In this document: piece after piece, positions 1 through 57,077 of the stretch
Layout: each line of letters begins with the position of its first letter
How positions within the stretch are numbered: position 1 is the first letter of the stretch
Virus record (IMG/VR): IMGVR_UViG_3300025000_000123
Coordinates: 1 to 57,077 of that record
DNA: 57,077 nucleotides
Origin: a virus
Direction: 5' to 3' (one strand)
Notes under the pieces: generated by a model
Seen by the model: only the letters and a program-made list of their open reading frames with translations
Told to the model about the DNA's origin: nothing
Database searches by the model: none
Translations under genes and position numbers: made by a program

Positions 1-83
1 CCGGCGACGGCTCCGGCGACGGCTACGGCGACGGCTACGGCGACGGCGACGGCGACGGCTACGGCTCCGGCGACGGCTCCGGC
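1..83. repeat. Terminal direct repeat: bases 1-83 are identical to 56995-57077 (contig-end overlap; circular or terminally redundant genome)
   Basis: Base-by-base comparison of both ends. The overlap also keeps the Gly-X repeat gene in frame across the junction. Confidence 0.85.
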
Positions 84-287
84 GACGGCTCCGGCTACGG
101 CGACGGCGACGGCTACGGCGACGGCTCCGGCTCCGGCGACGGCTACGGCTACGGCTCCGGCTACGGCTCCGGCTCCGGCTCCGGCTACGGCTCCGGCTCC
201 GGCTACGGCTACGGCTCCGGCTACGGCTCCGGCTCCGGCTCCGGCTACGGCGACGGCTACGGCGACGGCTCCGGCTCCGGCGACTGA
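1..287 (+). CDS. 3' part of the (Gly-X)n low-complexity protein (X = Asp/Ser/Tyr only), continuing from 56913..57077; stop TGA 285-287
   Basis: Frame 3 reads GGC-GAC/TCC/TAC hexamers without interruption up to TGA at 285. Absent from the ORF track only because it has no start inside the window start. Confidence 0.6.
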   Translation, partial: GDGSGDGYGDGYGDGDGDGYGSGDGSGDGSGYGDGDGYGDGSGSGDGYGYGSGYGSGSGSGYGSGSGYGYGSGYGSGSGSGYGDGYGDGSGSGD

Positions 288-359
288 TTTGTAACTTGAC
301 CAGTTTCAGCGTTTTGTACGAGCGCGCCTCGGCTCTGACAGGGGCACCAAGGAGGACGT

Positions 360-563
360 ATGAGAAAGAAGCAGTTACCCATCACCGACGAACAGGCAGC
401 CCGGTGTCTGGACGACTTCCCGCCGGAGTCGCAGGCGGACATCTGGGCGATCTACCTCGAGCAGCGCCAGACCGAGATCCCTGCGGAGTCCTGGCGGCGA
501 ACGATGATCGGGATTGTATTCCTGGTCCTGGTCCAGGAAGAGCAAAAGAAACGACTCAATTGA
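360..563 (+). CDS. Hypothetical small protein (67 aa), hydrophobic C-terminal segment
   Basis: ATG at 360 preceded by AAGGAGGA (349-356). Ends before the next RBS/start at 605. Confidence 0.55.
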   Translation: MRKKQLPITDEQAARCLDDFPPESQADIWAIYLEQRQTEIPAESWRRTMIGIVFLVLVQEEQKKRLN

Positions 564-604
564 CCGCGAAACAAGCCCGGCGCGGCGGGCAAAGGAGGAT
601 TGAA

Positions 605-2119
605 ATGCAGCTCAGTATTCTCGCAAAAACACCAGTTGGTCCTTTCCAGGAGCTCACCCTTAACTTCCCGACTGAGCCCGGGGTCTACGTGCTGAAAGGC
701 CGGAACGCCGCGGGCAAGACATACCTGCTCGAGCACGTTCTGCCGCGGGTTGGCGGGGAGTCTGTCGAGGTCGCCCCGATGGACGGCCACGAGCGCGGGG
801 AGGTGAGCCTGACCGAGGACGGGCAGACCTTTACGCTGCGTGTCGGGAAGCGGGTCACATCTGAGGGCAGCCTGCCGATCTACTTCCCGCGAGAGGAAGG
901 GAGGGCACTGGCGGAGCTCGTGAAGCCTACTGCGAAAGACGAGGGAGCTCGCGAGCTGGCCCGCATTCAGGCACTGTGCCGCCTGGCCCGCCTCGAGCCC
1001 ACTCCGGCACGTATGCAGGTGCTGGGGGGGCAGGATGTTCCCTTGCGCCCCGGTGCCACAATCGTGGACGCCGCCAAGGAGACCCGCAAGCGACTCCAAG
1101 AGCAGGCACGAGAGGCAGAGGCGTGTCAGCAGCGGGCAGCCGGCGAGGTGAGCGCCTTGACCCGGCATCTCGCTGATATCCAGCCACTCGAGCCCGTTGA
1201 CGTCGCAATCCCGGTGGAAGATGCCCAGGCAGAGGCCACCCGGCTTGAGCGGGACGCGGCAGTCATCCGGGCTCGGGCGGACCAAAGGCAGCAGGCAGAG
1301 CAGCGGCTCGAGAAGATCCGGGCGGGTAGGGCAGACCGTCCGGACTGCAGGGACATCGACGAGCGGATCTCCGGGCTCACGATAGCCCGCGACGAAGCAG
1401 CAGCCAAGATCGCCGACCTCGAGCGTACTCTGGCAGATCTCCGTCAGGCACAGGCAGCGAGGCTTGCAGACCTTCGCGCGAGCACGGATGAGCGGACCCG
1501 ACTCGATCGCGCGGCCGAACAGTGGGACCGCGAGCAGGCGGAACTGGAACAACCCCTCGACGGTCCGACCCCGGCAGAGGCGGACGAGGCGGAGATGGCG
1601 GCGCTCCAGGCTCGAAGTGAACTCGAGGCGGCACGGGCATACGCGGCATTCTGCGCGGCCGAGGAGCGCCAGAGTCAGGACCGGACCCGGCTCGAGGCAG
1701 AGCGGGAGGCGGCGGTCCAACAGCAGATGGCCGCCGAACAGCGGGCGGCCGACCTCCGGCAGGCAGCGGGGCAGGTCTGGGAGCGGCTTGCCGGACTGCT
1801 CGCCGACTCCGGGCTCGAGGACTTCGTGGTTCAGGACGGGCTGCTCAGCGTCCGGCTTGAGAACGGGCGGATCGAGCCGTATAACGACTCGCGGCTGTCG
1901 TTTGGCCAGCTGGTGTTCTTTGCGCTCCGGGCTGCGTTTGCGGCGATCGAGGGGGCGCAGAAGGGGAAGACGGTGTTTCTCATCCCTTGGGACTTCTGGT
2001 GGTCACTGGACCCAGACCATCAGCAGGAGGTGTGGACGCAATCACTCATTGTCGGGATCGCGCTGTACACCGAGGCGCCCTCATCCGGGGACATTCGGGT
2101 TGAAGCATGGGAGGGTTGA
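605..2119 (+). CDS. Rad50/SbcC/SMC-like ATPase with long coiled coil
   Basis: ATG 605 preceded by AGGAGG. Walker A GRNAAGKT near the N-terminus, about 300 aa of Ala/Glu/Arg/Gln-rich coiled coil, C-terminal signature-like LSFGQ and a hydrophobic-Asp Walker B-like FWWSLD. The track ORF from 296 is an upstream read-through. Confidence 0.7.
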   Translation: MQLSILAKTPVGPFQELTLNFPTEPGVYVLKGRNAAGKTYLLEHVLPRVGGESVEVAPMDGHERGEVSLTEDGQTFTLRVGKRVTSEGSLPIYFPREEGRALAELVKPTAKDEGARELARIQALCRLARLEPTPARMQVLGGQDVPLRPGATIVDAAKETRKRLQEQAREAEACQQRAAGEVSALTRHLADIQPLEPVDVAIPVEDAQAEATRLERDAAVIRARADQRQQAEQRLEKIRAGRADRPDCRDIDERISGLTIARDEAAAKIADLERTLADLRQAQAARLADLRASTDERTRLDRAAEQWDREQAELEQPLDGPTPAEADEAEMAALQARSELEAARAYAAFCAAEERQSQDRTRLEAEREAAVQQQMAAEQRAADLRQAAGQVWERLAGLLADSGLEDFVVQDGLLSVRLENGRIEPYNDSRLSFGQLVFFALRAAFAAIEGAQKGKTVFLIPWDFWWSLDPDHQQEVWTQSLIVGIALYTEAPSSGDIRVEAWEG

Positions 2120-2121
2120 GG

Positions 2122-2439
2122 ATGTTAATTCGTATCACGAGTTTGGATCGCGTTCTGGAACTTAGCAAGCAACACCGCGCCTGCTACGTGCCGAGGGCAG
2201 GCATTACACGACACACTCCGGCAATCGTGTTCTGCAACATGCCGATGCGGTGTGTGTCTGATTACATCAATCGCGGGATGCTATTCGAGAAAGTTGACGG
2301 TCAGTCCGACGATACCCGCCCGGACGTCAGGGAAGCGGAATACGAGCGGGCCAACTACGAGCGGGACCTGGCGAAGGACCGCCGGGCGACGGGGGAGAAT
2401 GGCTACCACGATTACGAAGTTGTCGATGGGGAGGGATGA
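2122..2439 (+). CDS. Hypothetical protein (about 105 aa)
   Basis: ATG 2122 with GGGAGGG 6 nt upstream (alternative ATG 2107). Overlaps the stop of the ATPase gene. Confidence 0.5.
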   Translation: MLIRITSLDRVLELSKQHRACYVPRAGITRHTPAIVFCNMPMRCVSDYINRGMLFEKVDGQSDDTRPDVREAEYERANYERDLAKDRRATGENGYHDYEVVDGEG

Positions 2440-2636
2440 TGAGCACCACACCAGACATCACCGCCCTGTCAGCGTATCGAGAGATGTGCTGCAATGTCGG
2501 GGCAATGGTCCGGGATGAGACGGCGGATCCGCGGGCGCTGAAGGTGCTCGACGAGGCGCTGCTTGAGTACCAACAGGCAGCACTTGTTGAGGGACCGATA
2601 CCCGAGTTCCCGTCGCTGGATGATGAGACGGATTGA
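2436..2636 (+). CDS. Hypothetical acidic small protein (66 aa)
   Basis: ATGA start/stop overlap with the upstream ORF. GGGGAGGG lies upstream. Confidence 0.5.
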   Translation: MMSTTPDITALSAYREMCCNVGAMVRDETADPRALKVLDEALLEYQQAALVEGPIPEFPSLDDETD

Positions 2637-2724
2637 CCTTGTCTGGGCGCCCATCGAGAGGGCGGCGCCCGATATACCCGCATTGACAGCGGGAAGTAGC
2701 CCTCGAGTTTTTTTGGAGGCAGCA

Positions 2725-4512
2725 ATGAGGTACACGGCAGCGTTTCTCTGTGCGGGCATGGGCGGCGGAGCTCGCGGTTTCCTCGACGCGCGGGCGGAGT
2801 GGAAGGGCATAGCCGGGCACTTTGAGATCGTCGGGGCGGTGGATGTGGATCCGGCAGCGTGCGAGGCATTTGAGCTGGTCACCGGCCATCCGTGCGCTCA
2901 GGCGGACCTGATGGACAGGGAGCAGTACCGTGCTTTCCACGGGCACGAGCCGCCGGCGGACTGGCACCAGGTGACCCCGGCAGACTTTCGGGAGTGGTTC
3001 GGGGATGATGCGCCAGATGTGATTTTTATTTCGGCGCCTTGCAAAGGTTTTTCGGCCCTGCTGCCGAGCGACAAAGCAGCCTCCGGGAAATACCAGGCCC
3101 TGAACCGGCTGGCGGAGCGCTGCATCTGGCTCACCCTCGAGGCCTGGGGCGACAAGGGGCCCAGGGCGATCCTGTTCGAGAACGTGCCCCGGATCCGGCA
3201 GCGCGGTAAAGACCTCCTGCAGACGCTCGAGGCCATGCTGAACGCTTACGGCTATGCCTGGCGCTCCTACGACCACGACGCCGGCGAGATCGGCGGGCTG
3301 GCTCAGCACCGGACCCGGTTCCTTGGCATAGCCCGGCACATCGCCAGGTGTCGGCCGATTATTTACCAGCCAGAGCGGCAGAGGCTGAAGAGCGTGGGCG
3401 AGGTGCTCTCGAGCCTGCCCATGCCCGACGACCCGGCAGCGGGGCCGATGCATCGCCTGCCCCGGTTGCAGTTGTTGACATGGATCCGTCTGGCGCTGAT
3501 TCCTGCCGGGAAGGACTGGCGAGCTCTTCAGCAAGTGGAGCGGGTCGAGTTCTACCAGCACCAGGCCCCTGGCTACGACGGCCAGACACTACGCGCCAAT
3601 GGCTACCGGGTGCAGGCGTGGAATGACCCGGCGTATACCGTGACCGGCGCCAGAGACCCGATCGCCGGCGGCCCGGTGGTGGCTGACCCCAGGCTCGAGC
3701 ATGAGCCACGACGAGGCGTGTATGCGGTGGTCCCGTGGTCGGAGACATCCGGCGCGGTGACCGGTGCCGAGGGTGTCGGCCGGTCCAATAGTATTACGGC
3801 GGTGGCAGATCCCCGCTTATCGACGCTTGACGGACGCTTCAAGGGGAAGTACCGCGTCATCGCGTGGAACGAAGCAGGCACCACGATTAGCGCGGGCATC
3901 TCCCTGGGTAGTAATGCAGCAGTCGTTGCCGATCCCCGGATTGGCATGGATTCCCCGAAGTTCAATCACGCCTACCGGGTTGGGCAGTGGACAGAACCTG
4001 GTGGCACGGTGGCAAGCGGCACGTCTCCCTCGAGCGGGGCGTCTATCGTCGCTGATCCCCGCCTCGGTTGCGCGCCTCGAGCGGGTGGATACGGGGTGCT
4101 CGACTGGGAGCAGACGGCCGGGACGGTGGCAGCATCTGCCGACGTCCACGCGGGTTGTGCAGCTGTGGCTGATCCCCGGTGGGCCATGACCGACCGTCCG
4201 GAGCCGCCGCCGGTCATCATCGCTGAGGATGGCACCTGGCACCGCCCGCTGACCACGCTCGAGCTGCTGGTGCTGCAGGGCTTCGATCCCCGGCGGTCAG
4301 ACGGCTCATACCTGGTGTTGCCGGGCAGATCCGATGCCCGGTGGCGGGAGCACATCGGGAATGCCGTTCCGCCTCCGACAGCGCGGGCGATAGCGGAGCA
4401 GATACTGATCACCCTGCTCATGGACGACGCAGGGACAACATTCCGACTGAGCACGGCGGCGCCGTGGGTGTCGCCGAATGAGGTCGGACAAGTGGCCATG
4501 TTTGGAGGGTAA
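2725..4512 (+). CDS. DNA (cytosine-5) methyltransferase with a five-fold repeated target-recognition region
   Basis: All canonical C5-MTase motifs are readable. I: FLCAGMGGG. IV: SAPCKGFS. VI: LFENVPRI. VIII: AQHRTRF. IX: PLTTLELLVLQGFDP. X: GNAVPPP. ATG 2725 is preceded by GGAGG. The upstream part of the track ORF reads a CTCGAG out of the Leu-Glu frame. Confidence 0.9.
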   Translation: MRYTAAFLCAGMGGGARGFLDARAEWKGIAGHFEIVGAVDVDPAACEAFELVTGHPCAQADLMDREQYRAFHGHEPPADWHQVTPADFREWFGDDAPDVIFISAPCKGFSALLPSDKAASGKYQALNRLAERCIWLTLEAWGDKGPRAILFENVPRIRQRGKDLLQTLEAMLNAYGYAWRSYDHDAGEIGGLAQHRTRFLGIARHIARCRPIIYQPERQRLKSVGEVLSSLPMPDDPAAGPMHRLPRLQLLTWIRLALIPAGKDWRALQQVERVEFYQHQAPGYDGQTLRANGYRVQAWNDPAYTVTGARDPIAGGPVVADPRLEHEPRRGVYAVVPWSETSGAVTGAEGVGRSNSITAVADPRLSTLDGRFKGKYRVIAWNEAGTTISAGISLGSNAAVVADPRIGMDSPKFNHAYRVGQWTEPGGTVASGTSPSSGASIVADPRLGCAPRAGGYGVLDWEQTAGTVAASADVHAGCAAVADPRWAMTDRPEPPPVIIAEDGTWHRPLTTLELLVLQGFDPRRSDGSYLVLPGRSDARWREHIGNAVPPPTARAIAEQILITLLMDDAGTTFRLSTAAPWVSPNEVGQVAMFGG

Positions 4513-4514
4513 TC

Positions 4515-4745
4515 ATGAGCCTCGGATCGATTACGGTGACCCGGCTTGAGTGGACGTGTCCGGCATGCGGCACTCTCCACATCTGGCACTGGCATCCATG
4601 TGATGCTCAGTATGGCGACGTGATCCTGATGGTGTGCGAGGCGTGCCCGATTCAGACGAGGGTGCGCCTCGCAGACAATTGGGACAACGGCGGGATAAAA
4701 GGGGGTGTGTGTTCGACAACCGGGCGGAACTCGAGTCCTGGGTAG
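4515..4745 (+). CDS. Small zinc-ribbon protein (76 aa)
   Basis: GGAGGG RBS. CPAC...CEAC cysteine pairs. Confidence 0.6.
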   Translation: MSLGSITVTRLEWTCPACGTLHIWHWHPCDAQYGDVILMVCEACPIQTRVRLADNWDNGGIKGGVCSTTGRNSSPG

Positions 4746-4782
4746 TCCCGGGCTCGCAGTGGCCGCCGTTTTTGAGGCAACA

Positions 4783-5019
4783 ATGACAGATCACCTCACA
4801 GTCTACTTCACGATGATCTGCCACACTGAGACCGGATGGTTCCGCGTTGGCAATGCGTATAGTTCGCGACAGTGCGCCAAATCATGGTTACCTTTTGCGC
4901 GCAAGGCATGGCGACGTCTGCCCGGGAAGGTGGAACAATGCAAGCTGGATTTCGTGGACGGAGTGATAACCGACGACTCGCGAAAACTCTTGAGCGATCG
5001 CTATAACATGGAGGCCTGA
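4783..5019 (+). CDS. Hypothetical protein (78 aa)
   Basis: ATG 4783 after GAGG. The track start at 4705 overlaps the previous gene. Confidence 0.5.
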   Translation: MTDHLTVYFTMICHTETGWFRVGNAYSSRQCAKSWLPFARKAWRRLPGKVEQCKLDFVDGVITDDSRKLLSDRYNMEA

Positions 5020-5020
5020 C

Positions 5021-5257
5021 ATGCTCAGAGACAACTACAGACCTGTGATATGGGGCGGAGGGCCACGGACGCAACATACCGGGTGGGTATGGGCGACGTG
5101 TGACACGTGTGGCGTCGAGTCAAAGTGGATCCATGGTTCGGTCCGCGTGCTCGAGGAAGTCGAGGTCAGGCGGCGCGAAAGTCGCGTTGCACTCGAGGCT
5201 GCCGGCTGGACGATCTCGCCGGACAAAGCGACCTGCCCGGCACACACAGAGATATGA
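5021..5257 (+). CDS. Hypothetical protein (78 aa), CxxC...C motif
   Basis: GGAGG 6 nt upstream of ATG 5021. Confidence 0.55.
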   Translation: MLRDNYRPVIWGGGPRTQHTGWVWATCDTCGVESKWIHGSVRVLEEVEVRRRESRVALEAAGWTISPDKATCPAHTEI

Positions 5258-5281
5258 ATTCTGTTGAAGGAGTGAGAGACG

Positions 5282-5518
5282 ATGCGTTCTAACTGCTTGT
5301 TGGCGGCCGTATTAATAAAGAGACGGCTTAAATGTGGACGGATACGGATACTCTGGCGCGGGCTTCCGGGCTGGCTTCCACATTTCGTGCTTGAACTGCC
5401 GGATGGATGGTCCATCCATTATTGCGGACGGGCAAAGGGGCACAGCAGTCTGTTGGATCATGTGTGGTTTCATGGCAGACTCAAAGTGGATTGGTTCGGC
5501 GCACGCAAGGAGGCATGA
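5282..5518 (+). CDS. Hypothetical protein (78 aa)
   Basis: AAGGAG upstream of ATG 5282. Last gene of the rightward operon, convergent with 5555..6040. Confidence 0.5.
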   Translation: MRSNCLLAAVLIKRRLKCGRIRILWRGLPGWLPHFVLELPDGWSIHYCGRAKGHSSLLDHVWFHGRLKVDWFGARKEA

Positions 5519-5554
5519 CAATGCGCAGACGATATCACTGCCATTTTAGAGGTG

Positions 5555-6040
5555 TCACCAACACTGATCCAACCAGTAGCAATACTGGTCGGTCGTAGTG
5601 ACGGTGCACTCCGGGTCCAAACAGGAAACGTACTGCTCGCAGAATAGGACCTCGACACAGTCGTCATCCGTCGAGCCTGGATCGTCGTAATAGACGTGTT
5701 GTTGCCCCGGGGCGGGGCTCCCGGACTGAGTGGGTCCTCCCGGAGGGGCACCGTAGATCGTCCGGGTGGCGGAGGTCCGGTAGCACTCCGTCGAGCAGGT
5801 CTCCCCCTCGTAGCCGTACCCCCACAGTTTCGGGGTGTACTCGCAGACTTTCACGCAGGCCTGATCCCCCATTTCCGATGGGAGCGTGGTACACGCCACA
5901 TAGACCGTCCCGGTGTCGTCCTGATACGTGGTGCACTCGGTGTCACCACCGTGGAACGGGTCATCCCATTGTTTTTCCATGGCCTCCGCTGGCCCCCCAA
6001 TCGCCAGCCAGAGGAACAGCAAACCGAACAAGTAGCGCAT
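5555..6040 (-). CDS. Secreted cysteine-rich protein (161 aa, about 12 Cys)
   Basis: N-terminal signal-peptide-like MRYLFGLLFLWLAIGGPAEA. The mature part is Cys/Tyr/Asp/Thr-rich. AAGGA RBS. Confidence 0.7.
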   Translation of the reverse strand: MRYLFGLLFLWLAIGGPAEAMEKQWDDPFHGGDTECTTYQDDTGTVYVACTTLPSEMGDQACVKVCEYTPKLWGYGYEGETCSTECYRTSATRTIYGAPPGGPTQSGSPAPGQQHVYYDDPGSTDDDCVEVLFCEQYVSCLDPECTVTTTDQYCYWLDQCW

Positions 6041-6100
6041 ATCGATCCTTTCTTTGTGCCCCGAAGGGCGGTTATGCCCGATGTCGGGCGGGAACCCTAA

Positions 6101-6595
6101 TCACCTCACCCGGATGTCGGGCAGGACACAGAACCCGAGCAGCCCCTTCGCCACGCGGGCCTTCACCTCCAGACAGACCCGATGCCACGTGGACACCGAC
6201 TCAAACAATGCGGAGATCAGTAGCCGGGCATCATCCTCGGACATCCCGGTGACGACCGCACCATCGTCCGTAAACTCGAGCGACCCGCCGATCTCTGCGA
6301 ACGACGTCACCAGGATCCGGGCATCCCGGGCGTCGAGCACAAGGTCCCGGACGGGAATCAGAACCGGTTTCGGCGCCGGGGTATTCCGGACGGCGGAGTC
6401 GATCGCGGTCACGACCGCCTCAGCGATGGCGATCGCGTGCTCCGGTGACTCCGCCCGAACGTAAATCGAATGCGCGCCGCGCCCGTCGGGCGTGAGTCTG
6501 AGTCCGGTGATACTCCAGTCGGGAAACTCGCCGACCGGCGTGTAATGTTTCGCGGCCCATGGGCGGGTCAGCTCGCGGGAAACGTGGAAATGCAT
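6101..6595 (-). CDS. Hypothetical protein (164 aa)
   Basis: ATG 6595 preceded by AAGGAG. The longer track ORF (to 6679) overlaps the upstream gene. Confidence 0.6.
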   Translation of the reverse strand: MHFHVSRELTRPWAAKHYTPVGEFPDWSITGLRLTPDGRGAHSIYVRAESPEHAIAIAEAVVTAIDSAVRNTPAPKPVLIPVRDLVLDARDARILVTSFAEIGGSLEFTDDGAVVTGMSEDDARLLISALFESVSTWHRVCLEVKARVAKGLLGFCVLPDIRVR

Positions 6596-6606
6596 AATAC
6601 GACTCC

Positions 6607-7104
6607 TTACGGGATCTCCAACCATGGGATCCCGGATTGAGATACCGCCCAACCGAACAACTCGTCGGGCGACTCGCAATACTCAGCCATAGAGGGGACC
6701 GCCCCCTCGATATACAGGGGCAGATCCGACCATGCCTCGATCATTTCCAGTGTGCCGTCGAGGTGTTCGGACACCACGTTGGCGAGTGCTGCCCGGAACT
6801 TAGCCTGCTTTTCTTTTTTTTTAATCCGGGCCATCCGGGCGGCCATCTCGGAACCGGATACCAACCGCCACCCCCGGCGGGTGAACGACGTAGCAAGCAA
6901 CGCCTTCAACTTGTCCAGGTTGGGCTCTACGATTGCGAGCCCCAACGCCCATTGGATGCGGACCTCACCCACCCCCAGATCGGGATGACTCTCGACCCGG
7001 ATCGACAGTCCCTCGTGCCGATCCGCGAACCATAGTAATTCCTTCGCCGCGGGCTCGAAAACGTCCCGCGGAATGTTGGTGTAAACGATGGTCTTCATTG
7101 TCAT
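6607..7104 (-). CDS. Hypothetical protein (165 aa) containing an A9 run encoding KKK
   Basis: ATG 7104 six nt after AAGGAG. Confidence 0.6.
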   Translation of the reverse strand: MTMKTIVYTNIPRDVFEPAAKELLWFADRHEGLSIRVESHPDLGVGEVRIQWALGLAIVEPNLDKLKALLATSFTRRGWRLVSGSEMAARMARIKKKEKQAKFRAALANVVSEHLDGTLEMIEAWSDLPLYIEGAVPSMAEYCESPDELFGWAVSQSGIPWLEIP

Positions 7105-7236
7105 GCTCTCTCCTTTCACACCCCAGCCCGTTCTCCGGGCGATGGGGCAACAAGATCGGCGCCGCGCCGGATTGCGTCGGCGACCGACCGGACCAACATA
7201 AGACCGTTTAGGCTACAGCCGCCGCTGGCTGCAGCC

Positions 7237-7590
7237 TCATCCACGAGCGCGGCGTCGAACGCTTGCAAGTCGCGCACGATATCCGTTGTACGCCGCGAGA
7301 CGCGCCTCCTCGATCTTCGCGGGGGTGATCTCCCCCTCATAGCGGTGCCACGATTGCACCGCTACATTTGCGCGCCCCACCAGCGTGACGTGAATCACGC
7401 CAGAAGACAGTTCGATGCGGCTCTCCAGCGCCTCACCGCATGAACTGTCACACATGATCAGGGGAGGCACCCGGATGTAGGGCGCCCCATCAAGGGACAA
7501 GCAGAGTTCGGGGTAGAACCGATCCCCGTCTACCATCCCATCCCTTAATTCGCGCCGCCACTGCTGCGCGGCATCGATCAGTGCCTGCAT
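7237..7590 (-). CDS. Hypothetical protein (117 aa); 3' end uncertain
   Basis: GAGGAG RBS before ATG 7590. The Arg-rich C-terminus and the overlapping frame 7116..7340 (more protein-like, ends next to the following RBS) suggest a frameshift or a second small gene. Confidence 0.45.
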   Translation of the reverse strand: MQALIDAAQQWRRELRDGMVDGDRFYPELCLSLDGAPYIRVPPLIMCDSSCGEALESRIELSSGVIHVTLVGRANVAVQSWHRYEGEITPAKIEEARLAAYNGYRARLASVRRRARG

Positions 7591-7652
7591 CTTTTTCTCC
7601 TCTGCCCGGCATCACCGGGCTCACAAATGTATTCCTCTCGATGGCGGACGTG

Positions 7653-8327
7653 TCACGGAAGTGTCACGGTGATCGTCCGGCGCCGAACGTACGCACGGAT
7701 CGTCTCGATCTGCGCGACGATTACGGGGACCGTCTCTGAGGCCATCCGCGCCGACCACCCATCCGGCAGGCGATCCTCGTCCCGCTCGGTCCCGTAATCA
7801 AAGCTGACACCGTCTGGCTGGATCTCAAAACCCGCCCGGGTCCACATCCCGGCCGGGAACGGTGTGGTGCACAACAGCAGACCATCACCCCGGACCACTC
7901 CCGGGCAGAACGACTTATGGATGAGGATCAAGCGGTTGTCTCCGCCGTCCACGATGGCGACGGATCGCCCGTCGGCCAGCGTCTCCCGACAGATCCGCGG
8001 GATGTCGAGTGGATTGTGCACCGTGGCCACGAACTGATACACACCCGGGTCCGGACGGACCATTGCGCCGTCCGCTATCTGCCGGAGATTGTCTAAACGG
8101 GCTTTCTCCGCCGTCACAGCGGCCTCGATCGCCGCGCGGATCTCCTCCATCCGTTCTGGCGTCGTGGACGCCCAGATGCACGGGCGATCCCCGAACCGGT
8201 TAGGCGAATTGCCGAACGAATCAATAACCGCGCACACTTTATTTTCGAGCCATGCCGGGTCAAGGCCCGGCTCCTCTGCGGTGATGGGCATGCGGTCGTA
8301 ATGTGGGTTCCCGAGTGCGATTCTCAT
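7653..8327 (-). CDS. Hypothetical protein (224 aa)
   Basis: AAGGA RBS, long ORF in the operon orientation. Confidence 0.6.
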   Translation of the reverse strand: MRIALGNPHYDRMPITAEEPGLDPAWLENKVCAVIDSFGNSPNRFGDRPCIWASTTPERMEEIRAAIEAAVTAEKARLDNLRQIADGAMVRPDPGVYQFVATVHNPLDIPRICRETLADGRSVAIVDGGDNRLILIHKSFCPGVVRGDGLLLCTTPFPAGMWTRAGFEIQPDGVSFDYGTERDEDRLPDGWSARMASETVPVIVAQIETIRAYVRRRTITVTLP

Positions 8328-8434
8328 GTGATTTTTCCTTGAATTTGCTTTCCGCCCGGTCGCCCGGGCTCGTTGTTTCTCCGACCGTTGCGGGATCTCC
8401 GCCGAAGCGGGGATCCGGTAACGAGGCCGGTGGG

Positions 8435-8749
8435 TCAGGATGCGAATGCCCGGGCGATCCGGGCGTCCATCTCACGCCACGCGGCCAACGCCGCTGTGCC
8501 GAACCGCTCGCGAGCAACGTCCTGCTCGTCGAACATTCGGGCGTAGGGATGCCCGGGAGTCTGTGCCGCAATCGAAAAGAACGGTTCCGTCCACGGGGCC
8601 GTGCAGTCCCGGACTGTCTGTCTCCACTCCTGATACCGCCTTTCGGCGGCGGTGATTTCCACGTCTCGGTCGTAGGCCAGGGACGACTCGAGGAACGAAA
8701 GGTGGCCTCTGTGTGCTGATTCGAACCGCTGGAATGTTGTCTGATCCAT
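8435..8749 (-). CDS. Hypothetical protein (104 aa)
   Basis: AAGGAG RBS before ATG 8749. Confidence 0.6.
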   Translation of the reverse strand: MDQTTFQRFESAHRGHLSFLESSLAYDRDVEITAAERRYQEWRQTVRDCTAPWTEPFFSIAAQTPGHPYARMFDEQDVARERFGTAALAAWREMDARIARAFAS

Positions 8750-8841
8750 GGTGTCTCCTTGTTTGTTTATCGTCTCCTCAACCCGCCAATGGCGGGTTCA
8801 AGAGGCGGCCCCTCCGAAGAGGGGCATGGCCTGGGGTGGTA

Positions 8842-9231
8842 TCAAACGTCAACCGGGACGAACGAAGACGACGCAGGCCCGAACCCGTGGACGGCGAACT
8901 CACCGTGGTGCCCCAGGAGGCGAAGAGTGCGGACCACTGCCGCGTATACGTCGGCGTAGTCCGCGATGACGTTGATGATGTCCTCCTGATGCCCACGGTC
9001 GATCCGGCTCAGTGCCTTGTCGCGCCGGGCCAGGAGCATGTCGGACTCGGCACGCCACGCGGCGCCGGGCCATGTGTCGCAGTACTCGCAGGACTGCCCG
9101 TCGATGTACCCGCATCCGTGTGGGACCCGTTCGGGCTCGCGGGCTGCGATGTCGTGGTAGTAGCAGGCTTTCGCCAGGGACTGCGCCTGGCGGAGGATGG
9201 AATGAGAATGAGAGGATGACTGGGTGATCAT
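8842..9231 (-). CDS. Hypothetical protein (129 aa), CGY...CEYC motif
   Basis: Internal ATG 9231 chosen. The region upstream of it in the track ORF is Arg/Lys junk. Confidence 0.5.
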   Translation of the reverse strand: MITQSSSHSHSILRQAQSLAKACYYHDIAAREPERVPHGCGYIDGQSCEYCDTWPGAAWRAESDMLLARRDKALSRIDRGHQEDIINVIADYADVYAAVVRTLRLLGHHGEFAVHGFGPASSSFVPVDV

Positions 9232-9336
9232 GGGGAACCCTTTCTTTTTCGGTTTGAACTGCCGCACCTCGCGGCGAGCTCGTGGAAACAACTACGCCAA
9301 CAACAACCCGCGGTAGAACGGGACCAGCCGGTGAAA

Positions 9337-9612
9337 TTATTTGTCCTGCCAGACCTTCCGTCCACCCCGGCGGACCACAATTTTCTTCTCGCCGGTCGGC
9401 ATGTCCTGCCGACTCGCTACCGTACCCACCGGGTACTCGTTGGCGGGCTGCAGGGGAAGGTTATTGTCGCTGATTGTGCCGTGCCCGGCGCGGCCGATAA
9501 AAATGTGGTTCCAGAGTCCGCCCGTGATCATCATCGTCTCTCTCCAGGTTCCGGCCGCCTCATTGCGACCGTTCATGAGTAGTATTATATCCCCAGCGGG
9601 TATGGATGTCAA
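9337..9612 (-). CDS. Hypothetical protein; start uncertain (TTG at 9612 or an internal ATG)
   Basis: ORF in the operon orientation, no clear RBS. Confidence 0.4.
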   Translation of the reverse strand: MTSIPAGDIILLMNGRNEAAGTWRETMMITGGLWNHIFIGRAGHGTISDNNLPLQPANEYPVGTVASRQDMPTGEKKIVVRRGGRKVWQDK

Positions 9613-9641
9613 CAGAAAAGAATACCCACTGGTGATTTATT

Positions 9642-9845
9642 TTACTTCGCCCGTTCCGCCCGGATCCGGGCGATCTCCGCCTCCGAGATCAGGGGCTGGC
9701 GGGGCTCCAGGATCTCGCCTTCCGGGGTCCGGGCGTAGTCCAGTTTAAGCGGCTCCAACCGTTTCCGGTCCGCCAGCTGGCGGATTGAGTTTTTGTCCGC
9801 GAACCCGAGTTCTCGGGCCGCCGCACGAACTGAATACCATCGCAT
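9642..9845 (-). CDS. Small helix-turn-helix DNA-binding protein (excisionase/MerR-like fold)
   Basis: GGAGG RBS. N-terminal WYSVRAAARELGFADKNSIRQL resembles an HTH. Confidence 0.55.
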   Translation of the reverse strand: MRWYSVRAAARELGFADKNSIRQLADRKRLEPLKLDYARTPEGEILEPRQPLISEAEIARIRAERAK

Positions 9846-9961
9846 CGTGTATCCTCCGGTTATCCCCCTCTGGAGATATACCCGAGGGGGAAGGGGAGGT
9901 CAAGGGGGAATGAGGGTCAATCCGCCAACTCCCTCACCCACTCGGGCCAGAGAGATTCCGG

Positions 9962-10177
9962 CTATACGTCCACGTGCCACCAGCGGACCCGCCCTTTCAG
10001 CCACGACAGGCAATCTGCCTTCGTGGCCGCGGTCCCTGCGCTGGCCAGGATAGACTCAGCCATACGGGCTTCCCGCTGGGTTTCGGTCCGGAACTCCCGG
10101 ACCTTCCCGCCGAGCTGGGGGACCCGGAGGAAGGTGTAGAACTCGGGTGCCTCGAAATCGTCAGTGTCGTCGTACAT
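9962..10177 (-). CDS. Hypothetical protein (71 aa)
   Basis: AGGGAAAGAG RBS before ATG 10177. Confidence 0.5.
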   Translation of the reverse strand: MYDDTDDFEAPEFYTFLRVPQLGGKVREFRTETQREARMAESILASAGTAATKADCLSWLKGRVRWWHVDV

Positions 10178-10190
10178 CTCTTTCCCTTTC

Positions 10191-10499
10191 CTATTCCGTC
10201 CACCACCGGAACGCGATCGTCCGGCGGGCGGTGCTGTTCTCGATCACCCCCTCCCCTTCGGGGGAGGCGTTCACGAGCGCCACCACACGGGCGAGCTCGT
10301 AGGAATCGAGGCTGCCTGTGGTGCAATACCCCAGGTCCTCGATCCGCTCCTCAACACTGCCGGTCCTGAGCGGGGTGAACCCCGTCTCACCAGCACTCCG
10401 GGCCAGTCCGTCCCGATTCCCGCCGAGCCACTGTGCGGAGTCGATGCGGGCTTGCACCCCGGCGGACGACGTGTTAGCCACTTTCTGAATTACCTTCAT
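10191..10499 (-). CDS. Hypothetical protein (102 aa)
   Basis: GGAGGAG RBS before ATG 10499. Confidence 0.55.
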   Translation of the reverse strand: MKVIQKVANTSSAGVQARIDSAQWLGGNRDGLARSAGETGFTPLRTGSVEERIEDLGYCTTGSLDSYELARVVALVNASPEGEGVIENSTARRTIAFRWWTE

Positions 10500-10578
10500 G
10501 ATTTTCTCCTCCCCGGATTACCCGCCGGGGTCGGGTCATGAATCATGCCCCACCGCACGATTCGCGGCGGGGAGGGGA

Positions 10579-11061
10579 TCAGAAAATCATTGGGTGCCTC
10601 AAATCCCAGCCCAGGACCTCGCCCTCGCGGGGGATGTCGATCTGGTGGGCGAACTCGAGATCCGCGAGAGACCGATAAGAAACATCCTCAGCACCGTCGT
10701 AACAGGCGGACACCGTGCCGTCCGGGTGCAGGTGCACCTCGATGGGGACAATAACGTCGGTAGTGGACACGAGATCGGCGGTCTTGACCACGATGTCGGC
10801 GGACCGAACCCGCTCCAACATCTCATCCCGGAGCGTGTCGAGCTCGCTACCCTCGCTCCGGCGGAGCGTCCATCCGGTGGCGTCGAAGGTCGGGCGCTCG
10901 TCGTCGTCCAGGAAGGAAACGATGTCGGACTCGCAAAGGTCGCGCGAGCCGATCATGATGTCGTCGTGACCGGAGCAACCGCTGTCGAGCTGCCAGATCT
11001 GCTCGCCGGCGTAAATCGCGGTGAGAATTTCGGACGCGGTGTGGCTTTTCAGGCTGTACAT
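10579..11061 (-). CDS. Strongly acidic hypothetical protein (160 aa; about 33 Asp+Glu vs 12 Lys+Arg)
   Basis: ATG 11061 preceded by AAGGGAGAG. Residues counted by hand. Confidence 0.6.
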   Translation of the reverse strand: MYSLKSHTASEILTAIYAGEQIWQLDSGCSGHDDIMIGSRDLCESDIVSFLDDDERPTFDATGWTLRRSEGSELDTLRDEMLERVRSADIVVKTADLVSTTDVIVPIEVHLHPDGTVSACYDGAEDVSYRSLADLEFAHQIDIPREGEVLGWDLRHPMIF

Positions 11062-11098
11062 CGGACTCTCCCTTTCTTGCCCTTGGGGCTGTTTATAA

Positions 11099-11320
11099 TC
11101 ACTCAACCGCGAACTCCTGGTGTCCACGGGTGCCCATCTCGCCGCTGCAGAGGCAGCCTTTGGCGCACAGTGCCCGCTTGGCACGCTTAATCTGACTAGG
11201 TGCCAGCCGGTAGAGGGGCGCCTGCTCGCCGTCCCAGTCCTCAACGGACCCTACATGCTCGGCAATCAGGGTGACGGAGGTATTGTGAAAGTCGTTGGTC
11301 AGTGTGATCCGCTTTTTCAT
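11099..11320 (-). CDS. Hypothetical protein (73 aa)
   Basis: ATG 11320 preceded by GGAGAAGG. First gene of the leftward accessory operon. Confidence 0.5.
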   Translation of the reverse strand: MKKRITLTNDFHNTSVTLIAEHVGSVEDWDGEQAPLYRLAPSQIKRAKRALCAKGCLCSGEMGTRGHQEFAVE

Positions 11321-11517
11321 CGCCTTCTCCTCAAGAGGTTTGCGGCCGGTTGGCTTGCGGACCCTCCGTCTGCCTCGGGTCCGGCCGCTCATGTCTTAAT
11401 AGGTTGCAGGTTATGTGCCAACTATACCAGATTTGTCGTGGTTTGTGTAAGTGTGTGTCAATACTAACGTTTCTCTGGTGAGCGAAAGAGGGACGGTGTG
11501 AAACAGCCACACCCTAA

Positions 11518-11666
11518 CCACGACATAGATGTCATGGTATTTGGACGATTCCCCAGAAATGGCGGTGTAACGCCAAAACGACTATGACATAGATGTCGTG
11601 GTTTTGGAGCTCACAATGGGAAATGGCGGAATGGCGCGGTTTCGACTATGACATAGATGTCGTGGT
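11518..11666. promoter_or_regulatory. Three copies of the palindromic core GACAT-AG-ATGTC (11518-11537, 11579-11602, 11643-11666) with centres exactly 64 bp apart; AAATGGCGG also repeats at about the same phase
   Basis: Read directly. Copies 2 and 3 are identical over 24 bp (CGACTATGACATAGATGTCGTGGT). Confidence 0.7.
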
Positions 11667-11876
11667 CGGTTCAACAGGCTGGAGCCACTGGCGGGAACAG
11701 GGCGAGACGCGCCGGAGCCCGCAGGCCTCGGCATGGCGCTCGAAAGTACGCAGGGAGATCCCCAGCGTGCGAGCTGCTACGGCAGCCACGCCGCCAGAGA
11801 TGGTGAGGCGATCGATCAGGATCTGGCGCCGAAACTCGAGCTCGAGCTCGGCGAGGGTGGGCACACGGTCAGGCAT
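11646..11876 (-). CDS. Fis-type helix-turn-helix DNA-binding protein (76 aa)
   Basis: AGGAGG RBS before ATG 11876. The segment GGVAAVAARTLGISLRTFERHAEACGL matches the Fis/NtrC C-terminal HTH pattern. Confidence 0.6.
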   Translation of the reverse strand: MPDRVPTLAELELEFRRQILIDRLTISGGVAAVAARTLGISLRTFERHAEACGLRRVSPCSRQWLQPVEPTTTSMS

Positions 11877-11879
11877 ATT

Positions 11880-12345
11880 GGTACCTCCTACTCCGGAGGC
11901 TGCAAGGGGCGTGCCACTCATGGGTCCAGCTCTCGAGGTGATGACCGAGTGGGCGCGGGTCCGCCGACTGGACACGGACCTGGTGTTTCCCTCCCCCTCA
12001 ACCGCTCAGAAGTCCATCGACCTCCGGCGAGGGTAAGAGGCAGCAGTGAGCCGGGCGGGCCTGACAGACATCGCCAAGGGTTCCCGCCCTGAGCACGCCG
12101 ACCTGGGCAATCTCGAGTATCTGGTCATCATCGACGGGGAGATGGTCTATCGGCAGGAGGGGGACCGGACACAGCGGCCAAAGGCGGACCGGGGATGTTG
12201 GACCAACCTAGACCAGATCCTGCTCCCGGTGGCGGTCCCGGCTGACGGGCTGGTCCTGGGGATTGTTCGTCGGCGGGAGGGTCGGCGGGTAGAGATACGG
12301 ATCCGCCCCGACGGCATCCTCGAGCGCCTCCGCGTTGTGAGGTAG
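11880..12345 (+). pseudogene. Possible decayed tyrosine-integrase remnant interrupted by an in-frame TAA (12034-12036)
   Basis: RGVPLMGPALEVMTEWARVRRLDTDLVFPSPS resembles the R...VPL...LVFPS segment of tyrosine recombinases. The same frame continues after the stop with SRAGLTD...EHADLGN (degenerate AGL...HDLRH). No catalytic Tyr region. Confidence 0.25.
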
Positions 12346-12484
12346 TCCGCTCAAGCCATCCCCCGCGCCCACACTCCCCGCTGCACCTGCCACCGACCCA
12401 CCGAATTTGCTTGTATCCGAGTGGATACACCTGTTATTGTTGTGGTGAGGTATTTTTTTCCCTTGGACACGTGATGAGGTGGGT

Positions 12485-12805
12485 ATGAGTCTGGTGCAAC
12501 CTCCACGAACCTGTATGACCTGCGGCGGCACATGCTCGCATCTCCTGACCCACTGCCGGGACTGCCTGGGCATGACAGAGACGGAATATGAGCGCCTGAC
12601 CGTCATCGCGCTTGATATCGTTCAGCGGGGGCTCGATCTCCCGGAGAACCCGACCCCGCTCGAGACGGAGTTGATCGAAGGGATCCGCAGCCAGGCGGAG
12701 ATCTGGCAGCAGCCGGGGATCTCCGAACGCGAGAGGGGAAAGTCCCTGCTCGACAATGTAAATGGAACGAGCCGCGCGGTTCTGCGTCTGGTCAAGGGAG
12801 GATGA
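12485..12805 (+). CDS. Hypothetical protein with N-terminal CxxC...CxxC zinc ribbon
   Basis: ATG 12485 five nt after GAGG. CMTCGGTCSHLLTHCRDC. Confidence 0.55.
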   Translation: MSLVQPPRTCMTCGGTCSHLLTHCRDCLGMTETEYERLTVIALDIVQRGLDLPENPTPLETELIEGIRSQAEIWQQPGISERERGKSLLDNVNGTSRAVLRLVKGG

Positions 12806-12806
12806 C

Positions 12807-12920
12807 ATGCTCGTAATAGCCTACTTTTTCGTCGGATGTTTTCACGGTCTGGCGCTGGTGACGTTCTGTCACTGGCTGGCGTATCGGTGGGTTCTCATGC
12901 TTCGAGGCCACAGAAGATGA
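12807..12920 (+). CDS. Small membrane peptide (37 aa), below the track cut-off
   Basis: GGAGG RBS. MLVIAYFFVGCFHGLALVTFCHWLAYRWVLMLRGHRR is a single hydrophobic helix. Confidence 0.35.
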   Translation: MLVIAYFFVGCFHGLALVTFCHWLAYRWVLMLRGHRR

Positions 12921-12947
12921 CAGAACGGCACGTCTGTACACGCGCCT

Positions 12948-13187
12948 GTGTCAGGATCCCGACATAGTGATCAAGGATCTCGCGACCGTCTGCCGACACC
13001 CAACGAAGTGGACGGGTGGCAGGGACTGCAGGACGGCGCGGTGAGGAGATGGCAGGCAACGGATGGAGGCGTGAGGTGGCTGGTGCCCCATAGATACGAG
13101 CGCGCGCCGCTTGAAGCCGAAGAACAGATCCGCCCCGTGCTCGTTCACCCGGACGGGCGGATCGAAGCGGTGGACTGGCCGAAATGA
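12948..13187 (+). CDS. Hypothetical protein (79 aa), GTG start, no clear RBS
   Basis: ORF in the operon orientation. Its stop overlaps the next start (ATGA). Confidence 0.4.
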   Translation: MSGSRHSDQGSRDRLPTPNEVDGWQGLQDGAVRRWQATDGGVRWLVPHRYERAPLEAEEQIRPVLVHPDGRIEAVDWPK

Positions 13188-13744
13188 CCGACCCCGAGCG
13201 CACCGCCCTCCTGTCTCGCCTCGGCTGGCTCCGGTTTTACGAGCTGCTGTCCGCCGGGTGGGTCGGGTTTGCCCAACTCTGCGAGTCCGGACTGTCGGAC
13301 CGGCAGGCACGACGCCGGCTCGAGGACATGGGGAAGGTATACGCGCTTGAGGAGCAGTGGACCCGGACGGACCCGGACGGACCCGGACGGGTCCGGCAAC
13401 CTGGTGAAACAATGGAGGAAAGAGAAATGACGACCTGCATCGGATCATTCCCGCCCAATGATGGCAAAGAGTGGGGCTGTCAGTGCGCACGATGCGGGTC
13501 CACCGCGGACTGGTGTGAATGTTGGGAATGCGGAGGGGATGGCGTATCCGGTCACGACTGCGGCGAGGACTGCTGTTGTTGCGCCGACCCAGAGGACAAC
13601 ATCCGTTGCGACGTCTGCAACGGACAAGGCGGATGGTATGCCTGTCTGTCGTCGCCCGTCTGGTGCGAGGAACACCCCGTCACCGACCCACCCCGGGAGA
13701 GGGGAATTGTTGAGTGGTTTTGCATAGAGAAAGGGGAGACATGA
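13184..13744 (+). CDS. Two-part protein: N-terminal winged-helix-like region and C-terminal Cys-rich DnaJ-type zinc-finger-like domain
   Basis: CWECGGDG and CDVCNGQGG (CxxCxGxG-type) plus many other Cys. An internal RBS and ATG at 13428 could give a separate product. Confidence 0.55.
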   Translation: MTDPERTALLSRLGWLRFYELLSAGWVGFAQLCESGLSDRQARRRLEDMGKVYALEEQWTRTDPDGPGRVRQPGETMEEREMTTCIGSFPPNDGKEWGCQCARCGSTADWCECWECGGDGVSGHDCGEDCCCCADPEDNIRCDVCNGQGGWYACLSSPVWCEEHPVTDPPRERGIVEWFCIEKGET

Positions 13745-13983
13745 TCAAGCGTATGATTCTGGCGACCATTCGCGGGCCTTCGGTGTCTGGGCTGTGGATC
13801 GGGCCATTCCTGGTGCATGAGGCCTATAAGCGGGAAGGGTTCAGTGTGTCCTGGCGCGGGCTCGGGATCAGGCACGGCGATGATTTCTTTGAGTTGGCAG
13901 TCTGGGCAGAACAATACGCGGCCCGGCTGCAGGAAATCGAAGACGAAATCTGGTCCTGGGGTTGCGCGGGCACTCCAGGATGA
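13741..13983 (+). CDS. Hypothetical protein (80 aa)
   Basis: ATGA overlap with the upstream stop. Confidence 0.55.
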   Translation: MIKRMILATIRGPSVSGLWIGPFLVHEAYKREGFSVSWRGLGIRHGDDFFELAVWAEQYAARLQEIEDEIWSWGCAGTPG

Positions 13984-13993
13984 AAGGGGAGAA

Positions 13994-14710
13994 ATGACGA
14001 CGAAACCGAACGAGCAACCTGCACCCCGACCCGGTGGGCGACCGGTAATCCCGGTGGTCCTGCATCGAATCCGGCGGATGGCAGTCATGGGCCACGTGCC
14101 GCTCGAGGTGGGCTGCATGGCCGAGACGGCGATCATCGAGCGCGACGAGTGGGGCAGTCGCCCGGTAGAGGATGGCGGCTACGGGTGCAGCCTCCACACC
14201 GACAACGGGCGCGACCCGGTAGAGGATGCCTGCCAGGAGTTGGCGGACGCGACCAACTACCTGGTGCAGGCTCAGATTGAAAAGCGCGACCTCCGCCGGA
14301 TCCGCGCGTGGCTGATGGTGTTGAACGAGCTGGTGGGGGAGGAAAAGGAAGAGTGCGCCTGCCCTGAGTGGGGAGAGGGACATCTGGCCGGGTGTCCGGT
14401 GGGGGAACGGGCCACCAACGAGATCGAACGGCTGCAGAAACCCGAGCCCACCATAATCCGGGACCGGCGGCCGACGCGGGAGGAGGCGGATTCGATGCCT
14501 TCCGCCGCGCGGTTCCTGGGCAGGACCGGCAGGGGCCTTCATGTCTGGGACGTTGACATCGACGATGACGATCTGATTGTACTGGTCCGCCCGGACGACA
14601 ACGGCGACGTCGATCGAATCGAGACCGCGGCCGACGGCCGCTCCGCCCCCGGCGAAATCTGGCGCCCGATTGGACCGGATGGCGAGGGGTTGAGACTGGA
14701 GGTCAGATGA
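13994..14710 (+). CDS. Hypothetical protein (238 aa)
   Basis: ATG 13994 after AAGGGGAG. The track ORF start at 13817 overlaps the previous gene. Confidence 0.6.
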   Translation: MTTKPNEQPAPRPGGRPVIPVVLHRIRRMAVMGHVPLEVGCMAETAIIERDEWGSRPVEDGGYGCSLHTDNGRDPVEDACQELADATNYLVQAQIEKRDLRRIRAWLMVLNELVGEEKEECACPEWGEGHLAGCPVGERATNEIERLQKPEPTIIRDRRPTREEADSMPSAARFLGRTGRGLHVWDVDIDDDDLIVLVRPDDNGDVDRIETAADGRSAPGEIWRPIGPDGEGLRLEVR

Positions 14711-15366
14711 TCTGGGTACACCCTTTGAACGCGCAGTCCGCGATCGTAGGCATCTTCGGCGTGGACATGCCACGCGATGCGCTCCTGCTCGCCACAATGG
14801 CCCGATGGCGAGACGTGAGGGTGGCAGCGATAACGTTTCGCTCGTACTGGATCGGGTTCGACGACCAGACAATCCTGCAGGTGACGAGCCAGCAGGACCA
14901 GCAGCCGATCTTGGAGTGGATCGAACAGATGGCCAAACTCCTGGATCTCCCGTGGGACATCTGCCCGTTTTGTGGCGGTAAGGCGGATTACAGCGTGAAC
15001 CAAGCTGAATCGCTCTGGAGCAGTGCGATCGTTCCATGGCACACGGCGAGTTGTCGCGCCTGTGATATTTCGATGTCTCGATGCGATGACCTGGACGGGC
15101 TGGTAGATGCTTGGAATACCCGCACACCCGATCCCCGGCTGGCTGCATGGCTTGAGTCACGCGGACTGCCGGCGGACTGGCAGTGCCCGTTAGATGCGGC
15201 GGCGGTAGTGGTGACGCATCATGGACGGGTGACGGATCTTCGCATATCAGATCGCCCTCCGGTGGCTCGCTCGCTGCCGAACGCGTATCGTCACATTCGG
15301 TGGGACCATGCGACGCTTGAGCAACGAGCAGAGGCGATCACATTGAAAGGATGGCGGAATGGATGA
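14707..15366 (+). CDS. Protein with a central Lar-family restriction-alleviation-like zinc domain
   Basis: ICPFCGG-(27)-CRAC-(17)-AWNTR matches the CPFCG...CxxC...WNxR pattern of Lar-family proteins. ATGA coupling to the upstream gene. Confidence 0.6.
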   Translation: MIWVHPLNAQSAIVGIFGVDMPRDALLLATMARWRDVRVAAITFRSYWIGFDDQTILQVTSQQDQQPILEWIEQMAKLLDLPWDICPFCGGKADYSVNQAESLWSSAIVPWHTASCRACDISMSRCDDLDGLVDAWNTRTPDPRLAAWLESRGLPADWQCPLDAAAVVVTHHGRVTDLRISDRPPVARSLPNAYRHIRWDHATLEQRAEAITLKGWRNG

Positions 15367-15766
15367 AGCGCTGACCCGCGCCGGATGGCGCACGATGCCC
15401 GATGATGCTACGCGTCGGGCATGGGAGGCGAAGGAGGGAAGGTGGCAGGCACTTGGCAAATATTGGGACGATGTTCCGTATCTGGAACTCGTTGAGCCCG
15501 GTGAACGATTCCTCGAGTGCGAGGTCGCCCGCCCCGTCCATCTTGATCGCGGTTGGGACTACTGCCCGGAGGGGTGGGGCGACCATGATCAATATGCTAA
15601 GCGCGCCACGTACTGGTGCAAACACTGTTGCAAGGCACGCCGGCCATGGGTTCGCTACGATACGGCGACACAGAAACACACGCATCAGTGTCTGATGTTT
15701 GGCGGAACGGACTGGACGATCATTCCCAAGGGTGGTCGGTTCCCGGAGGCTGGTGATGAGCGGTAG
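15359..15766 (+). CDS. Hypothetical Cys/Trp-rich protein (135 aa)
   Basis: ORF overlapping the upstream stop. YWCKHCC motif. Confidence 0.55.
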   Translation: MDEALTRAGWRTMPDDATRRAWEAKEGRWQALGKYWDDVPYLELVEPGERFLECEVARPVHLDRGWDYCPEGWGDHDQYAKRATYWCKHCCKARRPWVRYDTATQKHTHQCLMFGGTDWTIIPKGGRFPEAGDER

Positions 15767-16112
15767 TACAGACCTTCCCGCATGGTGTACGCCCCTCTAC
15801 TTCTCCCGCCAGACCGGGTGGGCATACGAGACGGTCAAGGCGTGTCTCACGGGGCGCCGCCAGCTGGCCGGGCAGTTGATCGAGGGGGCGGAGTTCGGGC
15901 AGGAGGAGGGTCTGCTCGGAGCCGTGGGGCGGTGGAGGATCCCGGTGGCGGAGATCTCGCGGCTGAGACGACGTTCACCAGGGGCCGGCAACGGTGATCC
16001 GGGCGATGCGGGGCTCGAGGCCAACGGTGGTATGACCGGGCCACAGGAGCAGGAGCGCAGTCAGCAGGAGGCCGGCGACGAGCGCCAGGATGAGCACGTA
16101 TCCACGTTGTGA
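15757..16112 (+). CDS. Hypothetical protein, possible N-terminal HTH; the 3' third may be non-coding read-through
   Basis: ATG 15757. The C-terminal Gly/Glu/Gln-rich tail lies exactly antisense to a transmembrane ORF on the other strand. Confidence 0.4.
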
Positions 16113-16160
16113 CTGTCGCCTTCTGGCAGCCTCAGCGCTGGCTGTCAGTAGCGGCAGCAC
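15975..16160 (-). CDS. Putative small membrane protein of the lysis cassette (61 aa, GTG start)
   Basis: Arg-rich N-terminus followed by YVLILALVAGLLLTALLLLW. Overlaps the stop of the holin-like gene. Confidence 0.35.
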   Translation of the reverse strand: MLPLLTASAEAARRRQSQRGYVLILALVAGLLLTALLLLWPGHTTVGLEPRIARITVAGPW

Positions 16161-16443
16161 GTCCCGCCATCTCTCCGGCCGCGATGGGTCCAGGTAGGCT
16201 CGCAGGACCTGCCCTCTCTGCGTGCGACTGACGCAGGACGGCGGAATTGAGAAGCGCCTCGGACCTGTCGCGATCGGTCCGGGCCCTGATGGCCTCCGTC
16301 CTCGCGCGGATCCAGTCGATCCAGGCGTCTGTGAGCCTGCCGAGAGCGCCTGATACGGCGTTAAGTCGGCCGACAGCGACCACCACCACGAGAGCAGCCC
16401 AAGGCCCGTATTTCTGAGCCAGTTCTGCAATTTCCTTGTCCAC
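16132..16443 (-). CDS. Holin-like membrane protein (103 aa)
   Basis: GGGAGG RBS before GTG 16443. One TM segment GPWAALVVVVAVG. Immediately downstream of the endolysin. Confidence 0.5.
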   Translation of the reverse strand: MDKEIAELAQKYGPWAALVVVVAVGRLNAVSGALGRLTDAWIDWIRARTEAIRARTDRDRSEALLNSAVLRQSHAERAGPASLPGPIAAGEMAGRAAATDSQR

Positions 16444-16506
16444 GATTGACCTCCCATCTTTCGTTCCTCCTATTGTAGCGTCTATCGGGCCATTGCGCGA
16501 CCCGGA

Positions 16507-17004
16507 TCAGGCAGGACATTCCCCGCAAACCCAGCAGGGGCCATGACAGGCCCGCTCCGGGTCAAAGACCGGACGGGCGAAGGCAGACGCCTCATGCCAG
16601 CGACGTGCCGTCAGGAATACCCCGTCACGCCCCAGGGGGCCGGCGACGTTGCCCTCCACGGTGAGAATCAGCCCGGACACCTGGGATGCGAGCACCACCA
16701 GGCCCACGTGTCGAGGGCCTATAAACGCGATATCGCCAGGCTGCGGGTCATTCACCAGCCAGCCGCGTTGGCGGCACGCCTCGAGCCCGATAGGGCAGCT
16801 CGCAAAGCCACTGTAGCCCGGCGCCTGCATCTCCGGCAGGGCAAAGCCCGCGCGCCAGTAGCACCAGCTTACGAACATGGCGCACCAGGGCTGACCGTTC
16901 CAACTCTGGCCGGCGTGCTCGCCGTACCACTTGCCGAACGGGGTCAGGTTCTTGCCACGCTCGAGCACTCCAATCTGAGACCACGCAGCATCAACTACTT
17001 GCAT
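16507..17004 (-). CDS. Endolysin, CHAP-domain peptidoglycan amidase/peptidase
   Basis: GQPWCAMFVSWCYW (catalytic Cys context) and PGDIAFIGPRHVGLVV (His) are typical CHAP motifs. GGAGG RBS. Confidence 0.8.
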   Translation of the reverse strand: MQVVDAAWSQIGVLERGKNLTPFGKWYGEHAGQSWNGQPWCAMFVSWCYWRAGFALPEMQAPGYSGFASCPIGLEACRQRGWLVNDPQPGDIAFIGPRHVGLVVLASQVSGLILTVEGNVAGPLGRDGVFLTARRWHEASAFARPVFDPERACHGPCWVCGECPA

Positions 17005-17077
17005 CACAACCTCCGCAATAGCGCATCAATATTATGTTTTCGCCAGCAGCGGCACTGCCTTTGTTCTCCGTGGTTCC

Positions 17078-17872
17078 TCATGCCGCATCCCCCAGATACC
17101 GCAGCGTCAGGTCGTCGAGGTCCGCCGAAATCTGGGCCACGGTCGCGACTGAAAACTGCCGGAGCGCCAGTCGTCCGTAGGATAACAGTGTCGTGGTGAT
17201 GTCCAGAACGTGCAGTGTGGATAGACGGGTTGGCGGTGTCGTGGCCGTCCCGGTTCCCCATACCCACTCGAGCAATGTCCCGGTGCGCCGGAGCCCCATC
17301 CACCCCGTTCCATCCGTCGCGAATACACCGGCTGCGCCAGTCGCCAGGTTTGTGTTTGTCGAGATCCGCTGTGCCCTCAGTTCCGTCGCATTCGGTCGGT
17401 AGAGCATCGCGTATCTTGTACCCGGCGCACCATTGTCGTCGGCGCAGACCAGCACGTCAGTATTGGCCTCAAACACGCTCGATACGTACCGAGCCAGTAC
17501 CAGCCAATGGTACGGGCTGGCGGCCAGGGACACCCGCGCAGACGGCCCCTCGTAACCATTGATCCCATCGAACCATGCGATTGTGCCAGCGGGTATAATC
17601 ACCCGGCATACCCCGCCAGTAACTGCAGCCGACCCTCCGACCGTACCATTGTTCAGCGTAACGCCGGTTGAATCGGCGAACGTATACTCGTCGGTGGGCA
17701 CCTCCGCCTTATCGGCCTCGAGCGATGCGCGTTGTGTCTGCTCGTATTTCAGACCGTTTGCCAGTTCCTCATCGGGGTTGTAGACGCTCGCCGCCGTTAC
17801 CCGGTCCCCGCTCTCCGGAGTCGAAATCACGCCATCGAATTCAACCGCACTCGCTGTATGTGTCGTCGCCAT
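17078..17872 (-). CDS. Tail fibre / receptor-binding-type protein (264 aa)
   Basis: Last gene of the tail module. GAGGGTG RBS before ATG 17872. Gly/Thr/Ala-rich. Confidence 0.55.
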   Translation of the reverse strand: MATTHTASAVEFDGVISTPESGDRVTAASVYNPDEELANGLKYEQTQRASLEADKAEVPTDEYTFADSTGVTLNNGTVGGSAAVTGGVCRVIIPAGTIAWFDGINGYEGPSARVSLAASPYHWLVLARYVSSVFEANTDVLVCADDNGAPGTRYAMLYRPNATELRAQRISTNTNLATGAAGVFATDGTGWMGLRRTGTLLEWVWGTGTATTPPTRLSTLHVLDITTTLLSYGRLALRQFSVATVAQISADLDDLTLRYLGDAA

Positions 17873-17879
17873 GTCACCC

Positions 17880-19913
17880 TCACTCAAACGTCAAATCGAA
17901 CCCGTCGTAAAGCGCATCCTCACCGTCATAAACCCGGGAGACATACCCCGCCCACGGCCCTTCATACTCGCAGGTCAAGGTAGTCTCGCCGCCTGACTCA
18001 CGCTGGATCGACTCGACGCGCCAGAGCTGCTTGCGGCCCAACAGGGTCTCCTGCTTGACCCGGATCAAATCTCCCAGGGTAACCCACCGATACTCAGGTA
18101 AGCACCGCAGGATGAGTCCGGGTCGGCGAATGCAGCCACGGTAGACCCGGTGGTTCGCCACGTGCGCAGATGTCGCCTCGGCAACAACACAATCCGTCTC
18201 CGCCGTGGTCGCACGCTTGAGCGGGAGTGTCTGCCCGACCGCCCCGTTGCCGAGCTGGCTTGCTCGAGCGTATCCATTGCCCAGTATCCCGGGTTTCGTT
18301 GTGCCACCCGGTCCACCCAGGCTGCCGGAGTCGCCCGTCACAGTCAGCCTGGCTTGATGACTCCCGTAAAAGATCCGCCAGTTGTAGGAGAGTTGGATCT
18401 CGTTTACAACGCTGCTGTCATCAGGCATGCTCACCAGGTCTGCCCGAACTACACCACACGTCTCGTCGTCCAGGTCGATCGTACAGACGACCTCGTCCTG
18501 GTCGGTCTGTGACCAGTCGATCCACCGGATGGCATTACCGTCGCTGTACCACCGGAGCGGCAGCAGCGGAAAGATATGCCCTTCGAGCCATGACCACGAG
18601 TCCGGAGTCGCGGATACCACGTCGTCATTGATCACGGTCGCAATCTGCCATCCGCTGAACCGGGTGCGGTATCCTCGCAGGTCACCCACCGCTACCGGCG
18701 TGCTCATGCTCGAGCGGTCAAGCGCCCACTCACAGACGTCCATAGGATTACTCAGTGCGCCATCACCGCATAGCGAGGTAATGCCCCCGTGTGCCCCGGT
18801 GAGCATGTAGGCAGAGTATGCCTGGTCGGCCAGTCGTCGGATGATCCGGGCATTGAAGGACGGGCTTGACGTGGCGTAGTTGGCCACCAATGTCAGAGTC
18901 GTTCCGTCAATGGAGTCGGCCTCGAGGTAATCATCGTCACCGTCACCCAGTTTTTTGACATGGTCCCCGGGAAGGTATTTGCTCCACCTCGATCCGGTCA
19001 CGTCCGGAGAACCCGCAGTGAACGTGATGGGATTGCTCGCCGTGCCAGAGACTGCCTCATACCAGTCGTGTGTGGTCGTGTAGCAGTTGGTCGCGGCGCT
19101 ATCCGTGGTCGCGGTGATGTCGCCTGTACCGGTGTAAGCGCTGTCGGCGATGATCGACCCCGTTCTCAGCGGGTTCACAAACCAAATATCCCTCGAGGTC
19201 GTTGACCACATCTGCTCGTATGTGATGACGAGCTGGGCGAACCCGAGATCCGAGACTCCCAGCACGGCGTCCATGACGTCCTGGACGCAGAGCAGCGGAG
19301 TAGCGATCTGGCTTTCGGTATCAGCCGGTGCAATAGGGATCGGCGCATACTTCCCCAGGGTATTCTTTGCCCGGGATCCGTCCGACGTTTCCGCCACATC
19401 TGGCCATCTGTCGCTGATGTGTTCCGAACCGGGAGGATAGATCGTCCCTGTGTCTACCACCTCTGACGGCGTAATGGTGAGCTCGATCCGCTCATCGGCG
19501 TGGCCGTAAGAGTAGCCGTTACCGGTGTTTCCGGTCACCCAGATCTCCCGCTCATTCCACGTCTGCTCGATGCCGGTCCGGGTTTCGTTTTCGTCGACCC
19601 AGGAGATATCGGCTACGCCCTCTGTCAGGTCGATGTGTTTTTGCGCCACACCAGCGTATATCTGCCAGTAGATAGAGAGCCTGACCGAACCCGGTGATTC
19701 CTCCATTGCTCTCGTCAGGCTTAGACTGTTGCCCAACAATGGCGGGAATACCAGGACCTTATCCCCGTCCACCACGGTGATATCACTGCCATCAGACATA
19801 GCCGTATCCGAGCAACAAAGCGCCCATCCGCCCTCATCCCGGTGCTGCTCGGTCGGCCACACTGTGACAATCCAATGCCCTGGCCTATGTGCGAGAGCCC
19901 GCGGTGAAGCCAT
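17880..19913 (-). CDS. Tail tip / baseplate-type structural protein (677 aa)
   Basis: Size and position after the tape measure and the 1084-aa tail protein. ATGA coupling at 19913. Confidence 0.65.
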   Translation of the reverse strand: MASPRALAHRPGHWIVTVWPTEQHRDEGGWALCCSDTAMSDGSDITVVDGDKVLVFPPLLGNSLSLTRAMEESPGSVRLSIYWQIYAGVAQKHIDLTEGVADISWVDENETRTGIEQTWNEREIWVTGNTGNGYSYGHADERIELTITPSEVVDTGTIYPPGSEHISDRWPDVAETSDGSRAKNTLGKYAPIPIAPADTESQIATPLLCVQDVMDAVLGVSDLGFAQLVITYEQMWSTTSRDIWFVNPLRTGSIIADSAYTGTGDITATTDSAATNCYTTTHDWYEAVSGTASNPITFTAGSPDVTGSRWSKYLPGDHVKKLGDGDDDYLEADSIDGTTLTLVANYATSSPSFNARIIRRLADQAYSAYMLTGAHGGITSLCGDGALSNPMDVCEWALDRSSMSTPVAVGDLRGYRTRFSGWQIATVINDDVVSATPDSWSWLEGHIFPLLPLRWYSDGNAIRWIDWSQTDQDEVVCTIDLDDETCGVVRADLVSMPDDSSVVNEIQLSYNWRIFYGSHQARLTVTGDSGSLGGPGGTTKPGILGNGYARASQLGNGAVGQTLPLKRATTAETDCVVAEATSAHVANHRVYRGCIRRPGLILRCLPEYRWVTLGDLIRVKQETLLGRKQLWRVESIQRESGGETTLTCEYEGPWAGYVSRVYDGEDALYDGFDLTFE

Positions 19914-22900
19914 CAGACGATTCCCTCGATTGCCAGGTCGGTGTCTACCATTGCCCCCCCCCGGGTGCCTCGCAGGTAGCCCTTTGACGGCGTGGCGGTC
20001 ACGTCCACGATCCGTCCATACAGCCAGTCATCCCCGCCCCTGAGCACCAGGTTGGCCGCGGTCAAGTCCGTCCCGTAGAGGTCCACCTCGCGGATCCAGA
20101 TCAGTGGCTTGCTCTGTCCGTTGCGTTCGACGCACGTAATCAGAGCGTCAAGGTTGGAGTCCAGAGCGGCCATCGGCGTAGAGTTTGACCCCTGGCTGTC
20201 GATGGCCACGCCACCGACGTAGCGGTTATCCTGCACCACTACAGCCCTGAATGGCGCGCGCTCATCCCGGGTTGATGGTGCCAACTGCCGCCCCAGGCTA
20301 TAGCCGAACGGGAGTTTGACCACCTCGTCATTGCTGCGATAGGTGACCTGCGCGCCGACGTCGGCCTGCTTCGGCAGCCAGATCACTTTCAGCGGCAGAA
20401 TCTTGCCGATGGTTGCCGACGTCGCCCACGGACCATGCGACCACCTCAGGCGATAGTACCGGCTCGAGGATGCCCCCTGGTACCCGAGCACCAGGGCCTG
20501 TTTCGCGTAGGCCCCGACCCCGCTCGAGGCAGCTGCTGCAGAGCTCTGGAGCATGGCGCCCCAGGTACCCAAAAGAGGCGTGCCAGAGAACCTGATGTGC
20601 ATCTGTTTCGAGCCGCTGGTGTTGCTGAAACTGCCCGCGGTATTGTGGACCACCCGGTCATAGACGATTGTTCCGGCAGTGTCTTTGACCCGGGCCACCC
20701 TGCCCACGAGCTCATCTTCCCGGTAGATTCTCGCGTTGCCGTTCGTGCCGTCCGGGCGCAGCCACAGGTCAGTCACGCTGTCACGTGTCCACGCGGCCAG
20801 GTTTGGGACGACGCTGTCGAGCATGGGCATCGTGAGCAGATTGGACCAGGCCGCCCCGGTGTACCGGTCGAGCCAGAACCCGTCAGCACCGTCCACACCC
20901 AGGACGGCGAGCCCGATCCAGTCGGAGATCCTGCCCTCGTATGCCGCCCCCATGTCCAGAACCACCTGGTGATAGCCCTCGGGCAGTGCGTCCTCCCCGC
21001 TGACAAAGGCCTGTCTGGGAGACGGAGACGTCAGGATATTCAGCGCCCGCCAGAGCCCCCGCTGACTGTGCGTGGTCACCTGATAGACGTCGGATCCCTC
21101 GAACGGACCGCCACGCCCCATCACGCTCACACCGTCGCGCAACAGCCAGGGTTTGGTACTGACTGGCACCCCGTACAGGTCACGGACGGAGTATCCGTTG
21201 GCCATGTTCTCCGTCGCCACGGTCGCGCGCACCAGATACCAGGTAGACGCAGACGTTGAGCCGGCAGTGACGGCGCCGATCCGGACGCAACGGTTGCCGG
21301 TGAATGCCCCGTCTGTCAGGGCCTGGCCCTCGATCACAGTCTCCCATTTGACGCCGTGCAGGTCTCGCCAGTAGACGGACAGAACAGCATCTGCAAGGTA
21401 AGCGGTTACCTCGATCGGCGCCCCGGATGTGATGGTTACCGGCGCTCCTACAAGCGCAGCAGCCTGCACGTCGTAGACTTGGATCTGTGTGGCAGTCAGA
21501 CGGATGGACGCGATAACGGTAGCAGCCCCGCCGTTGCTGGCCTCGAGTTGGAACGCGATCGCATCGCTGGCCAGGGACCCGCCAGATGTCGGCTTGCCGA
21601 CGGCCATGGCATTCAGGTAATTGCCGCCGGCAAGCGTCAACTCACTGTATCCCTGTTGCACTACGGCGGTTATCGTGTAGTCTAGGGTCGCCGCTCCCAG
21701 GGTTTCCGCTGCTGCCCCTGTATATGTCCACCCTCGATCCGATGGAACGTCAGTTGGGGTGTAGAGGTATCCAGACCCGTTGATGTGGGTGAAATTTGAG
21801 TACCCGCCCACCCGGATAGCAGCGATCGAATACTGCAGGGTAGCAGTCACGCACGCTAAATTCCCGATGAGGAGAAACGACCCGGACGCGTAAACCGCTG
21901 ACATCGTATAGATCCCAGACGTCAACACACTTGCGGCAGATTCCTCGAGCCCTAGAGAACTGTAATCGCTCTCGCCTGTCATGCTGGTCCATGTAGTCCC
22001 CAGGTCATGAGATGCTACACACCGCTTCGTCCCGGCATCGACGTTGCCGTGGTTAAACAGGTAGATACGGCTATCCGGGGTGACGGCCAGGGCAACGTTA
22101 TACTCAAACGTCTGGATTGTGTAGGAGCTGATATCAACCGTCGTCCATGTAATCTGATTGGCGGTCTTTCGTTTGAGGCTGACATCATCCACCGCGGCCC
22201 CGGATTCGGTCACGTAGACGTAAACCACGGTCCCATTGACGCACACCAGGTCATGCCCTCTGACGTCTGCCGTGGTCGATCCCGCTGTCCACTTCCCGCC
22301 GTTGGAGACGTAGTGCAGGCCGGTATAGGTGCCTGCGTTGTTGCGCCTCACAACCAGGGTATAAGTTGCACTCTTCGGGTCGTAGACGACTCTCAGCTTG
22401 TCGTAATGGATCGATGCCGTGGTCGGGAACTCGAGTAGCTTCTTGCCGGCGTTTGACCAGCTGGTCCCGTCGTTCTTGCTGATATCCTTCCTGAGCCATC
22501 CTGACCCGCCAGAGTATTCGATGCTGACGATCTCCCAGACCCCGGGTTTACTTATCACGCACGGGTTAGCGTGGTTGTTGGCGTCGAATGCTGTCGATGT
22601 CTCCCATACCTCAACCGGTGCGCTCCATGTCGCCGTCTCGCCGTCCGAGTCGGGCTGTGTACCGGCGATGGAGACCACTCTATCCGGTGCCGCCACCCAG
22701 TCCTCGGCTGCAACAATCACAGTACCATCCAGAGCAGACGCCGCATGCGGTGCCTGGTATCCGGTGGTTCCACTGGCGTCGTGGACAACGGTCTGGAAAC
22801 CGATGGTTCTGTCGAGGTCCCACCCGTATTGAGTTGTCCCTGAGTCGTCGCTCCACGAAAAGGACGCATCCTCATCGGGGTAACCACCGTCGATGATTGT

Positions 22901-23167
22901 CAGGTCCAAAGTCGTTGCGCTCGATGGTGTCCCCACGGCAGTTAGACGCGGAGGGGCTATCGCCGTCTGCTCGCCTGCATTGTTGCTGCCAGGCTCGACG
23001 GTCGGCTCGAGAGACGATTCGAGGTAATCTGACTCGAGCGTCCCGGGCGTCCCTGGAGTCGCCGTGTTTCCGGCGAACTTGTGCTCACTGAAGTCCTCGT
23101 CGATGAGGCAGCAGGCAGACCATGTGTAGAGCGTGTGCAGAGCCATTAGGACCCCTATCCATCTCAT
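19913..23167 (-). CDS. Large tail protein (1084 aa) with Asp-box (BNR) motif(s)
   Basis: First gene after the tape measure. Canonical Asp-box SHDLGTTW and a degenerate one, SKNDGTSW. GGGGAG RBS. Confidence 0.7.
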   Translation of the reverse strand: MRWIGVLMALHTLYTWSACCLIDEDFSEHKFAGNTATPGTPGTLESDYLESSLEPTVEPGSNNAGEQTAIAPPRLTAVGTPSSATTLDLTIIDGGYPDEDASFSWSDDSGTTQYGWDLDRTIGFQTVVHDASGTTGYQAPHAASALDGTVIVAAEDWVAAPDRVVSIAGTQPDSDGETATWSAPVEVWETSTAFDANNHANPCVISKPGVWEIVSIEYSGGSGWLRKDISKNDGTSWSNAGKKLLEFPTTASIHYDKLRVVYDPKSATYTLVVRRNNAGTYTGLHYVSNGGKWTAGSTTADVRGHDLVCVNGTVVYVYVTESGAAVDDVSLKRKTANQITWTTVDISSYTIQTFEYNVALAVTPDSRIYLFNHGNVDAGTKRCVASHDLGTTWTSMTGESDYSSLGLEESAASVLTSGIYTMSAVYASGSFLLIGNLACVTATLQYSIAAIRVGGYSNFTHINGSGYLYTPTDVPSDRGWTYTGAAAETLGAATLDYTITAVVQQGYSELTLAGGNYLNAMAVGKPTSGGSLASDAIAFQLEASNGGAATVIASIRLTATQIQVYDVQAAALVGAPVTITSGAPIEVTAYLADAVLSVYWRDLHGVKWETVIEGQALTDGAFTGNRCVRIGAVTAGSTSASTWYLVRATVATENMANGYSVRDLYGVPVSTKPWLLRDGVSVMGRGGPFEGSDVYQVTTHSQRGLWRALNILTSPSPRQAFVSGEDALPEGYHQVVLDMGAAYEGRISDWIGLAVLGVDGADGFWLDRYTGAAWSNLLTMPMLDSVVPNLAAWTRDSVTDLWLRPDGTNGNARIYREDELVGRVARVKDTAGTIVYDRVVHNTAGSFSNTSGSKQMHIRFSGTPLLGTWGAMLQSSAAAASSGVGAYAKQALVLGYQGASSSRYYRLRWSHGPWATSATIGKILPLKVIWLPKQADVGAQVTYRSNDEVVKLPFGYSLGRQLAPSTRDERAPFRAVVVQDNRYVGGVAIDSQGSNSTPMAALDSNLDALITCVERNGQSKPLIWIREVDLYGTDLTAANLVLRGGDDWLYGRIVDVTATPSKGYLRGTRGGAMVDTDLAIEGIV

Positions 23168-23191
23168 GTGTCACTCCCCGGCGAGCCGGGG

Positions 23192-25888
23192 TCAGCGTAA
23201 TGCGCCAGCCGGCCTCGCAAAGATTACCTGGGTGCGTCGCCCGCTCGAGACACGCTGGTCTCGGAGCAATTCGTTCTGCTCCCGGAGCAGGCTGATTATT
23301 GTTTGCTGATTCTGGCCCATGTTGCGCCAGATAGCAAGGGCGTCGTTTGGCCCGCCTGCCTGCCCGATGTAGGCTTTATCCCCAGGTGCCAGGATTACGG
23401 CCTGTTGTCGGGTGCTCGCCTGGATGATTGAGTCGGTGCTCATCACCGGAGGCGCCCCGGTAATCTGCTGAGCTGAGAACCCGCCGCCTGACGTCCCTGT
23501 CTCTATCCCCAGAAACTCCAGGATGCCGCTGAACCACGCTTTGATCCCGTCCCAGATTCCAAAGAACCACCCGGAGATCTTGTCAACCACCCAGTCTCCG
23601 GCGCCAGTTATCGCGTCCCAGACGAATGAAGCTTCACCCTTCCAGATCTCGAGTAACCCTTTGCCCACCTCGACCACGAAGTGATAGGCGAGCTCTACCA
23701 CCCCCCAGATCAGGATGTCCAGGTTCTGGCCGATGCCGATCACGATTGCCTTTGCGATCTCGACGAATAGCGGCACACCCTCAGTTGCCAGGATGTGCAT
23801 CGCCTCGGCAACGGCGTCTGCAATGTCGCCCCATACCTGAGGGTTTTTCGACACCCCTCTCAGCACCTCGACCAGGCCCTGAGCGGTGTCAACGATGAGT
23901 CCGGACCAGTCGAAATTGGCGATGGAGTCAGCCACGTATTCGGCGATGTCGATCGACTCTCCGTCTATGACCCCGCTCATGAGGTCAGACAGGCTCGCGC
24001 CCGTCACCAAGGAGACGAATTGATCCAGATAGGACAGTCCGGCGGTAATGGTCGCCACGACGCCATCGATGGCGATCTTAATGCCGGCCATGGTCTCCTG
24101 AACGACGTCCTTGATGCCGGTCAGAGTCTTGACGATGCGCGGATACTCCCGCTCGAGCGCGCGCCCGAATGCCGTACCAGCGCGCGCTCCCTCTTCGACT
24201 GCCAGGCGCTCGATCTCGTAGGTTTGGTTAAACAGGGCCAGGCGCTTGTCGAGCCTGTCCTTGACGTCGGCAAGCGCCTGGTCGCGCGACGTCCGGAAGA
24301 AGTCATTGAGCGCCTGTTCCCCTTTTTCCCGCTCAGCATTGACGCGCCTGGTTTCCTCGAGCAGGCTCTTGAAGTATCGCTCGTCAATCGCGGCGCGCTC
24401 GTCTGCCAGGGCTTCCGCAGCGTCTGCCGCCTCCTGTGTGTACTCCCGGTCTGCAATGGTGAGGTCGGTGATCGTCTTGATGAGCTTTTCGGCCTCTGCC
24501 CGGTAGTCTGCCGTGCCCAGTTTCAGGTCTTTTAGTCCCTCAACAAGTGGCGCCCCGAAGAAGTCGTAGAGAATGCCAGCCTGTGCTTTGTTGATCTCAT
24601 TGTTGACAACGGCGAACGCCTCGAGGTACTGCGCAGCGGTGTCAGCGCCCAACTTTTTTGCGATTGAACTGCTTGCCTTTGCAGCCAGACTCTGGATGCT
24701 GAACGACCCGATCTCCACGATAATCTTCCGGACGATGTCGGCAGCGGTGCCCATCTGTCGGAACGCGTCCAGCCCCTGCAGCCCCAGGGCGGTCAGATTG
24801 ATCGACGCTTCCCGGACGGCCGGCCCGAACTTTTCCGCCACATCCACGACAAACCGCTTGCCGACAACGCCCATTGCGGAGACGGATGCGCTTGCCTCCT
24901 CGAGGTTCCGGAGTTGATCGCCGGTGATCAACTCGAAGCCCTTGATATCCTGAAACTTTACCAGTTCCTCGTTGAAGTCGGCAGCCTTTGCCACCGCCCC
25001 GACAATCGCCGCCGTCAGGGCAGCAGCACCCGCAGCCAGGGCAGCGACCGCAGCAACAGCGACGCCCGCAGCCATGCCGACTTTGAGCAGCTTGACGGCG
25101 CCTTCACCCCCGGTTTCCTGCATTGTCTCAAGCGAATCGGATGCCATTTTGAACTTGGAGATCAACCCGGCGAAAGGTAGCCCGGTAGCGTCTGCCGCGG
25201 TCTCAAGCGAATCGAGGTATTTTTTCTGCCGGGTGAAGCCCTCTGCCAATGCCTCGTTGCGCTCCTGCTCTGCCTTCTCGAGCGCCTCGACCCGACTGCG
25301 AACGGCCGTGACTTTGGCCTGGTATTCCGCCGTCGCTTTGGTCGCGTCGTCGGTGTTGAATTCAAGCTCTGCCAACTGGTCGTTGAGATCGTTGATCTGC
25401 TTGGCGTAGGAGTCACCGGCGTTGTTGATCAGGACGAAGTTGACGTTGAGTTTCTGGAGCAGTTCGTTTTGCTCTTGGAAGAGCATCGACAGGCTCATCC
25501 CGCCGTTCATCAGCTCGCGGAATTCACGCACCGTCTTCTGAACTTGCAGATTCTCAAGCGCTACCTTGTATTCCTGCGTTGCCTTGACCTGGTCCGACGT
25601 TTCCTTTTCCAAGCGCTCGAGCATGAGCGCTGTCTTCTGAGCCGGCGTCAGGGCCTGGTTGTACGCCTGGCTTAACAACTTGGTCGCATCTACCTGGTCG
25701 GCAGTGACGTCAAACCAGCTTGAGCCGACCCGGACCAGCTTCTTAACAGAGTCCTCGGTCAGCTTTGCCGCCTGCACGGCCTCGAGCTCGATGTCGGAAA
25801 GTCGTTTGACTTCGCTTGTGAGCGTGCGGATGGGTTCCCCGTCAACGTCGTAAATGATTCTGGTCCTGACGATTTCCTCTACTGCCAT
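23192..25888 (-). CDS. Tape measure protein (898 aa)
   Basis: Long Ala/Glu/Leu-rich helical protein with a central hydrophobic Ala/Val/Gly stretch. Lies after the G/GT chaperones. ATG 25888 overlaps the upstream stop. Confidence 0.85.
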   Translation of the reverse strand: MAVEEIVRTRIIYDVDGEPIRTLTSEVKRLSDIELEAVQAAKLTEDSVKKLVRVGSSWFDVTADQVDATKLLSQAYNQALTPAQKTALMLERLEKETSDQVKATQEYKVALENLQVQKTVREFRELMNGGMSLSMLFQEQNELLQKLNVNFVLINNAGDSYAKQINDLNDQLAELEFNTDDATKATAEYQAKVTAVRSRVEALEKAEQERNEALAEGFTRQKKYLDSLETAADATGLPFAGLISKFKMASDSLETMQETGGEGAVKLLKVGMAAGVAVAAVAALAAGAAALTAAIVGAVAKAADFNEELVKFQDIKGFELITGDQLRNLEEASASVSAMGVVGKRFVVDVAEKFGPAVREASINLTALGLQGLDAFRQMGTAADIVRKIIVEIGSFSIQSLAAKASSSIAKKLGADTAAQYLEAFAVVNNEINKAQAGILYDFFGAPLVEGLKDLKLGTADYRAEAEKLIKTITDLTIADREYTQEAADAAEALADERAAIDERYFKSLLEETRRVNAEREKGEQALNDFFRTSRDQALADVKDRLDKRLALFNQTYEIERLAVEEGARAGTAFGRALEREYPRIVKTLTGIKDVVQETMAGIKIAIDGVVATITAGLSYLDQFVSLVTGASLSDLMSGVIDGESIDIAEYVADSIANFDWSGLIVDTAQGLVEVLRGVSKNPQVWGDIADAVAEAMHILATEGVPLFVEIAKAIVIGIGQNLDILIWGVVELAYHFVVEVGKGLLEIWKGEASFVWDAITGAGDWVVDKISGWFFGIWDGIKAWFSGILEFLGIETGTSGGGFSAQQITGAPPVMSTDSIIQASTRQQAVILAPGDKAYIGQAGGPNDALAIWRNMGQNQQTIISLLREQNELLRDQRVSSGRRTQVIFARPAGALR

Positions 25889-26286
25889 TGCAGACTCTCG
25901 ATTCCAAATGCCTGCCGGAAACGCTCTGTCACTGCCCGGCCGATTGACGTCAGGGAGTAGGGCACCGAACCCCTGACCGCCCATGGTCTCGCGGTTCCCT
26001 GCCCCTTCCTGGTGTAGCCCAACTCGACGTAGTAGGAATATCCGGATGTGTTCTCGATCACGAGGACGTTAAAAGCCTCGGTATAGAGACGCCACGTCTT
26101 CTTGGATCGGTTTCTCTGGTAAGGGTGTGTTTCCGCCCGGTCCGGTCCGGGCCAGGTTTCGATGGCGGCCTCGAGGCCCAGCTCGCCCGCGGCTTTGAGT
26201 GCGCGGGAGGCAGCCTGATCCACCGCGCGTTCGGTGCGGGCCAGGATGTCGAGTAGTTGGTTGCCCACATCCATATCCACGGGCAC
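25879..26286 (-). CDS. HK97 gp10-like tail/neck component
   Basis: SGYSYYVELGY resembles the YAxxVEFG signature of the gp10 family. Position is unusual (between GT and the tape measure). Confidence 0.5.
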   Translation of the reverse strand: MPVDMDVGNQLLDILARTERAVDQAASRALKAAGELGLEAAIETWPGPDRAETHPYQRNRSKKTWRLYTEAFNVLVIENTSGYSYYVELGYTRKGQGTARPWAVRGSVPYSLTSIGRAVTERFRQAFGIESLQWQ

Positions 26287-26287
26287 C

Positions 26288-27105
26288 TCACAGAAACGTT
26301 GCCCCCGCCATCGGATCGTCAGCAGGGAGGTCAGGCCGATAGTCGAGACAGCCGGGCAAGGACGGGGCTTTACGTTCCACCGGGGCAGCCGGGGCGCCCG
26401 AGGCTTGCCCGCTCTTGTCCCAGATCGCCGGGCCCGGGTCCTTGCCGACCGCCCGGATCATCACCCTACCGAGCGTGTACTCGAGCAGCGGGCCGGCCTC
26501 TTGCACCACCATCTTCCGGACGTCCAGAGCGGTCACCGGTGAGCATGATGGCAGTCCCTCTAGCCGGAGCTGGAGCCATGCCATCACGTCCACGTACTGG
26601 CTATACTTCAGCTTCCGGAGGCTGCCGGGTCCGCTGGACTGCCAGTGACTGCATTCGAGGTCGAGTCCTGCCCAGAGGATCGGCTGTCCACGAAGGACTT
26701 TTTTTTCGCCTCGATGTCCTCCATGACGGCTCGGGCCAGTTTCCCGGCGAGCACTGCCCAGTCGAGCATCGACAGGTAGTCGTCCACCTCGGGCCCCTGG
26801 AGATCCGCCTGCACGGTCCGGCACCATGCGACCAACTGGTCAGGTGTCAAACGCCCGACTTTCGGCACCTCGAAATCAGGCAGGTAAATCTGACCGTCGA
26901 GCTCGAGCGCTCGGATGGACAGCCCGAGGACCGCCACAGACGTCAAGAGCGCCCTCTGGACGTCGGGCAGGTCTACCTGACTCAGCGCTCCCTCGACGGC
27001 CGCCAGGGTATCCGGACGGGCCGGTACAAAGTGAACAACGATGCCTTCGACAAAGGTAAGCCGTTTGGTCAACCGACCCGGAACAAAAGTTTCAACCTGT
27101 TTCAT
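26288..27105 (-). CDS. Tail assembly chaperone GT-like fusion produced by a -1 frameshift near 26700
   Basis: The ORF ending at 26288 is in the -1 frame relative to G (checked by coordinates modulo 3). It is open across the A-run and lacks its own RBS/start. Confidence 0.6.
26608..27105 (-). CDS. Tail assembly chaperone (G-like, zero-frame product)
   Basis: AAGGGGAG RBS before ATG 27105. Lies between the tail tube and the tape measure. Contains the slippery site. Confidence 0.7.
   Translation of the reverse strand: MKQVETFVPGRLTKRLTFVEGIVVHFVPARPDTLAAVEGALSQVDLPDVQRALLTSVAVLGLSIRALELDGQIYLPDFEVPKVGRLTPDQLVAWCRTVQADLQGPEVDDYLSMLDWAVLAGKLARAVMEDIEAKKKSFVDSRSSGQDSTSNAVTGSPADPAASGS
26698..26706 (-). 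promoter_or_regulatory. Programmed -1 frameshift slippery sequence GCG AAA AAA AAG (A8 run)
   Basis: T8 run on the plus strand at 26699-26706. The zero frame reads E-A-K-K-K-S and the -1 frame reads K-K-V-L-R-G-Q. Confidence 0.65.
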
Positions 27106-27166
27106 TTTTAAACTCCCCTTTGGAAAAATCCCCCCCCACGCGGTGATTCCCCTCCACACCACACGA

Positions 27167-27691
27167 TCAACTCTTTGCCCAGTTCTCCACGATATCGATG
27201 TTCACCGGGTAACCGACGTGCCCGTTGACCTCGGTCGTTTCCCCCAGTTCCCGGACGCCGAACGCAGCCGTCAGGACCTGGTTTGCCCCCGCGGCCCCTG
27301 CCCCGTAGAGCGTTACCTCGAGGTCAAGCATGGGCTCGGTCGCACTGGTGAGCGGGCATGTGGTGGTCAGACCGGACAGCAGATTCCCGCGGTGCAGTTG
27401 CTGGAGCAGCCAGAAGAGCGGATAGTCCGCGTCCGTGGTGTTGGTCAGGTCCTCAGCAGCCACCGTGAACGACATCTGCATCGGCGCCGCCACACCGTTG
27501 TCACTGTAGCCGTACAGTGCCCGGTCACCACCGGACTGAGCGGAGTAGGCCACCTTTTCCCGCAAGAGCTCGAGCGGGATGGAGACGAACGAGTTCTGAA
27601 GTGTGGTTACGGTTTTGGACAGAGTCCCGGACAGATCCTTGATCCGGAGTCCGACGTCTTTTGCAGCGATGAGCCTGTGAGTTTCAGCCAT
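27167..27691 (-). CDS. Major tail (tube) protein
   Basis: Position immediately upstream of the chaperone pair, and size (174 aa). Confidence 0.55.
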   Translation of the reverse strand: MAETHRLIAAKDVGLRIKDLSGTLSKTVTTLQNSFVSIPLELLREKVAYSAQSGGDRALYGYSDNGVAAPMQMSFTVAAEDLTNTTDADYPLFWLLQQLHRGNLLSGLTTTCPLTSATEPMLDLEVTLYGAGAAGANQVLTAAFGVRELGETTEVNGHVGYPVNIDIVENWAKS

Positions 27692-28013
27692 TTGAGCAAC
27701 CTTTCAGTGTGTCCAGGACGTTGCCCAGACGTTCGATCAATAGCGCTACCTGGCGATACGGAATGTTCTGGCTGGTCAGCGAGCGCTCGATTCCGACGTT
27801 GGCGAAGTAGGGTAACATGCCCCCTCTCGCCCCCGCCTTTTCCGGTCGGTGGATCTCGCCCCACGCCTGGATGGTCTCGACAGTCTCCCGCAGAGTTGAT
27901 GCGCTGCAACGGATGGACGGGTGTTTCTCCGGTTCCGTCTCTGTCGCCAGCCTGGCTTCCAAGTATGAGCGCAACTCCTGCACTCTGTCGAGCCTGATGT
28001 CTTTACACTCCAT
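27684..28013 (-). CDS. Head-tail joining / tail terminator-type protein
   Basis: ATG 28013 after AGGAG. Position only. Confidence 0.5.
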   Translation of the reverse strand: MECKDIRLDRVQELRSYLEARLATETEPEKHPSIRCSASTLRETVETIQAWGEIHRPEKAGARGGMLPYFANVGIERSLTSQNIPYRQVALLIERLGNVLDTLKGCSNG

Positions 28014-28023
28014 CGCCAGACTC

Positions 28024-28527
28024 CTAGGACTTGCAGCCCACAACGATCAGGGTGATGACGGCGTTTCCAGACCCGGCAACCGCGGTAAACACGAGGTTTT
28101 TCGAGCCGGCAGTCACCGGGATCTCTCCGTCACAGTTGATCAACAAGTCCATTCCCGGATGAATCCGGAGCACATCGGCAGCAACCTTTAGCAGTCCCAC
28201 CCATTGTGTGCCGACACCTGAACTTAACTCTGCCTCAACCGTCCCGGAGTTTCGAATATAAATCGCCTTGATTCCGCCCACCAGCGTGATACTTGCGCCA
28301 TCAGGATCGGTCAGTGCGGTCAGGTCGATCTCAGCTCCAGCGGCACCAGCAGCGATGGTCTGCTCGATTACGGCGGCACCGTTGGCCTGTCCCGTTCCGG
28401 TCCCAGCAGCGTACTGCTGGACCTTCTCGAGCAGTTGGGCATATGATTTTGCCTGAGTCGCCGTGCCGGCATCCTGTCCGACGACCAGTTTCATTGAGAG
28501 CGATGCGTTGCGAAGTGTCGCGGTCAT
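28024..28527 (-). CDS. Structural protein (167 aa), neck/tail module
   Basis: AGGAG RBS. Position only. Confidence 0.5.
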   Translation of the reverse strand: MTATLRNASLSMKLVVGQDAGTATQAKSYAQLLEKVQQYAAGTGTGQANGAAVIEQTIAAGAAGAEIDLTALTDPDGASITLVGGIKAIYIRNSGTVEAELSSGVGTQWVGLLKVAADVLRIHPGMDLLINCDGEIPVTAGSKNLVFTAVAGSGNAVITLIVVGCKS

Positions 28528-28536
28528 TGGAAACTC

Positions 28537-29001
28537 CTATCGTGCGATGTATCGCACCAAAAGACTGAACGTTGTGTAAATCGTTGTCTCGTCAGCATTC
28601 ATAGTCCGGGTCCACGCCGGGATCTCGACGACATACTGGTTACGAATGGCCAGGAGCGCCAATCTGACCCGCTCCTCTCTCTGCAGGTGCGTTACCAGGC
28701 TCAGCTGCTCTGCTTCCACCCGGTCCTTTGCCCGCAGTGTCGTCGCAATCTGTAGGTCCCACGCGGATTCGATGGACTCTCCCTGGCGCGATTGGACCGC
28801 ACCGGTATTGCGCGCGGTCCGAGGAAGCAGGCTGAACCACCTGGTCAGCGGCTCAGGAGGTGCCGACGGCCCGTCAAGCCGGAAGCCCTCAGCCCAGAGG
28901 GTGGCAGCGGTCACATCGTTCTCAGTCGTGGCACCGGTGCCTGACCATGCCTCGATTGCTGCCCGGGCTCTGGCTACAAAGTCATGGTCGGATTGGCTCA
29001 T
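28537..29001 (-). CDS. Head-tail connector-type protein
   Basis: ATGA coupling at 29001/28998. Position only. Confidence 0.5.
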   Translation of the reverse strand: MSQSDHDFVARARAAIEAWSGTGATTENDVTAATLWAEGFRLDGPSAPPEPLTRWFSLLPRTARNTGAVQSRQGESIESAWDLQIATTLRAKDRVEAEQLSLVTHLQREERVRLALLAIRNQYVVEIPAWTRTMNADETTIYTTFSLLVRYIAR

Positions 29002-29750
29002 CGTGACCACCTCGAACTCGCTGAGCCGGTCGCTACACCGGGCAGGCTCCAGTAGACGTGTGACTCCGTGGTATCCGTCGAGACAAGTCCGGATTTGTCA
29101 GCGTCATAGTCAAAGCCCAGGGACTCGAGCTCAGCGCGGTATTGCGTCATGTGGTCAGCCGCCGCCTCTTTGTAGCCCGAGTCGGCTTTGCGCGAGGCCA
29201 TTCCCGCCGCCTGGAAAATAAGGGCCAGTGCCCGGTGGCGCTCGGCAAAGTTAAAATCCTCTGGACTCATCACGAGATAGGGGTATCTCTTGCTCTTCTG
29301 GATGTCCTTTGCCACAGCCACCCAGGCAGACCGCAGGACCCGCTCGAACGTGGGCACGCTCGCCGTCTGCATCACGTCGGCAAGCGTGGGGTACCAGTCC
29401 GTCAGGTGCTGCTCGGTCAGTGTGGACCGAAACGGCGTGAGGCATGCGTCAGCCGAGAACCGGAACGGGTAGACCACTGACGCGATTGTGACAGCCCAGA
29501 TCTCGGTGTATCCCGGTCCCAGGTCGGCGGTGCTGGCCAGGGTCACGGAATAACTGGCTGAGGTCCCTCCTGCCCCTGGTACTGTCGCCGCTGCAGCATC
29601 AACCAGGACGGTGCCGCCCGGGCTGTACAGGGTGTAGGTTGACGAGGTCGGCGTCAGGAGTGTTGAGCCGTCGTCGTCCACGAGGCGGATCGATGCAACA
29701 GTGGGTAGTTCGCGTGTGAACCATGTCCTCAGTTCTCGATCGACCTTCAT
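28998..29750 (-). CDS. Head-tail adaptor-type structural protein (250 aa)
   Basis: GGGGAG RBS. Position only. Confidence 0.5.
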   Translation of the reverse strand: MKVDRELRTWFTRELPTVASIRLVDDDGSTLLTPTSSTYTLYSPGGTVLVDAAAATVPGAGGTSASYSVTLASTADLGPGYTEIWAVTIASVVYPFRFSADACLTPFRSTLTEQHLTDWYPTLADVMQTASVPTFERVLRSAWVAVAKDIQKSKRYPYLVMSPEDFNFAERHRALALIFQAAGMASRKADSGYKEAAADHMTQYRAELESLGFDYDADKSGLVSTDTTESHVYWSLPGVATGSASSRWSR

Positions 29751-29818
29751 GGCACTCCCCTAAAAAGCCCAGGCAGAGGGACCGGAGGGGAGTGAGAATA
29801 GCCCCCCTGCCCAGGCAA

Positions 29819-29929
29819 CTACTTCCGCTTGCGCGGCTTTTTCGTCTCAAGCTTGACCGGCTTTTCTGCCGGCTCGGCCTTCTCAGGTTTTTCCGGTTGT
29901 TGCACCGGAGCGCCGAACACAAAGCTCAT
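29819..29929 (-). CDS. Possible small Pro/Lys/Glu-rich basic peptide (36 aa), below the track cut-off
   Basis: ATGA coupling to the stop of 29926..30249. MSFVFGAPVQQPEKPEKAEPAEKPVKLETKKPRKRK. Confidence 0.3.
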   Translation of the reverse strand: MSFVFGAPVQQPEKPEKAEPAEKPVKLETKKPRKRK

Positions 29930-30249
29930 AGTGCAAACGTCCCGTTATTGCCGTTGATCGTCAGTGTCGCGGAATTCGCATCCGCGGAGATCCAGCAGGA
30001 CACCGCCGTGTAGCAGTAGCCCGCCCGGACGTCAAGTTTCGCGGTCCCGCCCTTCGTCCCGGAGTTGACGCTGAAGGTCCCGAGGGACACCCACCTCGTG
30101 CCGTCCCACCCGATCACGTCGTATGTCGCATCGGCCCCTCCCGCGGTCTGGGTCGCACTCACGTGGACGTCGATGCCGGACAGAGCCATTGAGCCAGCAG
30201 CGGGGGCTGCGGTCGGCCACGCGCCGATGATGGGGGTGATGGTCTTCAT
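29926..30249 (-). CDS. Small beta-rich structural protein (107 aa)
   Basis: Position in the head module. Composition typical of Ig-like decoration domains. Confidence 0.5.
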   Translation of the reverse strand: MKTITPIIGAWPTAAPAAGSMALSGIDVHVSATQTAGGADATYDVIGWDGTRWVSLGTFSVNSGTKGGTAKLDVRAGYCYTAVSCWISADANSATLTINGNNGTFAL

Positions 30250-30250
30250 T

Positions 30251-30448
30251 TTATGCCTCTGACGTTTCGGTCGGCTGCTGAGACTTCAGTTGCTCGAGCA
30301 CCTGCGCATTAGCTGTGATAGCTCCGTCGATCCGGAGCATCGTGTCCTGCACCCGGCGCGTCTCCGCAGCCGGAGCCTCGAGCCGTTTCATGCCCTTTTC
30401 CCGCTCGCCGAGCAGACGTTTCAACTCGTTTCCAAGATACTCTTCCAT
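30251..30448 (-). CDS. Small coiled-coil protein (65 aa)
   Basis: AGGAGGGG RBS before ATG 30448. Confidence 0.5.
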   Translation of the reverse strand: MEEYLGNELKRLLGEREKGMKRLEAPAAETRRVQDTMLRIDGAITANAQVLEQLKSQQPTETSEA

Positions 30449-30512
30449 ATCCCCTCCTTGAGGATGGGCCGGTTGCCAGGCCCGGTTGAGCTGTTACATT
30501 GTGATCGTTCTA

Positions 30513-32810
30513 CTACCTCGCCTGCACAACCTGGATGCAGTCGATCTCGATGAGATCAGTGTCGGCGCCGCCGTCCTTCTGGATGGCAACGATCGGCTGG
30601 ACCATCGTATTCGCGCCCACTCCGCTCATGTCGAGAGTGTCCGAATCGAGCAGAACTGCCCCGGTCGCGTCGTAGACCCGGAACGCCGTGGTGGCCAGGG
30701 TCGTGAAGTCGATCTCGAACCAATACCACGTGTTGTCCACGTAGTCGGTGCCGGTGTCCGTATCATCGACGTCTACTCCGTCATCCTTTTCGATGAGGAT
30801 GTCGAGGTTCGCGCCTTCCATCCGAAACCAGGCGTTGGTGGTCACAGTGTCGAGGTCGGCTGCGTAGTCAGATGCCACGCCGAGCACGATCCGCTGGTCC
30901 GCGCTCAGTGTCGCCCCCGCCAGGTTGACACGTGCCCGGAACCGCACGATGGGGCCCTTGCTGAGGTTGATCATTAACTGATCACCCCAGTCGAGATGCA
31001 TCGCCTGTGCTTCGGCATCGGCGCTGTGGGCGAGCTGGTAGATACCGGCTGCGGCATCGGCCACGTAGTCGATCGTCGAGTTCACCGTGCTCTCAGCAGC
31101 TGCCCACGGAGTCGGAAGCGTGGCACCCGATGCCGCCTCGAAGTCCTGCAGCATCTCGTGGTAGGCGAACCGTCGCATGCCCTTCTGGGCCTCGAACGGT
31201 ACCTCGACAAACGTCCGTTCGACGTTGTCGGAGGTGCAGAATCCGATGTAATCCACAGCCCCCTGGGAGAACGTGGCGGCAGCACCTTCGTTGTCCTTCA
31301 GCTCGAAATCGATAGCCTGGGTGGACAGATCCACCGTCGGGGCATCGATATCGATCTGGGTGTCAGAGATGAGGTTAACGTCGCCGACGCCGCCCTCGAT
31401 GTTGGTTACGACAGTGGCAGCCGCTCCGATGTTGACAGTGCGCGCGCCAGCCGTTGCAAAGTTGGCATCCTGCGCCACGTTGTCGTTGGCGATCGAAACC
31501 GCGCCGCCGGAACTGTTGATCTGTACCGCACCCGACGCGTCCAGATCCACGGTCGTCACGCCGGAGGTGCTGACCGCGCCCGCTCCGTCGAAACTCAGCA
31601 GGGCGGTGTCGTCGCCGAATTCCGCCGAGGTGGCCCCTCGTGCAGACAGACCGGCAGCCGCGTCAATGTCCACACCGCCCGCGGAGGCGTTCAGCCGGAG
31701 GGCGTCCGTGCCGGTCCCGGTGGACTGGAGGATCAGGCTCGAGTTCGTGGCGCCCGTGACCTCAATCGTGAGGTCCTGAGCGTCACCGCTGGTCGCCAGG
31801 CTGATATTTGAGACAGCGCCATCGATGTCGATGCTGAACGCCTGGCCGGCGTCCATTGCCAGGTCAAACGTTCCCGTCGGGTCGAGGTCGATATTCGTGC
31901 CGGTCATGGTTAATGCAGCAACGCTCACATCGAGGCCGTTTTGGGCATCCACGTTGCCCGGGAAAGTGACCTGGCCGTTGCCGACCTGGGTGAGGACAGG
32001 GTTGGTCGCCGCGTTGCCGAGTTTCACCGATGCGCCCGCATTGGCGGTGTCGATCTCCAGGTAGTTGTTGGCCCCTTCCTGCACCAAAAACGCGCCTGCG
32101 AGGTCGTCGGCCACATGAAGCGTAATCGTCTTGGTCGCGTCCATGGCCAGATCGACAGTGCCGGTCGGGTCAAGGTCGATGTCGCTGGCTGTCAGGGTGA
32201 ACACCCCGGACGGGGTCAACGAGAGTGTCGTAACGCCAGACGTTGATGCCGCTCCGGCTCCGTCGAATGCCAAATAGCCGGTGTCATCGCCGAACTGCGA
32301 GGCCCCACCGCCTCGCACCGTCACAGCCCCGGACGGCGTGATATTGAGGGAGACCATGCCGGTTTCGGTCACGATGCCCGCATCAAACTGCAGGTCGCAT
32401 GTACCGTCGTTGAGGTTGATCTGGTCGTCCGCGGACAGACTCAACCGCCCTTCGCCCGCTCCTGCGTTGACGCTGTCAATCGCGAGCAGGAGATTGCCCA
32501 CTGCGTTTCCGCTGAGTTGCCAGGTGGACGACGCATCGGCGGTGATGTCCAGCCCTGCGGAGGCGGTGCTGTTTACGATCAGGTCAGTCAGCAGCCCCGC
32601 CACGCCGAAATCATTGCCGTCAGCCGGGAGCGCCGTCCACGCCGTGCCCTTGTTGACGGTCACGTAGATCATCGTTGTGACCGTGCCGCCCTTGCGCAGG
32701 TAGAGCGCGTGGTTTTCGGTGATGATGCCTCCACACGTGCCGGACGGGGCAGCCGTCCCCGAGACGACCTGGAAGTTATTGACGCTGATATCCGGAAACT
32801 TGGTGATCAT
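30513..32810 (-). CDS. Large repeat-rich fibre/beta-helix-like virion protein (765 aa) with a distinct C-terminal globular domain
   Basis: AGGAG RBS. Gly/Asp/Thr/Ala/Ser-rich with internal duplications (GDDTGYLAFDGAGAASTSGVTT vs GDDTALLSFDGAGAVSTSGVTT; DIDLDPTGTVDLAMDA vs NIDLDPTGTFDLAMDA). Confidence 0.65.
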   Translation of the reverse strand: MITKFPDISVNNFQVVSGTAAPSGTCGGIITENHALYLRKGGTVTTMIYVTVNKGTAWTALPADGNDFGVAGLLTDLIVNSTASAGLDITADASSTWQLSGNAVGNLLLAIDSVNAGAGEGRLSLSADDQINLNDGTCDLQFDAGIVTETGMVSLNITPSGAVTVRGGGASQFGDDTGYLAFDGAGAASTSGVTTLSLTPSGVFTLTASDIDLDPTGTVDLAMDATKTITLHVADDLAGAFLVQEGANNYLEIDTANAGASVKLGNAATNPVLTQVGNGQVTFPGNVDAQNGLDVSVAALTMTGTNIDLDPTGTFDLAMDAGQAFSIDIDGAVSNISLATSGDAQDLTIEVTGATNSSLILQSTGTGTDALRLNASAGGVDIDAAAGLSARGATSAEFGDDTALLSFDGAGAVSTSGVTTVDLDASGAVQINSSGGAVSIANDNVAQDANFATAGARTVNIGAAATVVTNIEGGVGDVNLISDTQIDIDAPTVDLSTQAIDFELKDNEGAAATFSQGAVDYIGFCTSDNVERTFVEVPFEAQKGMRRFAYHEMLQDFEAASGATLPTPWAAAESTVNSTIDYVADAAAGIYQLAHSADAEAQAMHLDWGDQLMINLSKGPIVRFRARVNLAGATLSADQRIVLGVASDYAADLDTVTTNAWFRMEGANLDILIEKDDGVDVDDTDTGTDYVDNTWYWFEIDFTTLATTAFRVYDATGAVLLDSDTLDMSGVGANTMVQPIVAIQKDGGADTDLIEIDCIQVVQAR

Positions 32811-32819
32811 GCCTTACTC

Positions 32820-33506
32820 CTAGTTCGGCACTCGCACCGTAGGAGGGGCGGGCCGTTTGCGGTATTCGTCGATCCGCCGCCGAAGTTCCTCGAGGGACTC
32901 GGCGGCCTTCTCGTATTCATCTTCTCGCCGTCGGGCGAGCATCATGCTGTTCTTGGCGGTCAGGGTGCTGATCTCCTCAGCCAGGCCCTTGAGGACATTC
33001 CCGGGCGTCCAGATCTCCGTCTTGATCCGGAGCGGCTTCCCGTTGTTCCGGGGGGCGAAGTGCTTTTCAAACGCGTCGATGGTCGCCGGGTCCAACAGTC
33101 TCTGCGCGTACAACACCCACTGCTGAGTGTCGCACTTCGCCGGGGGGAAGCCGATCAGGGCATGCACCGGGAACGCGTTCACGTCGAGCCCCTGGAGCGT
33201 GGCGGCATGGGGCGCGGTGTTCAACACCCCGTTGCTGTCGTACCCCACCCCCTGGATGCCGGCTTTGAATTCGATCCGCCGGACATCGGGGAGGATGAGC
33301 CGCAGAGACGCGTCGTAAAAAATCCCAACCGAGGGGAGGCGGCCAAAAAACCAATAGTAGGCCACCTCCATATAGCCCGGCTTGATCGGCCCGACCGTGC
33401 CCTTGGAGAGTTGCGGCTCTGCCGGATGATGGACCCCGTGAGCCGGGATAATAACCTTCTGACCTGGTGTGATCTCGAGACCTGACGAGTGAAAGTGAGC
33501 GAACAT
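32820..33506 (-). CDS. Head-associated protein (228 aa)
   Basis: AGGAGGGG RBS. Immediately downstream of the capsid gene. Confidence 0.55.
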   Translation of the reverse strand: MFAHFHSSGLEITPGQKVIIPAHGVHHPAEPQLSKGTVGPIKPGYMEVAYYWFFGRLPSVGIFYDASLRLILPDVRRIEFKAGIQGVGYDSNGVLNTAPHAATLQGLDVNAFPVHALIGFPPAKCDTQQWVLYAQRLLDPATIDAFEKHFAPRNNGKPLRIKTEIWTPGNVLKGLAEEISTLTAKNSMMLARRREDEYEKAAESLEELRRRIDEYRKRPAPPTVRVPN

Positions 33507-33547
33507 AGGATTCCCCTCCTATTTCTGACCTATTCCCTTGGCCGCAA

Positions 33548-34609
33548 CTACGCGGTCACACCAGACTTGAACGCGAACACCTTGTTGGCGTCCAGCAAGA
33601 TTGCGTCGAAATCCGCCACGTAGCAGTATTCCTCCCCGTTCTCGGCCACCGGCACGGGGTACCGCATCACGCCGATCCCGTCGATGTCGGCCACCGATTC
33701 CGCGTCCCGCCGGAAGCTCGGAGTCTCGCGACCGAACAGGGCGAAGGCCGGCATGACCTCGTTGGAACCGCCGTTTCCTTCCTGCGCAGGCATGCTCGGC
33801 ACGAACAGAATGTTCAGGTAGTTCGAGCCCACGTCAGCCGTGGTGACCTCAGAGGAGAGGTTCGTCACGTACACGGCCACGTCATCGTAGACGAAGGACA
33901 GGCTGTCGATGTCGAGCTGCGCGCCCGTCGGCCACTTGGCCACGTACTCCTGAGCCGCCGGGCCGCTCAGATACGAAGCCGCCTGGGTACGGAGGTCGGC
34001 CAGGAGTTCGTTCTTGACCTTCTCGGGGCAGAGCAACACTACCTTTACGCGGGCGCCGGCGGTCGCGCGGATCGTCTGCACGCCGGTGGTCACCGTGGCC
34101 CAGATGGCCTTGAGTCCGGCGCGATCGGTGTTCGTGGTTCCCGCACCGGTCACGAGCGCCCACAGGTCCGCGGCAGCCTTTTGCATGATGGCGTGAATCG
34201 CGAGGTCGTGCATCGTCAGCTGGAACCCGGCCTGATCCTCGAGGTAGTTCAGCGCCTGCGAGGTGATGGCCGTTCCAATCGCGCTCTCGATCAGGGTGCT
34301 CGAGGCGGTGGTGATCGTCCCGAGGGCGGTCGGCGTGACTGCCGCATTCTCGTTGAGCTGCGCGGCGTTGGCGTATTCCGCGATGCTGGCCCCGCGCCCT
34401 TCGGTGTACCCCTGCTTGACGATCATCCGCTCGGCGAGCGCCAGGAACGCCGGGGGAGCCCACGCGGTGGTAAGCATGACCGGGGAGGCCTGGGTGCCGT
34501 TCGCGAACGAGGTAAAATTTCCCGTCGCCGTGGTGGTCGCGTTGGTCATGGCGCGCTGAATTGCCTTCCGTTCCGCGCGCTTGACGAATCTCATGATTCC
34601 GTGTCTCAT
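33548..34609 (-). CDS. Major capsid protein (353 aa)
   Basis: Size and position directly after the protease/scaffold gene. No motif-level proof. Confidence 0.7.
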   Translation of the reverse strand: MRHGIMRFVKRAERKAIQRAMTNATTTATGNFTSFANGTQASPVMLTTAWAPPAFLALAERMIVKQGYTEGRGASIAEYANAAQLNENAAVTPTALGTITTASSTLIESAIGTAITSQALNYLEDQAGFQLTMHDLAIHAIMQKAAADLWALVTGAGTTNTDRAGLKAIWATVTTGVQTIRATAGARVKVVLLCPEKVKNELLADLRTQAASYLSGPAAQEYVAKWPTGAQLDIDSLSFVYDDVAVYVTNLSSEVTTADVGSNYLNILFVPSMPAQEGNGGSNEVMPAFALFGRETPSFRRDAESVADIDGIGVMRYPVPVAENGEEYCYVADFDAILLDANKVFAFKSGVTA

Positions 34610-34636
34610 GGCTTTCCTTTCATGCCGGCCCGCGGG

Positions 34637-35851
34637 CTATCGGCGGAAACTGATGTGAACCGGGCCAGACTTCGGCGCTTCGTCGCCGCTGCCGACCTGC
34701 GGAGGATCTTTCTTTTCCGGCTGGACGATCGACCGGCTGATCGCCGCCTCGACCCGCGCATCCACCTGGCGTTCGATCTCCTTGGCGTCGATGGTCGGCA
34801 CCGGGCGCTTGGCGAGTGCTCGCTCGATCATGGATTCCATTTGCTCCGGTGTCACGGCCGGGGCAGGCTGTTCCTCGGCCCGCGCAGGCTCCGGCATCGG
34901 CAGCGGGTCACCGGCAAGGGTCACCGCGGACAGCGATCCGTCGGGCATGGTGAGCACCAACCCGGCAGCCGTGGCTCCCGGGAATTTGGCAAGGACTGCA
35001 CTTTCGTCAATCATTCGTTTCTCCTGCGAGCTCACGGCCCGCTCAAAAAGGGGGACATCTGCGGTGTTGGCCTCCTCGACCACGACCACGACCGGGGTAA
35101 CCGGAGCCGCCGCGACAGCGATCCGGAGATCCGGTTCCATCGGCGTCAGGACGGAGGCGGGCACAAAGGCCTGTTGGCTCACGACCTCGATCCGGTCGCT
35201 CAAGCCAACCTGACCGGCCATCAAGGACAGCCGCCACTGGTACAAGCGGGAACTGAGGTCAGGCCCGGAGCACTCAAAAACCACGTGCTCGAGGTCGTCA
35301 GAGAGGCTCTGGAAATACAGGTACTGAAATGCCTCCGGAAGATCCGCCTTGACCGCCTCTCGAATCTTGGCGATCAGGTCCCCGCCAGCTCGATCGACGT
35401 CCGCCACGATGCGCCGCTCTTGGTCTCCGATGGACCGTTGGTGCACGGACACCGGGTTGAACGAGGCGGGGTCGTCGGTCAGCCCCACGCCCCACACGGC
35501 GGAGACGTGGCCTTTGGCGTCGGTATCGAACTCCTGACTGACGTAGGATCCCTGCCATCCCTGCCACTTCTCGACGCCAAACGGTGTCCACTCGACGTCC
35601 ACGGCATAGAGCCCCTTATCGGGCACCGGTTCCAGGTTGAAAAAGCACATGGTCTCGCCGCGCTTATGCTCAAACTTTCCGGACAGCGGGCGCCCCAACT
35701 TCTGGTAGACGCCCATGATCCGCTCGAGGTCTGCGTTGTCCACAAGTGCGGGCAGTCCGTCTGTCGCAGGATTGGAGCCCATCTTGAATAACCGGAACCT
35801 GTCAGGCGGGTCCTCGCCCGTCAGGGGCTCGAGTACAGAGCGTTTTCTCAT
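34637..35851 (-). CDS. Prohead protease / scaffold (Mu gpI-like)
   Basis: FKMG...DG...GKFEHKRGE...GLYAVDVEWTPFGVEKW...SYVSQEF matches the Mu-like prophage protein I pattern (EH; GLW..V.WT; Y.SPEF). Ala/Pro/Glu-rich C-terminal half. ATG 35851 after GAGGA. Confidence 0.65.
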   Translation of the reverse strand: MRKRSVLEPLTGEDPPDRFRLFKMGSNPATDGLPALVDNADLERIMGVYQKLGRPLSGKFEHKRGETMCFFNLEPVPDKGLYAVDVEWTPFGVEKWQGWQGSYVSQEFDTDAKGHVSAVWGVGLTDDPASFNPVSVHQRSIGDQERRIVADVDRAGGDLIAKIREAVKADLPEAFQYLYFQSLSDDLEHVVFECSGPDLSSRLYQWRLSLMAGQVGLSDRIEVVSQQAFVPASVLTPMEPDLRIAVAAAPVTPVVVVVEEANTADVPLFERAVSSQEKRMIDESAVLAKFPGATAAGLVLTMPDGSLSAVTLAGDPLPMPEPARAEEQPAPAVTPEQMESMIERALAKRPVPTIDAKEIERQVDARVEAAISRSIVQPEKKDPPQVGSGDEAPKSGPVHISFRR

Positions 35852-35975
35852 GACATCCTCACGTGGTGATACCTTACCCATACGGCCAGATTCAGCCAGA
35901 CGCAACCGGATAGGGATTTAGGGCTTTACTTTGCCATTACACGGCATTAGGATGTAGGACAACGTTGGAGGCGGT

Positions 35976-36131
35976 ATGAAGAATCGAACAGTGCAGGTCA
36001 GGGTTACGGCGGATGAAGCCGAGCGGATCAGGGCAGAGGCAGAGCGGCAGGGGCGGACCGTCTCGGACTACGGACGGCGAACCCTGCTGGCAGCTGTTAA
36101 GGTAGTGAAACAGGCAAAAGAGGGTGAGTGA
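35976..36131 (+). CDS. Ribbon-helix-helix (CopG/Arc/MobC-like) DNA-binding protein, 51 aa, below the track cut-off
   Basis: GGAGG RBS. MKNRTVQVRVTADEAERIRAEAERQGRTVSDYGRRTLLAAV fits a beta-strand, helix, G-x-S/T, helix RHH layout. Confidence 0.7.
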   Translation: MKNRTVQVRVTADEAERIRAEAERQGRTVSDYGRRTLLAAVKVVKQAKEGE

Positions 36132-36448
36132 TGGATCTTGACAACACATCGATGCGTGCCTGGGCAGCCGACGAGGCCAAAGGCGAGAAGTTCCGGGCAC
36201 TTCGGCCGCGCATGGTGGAGTGGCATCGAGATTCTGCAAACTTAGTGCGGTGGAATGCCCTTACTATCCCTATCCCCTTTCAGCCGTACCGGATGGGGAC
36301 CGGTCCGATCATCTGGTGCAGCTACGACCGGGAGGCCCACGCGGTGCATATCAGAAAGCCAGGAGTGATGGCTGAGGGTGTCACTGCTCGGTATGTGGAT
36401 CAGATCGCGGCGCTATTGGCGCTCGGGCTGGTGGAAGCGGGGGAATAG
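36131..36448 (+). CDS. Hypothetical protein (105 aa), translationally coupled to the RHH gene
   Basis: TGATG stop/start overlap at 36129-36133. Confidence 0.55.
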   Translation: MDLDNTSMRAWAADEAKGEKFRALRPRMVEWHRDSANLVRWNALTIPIPFQPYRMGTGPIIWCSYDREAHAVHIRKPGVMAEGVTARYVDQIAALLALGLVEAGE

Positions 36449-36486
36449 GTCAAGTGACAGGAAGAGCAAACAGAAAGGAGCGGGCA

Positions 36487-36792
36487 ATGATTGATGCGCA
36501 CAACGAACGCTATCTGAATCGGCATATTGCGATGGTCGTAATCACAATGGAATGTCTGGACGGCATGTTTAGACAGGGCTGGAATACGGAGGGCAAGATC
36601 CTGCGGTGTGTTCAAGGCATGCCGCCGGATGCAACTTTCGTGGGAATGGTGCCGCTGGATGACTTGAGTGTAGGGTTCTTGTACTACCACCCCAGTTTCC
36701 AACCGGTGTTGTATGTGTCGCCATTTCCCCGATACTGCCTCACCTATGAGTACACGCTGCTCGAGCAGTCACCCACTGTGACCTCGGGCTAG
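36487..36792 (+). CDS. Hypothetical protein (101 aa), visibly lower GC
   Basis: AAGGAG 7 nt before ATG 36487. Its 3' end overlaps the portal stop convergently. Confidence 0.5.
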   Translation: MIDAHNERYLNRHIAMVVITMECLDGMFRQGWNTEGKILRCVQGMPPDATFVGMVPLDDLSVGFLYYHPSFQPVLYVSPFPRYCLTYEYTLLEQSPTVTSG

Positions 36793-38783
36793 TCATCCGC
36801 CGCATCCATCGCCCGGACGATCTTGGCGAACCAGTTGCGCCCGCCCCATACCTGAGCTGAGGCATAGGCAGGGGTTCCGGGCTCCGCTTCGGCGAACCTC
36901 TCGTTTCTCCCCCACCACCTGTTGCCCTTCCGCGCCCATGCCGGGGTACAGGCCTTTCCCCGTGCGAATCCCTGAGCCATCCTGATTGTGATGGGCTCGA
37001 TTCCGTCGCCGGTCTCGCCCTCGTCGTGGCGCCGCAAGCCGTCCTTGTATGCGTCGATGACGTCCTGGGCCGGGGTGAAGTCGATGCCGTTGTACTTCGC
37101 CGGAATCGCCCGCTCCTGGTGCGCTTCTGCCGTCCAGTCCGCCCCTGCCTGACCGCCGTGTAACAGCCAGGCTACCCAATCGGGAGATGGGGCTTCCCGG
37201 TCGTTCCACCCGTCGCCATCTTCTGGCGGGTTGTTCGCATGCCAGGCTGCCAGGGATAGCACCACGGTCTGATCGACGCTCGGACGCATAAGCAGGCGTC
37301 CCATTCCTCGAGCCGGGTCGTTCCACGCGAGCCCGGAAAGTCGGGCGAGTTGCTGTCCGAGGCCAACCTGTTGCCGGACGTCTGGCGGCACCGGGAGTGT
37401 ATCCGCCGTCGCCTCAACCGGGGTCGTCTCGAGCGCAATTCCTGCCTGCGCCAGGGTCTGCGTCACGAGGGGACGGATCGATACTGCATCAATCAAACCC
37501 TTCTCCGCCAGGCTCGTCAGCCGGTCAAGAACCGGGCCGATCGAGGCGAGTGCCTGGGGCTGCTCCCACGGCAGCACCCATTGGACGGAGCACTTTTCCT
37601 TGCCGTTCCATTCCGCCCACATTCGCCCGGGGCCGGACTGGATCCACCCTGCGATCGCGTTGGCGAGGTAGGAGACCACGCCGATCTGGAGTAGTTGCTT
37701 CTCAATGTCCGCCGCTGCCATGGGGCCCGTCGAGCTCCACAGCCGAGCGCCTCCGAGCATCGAAACCTCGATCCACCGGAGGGTGGTGTTGACTGCAGAA
37801 TCGACAACCTGGCTGCCCTTGTTCGCTCCGGTGTCCACCGACCGCAGGTCCTCCTCGTCGGTGGTCAGCGCCACGACGCCCATACTGCCTGACTTGTAGA
37901 TGTGCTCGGCCACCTGGACCTTTGCCGCCTCATCACGTGCCCGGGTGGTGGCGACCAACATGCCGGCCATCGCCCGACTCTCGAGCATGCGCCCCAACTG
38001 CGTCCAGAGTTCCGGACCGGTGACCATCGAGGGCCAGATGAGGCCATACCACCACCCCCACAGCCACGGGCGGTCAATCCCCCACGGCGTGCAGGTCATC
38101 CAGTCTGGGTAATAGGACGGGGGCAGGACGCCTCGAGGGTCCGGATGCGGCACGTCCTGGTCTACTGTGGTCGGCACCTCCCAATAGGACGATGTCCCCT
38201 CCCGGCGCGCAGTCCGCTCGTACCACTGCCCCAGGTACGTGTCTCGCCGGAAATACTCGATCGACCAGGACGCGAGCACCGGAGCCCACAGCCGATCCCG
38301 GCGAACGAAATTGGACGGGCGCCACATGCCCAGGCCTCCAGTGCAGGACCTGGCCAGGCCGAGGCGCCCATTGCCCGAGGGTGACCACCTCACGCCCCGG
38401 CGAGTCTCTGATGCCGAGACCTGCACATCCTCGAGGTAGAGGGAGTCCGGCGGGTACCGGGGGTCATGGGGCAGCATCACGGGCAGGTGCATCGCGAGTT
38501 CCGGCGGGTCCGTGATCCACCGCCCCGCGGCGAGCAGGCCGAACAGGAGGTCAATTGCCTGCCTCGAGATGGGATGGAGCAGCACCTCCGTCACTCCCTG
38601 CCCCAGGTACCGGAAGAGCCCGGCCTCGGCATTCGGGATGACGTCCTTTGCCATCCCCGAATCCCAATCCGTCAGAGTCGCCCGGGGGGCGTACTTTTTG
38701 ACCACTCCCGGGGGTCCCAACGGGATTACCAGGGGTTGCGCTTTGGGTGCAACTGCTCGCACAATCCTATCGACGAGGGACAT
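36789..38783 (-). CDS. Portal protein (664 aa), possibly with a C-terminal extra domain
   Basis: Size and position directly after TerL. GGAGAG RBS before ATG 38783. Confidence 0.65.
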   Translation of the reverse strand: MSLVDRIVRAVAPKAQPLVIPLGPPGVVKKYAPRATLTDWDSGMAKDVIPNAEAGLFRYLGQGVTEVLLHPISRQAIDLLFGLLAAGRWITDPPELAMHLPVMLPHDPRYPPDSLYLEDVQVSASETRRGVRWSPSGNGRLGLARSCTGGLGMWRPSNFVRRDRLWAPVLASWSIEYFRRDTYLGQWYERTARREGTSSYWEVPTTVDQDVPHPDPRGVLPPSYYPDWMTCTPWGIDRPWLWGWWYGLIWPSMVTGPELWTQLGRMLESRAMAGMLVATTRARDEAAKVQVAEHIYKSGSMGVVALTTDEEDLRSVDTGANKGSQVVDSAVNTTLRWIEVSMLGGARLWSSTGPMAAADIEKQLLQIGVVSYLANAIAGWIQSGPGRMWAEWNGKEKCSVQWVLPWEQPQALASIGPVLDRLTSLAEKGLIDAVSIRPLVTQTLAQAGIALETTPVEATADTLPVPPDVRQQVGLGQQLARLSGLAWNDPARGMGRLLMRPSVDQTVVLSLAAWHANNPPEDGDGWNDREAPSPDWVAWLLHGGQAGADWTAEAHQERAIPAKYNGIDFTPAQDVIDAYKDGLRRHDEGETGDGIEPITIRMAQGFARGKACTPAWARKGNRWWGRNERFAEAEPGTPAYASAQVWGGRNWFAKIVRAMDAADD

Positions 38784-40209
38784 GGTATCTCTCCTTGGTG
38801 TTTGGTACGCCGATGCTGGCATCTCCAGAATACAGTGTCACAATATTACACCGATCGAACACGGGCATAGCGATATATCTTAATCCGTCCATCCCGTGTT
38901 TGTGCTCGTCGTCTCCACCTTCCCACAAGCTGAGGTCGGAGCGGGTCTCCTCGCACGACCTTAGCACCCACAAGTAATCTTCGCCAAACGCATCATTCAG
39001 GCGCTTGATCCCGGCGTCTACCGACCCATCACCCTTTTTCGGGGTCTGAATGTCCACGCCCAACTCTTTCCCGAGCATCGCGTTGCAGGTCATACCCGGC
39101 GCGCCTTTGCCGCCGCTGTTTACGTCGCCGACCCATAGCCCCACATCGTGAGGCTGCAGTCTCCTTGGGTGCCTGTTGAGCATTCGTCGGATGCCTTCCG
39201 CGTCTTGTTGCGTGCCAGTCGAGACATCGCTTGACCACTCGCCCTCGATCTGCACCCGTTTCCGCGTCACGTCATCAGCAAGGAGGCGCGCGGTTTGGTG
39301 TCCTGCGAGTTCCCCATGGTCGATCCCCACGGAGTACCGGACAGAGTTGCCCTCGAGTACGTCGTCCACAATCCGGGTGTGATCGTACTTCTGGATACAG
39401 CGCTTCTCACGAACCAACCCGACAAGCCAGTCACCCTCAAGCAGTTCCTGGCGCCGCGCTCCCCTCAGGTTCATCAACTGTCGCCGATAGTTCGTGTTCA
39501 GGTAGGGGTTGTCCCCCACCTGTGCCGGGATGAACTGGCGGGACTGCCGCTCTGGTGCAGGCGTGAGATGGAACACTTCCCGCCCGTGTTCGTCTGGCGG
39601 GTCCACATAGAGCACCTGGTCCGGCGCGGCATGGAACGCCGATCGCGGGTCCAGCCAGGGAGCAAACCGCTCAAACACCCACGCCGGATACCTGCCACCG
39701 GGGTTTGTTGTCCCTCTCATACGAAGCGGGATATTGTCGCTCGAGCGAAGCCCCGCCGTGATTTCGTCGAACCACCAGGCTTTGAACAGGGTCAGTTCGT
39801 CGAATCCGTAGAAGTGGAATTCAGCGCCCATCACGACGCGCAGAGCAGTCGCGTCATTGTCGCAGTGGCCCAGGAAAATGCAGGCCCCGGAAGGGAACCG
39901 AAAGACATGCTCAGACCCGTTGTACTTCACTCCCGGGTAGAACGCCGGGAACCATTTAAGCGCGCGGGGTATGACTTCTTTCAGGAGTTCTGGATAGGTC
40001 GGGCGGAAGATAATGGCTTTGTAGGTGGGGAACTCACAGAACCGCATCGCGTCTACCAGCAGCCAGTCCGTTTTACCGCCCCCCTTGGCACCGCCGTACA
40101 GTACAAAGTCAGCGGTAGAGCGCAAGGCTACCAGTTGCCGATCGTGCGGAATCCATGGCAGAACTACCTCACTCGGTAGGCTTTGGCTCTTCAACTGGTT
40201 GGGCTGCAT
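38767..40209 (-). CDS. terL: Terminase large subunit
   Basis: P-loop LYGGAKGGGKTDW near the N-terminus. C-terminal nuclease-type region (VGIDHG...). Size 480 aa. Confidence 0.9.
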   Translation of the reverse strand: MQPNQLKSQSLPSEVVLPWIPHDRQLVALRSTADFVLYGGAKGGGKTDWLLVDAMRFCEFPTYKAIIFRPTYPELLKEVIPRALKWFPAFYPGVKYNGSEHVFRFPSGACIFLGHCDNDATALRVVMGAEFHFYGFDELTLFKAWWFDEITAGLRSSDNIPLRMRGTTNPGGRYPAWVFERFAPWLDPRSAFHAAPDQVLYVDPPDEHGREVFHLTPAPERQSRQFIPAQVGDNPYLNTNYRRQLMNLRGARRQELLEGDWLVGLVREKRCIQKYDHTRIVDDVLEGNSVRYSVGIDHGELAGHQTARLLADDVTRKRVQIEGEWSSDVSTGTQQDAEGIRRMLNRHPRRLQPHDVGLWVGDVNSGGKGAPGMTCNAMLGKELGVDIQTPKKGDGSVDAGIKRLNDAFGEDYLWVLRSCEETRSDLSLWEGGDDEHKHGMDGLRYIAMPVFDRCNIVTLYSGDASIGVPNTKERYHVPRR

Positions 40210-40624
40210 TCATTTCCGCCTTCTTCGCCACGGCATACCCTTGGAGATAGAGCTCGAGGCCAACTGCCGGGCCCACCTGCACTGCCACGGGGCCGCCGTC
40301 GGGTCCGGAGATCTCCTGTGTCTTGCGCTCGCGGAAGTGGGTGGGGAATCGGCGCTCCAGGAACCATGCGTTGCCACGCCAGATCTCCCCGCCCGCTCTG
40401 ACTCTCTGCACGCTCTCGAGCGCAGCCTGTGACTGGACCCGCGATGCACGGTCCAAAAACTCGGCAAATGGTTCCTCTCCGGCCTCGCCTCGTTCCTTCC
40501 AGTTATAATAGGTCTGCTTGACTATCCCCGCGAGATCGCACGCCAAATCAATTGGCAATCCCTCGCGAAGATAGCCACACAGTTCCTCTGCTACCTCTGG
40601 AGTCAGGCTTGTTGGTCTGGCCAT
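40169..40624 (-). CDS. terS: Terminase small subunit (HTH type)
   Basis: GGGGAGGAG RBS before ATG 40624. N-terminal HTH (ACDLAGIVKQTYYNWKERG). Overlaps the TerL start. Confidence 0.65.
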   Translation of the reverse strand: MARPTSLTPEVAEELCGYLREGLPIDLACDLAGIVKQTYYNWKERGEAGEEPFAEFLDRASRVQSQAALESVQRVRAGGEIWRGNAWFLERRFPTHFRERKTQEISGPDGGPVAVQVGPAVGLELYLQGYAVAKKAEMNAAQPVEEPKPTE

Positions 40625-40625
40625 G

Positions 40626-40913
40626 TCACTCCTCCCCTGGAAACACCTTGCCCTCAAACCCGGGAACATCAACACGTGTCCGGGTCGCTTTTCTGACCTG
40701 CCTTACTGCCTGATACAGGTCCGACCAGGTTGGTTTAGGCAGCGCTCCCTGTCCCGCATCCACCTCAATCAAGGATGCCAATAGGACCAGGACCAGGTAG
40801 ACAGCCGCTGCCACGGCAGATGCTTTGCCCTCGGTTGACTTCCCAGCCTCGAGGATGGCCACCCCTGCGGCCTTCAGGACAGCTGCGATCTTGTTTCGAT
40901 GTTCGTCAGTCAT
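40626..40913 (-). CDS. Small membrane-associated hypothetical protein (95 aa)
   Basis: AGGAGGGTG RBS. Hydrophobic segment AVAAAVYLVLVLLASLI. Confidence 0.55.
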   Translation of the reverse strand: MTDEHRNKIAAVLKAAGVAILEAGKSTEGKASAVAAAVYLVLVLLASLIEVDAGQGALPKPTWSDLYQAVRQVRKATRTRVDVPGFEGKVFPGEE

Positions 40914-40946
40914 ACACCCTCCTCTCTAAATATGCACGCGACCTAC

Positions 40947-41630
40947 CTATTTATCAACCCCGATTATGCCCCAACCTGCTCCAATGAGCGCAGCCGAGGC
41001 CACATGCTCCGATGTCACCGTCACCTCCGGCCACAATGCCCGGACAAGCTTTAGCTCCATGCCCCCGTGCAGGCCCGGAAATGCTGCTCGCCAACCTCCC
41101 CTCTGCCGTCGCCAGGCTTTCCCGTCCCAGCGTCGGACGGAGGGACCGACCTCGATTTCATCGTAGGGAATCCCCTGCTGAGCCGCCAGCGTTTCCCACA
41201 GACCAGCGCACCTTCCGAGCGCCCACCCGATGAGCGCTTGTGAGCCGGCCCGCCCTGAATCCCCTCGAGCTGTCACCGGGCACCGCTCGAGCACGATCAT
41301 CACCGGGCCATGTGCGAGGCCTCGAGCTTCTCTCAGGACGTCCACAGCCCGCCTCAGCCGCTGCTCCCCACGGCTCGAAGCTCGGGGTCCCTTCCTCGCA
41401 CTGCATTCCTCCGTCGCGCCGGTCAGAATCTCCCAGCCGGCAAGAAGGCGTGTGCGGGTCTCGAAGGAAGTGTACGGGGTCACCTCGATCAGCGAGGCGC
41501 CGGAATGGTCAGAGCCCGGATCAACGCCAAGGATGTAGGTAGGGGTCAGTGCCGGCGCCGGCGCAGTCCTTCGCTTCGCCTTCTGCTCGAGCCTGTAGAT
41601 CTCCGCCGGGTCGGTTACGCGCATTGACAT
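40947..41630 (-). CDS. RuvC-like Holliday junction resolvase
   Basis: YILGVDPGSDHSGASLI matches the RuvC N-terminal GxDPG motif. GAGGAG RBS before ATG 41630. Confidence 0.65.
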   Translation of the reverse strand: MSMRVTDPAEIYRLEQKAKRRTAPAPALTPTYILGVDPGSDHSGASLIEVTPYTSFETRTRLLAGWEILTGATEECSARKGPRASSRGEQRLRRAVDVLREARGLAHGPVMIVLERCPVTARGDSGRAGSQALIGWALGRCAGLWETLAAQQGIPYDEIEVGPSVRRWDGKAWRRQRGGWRAAFPGLHGGMELKLVRALWPEVTVTSEHVASAALIGAGWGIIGVDK

Positions 41631-41631
41631 G

Positions 41632-42081
41632 TCACTCCTCGCCTTTCTGTGTCTTGTCGCCACTCCAGTCAGGCACCGCCGGGATACTCAGGAACGCGCC
41701 ATCCTGCTCTCGCATCGCAAACCATCGCTTCTCGCCGTTGCGGGTCCAACTCCAGGTCTCAGTGCCGTATGCCATTATGGCATCGACTATACCCTTAACC
41801 CCGTGCTCCCAGGTGATGACCAGGGGCTGCCACCCTTTGAGGTCATAGTCCATGGTCTCTGGGTCGATCGGGCGGATGATGTCGTCATGGCGCCGGAAGC
41901 CGATATACAGGCTCCCCATTTTCGGATCGCAGTACCGCCCTTCTCGCGAGGTCGTCAGCCAGAACCTGCCACGGAAGCGGGCGGAGTACCACTCCACAGA
42001 TGCCCTCTCAATCGCTCGCCATCCCGCTGCTATCTGAGCGGGGGTCAGGTCCGGTTTTACGGTCATGGGCTTTTCTTTCAT
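41632..42081 (-). CDS. Hypothetical protein (149 aa)
   Basis: GAGGTGAGG immediately upstream of ATG 42081. Confidence 0.55.
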   Translation of the reverse strand: MKEKPMTVKPDLTPAQIAAGWRAIERASVEWYSARFRGRFWLTTSREGRYCDPKMGSLYIGFRRHDDIIRPIDPETMDYDLKGWQPLVITWEHGVKGIVDAIMAYGTETWSWTRNGEKRWFAMREQDGAFLSIPAVPDWSGDKTQKGEE

Positions 42082-42099
42082 CCTCACCTCTGGACGTGA

Positions 42100-42447
42100 T
42101 CAGCAGCCCGTGGTAGCCTGACCCTGTTGCTGCTGTGTGGTCTCTGCTGCCTCTGTCGCTCCTGCTGCCTGGCCCCTTCTTGGAGGGGCTTTTTTCGTTT
42201 TACAGCCTGCCCGTCGCGCCCATCGGTCGATCTCCAGATCTGTCCGGTCCGCCTGCTCGAGCCTTGCTTGTAGCCGAGCCATGCCTCGAGCCGCTTCGAC
42301 CTCGTTGCAATACGCGCGCACCCTCCGGCAGATCGTGCCGCAGACTTCGTATCGGGCTATGACCCGCGTCTCAAACGTGTTCAGCCGATAGGGTACAGGG
42401 CCAGCGACCCGGCACCTCGTGCATGGCTCACAGCGACGAATCACCAC
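42100..42447 (-). CDS. Hypothetical Cys-rich protein (115 aa), GTG start
   Basis: AGGAGG 4 nt upstream of GTG 42447. Confidence 0.5.
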   Translation of the reverse strand: MVIRRCEPCTRCRVAGPVPYRLNTFETRVIARYEVCGTICRRVRAYCNEVEAARGMARLQARLEQADRTDLEIDRWARRAGCKTKKAPPRRGQAAGATEAAETTQQQQGQATTGC

Positions 42448-43472
42448 ATCACCTCCTGGACTGCACGTTCAATCCGCAGGCAGTGCGGACTAAACCAAAG
42501 AACTTCTCGAGCCGCGTTCGCTCTGCCCCGGCCATCGCCCTGTGAGCCAAACCCGCCTCGAGCCTTCCAGGGAACCGCAGTCCAGCCGGGCATCGTGTGT
42601 TCGCCCTCGTATCCTGCCAGGCAAATTCGATACAGCCGGTCATTACCCCGCTCAAGAGCCCATGCCCGCACGTCATGAGCCACAGACAGATCCTCCGTCG
42701 AGTAAAGTGATTCGCACCGTTCCGCCTCGGAGGAGTATGGCGGGTCAAGGAATACCGCGGTCAGACCGTGCTTCGTGGTTACTGAGTCCCCGCACACTCT
42801 CGACCAGTCCCCGGAGCATACCCGGACACCACGCAATCTCTGGGACAGTGCTCGGAACCAGTCGCGGATAAAGTCTCCCCTCCCCGCGTCCCCCAGGTGG
42901 GGGAGTTGGCGGTTGATGCCGGACTCTGCGTCCGTTTTTTCCCTCCACTCGGACCCGGTCCACTGCCAGGGACCATTCCCCGCGCACCAGCCAGAGCCGA
43001 TCCAAGAGCAGATGCCCCAGCACCACCAGCCAGCGATCTGTGCGTCGAATCCAGCAGGATCGCCAAGGCACGCCTCGAGCCGACGGGCACCCTCCGTGAT
43101 CAGCCAGTAGTGTCTCGCCTCGAGGTCTGTCTCCGACACCGGCCAATCACACCACTGAGCCACGGCATCGGGATCAACATGGACCGCGCGCCAGAAATTT
43201 GACACGAAGCGGTCCTTGTCGTTGATCGTCTCGACTCCCACAAATGGAATCGGTCGACCGAGCAGGACCGCGCCCGAGCCGAAAAACGGCTCGACGTAGT
43301 TCCGGACGTCACCCAACCGCCGCCAGATTTCAGCAGCCACGCTGGACTTCCCGCCGAACCACGGGAAAGGGGCTTTCAAATCGTCCACAACACCTCCGCT
43401 TTCCTCATCAGCCCTCAACGGACCGATGGAGAAAGCGGCCTCCCCGCGGGCAGGAGGCCGGAACGTCAACAC
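42441..43472 (-). CDS. N6-adenine DNA methyltransferase, D12 (Dam-like) class
   Basis: PWFGGKSS...YVEPFFGSGAVLL (AdoMet-binding motif) and VFLDPPY (catalytic DPPY). Alternative start GTG 43388 after GGAGG. Confidence 0.85.
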   Translation of the reverse strand: MLTFRPPARGEAAFSIGPLRADEESGGVVDDLKAPFPWFGGKSSVAAEIWRRLGDVRNYVEPFFGSGAVLLGRPIPFVGVETINDKDRFVSNFWRAVHVDPDAVAQWCDWPVSETDLEARHYWLITEGARRLEACLGDPAGFDAQIAGWWCWGICSWIGSGWCAGNGPWQWTGSEWREKTDAESGINRQLPHLGDAGRGDFIRDWFRALSQRLRGVRVCSGDWSRVCGDSVTTKHGLTAVFLDPPYSSEAERCESLYSTEDLSVAHDVRAWALERGNDRLYRICLAGYEGEHTMPGWTAVPWKARGGFGSQGDGRGRANAAREVLWFSPHCLRIERAVQEVMW

Positions 43473-43481
43473 GTGTCAGAA

Positions 43482-44345
43482 TCAGCCGTTGACCTGCTTC
43501 AGGCTGAGCTTCCCTCTGCCGACCAGGAAGCCGTCGTCAAGGAGGTCACCGAGGTAGGCCATTGCCTCATCCACCGCATGCTTCTGGACGATCGGCAGCC
43601 CCGGGCAGGACAGGCGAAACACCAGGCCGGAGTCCGTCACGTCGAGCGACAGGAGCAGCTCAAGCGTGTAGACCCGGTCCGTCTCGCCGTCGAGCACGCC
43701 CTCAAACCAGGGCACCTCGATGCGGATCCCGGTCGGCAGGGTGGCAGAAATGTCCTGCTTCTCTTCCCTGGCCAGGACCCGATAGAGCCCGTGGCTGTCG
43801 AGCTGTGCCTTCACGTTGGCCCCGGTGGCCAGGCTCAGGCTCGAGACCTGACCCAGCAGGAATTCACCCGGGCCGCTCGAACCGGAGACTTCGCACCCGA
43901 CCAGGCTGGTGATGTGGCTCGAGCATGCCCGCAGGTGCTCATGGAGGGCCTTCTGGCTCATCGGGCGACCGATCAGCCGAAACCACTGCAGAAAGATGGG
44001 GTGCAGCGGCACGCGAGCGCTGACTACGTCGCTCTGCGCCTCACGGGCATCAAGCGCGGCATCCATGTAGAGTTGCCCATCATCGGCGACCCCGCCCAGA
44101 ATCTCCGTCTGTTCCGGGCCCGCATGCCGGTTGAGCCACGCCGCGAAGCCTGGCAAGTCGGCGAACAGGTGCCCCCTCATGTTTCGAGGCGGACCGTCGA
44201 GCTCGAGCAATTTGTAACCACTGCCATCCTGACGGAGCGCCAACATTGCCCCACCCGGGCGGGTAGGGTGGCTTTCAGTGTGCAAAAGCGCACTGGGGTC
44301 TGACAACAGTCCGAATGCGAAATTACGAAGATCTTTGAAATCCAT
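43482..44345 (-). CDS. Conserved phage protein (287 aa), possibly DUF2303/YfdQ-like
   Basis: Coding is well supported (length, RBS). The family assignment is from memory only. Confidence 0.5.
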   Translation of the reverse strand: MDFKDLRNFAFGLLSDPSALLHTESHPTRPGGAMLALRQDGSGYKLLELDGPPRNMRGHLFADLPGFAAWLNRHAGPEQTEILGGVADDGQLYMDAALDAREAQSDVVSARVPLHPIFLQWFRLIGRPMSQKALHEHLRACSSHITSLVGCEVSGSSGPGEFLLGQVSSLSLATGANVKAQLDSHGLYRVLAREEKQDISATLPTGIRIEVPWFEGVLDGETDRVYTLELLLSLDVTDSGLVFRLSCPGLPIVQKHAVDEAMAYLGDLLDDGFLVGRGKLSLKQVNG

Positions 44346-44377
44346 GACTTCCCTTTCTTTTTTTAAAACTTTACGCT

Positions 44378-44722
44378 TTACTTCACAGGACGCAGGGTTG
44401 ACGGAATTGTCAACTGCTCCCCTTCCTGCGTGATCAACAGCGCGCCGTTCTGGAGCCGCGCTGAGTCTGCTACCACCCGCCGTGCCGGGGTCTTGATGTC
44501 CACCGAGGGGGTGATGTCGATGTTTGCCGTGCCCGCCTTGCCGCTGAGGGTCAATTTCAGGGTGACACTGACTTTCAGGGTATCGCCGGCATACTTCTCC
44601 GGCTCCTGAAAGACGAAGGTCGCCTCATCGATGGCCTCATTAAAGAGCCGGGCCACGTCGCCCCCGCTCAAGGTTGCGAGATCCTCCAGACGGAGGGCCT
44701 TAAATGTGAACGTTGGTTGCAC
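44378..44722 (-). CDS. Hypothetical protein (114 aa), GTG start
   Basis: AAGGAG 5-6 nt upstream of GTG 44722. Confidence 0.55.
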   Translation of the reverse strand: MQPTFTFKALRLEDLATLSGGDVARLFNEAIDEATFVFQEPEKYAGDTLKVSVTLKLTLSGKAGTANIDITPSVDIKTPARRVVADSARLQNGALLITQEGEQLTIPSTLRPVK

Positions 44723-44740
44723 TTTCGCTCCTTTCTGTTG

Positions 44741-45784
44741 TTACAGCACCTGCTCACGTACTCTCAGCGCTTCCGGCCACTCGGCCGGATCGCTCCCCTT
44801 CCTGGACCGCAGGCACACACGGGCGCCCGCAGCCGTTCCAAAGACCGCCTTCTCGTCGGCAAAATTCACATGCTCCGGCCAGTCCATGCTGTTGATGTTG
44901 CTCACCACCGGGCACCTCCCCAACTGCTTGACATACACAGGCATCCCGGCCGCCTTGCACTGCAGGACCACGTCCCAGGCGGCTTTAACCGGGAAGGGGC
45001 GGGCACCGGGGCCGGACTCTCCGCCGATGATGACGTGGTTGATGTTGCCCAACGCTGAGAACGATTCGGCGCCGGTGAACGCAGCATAGGCGAGATCCAC
45101 CGCCCCGATCATCGGCTCGAGACTGATGCCCCGAACCGCCGCAGGCATGCGGAGCAGTTCCGGGATCAACGAGTCAGCGGTGGCCTGGTCGCTGGCAGAG
45201 ACGTATCGGTGGATGTGCTTGTAGTGGTCCCACCGGTTCGGCCAGCCGTCCTTCAACCAGTCTCTCCCATTCACCACGTACCCACCCGGCTTCAACCGGG
45301 CGAACGCATCCACACACACCGCCGGGCTCCATCGCTCGATCCGCTCTGCCTGGATCTCCGGCCGCTTGGTCAGGTCTTTCCAGATGATCCACGGGCTCAG
45401 CAGCATCATCCCATTGATCGCCTTCCATACCTCATCCGGGACGTTCGGATGCCCCATGTCAGACTCACTGGCCAAGAACACGATCGTCTTGTGACCGTCC
45501 TTACGGGGCTTATAGCCGGGCTTTGTGAATGGCCAGGCCAGCCGTTCCGGGTAGAATTCGATTGTGCCGTCCCATCGCCCCACCGTTGCCGCCTCACCGT
45601 GCATATTCCGGGCACAGAAGCGCTCAGCGTAGCAGTGAAGGCATCCGGGGTGAGTTCGCTTCGGTCCGCCGTCCACGGGCTTATAGCCGGCTTTGGAGCA
45701 GCCCTTAATGCCGTTCCAAGTCTGCCCCTTGATCACGGTTCCATCCGGTGCAACATACGAACACCATTCGATCTTCGTGCTCAT
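44741..45784 (-). CDS. Phage Gp37/Gp68 family (DUF5131) three-Cys-motif protein
   Basis: N-terminal KIEWC...TWNGIKGCSKAG...HPGCLHCYAE matches the family signature IEW...WNP..GC...GC..CYA. Confidence 0.8.
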   Translation of the reverse strand: MSTKIEWCSYVAPDGTVIKGQTWNGIKGCSKAGYKPVDGGPKRTHPGCLHCYAERFCARNMHGEAATVGRWDGTIEFYPERLAWPFTKPGYKPRKDGHKTIVFLASESDMGHPNVPDEVWKAINGMMLLSPWIIWKDLTKRPEIQAERIERWSPAVCVDAFARLKPGGYVVNGRDWLKDGWPNRWDHYKHIHRYVSASDQATADSLIPELLRMPAAVRGISLEPMIGAVDLAYAAFTGAESFSALGNINHVIIGGESGPGARPFPVKAAWDVVLQCKAAGMPVYVKQLGRCPVVSNINSMDWPEHVNFADEKAVFGTAAGARVCLRSRKGSDPAEWPEALRVREQVL

Positions 45785-45915
45785 CGTCTTACCTCCTCAT
45801 TCTCGTCATCTCCGAAACCCGGAACAGCGCAACACATCTCAAACAGGGTATCTGTCGTAAAGTCTTTCGCGCGTTTCTCGTCGATGCCCAATGTTCTACA
45901 GACCTCTTCCAACAA
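45781..45915 (-). CDS. Small ORF or +1-shifted C-terminal part of the upstream gene (LLEEVCRTLGIDEKRAKDFTTDTLFEMCCAVPGFGDDENEEVRR)
   Basis: Protein-like sequence ending in an ATGA overlap with the Gp37/Gp68 start. Only TTG starts are available and there is no RBS. Confidence 0.35.
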   Translation of the reverse strand: MLEEVCRTLGIDEKRAKDFTTDTLFEMCCAVPGFGDDENEEVRR

Positions 45916-46180
45916 GGGATCGAGACGATCCCGAAATGATGCCTGTTAGATCCCCCACGTAATGCAGCAGCTTTGTACGGGGCGGACAAGGCCAGCGCTG
46001 CAGATAATGCCTCTGGCGCCAGATATGGCCCACCATCGTTACGTCTGGTCCGACTCCGATCCGAAGCTCGAGCGCCCGGTGAACCTGGCCGCGGGTCAGT
46101 GGCATCGGCGCGAAAAGGGCCTCGAGTTGTGCCGGGCAATGTGAGGTGTGCTCTCTGCTGGTGTCGGGGGTGCAGATCAT
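45896..46180 (-). CDS. Hypothetical protein (94 aa); 3' end probably continues in another frame
   Basis: ATGA coupling to the stop of the YkgJ-like gene. Both CTCGAG sites are read as Leu-Glu. Confidence 0.45.
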   Translation of the reverse strand: MICTPDTSREHTSHCPAQLEALFAPMPLTRGQVHRALELRIGVGPDVTMVGHIWRQRHYLQRWPCPPRTKLLHYVGDLTGIISGSSRSLVGRGL

Positions 46181-46485
46181 CTGTTATCCCTCCCCCGTTT
46201 CCACACCGCCTCAACACCCGCAGCCCGCGCCTGTTTCCGCGTCATGTGCATGTGAACGTTGCGGCAGTCCATCTCCCGGCACATCTGCGGCTTGCTGTCG
46301 TGGATCGTACAGCGCCGCTCCGCGAGATAGACACAGCCGCCCGAGGGCTTGTGCGCCAAGGCGAGCGCCCCGCGGAGATACGGGTGAGCCATCGTCTGAT
46401 ACTGCGCCGGGTCGTCTCCAGGCAGCAGCCGGACAAGGTCCCGGTCACAGCACAGCGTGCAGCCGTTGCATGATACTGCGCTCAT
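46177..46485 (-). CDS. YkgJ-family cysteine-cluster (zinc/iron-chelating) protein
   Basis: CNGCTLCC (CxxCxxCC) at the N-terminus and GGCVYL...RCTIH...PQMCR downstream. Confidence 0.7.
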   Translation of the reverse strand: MSAVSCNGCTLCCDRDLVRLLPGDDPAQYQTMAHPYLRGALALAHKPSGGCVYLAERRCTIHDSKPQMCREMDCRNVHMHMTRKQARAAGVEAVWKRGRDNR

Positions 46486-46874
46486 GCCCGCCTCCTCGCC
46501 CGCGCCTTCTGACTCCGCTCCGTGGGTCTCGGAGCAGACACCGCCTCAATGTGCCTGGCTATCGTGAGTCGCCGTTCCGGTCGTTGCTCCCGGAACAGCT
46601 CGAGAAATCGAGGCCTGTCCACGTACCAACTCCGGCCGACCTTCACCGCCGCCTCCGAGAACGGTGGCGACTGGATCAGCCCTCGCACAACACGCGCTGT
46701 CGGCTTCTGCCCGTGCACATCGTCCCACTCGCTGAGCGCCACCAGGTCGGGCACGGCTGGATGTGCCGCGGGGATGGCCTCTGGGGTGTCGCTGTCCAGC
46801 AGCGACTGCCACAGCGCGATCTCGCGCCGCAGACTTTCCACGTGGGCCTCAACTATCGCTTTTTCAATGCGCAT
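46482..46874 (-). CDS. Hypothetical protein (130 aa)
   Basis: GGGAGG RBS. ATGA coupling downstream. Confidence 0.55.
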   Translation of the reverse strand: MRIEKAIVEAHVESLRREIALWQSLLDSDTPEAIPAAHPAVPDLVALSEWDDVHGQKPTARVVRGLIQSPPFSEAAVKVGRSWYVDRPRFLELFREQRPERRLTIARHIEAVSAPRPTERSQKARARRRA

Positions 46875-47058
46875 CTTTACCTCCCATATAACGGGTCACG
46901 CCCGCCAACAGCCGCTCATACTGCACGCGCAGACTCAGCCGTCTGATCCGGTCTTTTGCCTGGCGCTGCTCCTGTTCCGTCGCCCCGTGCCGCTTCATCA
47001 GATTCTCTGTCTGCCTCGCCAACTCGAGGCGCCGCTCGCTCCACTCAACCTGTTTCAT
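46864..47058 (-). CDS. Hypothetical coiled-coil protein (64 aa)
   Basis: GAGGAGGAG RBS. ATGA coupling to the DnaB stop. Confidence 0.5.
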   Translation of the reverse strand: MKQVEWSERRLELARQTENLMKRHGATEQEQRQAKDRIRRLSLRVQYERLLAGVTRYMGGKDAH

Positions 47059-48509
47059 GGCTCCTCCTCATACTCGATCGGCTGCCCGTGCCCGGTGCCG
47101 TAAATGGGCGCGTCAATTGGCCGGTCTACCTTGCGCAGTCGCGTGACCGGCTCGGACTCTTCCGAGACCTCCCCCCAGTAGCCCCACTCGCCAAAGAATG
47201 AGACGGGAACAACGCCAGTCGGACCGGACGCATTCTTCGTGATGATCATCTTCGCCGCTCGTCTTCGTTCCTCTGACATATCCTCGAGCTCTTCCTTGCT
47301 GGCATCTGATACAGCCCGGTGTAGTTGGATGACCGCCTCAGCATCCTGCTCGAGGTCGCCTGAGCCTTTGAGTTTGTGATTTCGCCCGATCATCGCGACT
47401 CCGACACATGGGATCCCAAACTCCTGGGCGAGTTCGGCCAGTCCATTGGAGGCAGCGGACACCCGGTCGTAGATCCCTTTGGCGCCGGGAACGCGGACAC
47501 GCTGGATGTAGTCCAGGACGATCAGTCCGATGGGGCGCTGGTCAAGTTCGCGCTTGAGGGTCCGCCGCATCTCTGCAAGCGTGTACGACGGCGGTATCCT
47601 TCTTAGCCGATGAGCCGGTGTGCCCTTTGGCGGACTTCCAGAGGCGTCAATTAACATGCGCCCCCTCATCACCTGTTCGGCTGTCTGAATCGCCCGGTAT
47701 TGGGCATCCGGATCCAGATCCACCCACCGCTCAAAGCCAGTCCGCTCAATCTTCCCCCAACAGCAGATCGCACGGCTGACCACGTCTTCTCGAGCCATCT
47801 CGAGCGAAAACAGGAGCACCCAGATTTGGAGTTTTAAAGCCGCCCAGAGCGCCGTCTGGACTGCGGCGGCTGTCTTGCCCACACCCGTGGGCGCCGCGAG
47901 CCAGTAGGGGCGCTTGCCGGCCGTCCAGCCGCCGTTTAAGAGTCGGTCCAAGGATGGCCACCCCGTCGGGATTGCTCGTCCGCCGTACTCCGCCGTCATC
48001 GCGTCCTTGGCATCGAAAAGTTCCACCACTCCCTGCTCAAGGGTCACAACCGATGTTGCGACCAGAGGCGCTACGGCCAGGTCCTGAAGGCGTCTGGCGC
48101 GTTCCTCAAGCCCTGACTCGTCGGAATCCTCTCGAGCCGCGTGGCTCAACTCGTCGGCTGCCTCGATCACCTGCCTCCGCCGATACTCCGCCATCACGAG
48201 CGCCGCATAATCCCGGGCGCCGGTCGATACCGGCACCGCCTCACCCAGTGCGCTGATTGCGGAGATTCCGCCGACGTCTGGCAGTTGGCCGCGTTTTTCG
48301 AGCTCGCCTGAGACTGTCAGGAAGTCGATCGAAGTGCCTACTGCTCGAAGCGCCAAGATCGCAGCAAAGATTTTCCGGTGCGCCTCGAGGTAAAACTGCT
48401 CTGGCAATAAATCCCCTATCTGGTCCAGGACAGACTCGTCGATCAGAGCGCAGCCAAGCACCGCCCTCTCTGCCTCGATATTCGAGCGCTCCCGCTTTTG
48501 CCGCGTCAT
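47055..48509 (-). CDS. dnaB: Replicative DNA helicase, DnaB family
   Basis: N-terminal ERAVLGCALID...HRKIFAAI DnaB signature. Walker A APTGVGKT. GGGAGG RBS before ATG 48509. Confidence 0.9.
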   Translation of the reverse strand: MTRQKRERSNIEAERAVLGCALIDESVLDQIGDLLPEQFYLEAHRKIFAAILALRAVGTSIDFLTVSGELEKRGQLPDVGGISAISALGEAVPVSTGARDYAALVMAEYRRRQVIEAADELSHAAREDSDESGLEERARRLQDLAVAPLVATSVVTLEQGVVELFDAKDAMTAEYGGRAIPTGWPSLDRLLNGGWTAGKRPYWLAAPTGVGKTAAAVQTALWAALKLQIWVLLFSLEMAREDVVSRAICCWGKIERTGFERWVDLDPDAQYRAIQTAEQVMRGRMLIDASGSPPKGTPAHRLRRIPPSYTLAEMRRTLKRELDQRPIGLIVLDYIQRVRVPGAKGIYDRVSAASNGLAELAQEFGIPCVGVAMIGRNHKLKGSGDLEQDAEAVIQLHRAVSDASKEELEDMSEERRRAAKMIITKNASGPTGVVPVSFFGEWGYWGEVSEESEPVTRLRKVDRPIDAPIYGTGHGQPIEYEEEP

Positions 48510-49297
48510 ACGTCCCCCTCCCACCCCGACCACTGCATTTTCCGACGGTCCGGGCCCTGAATCTCGAGGATCTTCCCCTCGAGCAAAGCAAAGAGCCGGC
48601 CATTGATCGCCCCATCCGAAAAGGCCAAGGCGAGCTTCGCCGGATTCATCTGGCTGGTAAAAAGCGTTTTCTTCCGCCTGCCAGGCAACACCGGGCAGCG
48701 CTCATCGAGAATATCCAAATACTTTTCGGCCAGGTACCTCGTGCCCCGGTCTACCTGGTGCCGCCCGATGTCGTCGATTACCAGGGTCTGGACTTCGCCT
48801 GCCCGAGTCCAGAGGTTCGAATCACTCTTTCGTCCGAACGCGTCGATCAACTTTGCCTCGGGGAGGAAGAGCACCTCCTCAGGCGGGTTCCTCCGCATGC
48901 AGTCGAGAGCAGCTGCAACCGCCCCGGCCGTTTTGCCGGTGCCTGGAGCGCCGACCACGTAGAGACTGAAATCCCCATCCACCCATCGCCGGAGAACTCG
49001 CAGGAAGCGCTCGTTGTGCCGGTCTGTCTCGTTCCCGCACTGTCGCCAGATGTCCGGCTCGAGAGACAGGCTGTGCAGGTCCTTCGAGATGCCGCAGCCC
49101 TTGAGGTATTGCTCCCTGTCGAGCTTTGCCTGCGCGTCGGCGACCCGCTGATCATGCCGGTCGGTGCAGGTCTGGCAGGGTTCGACGTGGCGATACTCCC
49201 TCGGTTTTCCGCCCGCAAGACCGGGAAGAGTCCCGCTCCTGACCTGGAGCGTCGCGCCACATCCCGGGCATTCGGTTGTTTCGAGTTTCTCATCCAT
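48506..49297 (-). CDS. DnaC/IstB-like helicase-loader ATPase with N-terminal zinc ribbon
   Basis: CPGC...CQTC. Walker A GAPGTGKT. Walker B LVIDDIG. ATGA coupling to dnaB. Confidence 0.8.
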   Translation of the reverse strand: MDEKLETTECPGCGATLQVRSGTLPGLAGGKPREYRHVEPCQTCTDRHDQRVADAQAKLDREQYLKGCGISKDLHSLSLEPDIWRQCGNETDRHNERFLRVLRRWVDGDFSLYVVGAPGTGKTAGAVAAALDCMRRNPPEEVLFLPEAKLIDAFGRKSDSNLWTRAGEVQTLVIDDIGRHQVDRGTRYLAEKYLDILDERCPVLPGRRKKTLFTSQMNPAKLALAFSDGAINGRLFALLEGKILEIQGPDRRKMQWSGWEGDV

Positions 49298-50414
49298 TTT
49301 TGGCGCTCCCCTCTGGGCGCCAACCGAGCGCCTGGTAGTAATCCTCTTCCGTCATTGACGGCCCATTGAGCCGCCCTGTCGGCGTGTATTCCGGCGTCCG
49401 CTGCAGACCCTCGTAATACCGGGGATCGGTGCCCTTCTGTACCCGTTCCTGGCGTTCGTAGGTGTCGATCGCCCGCTGGATCAGACTCATGTTCGCAAAG
49501 AACTTTCGCGGGGTGTGGCTGCCGCTCGAGTAGACCCATTGCCCCTTCGGCTCTGAGCCCATCATCACAATGCCCTTGATCGCCGCCTCCAAGTCGTCCG
49601 CCGTGTAGGGGGTGGCCTGAACCGCGACCATTGCCCGGATGTCTTCCACCTGGATTACCTTCGCCCGCGGGAAAGACTGCCGATAGGTATCCCAGAGGGC
49701 GACCACTCCCGGGAGCCCGTCCTGCTCCTTTGGCTTGAGTTTCGGTATTAGCTCGAGCCACATCTGAGCGTCCTCTCTTCCGCTGAGGCAGGTAGGGACC
49801 TGCTCAGGTTCTGGTGGGATGTTTTTTCGTCTGGAGGTTTTTGATTTTTCCTCCGACGAGGTTTCCACCCCCCGGGGGGTAGGGGGGTCTTCTTTTTGTA
49901 CCTGTAACTGTACCTGTATGTGTTCTTCTGTACCTGTAGATCTGTAGGAAGAATTGATCGCGCGCGCGAGGGATCGTCGTGGATCTTTTTTGGATCTTTC
50001 TTGGTCCGTTCTTGGATCGATCGTGGTCTTTTCTTGGTCCGTTCTTGGATCGATCTGCTCCTCTGTTTCCGCGGTAGTATCGGATCCGCTGGTCTTTTCT
50101 TGGTCCGTTCTTGGATCGATCGTGGTCTTTTCTTGGTCCGTTCTTGGTCTTTTCTTGGATCGGTTTTGGATCGATCTTGGTCCGCTATCCTTTTTCGTCT
50201 CGTCCTGATAGTCATTCATCAGGCGCCTTACCTTGCCCCTGCTCCAGTGCCAGCGGTCAGCAAGACGGCGTTCCGTCCAGAAATCGAGCTCGCCAGCAGT
50301 GGCCATAAAGCCGAACTCAGCCATGGCCACGAACTCAGAGACAGAATCGGTATAGGGCACCTGTTGTAGCAGATGTCGGCGTGCAACAGAGGCTGGCACG
50401 GGATACCATTTCAT
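49290..50414 (-). CDS. Replication initiator (lambda O-like arrangement) with an 11-aa repeat linker encoded by the iterons
   Basis: Lies directly upstream of the loader and helicase. N-terminal winged-helix-like region. Central repeats IDPRTDQEKTT. Confidence 0.55.
   Translation of the reverse strand: MKWYPVPASVARRHLLQQVPYTDSVSEFVAMAEFGFMATAGELDFWTERRLADRWHWSRGKVRRLMNDYQDETKKDSGPRSIQNRSKKRPRTDQEKTTIDPRTDQEKTSGSDTTAETEEQIDPRTDQEKTTIDPRTDQERSKKDPRRSLARAINSSYRSTGTEEHIQVQLQVQKEDPPTPRGVETSSEEKSKTSRRKNIPPEPEQVPTCLSGREDAQMWLELIPKLKPKEQDGLPGVVALWDTYRQSFPRAKVIQVEDIRAMVAVQATPYTADDLEAAIKGIVMMGSEPKGQWVYSSGSHTPRKFFANMSLIQRAIDTYERQERVQKGTDPRYYEGLQRTPEYTPTGRLNGPSMTEEDYYQALGWRPEGSAKNG
49999..50183. repeat. 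Origin-like iterons: TCTTGGTCCGTTCTTGGATCGATC at 49999, 50032 and 50098, plus a degenerate copy from 50131 (33-bp phasing)
   Basis: Read directly. The flanking 10-mer TGTACCTGTA occurs 3 times (49897, 49909, 49929), and a C6G6 palindrome lies at 49868-49879. Confidence 0.7.
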
Positions 50415-51256
50415 TCAGACCTCCGAAACCAGGGCAACAGAGCTTCACGCAATACCGGAAGAGCATGGAACCATTCCCCTTCTGCGCGATACTCAGCAAA
50501 CCTCACATGAAGGTTTCTTTCGTCCTCCACGGTGCCAGGCCGCGTTGCCAAGAGAGTCAGGCGAATAGGAGATGATGTTTGAAGTTCCTTGAGTCGGACG
50601 GCAGGATCTGAGGAATATCCAACTTTGATAAAGTCCCCAGACTCAATGGCATATACAAATCCCGGCTTTATCTGGCGGGGAATTCGCGGGTTATATAATC
50701 CAAAATGCTCCAAGAGTGCTTCGGCGGTGATATAGGAGCCATCACGACGGGCTAATGCATACCAAACATTTCCCAGGAGCCGAAAATACCAGGCCCCGTC
50801 CATAAACCTTACTTCCTCAATTTGAGGGAATTGGATCATCAACTTGGCCCCTGCACTTCGGGGACCGTTCGACGTGCTGTATTTCGAGGTAGGCACATCA
50901 CCGGTGATGAAGCATTGACATGATTGACATTCAAAGCCTGTAGGCGCCAGATTTGCCAAATAGTTGAAGCCTCCGACTATTTGCGCGGCATTGACCAATG
51001 TAGATACGTCCAGCATTTCGCCGGCACATATTCCACATTCTGTGCGCCGTATATTTCGCTTGGCTTCAGGAATCGCATACTCCAACTCGAGAACTTGACG
51101 GCGGGCTGCTTGAAGGGAATCCTCCAATGCGCCAACTAGATACCTGTAGGCTGAAAAGGCTTGGAACTTGACAGCGTTGGGCACCCGTTCCGTTTCTGCC
51201 GGAATTGTCGCGTCCGTTGTGTCATTTAGATGGCTCGTTGGATATTCTTCTGACAC
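50411..51256 (-). CDS. T5orf172 (GIY-YIG-related) domain protein with N-terminal Cys-cluster region; lower GC than its neighbours
   Basis: C-terminal GFVYAIESGDFIKVGYSSDPAVRLKELQ...ERNLHVRFAEYRAEGEWFH matches the T5orf172/MUG113 pattern. GTG 51256 lies 6 nt after GGAGG. Confidence 0.7.
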   Translation of the reverse strand: MSEEYPTSHLNDTTDATIPAETERVPNAVKFQAFSAYRYLVGALEDSLQAARRQVLELEYAIPEAKRNIRRTECGICAGEMLDVSTLVNAAQIVGGFNYLANLAPTGFECQSCQCFITGDVPTSKYSTSNGPRSAGAKLMIQFPQIEEVRFMDGAWYFRLLGNVWYALARRDGSYITAEALLEHFGLYNPRIPRQIKPGFVYAIESGDFIKVGYSSDPAVRLKELQTSSPIRLTLLATRPGTVEDERNLHVRFAEYRAEGEWFHALPVLREALLPWFRRSE

Positions 51257-51316
51257 TCGCACCTCCGTAGCAGCAGCAGCGATACAATGCGGATCTATTG
51301 GAGGTATGAGGGATGC

Positions 51317-51345
51317 TTGACAGGCAGGTGCGCCTGTGGTAGGTT
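51317..51345 (+). promoter_or_regulatory. Candidate sigma70-type promoter TTGACA-17-TAGGTT
   Basis: Perfect -35, 17-nt spacer containing the inverted repeat ACAGGC/GCCTGT, weak -10. Confidence 0.3.
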
Positions 51346-51367
51346 ATCCTCATGCCTCGTTGCTTTT

Positions 51368-51411
51368 AACCGCCGATCCTCACTCGCCAAAGGGGGTCGG
51401 CGGTTTTCATT
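51368..51411 (+). terminator. Intrinsic-terminator-like hairpin (14-bp stem incl. 2 G-U pairs, 10-nt loop) followed by TTTTCATT
   Basis: AACCGCCGATCCTC / GGGGGTCGGCGGTT. The U-tract exists only on the plus strand. Confidence 0.45.
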
Positions 51412-51432
51412 CCGCCTGATCGGCGGACCTCA

Positions 51433-51906
51433 TCAGAGTCTACCAGCCGACCGGGCTGGCGTCAACATTTCGCCACGTGGCCATTCTCGATTTCCAGCCA
51501 CCGTTTCAGCCACCGTTGCCCATGCCGGACGAAGCTGGATCGCCGTCGGACCCGTCGGCACGGGCTCGAGTGCGGTCCACGGCTCATACTCGAGCGGTGC
51601 CCGCAGCATCAGGCGCTGACCCGGTGGCTCGGCCAGGAATCCGCCATCGGGGCAGAGAGCCGTGACCACGATCAGCCGGTCATTGACTCGGTACCACGCG
51701 CCGACCATGGGCACGGGCAGAGGGTCCACCGGCGTCAATTGGTACCACGGCGGCACGCGGACCGGTGCCGGGATCTTGCGCTTCCGGCTGCTCGGCACGA
51801 TCCGCCGGACCATCACCGCGCCGTCGTGGTCACGGCCGACGACCTCCACGATCGGACCCGCGGGAGTGTGGCATGGGCAGAATTTCGGGACACGGTCGGC
51901 GTGCAT
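51433..51906 (-). CDS. Hypothetical protein (157 aa)
   Basis: AGGAGG RBS before ATG 51906. Confidence 0.55.
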   Translation of the reverse strand: MHADRVPKFCPCHTPAGPIVEVVGRDHDGAVMVRRIVPSSRKRKIPAPVRVPPWYQLTPVDPLPVPMVGAWYRVNDRLIVVTALCPDGGFLAEPPGQRLMLRAPLEYEPWTALEPVPTGPTAIQLRPAWATVAETVAGNREWPRGEMLTPARSAGRL

Positions 51907-51914
51907 AAGGCCTC

Positions 51915-52745
51915 CTAATCAACTGGTACTGTTCCCCTTACGGCTTCCGGTGGTGGCGCCCGCATCCACCGCCCATAGTGCCACGGGGCCAACTCCCAGG
52001 GCCGGACGTGCAGAACCTCCGCCACGCGCTCGAGCAGTGACGTCCAGTCCCTCCCCGGGGAGACGGCCTCGAGGATTTCCGCCCGGGTAGCGTCCACTCG
52101 GCGCGCTAGAATCTGGATTGTGACCTCGGCAGCCACCAGTGCCGAGGCCAGTCTCACGCCGTAGCACCTCAGTGGCTGCCAGACCAGGTCAGCAGACGGA
52201 GCTGGTGTCTCTGCCCGGACGATTTGAGGCGCATTGCGACGTCTGCCGGCTGTTCGCATATTGCCTATCCGGCCTTGCTCAGCGCCCGCTGGCTGAGCGA
52301 TCGACACCCCAGGACGCGCCGTCGGCTGGCCCGGTTCCGGAATAGCGATTAAAGGCCCGCCAATGGACATATCCACAGGTGCCTGTGGACAACTCTCATC
52401 CGGCCTTGAGCCTGTGGATAACCCTGTGGATAACTCCTGGAGACCCGGGTAAAGTTCTACCCGGCCCCACGCCGGACCCCAGGCATCGACCATCAGTCCG
52501 TCTCGCAAGGCGACGATTACAAGGGCAAGCGCCGGCTCACTCCTCAGGACCTCGAGGTCTGTTTCTGTCTTAAGGCGAGCTCGCAAGGCGAGCATGCGCT
52601 TCGTGCCGAGGCGGACGGACTTCCGCTCGAGGTAGTACCGGAGCACCTCCGGCTTTATTCGCCGGCATAGGGCCAGCTCTTCCTCTGGGGTCAATTGAGC
52701 GGGCCCCAGGGACACGTCCACATCTGCTGAACTTTGCTGCTGCAT
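51915..52745 (-). CDS. Two-domain hypothetical protein (276 aa) with a possible C-terminal HTH; its linker carries the DnaA-box-like cluster
   Basis: GGAG RBS before ATG 52745. Occupies the cII-like position between the Cro-like and replication genes. Confidence 0.5.
   Translation of the reverse strand: MQQQSSADVDVSLGPAQLTPEEELALCRRIKPEVLRYYLERKSVRLGTKRMLALRARLKTETDLEVLRSEPALALVIVALRDGLMVDAWGPAWGRVELYPGLQELSTGLSTGSRPDESCPQAPVDMSIGGPLIAIPEPGQPTARPGVSIAQPAGAEQGRIGNMRTAGRRRNAPQIVRAETPAPSADLVWQPLRCYGVRLASALVAAEVTIQILARRVDATRAEILEAVSPGRDWTSLLERVAEVLHVRPWELAPWHYGRWMRAPPPEAVRGTVPVD
52369..52433. promoter_or_regulatory. Cluster of four DnaA-box-like sites: ATATCCACA (52369-52377, plus strand) and TTGTCCACA, TTATCCACA, TTATCCACA on the minus strand (52384-92, 52413-21, 52425-33)
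   Basis: Two perfect matches to the TTATCCACA consensus and two with one mismatch. All four share the longer core CCTGTGGA[T/C]A. Confidence 0.6.
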
Positions 52746-52770
52746 GGTCCACTCCGTACTTCCCGGCCGA

Positions 52771-53049
52771 CTACTGAATGGCTTGTTTCGCTTCGGCGAT
52801 TGCCGAGAGCTCCCGCTTTAACAGCCGGACCTTTTCCAGTTCGGCCAGAAGTCGGTATTCTTCCGCATCCGCCGTGTTCTGCAGCGTCTGCAGGTTTGCC
52901 AGAGGGATTGAGCCCTTTTCCTGCCAGTTAACCCCGGCATTCCGGGACTTCCCCATACACTGAGCAGCATCGCGAGCTGTTCCCCAGCGCTGGACTGCAG
53001 CGATATAAAGTTGCTTCTCGAGCATTTGTTGAACCTCCTGTTTCGCCAT
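52771..53049 (-). CDS. Cro/YdaS-like HTH regulator (92 aa)
   Basis: AAVQRWGTARDAAQCMGKSRNAGVNWQEKGSIP fits the YdaS/Cro-type HTH followed by W...G.IP. First gene left of an AT-rich intergenic region. Confidence 0.65.
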   Translation of the reverse strand: MAKQEVQQMLEKQLYIAAVQRWGTARDAAQCMGKSRNAGVNWQEKGSIPLANLQTLQNTADAEEYRLLAELEKVRLLKRELSAIAEAKQAIQ

Positions 53050-53053
53050 CGAG

Positions 53054-53094
53054 TTGACACCTCATTTTATAACGCCTAATGTTTCGCCGTGCAA
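53054..53094. promoter_or_regulatory. Interdigitated divergent promoter candidates: plus strand TTGACA(53054)-17-TAATGT(53077); minus strand TTGCAC(53094..53089)-17-TATAAA(53071..53066)
   Basis: Read directly. Operator-like repeats TTTATAACGC (53066, 53213) and inverted ACGCCTA/TAGGCGT (53072, 53110). Confidence 0.4.
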
Positions 53095-53354
53095 GCAAAG
53101 ATTTCAGGCTAGGCGTAAATATTTCTGGACAACAGTTAAACGCGGCGCTATATTGATTTTGCGACGTAAGCGAAATCTTTCAGCGGATCGCGAATAGTGT
53201 AGCGGTTTTTGCTTTATAACGCAACTGATGAGGCTTCTTATTACGTCTTTGTGAACGACCGGCCTAAAGTTCCTGTAACCCGGACACGAACTGTCCGGAA
53301 TCTGGCCGGTGAACGTGCTACGCTCGAGGTATCAACCTGAGCTAAGAGGGCAGT

Positions 53355-53510
53355 ATGCTGATAGCCAAGGGCGTAGTCGTGACGGGTCACAGGGTAGTGG
53401 TAGACGGGCAGATTGAGCGGCTCGAGCGCGTGACTGGGCCAGTCGTGGACATGACCAGTGAGCACGCGATTCTCGAGGCTGAGACCGGAGAGCTCAGAAC
53501 TTTCCGGTAA
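53355..53510 (+). CDS. Possible small protein (51 aa), below the track cut-off
   Basis: AAGAGGG RBS. Rightward orientation fits the operon. Exactly antisense to the track ORF 53241..53663, so one of the two is a shadow. Confidence 0.3.
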   Translation: MLIAKGVVVTGHRVVVDGQIERLERVTGPVVDMTSEHAILEAETGELRTFR

Positions 53511-53587
53511 GCAGATGTGGTGGTAGGTGGACTGAAACCCGAACGACCCCAGGGCGTGCAGCAGAAGGACCTGGGCAGGAGGCGGCG

Positions 53588-53782
53588 ATGGTTGACCTGA
53601 AGCTGGATGTGGAGCAGGCTGTGAGGAACGCTCGGGACGCTCGAGCCCGGGCTGCGATGTCACGCGTTGAGGAGCCGATCAGCACGTTAGAGGCACCAAC
53701 GTGCTACGAAATTCGCTGGGATCTGGTGATCTTTGGGGTGGGGTGCAGTGCGCTGTTTTTGGCTCTGTTGGTCACGTGTTGA
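53588..53782 (+). CDS. Small protein with C-terminal transmembrane helix (64 aa)
   Basis: AGGAGG 6 nt before ATG 53588. VIFGVGCSALFLALLVTC. Confidence 0.5.
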   Translation: MVDLKLDVEQAVRNARDARARAAMSRVEEPISTLEAPTCYEIRWDLVIFGVGCSALFLALLVTC

Positions 53783-53790
53783 GGTGCATT

Positions 53791-54138
53791 ATGGATCAGC
53801 CCCCACGGGAAACGATCTCCTACGCTCTGAGCCTGTTGGATCGGGCTGCGCTCAAAATGGCGCGCGACCGGCGGTTTTTCGTTGTGGAGCGTGAGACAGA
53901 CACGTCCACACCGGTTGCGCTCACAATGGTGTTTGAGATCACAGACCCTGGTCCGCAGGTGCTGACCGGGTGGAACGAGGCGCCGGAGCACGTCCAGTGC
54001 TCGTTTGTGCTCGCGTTCGACGGGGCGGGCACGGTGATCCGAAGCGCACCGATGGCGGCTACACTGTTGGGCCTCGAGGATGAGGATGAGCTGGCGGAGA
54101 TGGCTATCGGGCACTATTACGGGAGGATGGCGGCATGA
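53791..54138 (+). CDS. Hypothetical protein (115 aa)
   Basis: GAGGTG RBS before ATG 53791. ATGA coupling downstream. Confidence 0.55.
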   Translation: MDQPPRETISYALSLLDRAALKMARDRRFFVVERETDTSTPVALTMVFEITDPGPQVLTGWNEAPEHVQCSFVLAFDGAGTVIRSAPMAATLLGLEDEDELAEMAIGHYYGRMAA

Positions 54139-55076
54139 GGCTTGACCGTATCGGCGTAATTGGAGCCTCCCAGGTCGCCGCATGTCTCGGGCTGTCGCAC
54201 TGGCAGACCCCGGAGCAGGAGCGACAGAACATCCTGACCGGGCGGTGGGACACTCCGCCGCGGAAGACGACGGATCCGAAATATCTCGGGCAGAAACTCG
54301 AGCCCGCGTGCCTGGGACTTCTGCAGGATTGGCTGATAGAGCACGGCTTCGGCTCAGAGGGGCAGATCGAGGTGGTGCCATGGGATCTGTCCGTGCCGGA
54401 GATGGAGCGGACCAACGGCCGCCGGCCATCGCTGGTCCACCCTGACATCCCCTGGTTGCGGGCGACCCCGGACGCACCGGTCCGGATGGGCCAGATGCAG
54501 GCTCTGGCTCAATCCAAGGTGCCGACCCGAGGGCAACTCGGAGATACGCCAGAGCGCTGGGGGGACGCGGACGAATCCCGGCCAATGGAAGACCTCGACA
54601 GGTGGGGGATTCCGAGGATTTACGCCGTGCAAATGACGGTGGAGCTCGGCGTGGCGCGGGCGTGTGATTGGCCCGTCGAGTGGAACTTTGCCCCGGTTCT
54701 GGGTTTGCCCGGGCGCTTTTTCGATGTCTGGCCGCTCGAGTTCTCTCAGGCGGCGTTTGACGGACTGCTCGAGCGCCTGGTGCCCTGGTACGAACGGCAC
54801 ATCCGAGACGGCGAGCCTTGCCCCCCGGCGACGGTCCAGGAGGCGGTAAGCCGTCACCCTCGTAAACCGGTTGCTCGGGTGGACGCTGAGACAGAGCAGC
54901 TGTTACGGCGACGGGTGACCACCCAGGACGAGCTGAAGCGGCTCGAGGCGGCGCTCGAGCGGATGGACATGCAGATTCTGGCCGCCGTCCAGGGCGGCGC
55001 GGTGATTTACGGCTCATCGGGGCGGATTGGGACAATGACCGGCCGGAGGTTTCGGCCTGATAACAAATGGAGGTAG
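54135..55076 (+). CDS. YqaJ-type viral recombinase exonuclease (lambda Exo-like)
   Basis: N-terminal IGASQVAACLGLSHWQTP matches the YqaJ signature (GxSxxxxxxGxSxWxTP). Confidence 0.8.
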   Translation: MRLDRIGVIGASQVAACLGLSHWQTPEQERQNILTGRWDTPPRKTTDPKYLGQKLEPACLGLLQDWLIEHGFGSEGQIEVVPWDLSVPEMERTNGRRPSLVHPDIPWLRATPDAPVRMGQMQALAQSKVPTRGQLGDTPERWGDADESRPMEDLDRWGIPRIYAVQMTVELGVARACDWPVEWNFAPVLGLPGRFFDVWPLEFSQAAFDGLLERLVPWYERHIRDGEPCPPATVQEAVSRHPRKPVARVDAETEQLLRRRVTTQDELKRLEAALERMDMQILAAVQGGAVIYGSSGRIGTMTGRRFRPDNKWR

Positions 55077-55078
55077 GT

Positions 55079-56188
55079 ATGAGTGACGACATTTTTGATG
55101 CCGAACCGATTGAGGACCGAGTGGCAGCACTATCGGGTGAACCGCCGCTTGCTTTGGCGCTGCGGAACGGTGGGCAGATTCAGCAACTGCGCACGGACTT
55201 TGTGACCGCGCTGCAAGTGGCACAGCCCCGAGATATCCGGCTCGTCACGAAGCGGGCGATGGATGAGGCGGAACTCCTGGCGGAGCGCGGTTTCTACTCG
55301 TTCCCCGTGAAGGGCGGCCGGGTGGAAGGGGGCTCAATCGAGCTCGCCATGTGCCTGCATAGAGCGTGGGGCAACTGTCACGCGGATTGTGACGTGGTGG
55401 AGGCGGCAGAGAACCATGTCACGCTCAGGGCGCGCTTCATCGATCTGGAGAGCGGTGCCACGGTGGCCCGCGCTTTCCGAGGTTACGTTGCGCCGGCTCC
55501 CGCCAAGTTTGCAAGCGACCCGGCGCAGAGAGAGCGCTGGTACTCGATGCAGTTTGAGGCGAACCAGAGCAAAGCAATCCGCAACGTAATCCTTCGCGGC
55601 GTGCCGGCCTGGCTGCGAGACGAGGCATTTCGGCGCGCGAAGGAAAGCGCCGGAAAATTACTCCTGAAGGGCACGAGCCTTCCGGAGGCGCGGGCGAAAA
55701 TAGTGGACTGGTATCGCAGCATAGGGAAGTCGCAGACGGACCTTGAGCGGCTGCGGGATCGGCCCATGGGGAGCTGGACAGCCAATGACTGCGTTGAACT
55801 CAAGTCGACCTGGACGGCTATCAAGGTCGGCGATATTTCTGTGGAAGAGGTATTCGCCTCCTTCGAGGATGACACGCCCGCCAAGCCCAAGCAGACTGGC
55901 CCCACCCCCGCCGACCGTGCCCGAGTTCAGGCCCAGGCACAGACGGAGCAACCGCTGGCGCCAGTCCAGGAGACTCAGCAGGCGATGACAGCTGAGCAGC
56001 TGGAACAGGAGTATGGGTCAGCGATCGCGGCTCTGGGTGTCTGCCAGAGCCGGGATGACCTCAAGGATCTCCAGCGCTCCCTGCCCCGGGGCGGGACAGT
56101 TGAGCAGAAGAAAGCCCTGACCGAGGCGTTGAAATCGGCGAACGCACGGTTCAGCAACGGCAATAACGGCCAGCAGGCGCTGGTGTAG
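55079..56188 (+). CDS. Single-strand annealing protein candidate (Rad52/Sak-like)
   Basis: Synteny with the exonuclease. VEGGSIELAMCLHRAWGN resembles the Rad52 YIEGxxxIxLANxxFGxNGW segment. GGAGG RBS. Confidence 0.5.
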   Translation: MSDDIFDAEPIEDRVAALSGEPPLALALRNGGQIQQLRTDFVTALQVAQPRDIRLVTKRAMDEAELLAERGFYSFPVKGGRVEGGSIELAMCLHRAWGNCHADCDVVEAAENHVTLRARFIDLESGATVARAFRGYVAPAPAKFASDPAQRERWYSMQFEANQSKAIRNVILRGVPAWLRDEAFRRAKESAGKLLLKGTSLPEARAKIVDWYRSIGKSQTDLERLRDRPMGSWTANDCVELKSTWTAIKVGDISVEEVFASFEDDTPAKPKQTGPTPADRARVQAQAQTEQPLAPVQETQQAMTAEQLEQEYGSAIAALGVCQSRDDLKDLQRSLPRGGTVEQKKALTEALKSANARFSNGNNGQQALV

Positions 56189-56196
56189 GAGGGTTC

Positions 56197-56916
56197 ATGG
56201 ACTTCAAGGCAGTGACGACAGGCACCGAGGACAACCGATTGCGGGCAGCGGCCGAACGCATCATTCAGGAGATGATCGCTGCTGTGGAGGCGGACAAGAA
56301 CGGCTACCTGTCCACTCCGTCCGTTCAGGATGTGGAGCGCGCCGCCCATGACCTGGTATTGGAACTCATGGGGATCATCGGCGTGGACGTCTGTTTCAGT
56401 CTGACGGGCGCAAGGCCAGAACAGCCTCGAGCGGGCCTTTCACCCGCTCGAGGTGATGAAGAGGTCTCATCCACCCTGCAGAGAGGAGGTGTGCCATGCA
56501 CCCGCCGGCCAAAGACCGGCACGCCGGGGAGACATCCCGGCCGGAGCGCCTCGAGCCGAATACAGGGGCACCAGCCAAAACCGCCCGGTGGCACGGGCAC
56601 TACATGGAGTAATAGAATGGACCAACTCATTGTTGTCGCAGGTGATTGTGGTGTATACGTCGGGATGGCAGAGGGCGGCGCGGCCACTCTCGGTGCCGAC
56701 GGTCGTGTGACATTGAGACGTGCGCGCCATCTGCGGCGCTACTATGTAGCCGGGCGGACCGGCGACGGATCCGCCGGCGATCTGGCCGTGCGGGGTCTGG
56801 ACCCATCAAGCCCATCCATTGCCGATGTGGTGCCGGGTACTACCGTATTGCTTGGCGTTCGCCGGGCGTTCGATGTGGAAGAAACCGTTCAGGCTTCTTT
56901 CGGGGTACTGTCATGA
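56197..56916 (+). CDS. Open frame of 239 aa that probably fuses two genes (56197-about 56400 and 56617-56916) through a non-coding-looking middle
   Basis: GGAGGG RBS at 56197. The middle is Arg/Pro/Gly junk, contains a perfect hairpin and two CTCGAG read out of the Leu-Glu frame. Second ATG at 56617. Confidence 0.4.
   Translation: MDFKAVTTGTEDNRLRAAAERIIQEMIAAVEADKNGYLSTPSVQDVERAAHDLVLELMGIIGVDVCFSLTGARPEQPRAGLSPARGDEEVSSTLQRGGVPCTRRPKTGTPGRHPGRSASSRIQGHQPKPPGGTGTTWSNRMDQLIVVAGDCGVYVGMAEGGAATLGADGRVTLRRARHLRRYYVAGRTGDGSAGDLAVRGLDPSSPSIADVVPGTTVLLGVRRAFDVEETVQASFGVLS
56425..56453 (+). other. Perfect 11-bp-stem hairpin CCTCGAGCGGG-cctttca-CCCGCTCGAGG
   Basis: Read directly. No U-tract follows. 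Confidence 0.7.
56496..56612 (+). CDS. Possible small protein (38 aa), below the track cut-off
   Basis: AGAGGAGG 6 nt upstream of ATG 56496. Its single CTCGAG is read as Leu-Glu, unlike in the overlapping long frame. Confidence 0.35.
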   Translation: MHPPAKDRHAGETSRPERLEPNTGAPAKTARWHGHYME

Positions 56917-57077
56917 GCGGCTCCGGCGACGGCTACGGCTCCGGCGACGGCTACGGCGACGGCTACGGCGACGGCGACGGCGACGGCTACGGCTCCGGCG
57001 ACGGCTCCGGCGACGGCTACGGCGACGGCTACGGCGACGGCGACGGCGACGGCTACGGCTCCGGCGACGGCTCCGGC
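56913..57077 (+). CDS. 5' part of the (Gly-X)n protein (MSGSGDGYGSGDGYGDGYGDGDGDGYG...), runs off the window end and resumes at base 1/84
   Basis: ATG 56913 overlaps the upstream stop (ATGA). Exactly 55 codons lie before the window end, all Gly alternating with Asp/Ser/Tyr. Confidence 0.6.
   Translation, partial: MSGSGDGYGSGDGYGDGYGDGDGDGYGSGDGSGDGYGDGYGDGDGDGYGSGDGSG

Follow-up and report, generated by a model that had tools for sequence, protein, structure and literature searches.

HIP1 of cyanobacteria, the 8-bp palindrome GCGATCGC, is over-represented in every reading frame, and codon effects do not account for its conservation; its enrichment amounts to 15-300x, and its sites follow a periodic distribution at the kilobase scale (10-90 kb) (PMC5861425). 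The presence of HIP1 tracks cognate orphan methyltransferases (PMC4390886). Similarly, the palindromic methylation motif GATC is over-represented in haloarchaea that encode the matching orphan methyltransferase (PMC6471742).

The window, by which we mean the whole 57,077-bp stretch of phage DNA analysed here, carries an excess of the palindrome CTCGAG. Like HIP1, CTCGAG is a short palindrome in genome-wide excess, found in every frame as well as outside coding DNA and going beyond codon usage, and in both systems the abundance is upheld more than the individual sites. The parallel with HIP1 drawn in a first-pass annotation of this DNA is therefore apt in anatomy. However, CTCGAG is a 6-mer rather than an 8-mer, its enrichment is 3-7x in the phage (up to about 38x in a Deinococcales metagenome-assembled genome, MAG), it occurs in a phage and in non-cyanobacterial lineages, its cognate methylase is at most a candidate, and its spacing is exponential in a 57-kb genome that is too short for kilobase-scale periodicity. 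The GATC motif of haloarchaea is comparable as an enriched palindrome but concerns another motif and other taxa, and for CTCGAG the cognate enzyme is only a candidate.

Other described systems resemble CTCGAG in part. DNA uptake sequences (USS in Haemophilus, DUS in Neisseria) are also dense, lineage-specific and mainly intragenic, and they distort peptides; Findlay and Redfield reportedly found in 2009 that USS-encoded peptides are over-represented. Uptake sequences are, however, 9-12 nt long and not palindromic, and they work by way of cellular competence; why a lytic phage would need them is not obvious. Words of the Chi type, which serve as recombination or 'self' signals, are likewise short and over-represented and protect or process the DNA of a given host; such words could plausibly be of use to a phage that has a RecT/SbcC-like module of its own. 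The known ones are asymmetric and strand-skewed, though, and a palindromic Chi is not known. Finally, CTCGAG belongs to the class of words, 6-bp type II palindromes, subject to restriction-site avoidance in phages, but with the opposite sign: in the same genome GTCGAC (3 against 27 expected), GGGCCC and palindromes containing CTAG are avoided, and CTAG itself is strongly depleted. Our literature search for CTCGAG over-representation in prokaryotes or phages returned only an unrelated report on the honey bee.

Size and distribution of the CTCGAG excess

The exact count over the whole window was 136 CTCGAG sites, or one per 420 bp, which makes CTCGAG the top-ranked hexamer by abundance and confirms the first-pass estimate of about 135 sites at that density. 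Base composition predicts 18.9 sites, close to the crude expectation near 20 given before. Markov models of order 1, 2, 3 and 4 predicted 25.3, 26.7, 50 and 106 sites, respectively, so that the excess persists at every order; at order 4 the z-score of 5.5 was still the highest of the hexamers. Indeed, CTCGAG had the highest z-score of all hexamers under every Markov order and under the synonymous shuffle described below. The excess amounts to about 5x (range 3-7x), which is modest beside that of HIP1. Because the same phage genome was recovered independently in at least seven groundwater metagenome assemblies, the excess does not originate from an assembly artefact.

The sites extend over the entire window (1..57,077); 98 of them are read as Leu-Glu, 14 and 17 fall in frames +1 and +2, respectively, and 8 lie between genes. 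Their spacing is near-exponential (mean 416 bp; KS p = 0.72 for the exponential fit), which rules out periodic or clustered placement over the short-range spacing of a 57-kb genome. Two abutting sites (CTCGAGCTCGAG) at 11835..11846, in an apparently non-coding stretch, exemplify the intergenic occurrence. We found no extended motif or dispersed repeat of the REP/MITE type carrying CTCGAG: the flanks lacked a consensus and displayed only codon-position GC bias, and GCTCGAGC was counted 26 times, where independence of the two flanks predicts about 28. Neither the TCGA core nor the degenerate word CYCGRG is the enriched unit: CTCGAG accounts for the whole TCGA excess, and there is no enrichment of CCCGAG, CTCGGG or CCCGGG.

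The excess is independent of reading frame and protein sequence

Frames were assigned on the basis of 76 gene calls. The CTC-GAG (Leu-Glu) reading applies to 72% of the full set and to about 76% of the genic sites. The first-pass statement that about nine in ten sites, or almost all, are in this register was too high, since 31 genic sites lie out of frame. At least 20 of these 31 are in firmly coding DNA (methyltransferase, tail proteins, portal, DnaB), so the register is no reliable test of coding versus non-coding DNA, contrary to the proposal that out-of-frame sites mark non-coding regions.

We compared these counts with 500 synonymous-codon shuffles that keep every protein unchanged. The shuffles predicted 37.4±4.7, 2.1 and 2.6 sites in frames 0, 1 and 2 as opposed to the real 98, 14 and 17, and the highest counts among the 500 were 51, 7 and 7. 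A codon permutation null gave 22, 2.3 and 2.7. The excess over the synonymous shuffle in frames +1 and +2 is thus roughly 6-7-fold, and between genes 8 sites were found against 1.8 predicted, about 4-fold. Among all 4096 hexamers CTCGAG was the extreme outlier of the synonymous shuffle (z = 15.3). After xCT, 14 of 19 CGA codons had G as the next base, compared with 34% otherwise.

The proteins themselves are also affected. The Leu-Glu dipeptide occurs 146 times against 93.9±9.0 upon within-protein permutation (1.56-fold), whereas Glu-Leu, at 86 against 94, is not inflated. In the SbcC/AAA_23-like ATPase (605..2119, plus strand), all eight CTCGAG sites encode Leu-Glu; the previously noted count of 11 Leu-Glu pairs in this protein stands, while the expectation of about 3 given with it becomes 5.6 when computed.

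These data bear on a proteome or translation artefact, by which Leu/Glu-rich proteins combined with CTC/GAG bias, or a translational codon-pair preference, would generate the sites. Such an origin agrees with the predominance of the Leu-Glu frame and with GAG and CTC being common codons. It does not agree with a shuffle that yields 37 rather than 98 in-frame sites, with the enrichment of out-of-frame and intergenic sites, with the inflation of Leu-Glu but not Glu-Leu, or with a CTC share of leucine codons that rises from 32% overall to 76% directly before GAG. As a sufficient cause the artefact is refuted and scarcely credible, although it may contribute to the proportion of frame-0 sites. The earlier suggestion of a DNA-level effect is borne out: the excess survives nulls that preserve codons and proteins, and Leu-Glu is inflated. 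The enrichment acts at the DNA level, is specific for the hexamer, and extends to all frames and to non-coding DNA.

The codon shift before GAG is confined to CTCGAG

The CTC:CTG ratio is 92:9 before GAG compared with 0.78 overall, 5:7 before GAA, and 0.29:0.45 before other codons starting with G. Before GAG, the shift between C-ending and G-ending codons was small or absent for Ala, Pro, Thr, Ser and Arg and less clean for Val and Gly; GCG-GAG, CCG-GAG, CGG-GAG and ACG-GAG were not avoided. CTGGAG, whose equal enrichment the first-pass annotation had named as evidence against a special role of CTCGAG, is instead among the most depleted hexamers (20 against 50 under the synonymous shuffle, 2.5-fold), so that neither of the two outcomes which that annotation had set as refuting its reading, this one and a shuffle with similar counts, was obtained. 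This depletion is restricted to in-frame CTG-GAG (9 against about 41, 4-5-fold), as out-of-frame CTGGAG is undepleted and CTCCAG, its other strand, occurs 17 times against 15.8. Several xGGA words are also under-represented in the genome.

CTCGAG could accordingly be regarded as a by-product of avoiding CTGGAG as a BpmI/GsuI-type site, a Shine-Dalgarno-like GGAG, or a universally disfavoured nnG-Gnn junction, for which the loss of in-frame CTG-GAG and the scarcity of xGGA words speak. Some CTCGAG-dense viral contigs, for example L126, contain no CTGGAG or CTCCAG at all, and the mechanism may operate there. In the window, the undepleted CTCCAG and out-of-frame CTGGAG contradict it, neither other amino acids before GAG nor Leu before other G-starting codons show the shift expected from avoidance of nnG-Gnn or Shine-Dalgarno-like words, and it leaves unexplained why sites are roughly 6-7-fold over-represented in frames +1 and +2 and 4-fold between genes. 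The CTCCAG, codon-pair and shuffle results largely refute avoidance for this window, and we judge it highly improbable.

A neutral repair or mutation bias would be another source of sites, if a VSP-like repair coupled to m5C at CTCGAG converted T:G to C:G and created sites from transition neighbours. The phage encodes a C5 methyltransferase and is depleted of CTAG, and in E. coli, Vsr/Dcm repair is said to make CCWGG more and CTAG less frequent (a proposal attributed to Bhagwat and McClelland, 1992). The transition neighbours of CTCGAG are, however, undepleted (CTTGAG 17 against 11.4, CTCAAG 10 against 10.4, TTCGAG 19 against 17.6, CTCGAA 13 against 16.4), the main donor CTGGAG requires a G-to-C transversion, and no Vsr-like gene was recognised among the phage proteins scanned. 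We therefore regard repair bias as very unlikely.

Related phages maintain site density rather than positions

The comparison with related phages suggested in the first-pass annotation revealed 19 CTCGAG sites against 3.9 expected in relative L008 and 39 against 10.7 in relative L009, which has little in common with the window beyond the terminase yet is enriched. The more distant relative L010 has 0 sites. Between orthologues of about 50% identity, among them the ATPase of L008, only 5 sites were common, while 11 were found in the window only and 14 in the relative only. Many of these differences coincide with an amino-acid change, IE, VE, LA or LQ taking the place of LE, and at conserved Leu-Glu positions the sharing of CTCGAG approximates what independent usage predicts for relatives of about 50% identity. 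The maintained quantity is thus the density of sites along the genome and not their particular positions, and sites turn over.

Among close strains we saw no polymorphism in CTCGAG sites, all strain differences being in tandem repeats. Megablast and blastn searches with the window and with CTCGAG-dense IMG/VR contigs identified no cultured close relatives, except for a distant match of the L126 capsid to actinophages. Searches of IMG/VR and JGI metagenomes with TerL and capsid proteins returned nothing, or matches of at most 40% identity lacking the CTCGAG trait.

Unenriched regions and candidate methyltransferases

The density of CTCGAG peaks in replication and recombination genes and falls in a 'cold' module (5258..11834, minus strand) that comprises some 12 small ORFan genes, has only 3 sites in 6.6 kb and is unenriched. 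Three of its 11 Leu-Glu pairs are CTCGAG, as expected from codon usage. The module also holds five of the seven GTGCAC sites of the genome (binomial p ~3e-4 in a post-hoc test), and it departs from the rest of the genome in these two independent word statistics. It is probably a recently acquired segment. The RecT-position recombinase-like gene (55067..56188, plus strand) contains no CTCGAG despite three Leu-Glu pairs. Its identity to the L008 gene at the same position is only 24%, which makes it a possible replacement allele still awaiting amelioration.

Of the three methyltransferase-like or Lar-like genes proposed in the first-pass annotation, the predicted C5 cytosine methyltransferase (2731..4512, plus strand) is supported by Pfam PF00145 and 42% identity to the phiCTX ORF41 type. 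Its gene contains seven CTCGAG sites, three of them out of frame (3408, 4029, 4076). The putative Dam-like enzyme (42441..43472, minus strand) has a partial N-terminal match to D12-class N6-adenine methyltransferases (PF02086, E = 2e-8, residues 38-104 only), and the match of the Lar-like restriction-alleviation candidate (14707..15366, plus strand; three Leu-Glu pairs, none as CTCGAG) lies below the Pfam cut-off. The link between methylation and CTCGAG is circumstantial.

CTCGAG enrichment recurs in other viruses and in Deinococcales

Approximately 4-12% of GC-rich viral contigs are enriched in CTCGAG, and in an unbiased GC-rich sample 4% reached the level of the window. The distribution among GC-rich viral contigs is bimodal, with 36% strongly avoiding the word and about 11% having at least 3x the expected number. 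Many unrelated IMG/VR contigs match or exceed the density of the window, and within the roughly 10 kb sampled per contig the other CTCGAG-dense contigs contained no homologues of window proteins, both methyltransferases included. Two Deinococcales MAGs had 6-7.6 sites per kb and an enrichment of up to about 38x, densities that are biased upward because the cellular loci were picked by a search requiring three clustered sites. The chromosomal locus L174, which encodes RecG and alkaline phosphatase, packs 61 sites into 8 kb, distributed over the frames as 23, 14 and 6 against 2.9, 0.9 and 0.5 expected. The recurrence in a minority of GC-rich phages and in two Deinococcales genomes points to a lineage-specific iterated palindrome and not to a coding artefact.

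Broader assignments failed. CTCGAG enrichment is not a general trait of actinophages (14 sites in Arthrobacter phage Constance against 13-20 expected) or of Thermus and Deinococcus (about 2x in T. thermophilus pTT27; depleted in D. radiodurans MP1). Myxococcus phage Mx8 was rejected as well: it shows no enrichment, and the window contains no homologue of its Mox methylase. The nearest phage homologues of the C5 methyltransferase belong to phages of Proteobacteria, not of Deinococcota; of the phages with such a homologue, phiCTX is enriched 2.2x and Marinobacter PS3 not at all.

We considered whether a phage protein, such as the C5 methyltransferase, the D12-like methyltransferase or another DNA-binding or DNA-processing protein, recognises CTCGAG for a function of the phage itself, be it epigenetic marking, nuclease protection, replication and recombination, or packaging. 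In favour, the phage has two genes resembling methyltransferases and may encode a Lar-like protein, relatives with a common replication/recombination module also have the trait, and the genes for replication and recombination are the densest in sites. Nevertheless, unrelated phages and cellular chromosomes are enriched without detectable homologues of the phage proteins, a homologous C5 methyltransferase accompanies weak or no enrichment in phiCTX and PS3, and L009 is enriched with little but the terminase in common. A phage-autonomous function consequently appears unlikely.

Discussion

On balance, we lean towards CTCGAG being a selectively maintained or actively driven iterated palindrome under a pressure tied to the host lineage. 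The favoured unit would be the DNA word itself, neither the Leu-Glu dipeptide nor a codon-pair preference. Sites would be gained by synonymous recoding of CTG-GAG to CTC-GAG, through the use of rare codons where the site falls in one of the other frames (CT-CGA-G or C-TCG-AG), and by amino-acid replacements that yield Leu-Glu, and would be lost and regained over time. We infer that the pressure is a property of the lineage of hosts that support this phage group, because the frame-independent excess occurs in unrelated GC-rich phages, is much stronger in chromosomal DNA of two Deinococcales MAGs, and is missing from one mosaic module of the phage. By analogy with HIP1, the most likely basis would be a dimeric factor that recognises the palindrome and modifies or processes DNA, with an XhoI-isospecific methyltransferase or a recombination/repair protein as candidate readers. 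Dense sites would label the DNA as 'self' or improve its maintenance.

A more far-reaching version is possible but rather doubtful. CTCGAG might be a second, independently evolved 'identity' palindrome of the HIP class in non-cyanobacterial lineages, extreme in some Deinococcales, copied by their phages, and read by an XhoI-isospecific orphan methylase or a recombination/repair factor. Phages would then gain by mimicking the motif density of the host, and gain enough for about 50 dipeptides in 57 kb to have been rewritten.

Phages are expected to purge 6-bp palindromes, yet CTCGAG accumulates here and costs the phage rare codons and altered amino acids. With roughly 100 sites in excess, a module without enrichment as internal control, and relatives that have it, this 57-kb phage is far simpler than a cyanobacterial chromosome and could be used for asking what purpose iterated palindromes serve. 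The survey of GC-rich viral contigs and the two Deinococcales MAGs suggest that CTCGAG iteration is recurrent. If CTCGAG density tracks the host lineage, it could help host prediction for uncultured phages.

CTCGAG is enriched at the DNA level in every reading frame

The excess of CTCGAG reported in the first-pass annotation, about 135 sites for about 20 expected, was borne out by exact counting. CTCGAG is the commonest hexamer in the window, with 136 occurrences (one per 420 bp), against 18.9 expected from base composition, 25-27 under Markov models of orders 1-2 and 50 under order 3; a maximal-order model expects 106 sites, and the z-score is still the highest of all hexamers. Genes were called with a codon-usage model and checked against those that a database lists for this genome. 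By this assignment, 98 sites are read as CTC-GAG, 14 lie in frame +1, 17 in frame +2 and eight between genes. The Leu-Glu frame holds 72% of all sites and about 76% of the genic ones, rather than the nine in ten first estimated. Similar counts under a codon- and dipeptide-preserving shuffle were proposed as a possible refutation, but a gene-by-gene shuffle of synonymous codons, preserving proteins and codon usage, yielded 37.4±4.7, 2.1 and 2.6 sites in frames 0, +1 and +2, so that in-frame sites are in about 2.6-fold excess and out-of-frame sites in about 6-7-fold excess. Codon permutation gave 22, 2.3 and 2.7 sites, and the eight intergenic sites compare with 1.8 expected (4-fold). At least 20 out-of-frame sites lie within strongly coding DNA by a window-based check independent of the gene list, and the out-of-frame sites draw on CGA and TCG-AGx in context at frequencies far above chance. 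Distances between sites are compatible with an exponential distribution (KS p = 0.72), hence the sites are neither periodic nor clustered.

The bias concerns this hexamer specifically. Ahead of GAG, Leu is encoded by CTC 92 times and by CTG nine times, against a genome-wide CTC:CTG ratio of 0.78 (CTG being commoner), while the counts ahead of GAA are 5 and 7 and the CTC share ahead of all other G-starting codons is unchanged at 29%. Generic avoidance of nnG-Gnn or of Shine-Dalgarno-like words was excluded because other residues before GAG show no comparable shift from G-ending to C-ending codons: it is little or absent for Ala, Pro, Thr, Ser and Arg, and small for Val and Gly. Nor is CTGGAG equally enriched, the second refutation suggested at the outset; it is depleted, and only in the Leu-Glu frame. 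Restriction avoidance of CTGGAG was excluded, since its other frames are undepleted and its reverse complement CTCCAG is at no deficit. The TCGA excess (445 vs 362) is the CTCGAG excess, CCCGAG, CTCGGG and CCCGGG are not enriched in the window, and no flanking consensus surrounds the sites. None of the transition neighbours (CTTGAG, CTCAAG, TTCGAG, CTCGAA) is under-represented, which speaks against a repair bias of the very-short-patch type.

The proteins carry the imprint as well. Leu-Glu is inflated, as anticipated from the first inspection: it occurs 146 times, and permuting residues within proteins gave 93.9±9.0 and, in 1000 rounds, never more than 124. Glu-Leu is unremarkable (86 vs 94). 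The enrichment is DNA-level, hexamer-specific and frame-independent and reshapes proteins, in agreement with the DNA-level effect on protein sequence originally proposed.

Other short words and repeats

Other 6-bp palindromes conform to what is usual for a phage; GTCGAC, GGGCCC, CGTACG and every CTAG-containing one are strongly depleted, which implies that classic restriction pressure acts on the window concurrently with the CTCGAG excess. GTCGAC, the SalI site, occurs three times (19593, 43253, 55804) vs 27 under the synonymous shuffle, and Val-Asp is encoded 32 times as GTG-GAC and once as GTC-GAC. AGCT, GTAC and GGCC are depleted; CCGG shows a modest but significant excess (648 vs 526, z = 8.7, protein-preserving shuffle), with TCCGGA at about 2x.

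An excess of GGCTAC/GCTACG words is due to a hexanucleotide tandem repeat (GGC-GAC / GGC-TAC / GGC-TCC, about 70 copies) at 56924-57071 and 2-281, unbroken across the circular junction, which encodes a Gly-Asp/Tyr/Ser dipeptide-repeat protein segment and accounts for almost every difference in sequence among strain assemblies. At 49980-50184, an 11-bp unit (TTCTTGGTCCG / TTCTTGGATCG) is repeated about 18 times with a 33-bp super-repeat, inside the gene immediately upstream of the DnaC-like and DnaB genes. The array looks like origin iterons inside a lambda-O-style initiator gene. Its copy number differs by an apparent ~99 bp between another assembly (L001) and the window.

A complete phage genome with probable foreign segments

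At 57,077 bp, the window represents a complete phage genome, assembled as circular with an 83-bp terminal overlap. At least seven groundwater metagenome assemblies, PRJNA268031 and PRJNA292723 among them, independently yielded virtually identical sequence. The phage encodes a terminase, portal, Mu-like protease, tail proteins, a CHAP lysin, DnaB and DnaC-like proteins, an SbcC/AAA_23-like ATPase adjoining a RecT-position gene, and a DUF5131 protein; it carries no tRNA genes, and no close cultured relative was found. The 504-aa ATPase (605-2119), which is not a terminase, belongs to a very rare family (2 clusters among 5.8 billion proteins), and its sole relative, with a weak AAA_23 (SbcC/RecF-like) match, also adjoins RecT and DUF5131 genes. 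This indicates a conserved recombination module across the circular junction (605-2119 and 54135-56188).

The enrichment is not uniform along the genome. A minus-strand module of about 12 small ORFan genes (5258-11834, 6.6 kb), none with a Pfam match, contains three CTCGAG sites, and 3 of its 11 Leu-Glu pairs use the word, as codon usage predicts. The same module holds five of the seven GTGCAC sites of the genome (a post-hoc test) and is therefore compositionally foreign to the remaining genome. The RecT-position gene (55067-56188) has no CTCGAG and 24% identity to its positional counterpart in the distant relative L008. Both fit recently arrived mosaic segments that have not yet acquired the word biases of the lineage.

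As to DNA modification, the C5 cytosine methyltransferase named in the first-pass annotation is present, the adenine methyltransferase is reduced to a partial D12-class match, and the Lar-like protein fell below the Pfam threshold. Directly after the C5 methyltransferase gene, database annotation of this genome places a tandem trio of 78-aa genes and one of 76 aa (~4789-5524), which may be paralogues. HIP1 and, in haloarchaea, GATC (PMC4390886, PMC5861425, PMC6471742) offer analogies that make a methylase link an attractive candidate explanation of the CTCGAG density; no tie between CTCGAG and either the C5 methyltransferase or the D12-like protein was found, and among phages with a homologous C5 enzyme, phiCTX shows 2.2x CTCGAG and Marinobacter PS3 no enrichment.

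CTCGAG in related phages, GC-rich viruses and cellular genomes

Two distant relatives are also enriched, L008 with 19 vs 3.9 sites and L009 with 39 vs 10.7; a more distant relative by TerL (L010) and yet remoter ones have none. Across three L008 genes (52-63% identity) and the L009 TerL (52-53%), five sites are shared, 11 are specific to the window and 14 to the relative. Unshared sites often face IE, VE, FE, LA, LQ, LK or LT, so the sites turn over, in part via amino-acid changes, with density preserved. The excess, with its turnover of sites, is characteristic of this phage lineage. A phage-autonomous function of CTCGAG, the main rival to a host-lineage-linked reading, appears unlikely to us.

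An IMG/VR scan for three closely spaced CTCGAG sites gave, among the matches listed, many unrelated high-GC contigs at least as dense as the window, for instance 55-61 sites in 11-12 kb. In 97 GC-rich viral segments drawn from IMG/VR independently of CTCGAG (L252-L369), the median observed/Markov-1 ratio was 0.85 (window, 5.4x); 36-37% strongly avoid the word, enrichment is at least 3x in 11-12% and at least 5x in 4%, and no other palindrome attained so large a maximum enrichment. This distribution is bimodal (avoidance vs at least 3x), and that of CTGCAG is similar. Some dense contigs (L126, L044) also hold very many GAGCTC and CGAGCTCG words with zero CTGGAG, so the phenomenon may have more than one flavour.

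The same three-site scan of GTDB, a sample biased by requiring clustered sites, returned mostly high-GC taxa of moderate enrichment. CTCGAG enrichment is no general trait of Deinococcota, actinophages or the Myxococcus phage Mx8. Two MAGs of Deinococcales are conspicuous: at 51-56% GC, 8 kb of sequence contains 61 sites in L174 and 50 in L222 (6-7.6 per kb, 18-38x the Markov-1 expectation). L174 (JAYVRX010000084.1, 1-8000) is chromosomal, with RecG, alkaline phosphatase and GNATs, and L222 (JANOWZ010000604.1, 1-8000) contains a phage-type integrase. In L174, sites by frame number 23/14/6 vs 2.9/0.9/0.5, Leu-Glu occurs 31 times vs 14.9, and 18 further sites lie in the 2 kb beyond the ORFs used, which is the anatomy seen in the window at higher intensity. 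These loci, with frames resolved in L174 alone, represent a HIP-scale iterated palindrome outside cyanobacteria. In the searchable literature, we found no earlier account of an excess of CTCGAG in any prokaryote or phage. Some cellular genomes show the excess too, as do a minority of GC-rich phages. The most likely explanation, which we favour with modest confidence, is a HIP-like upkeep of motif density linked to the host lineage.
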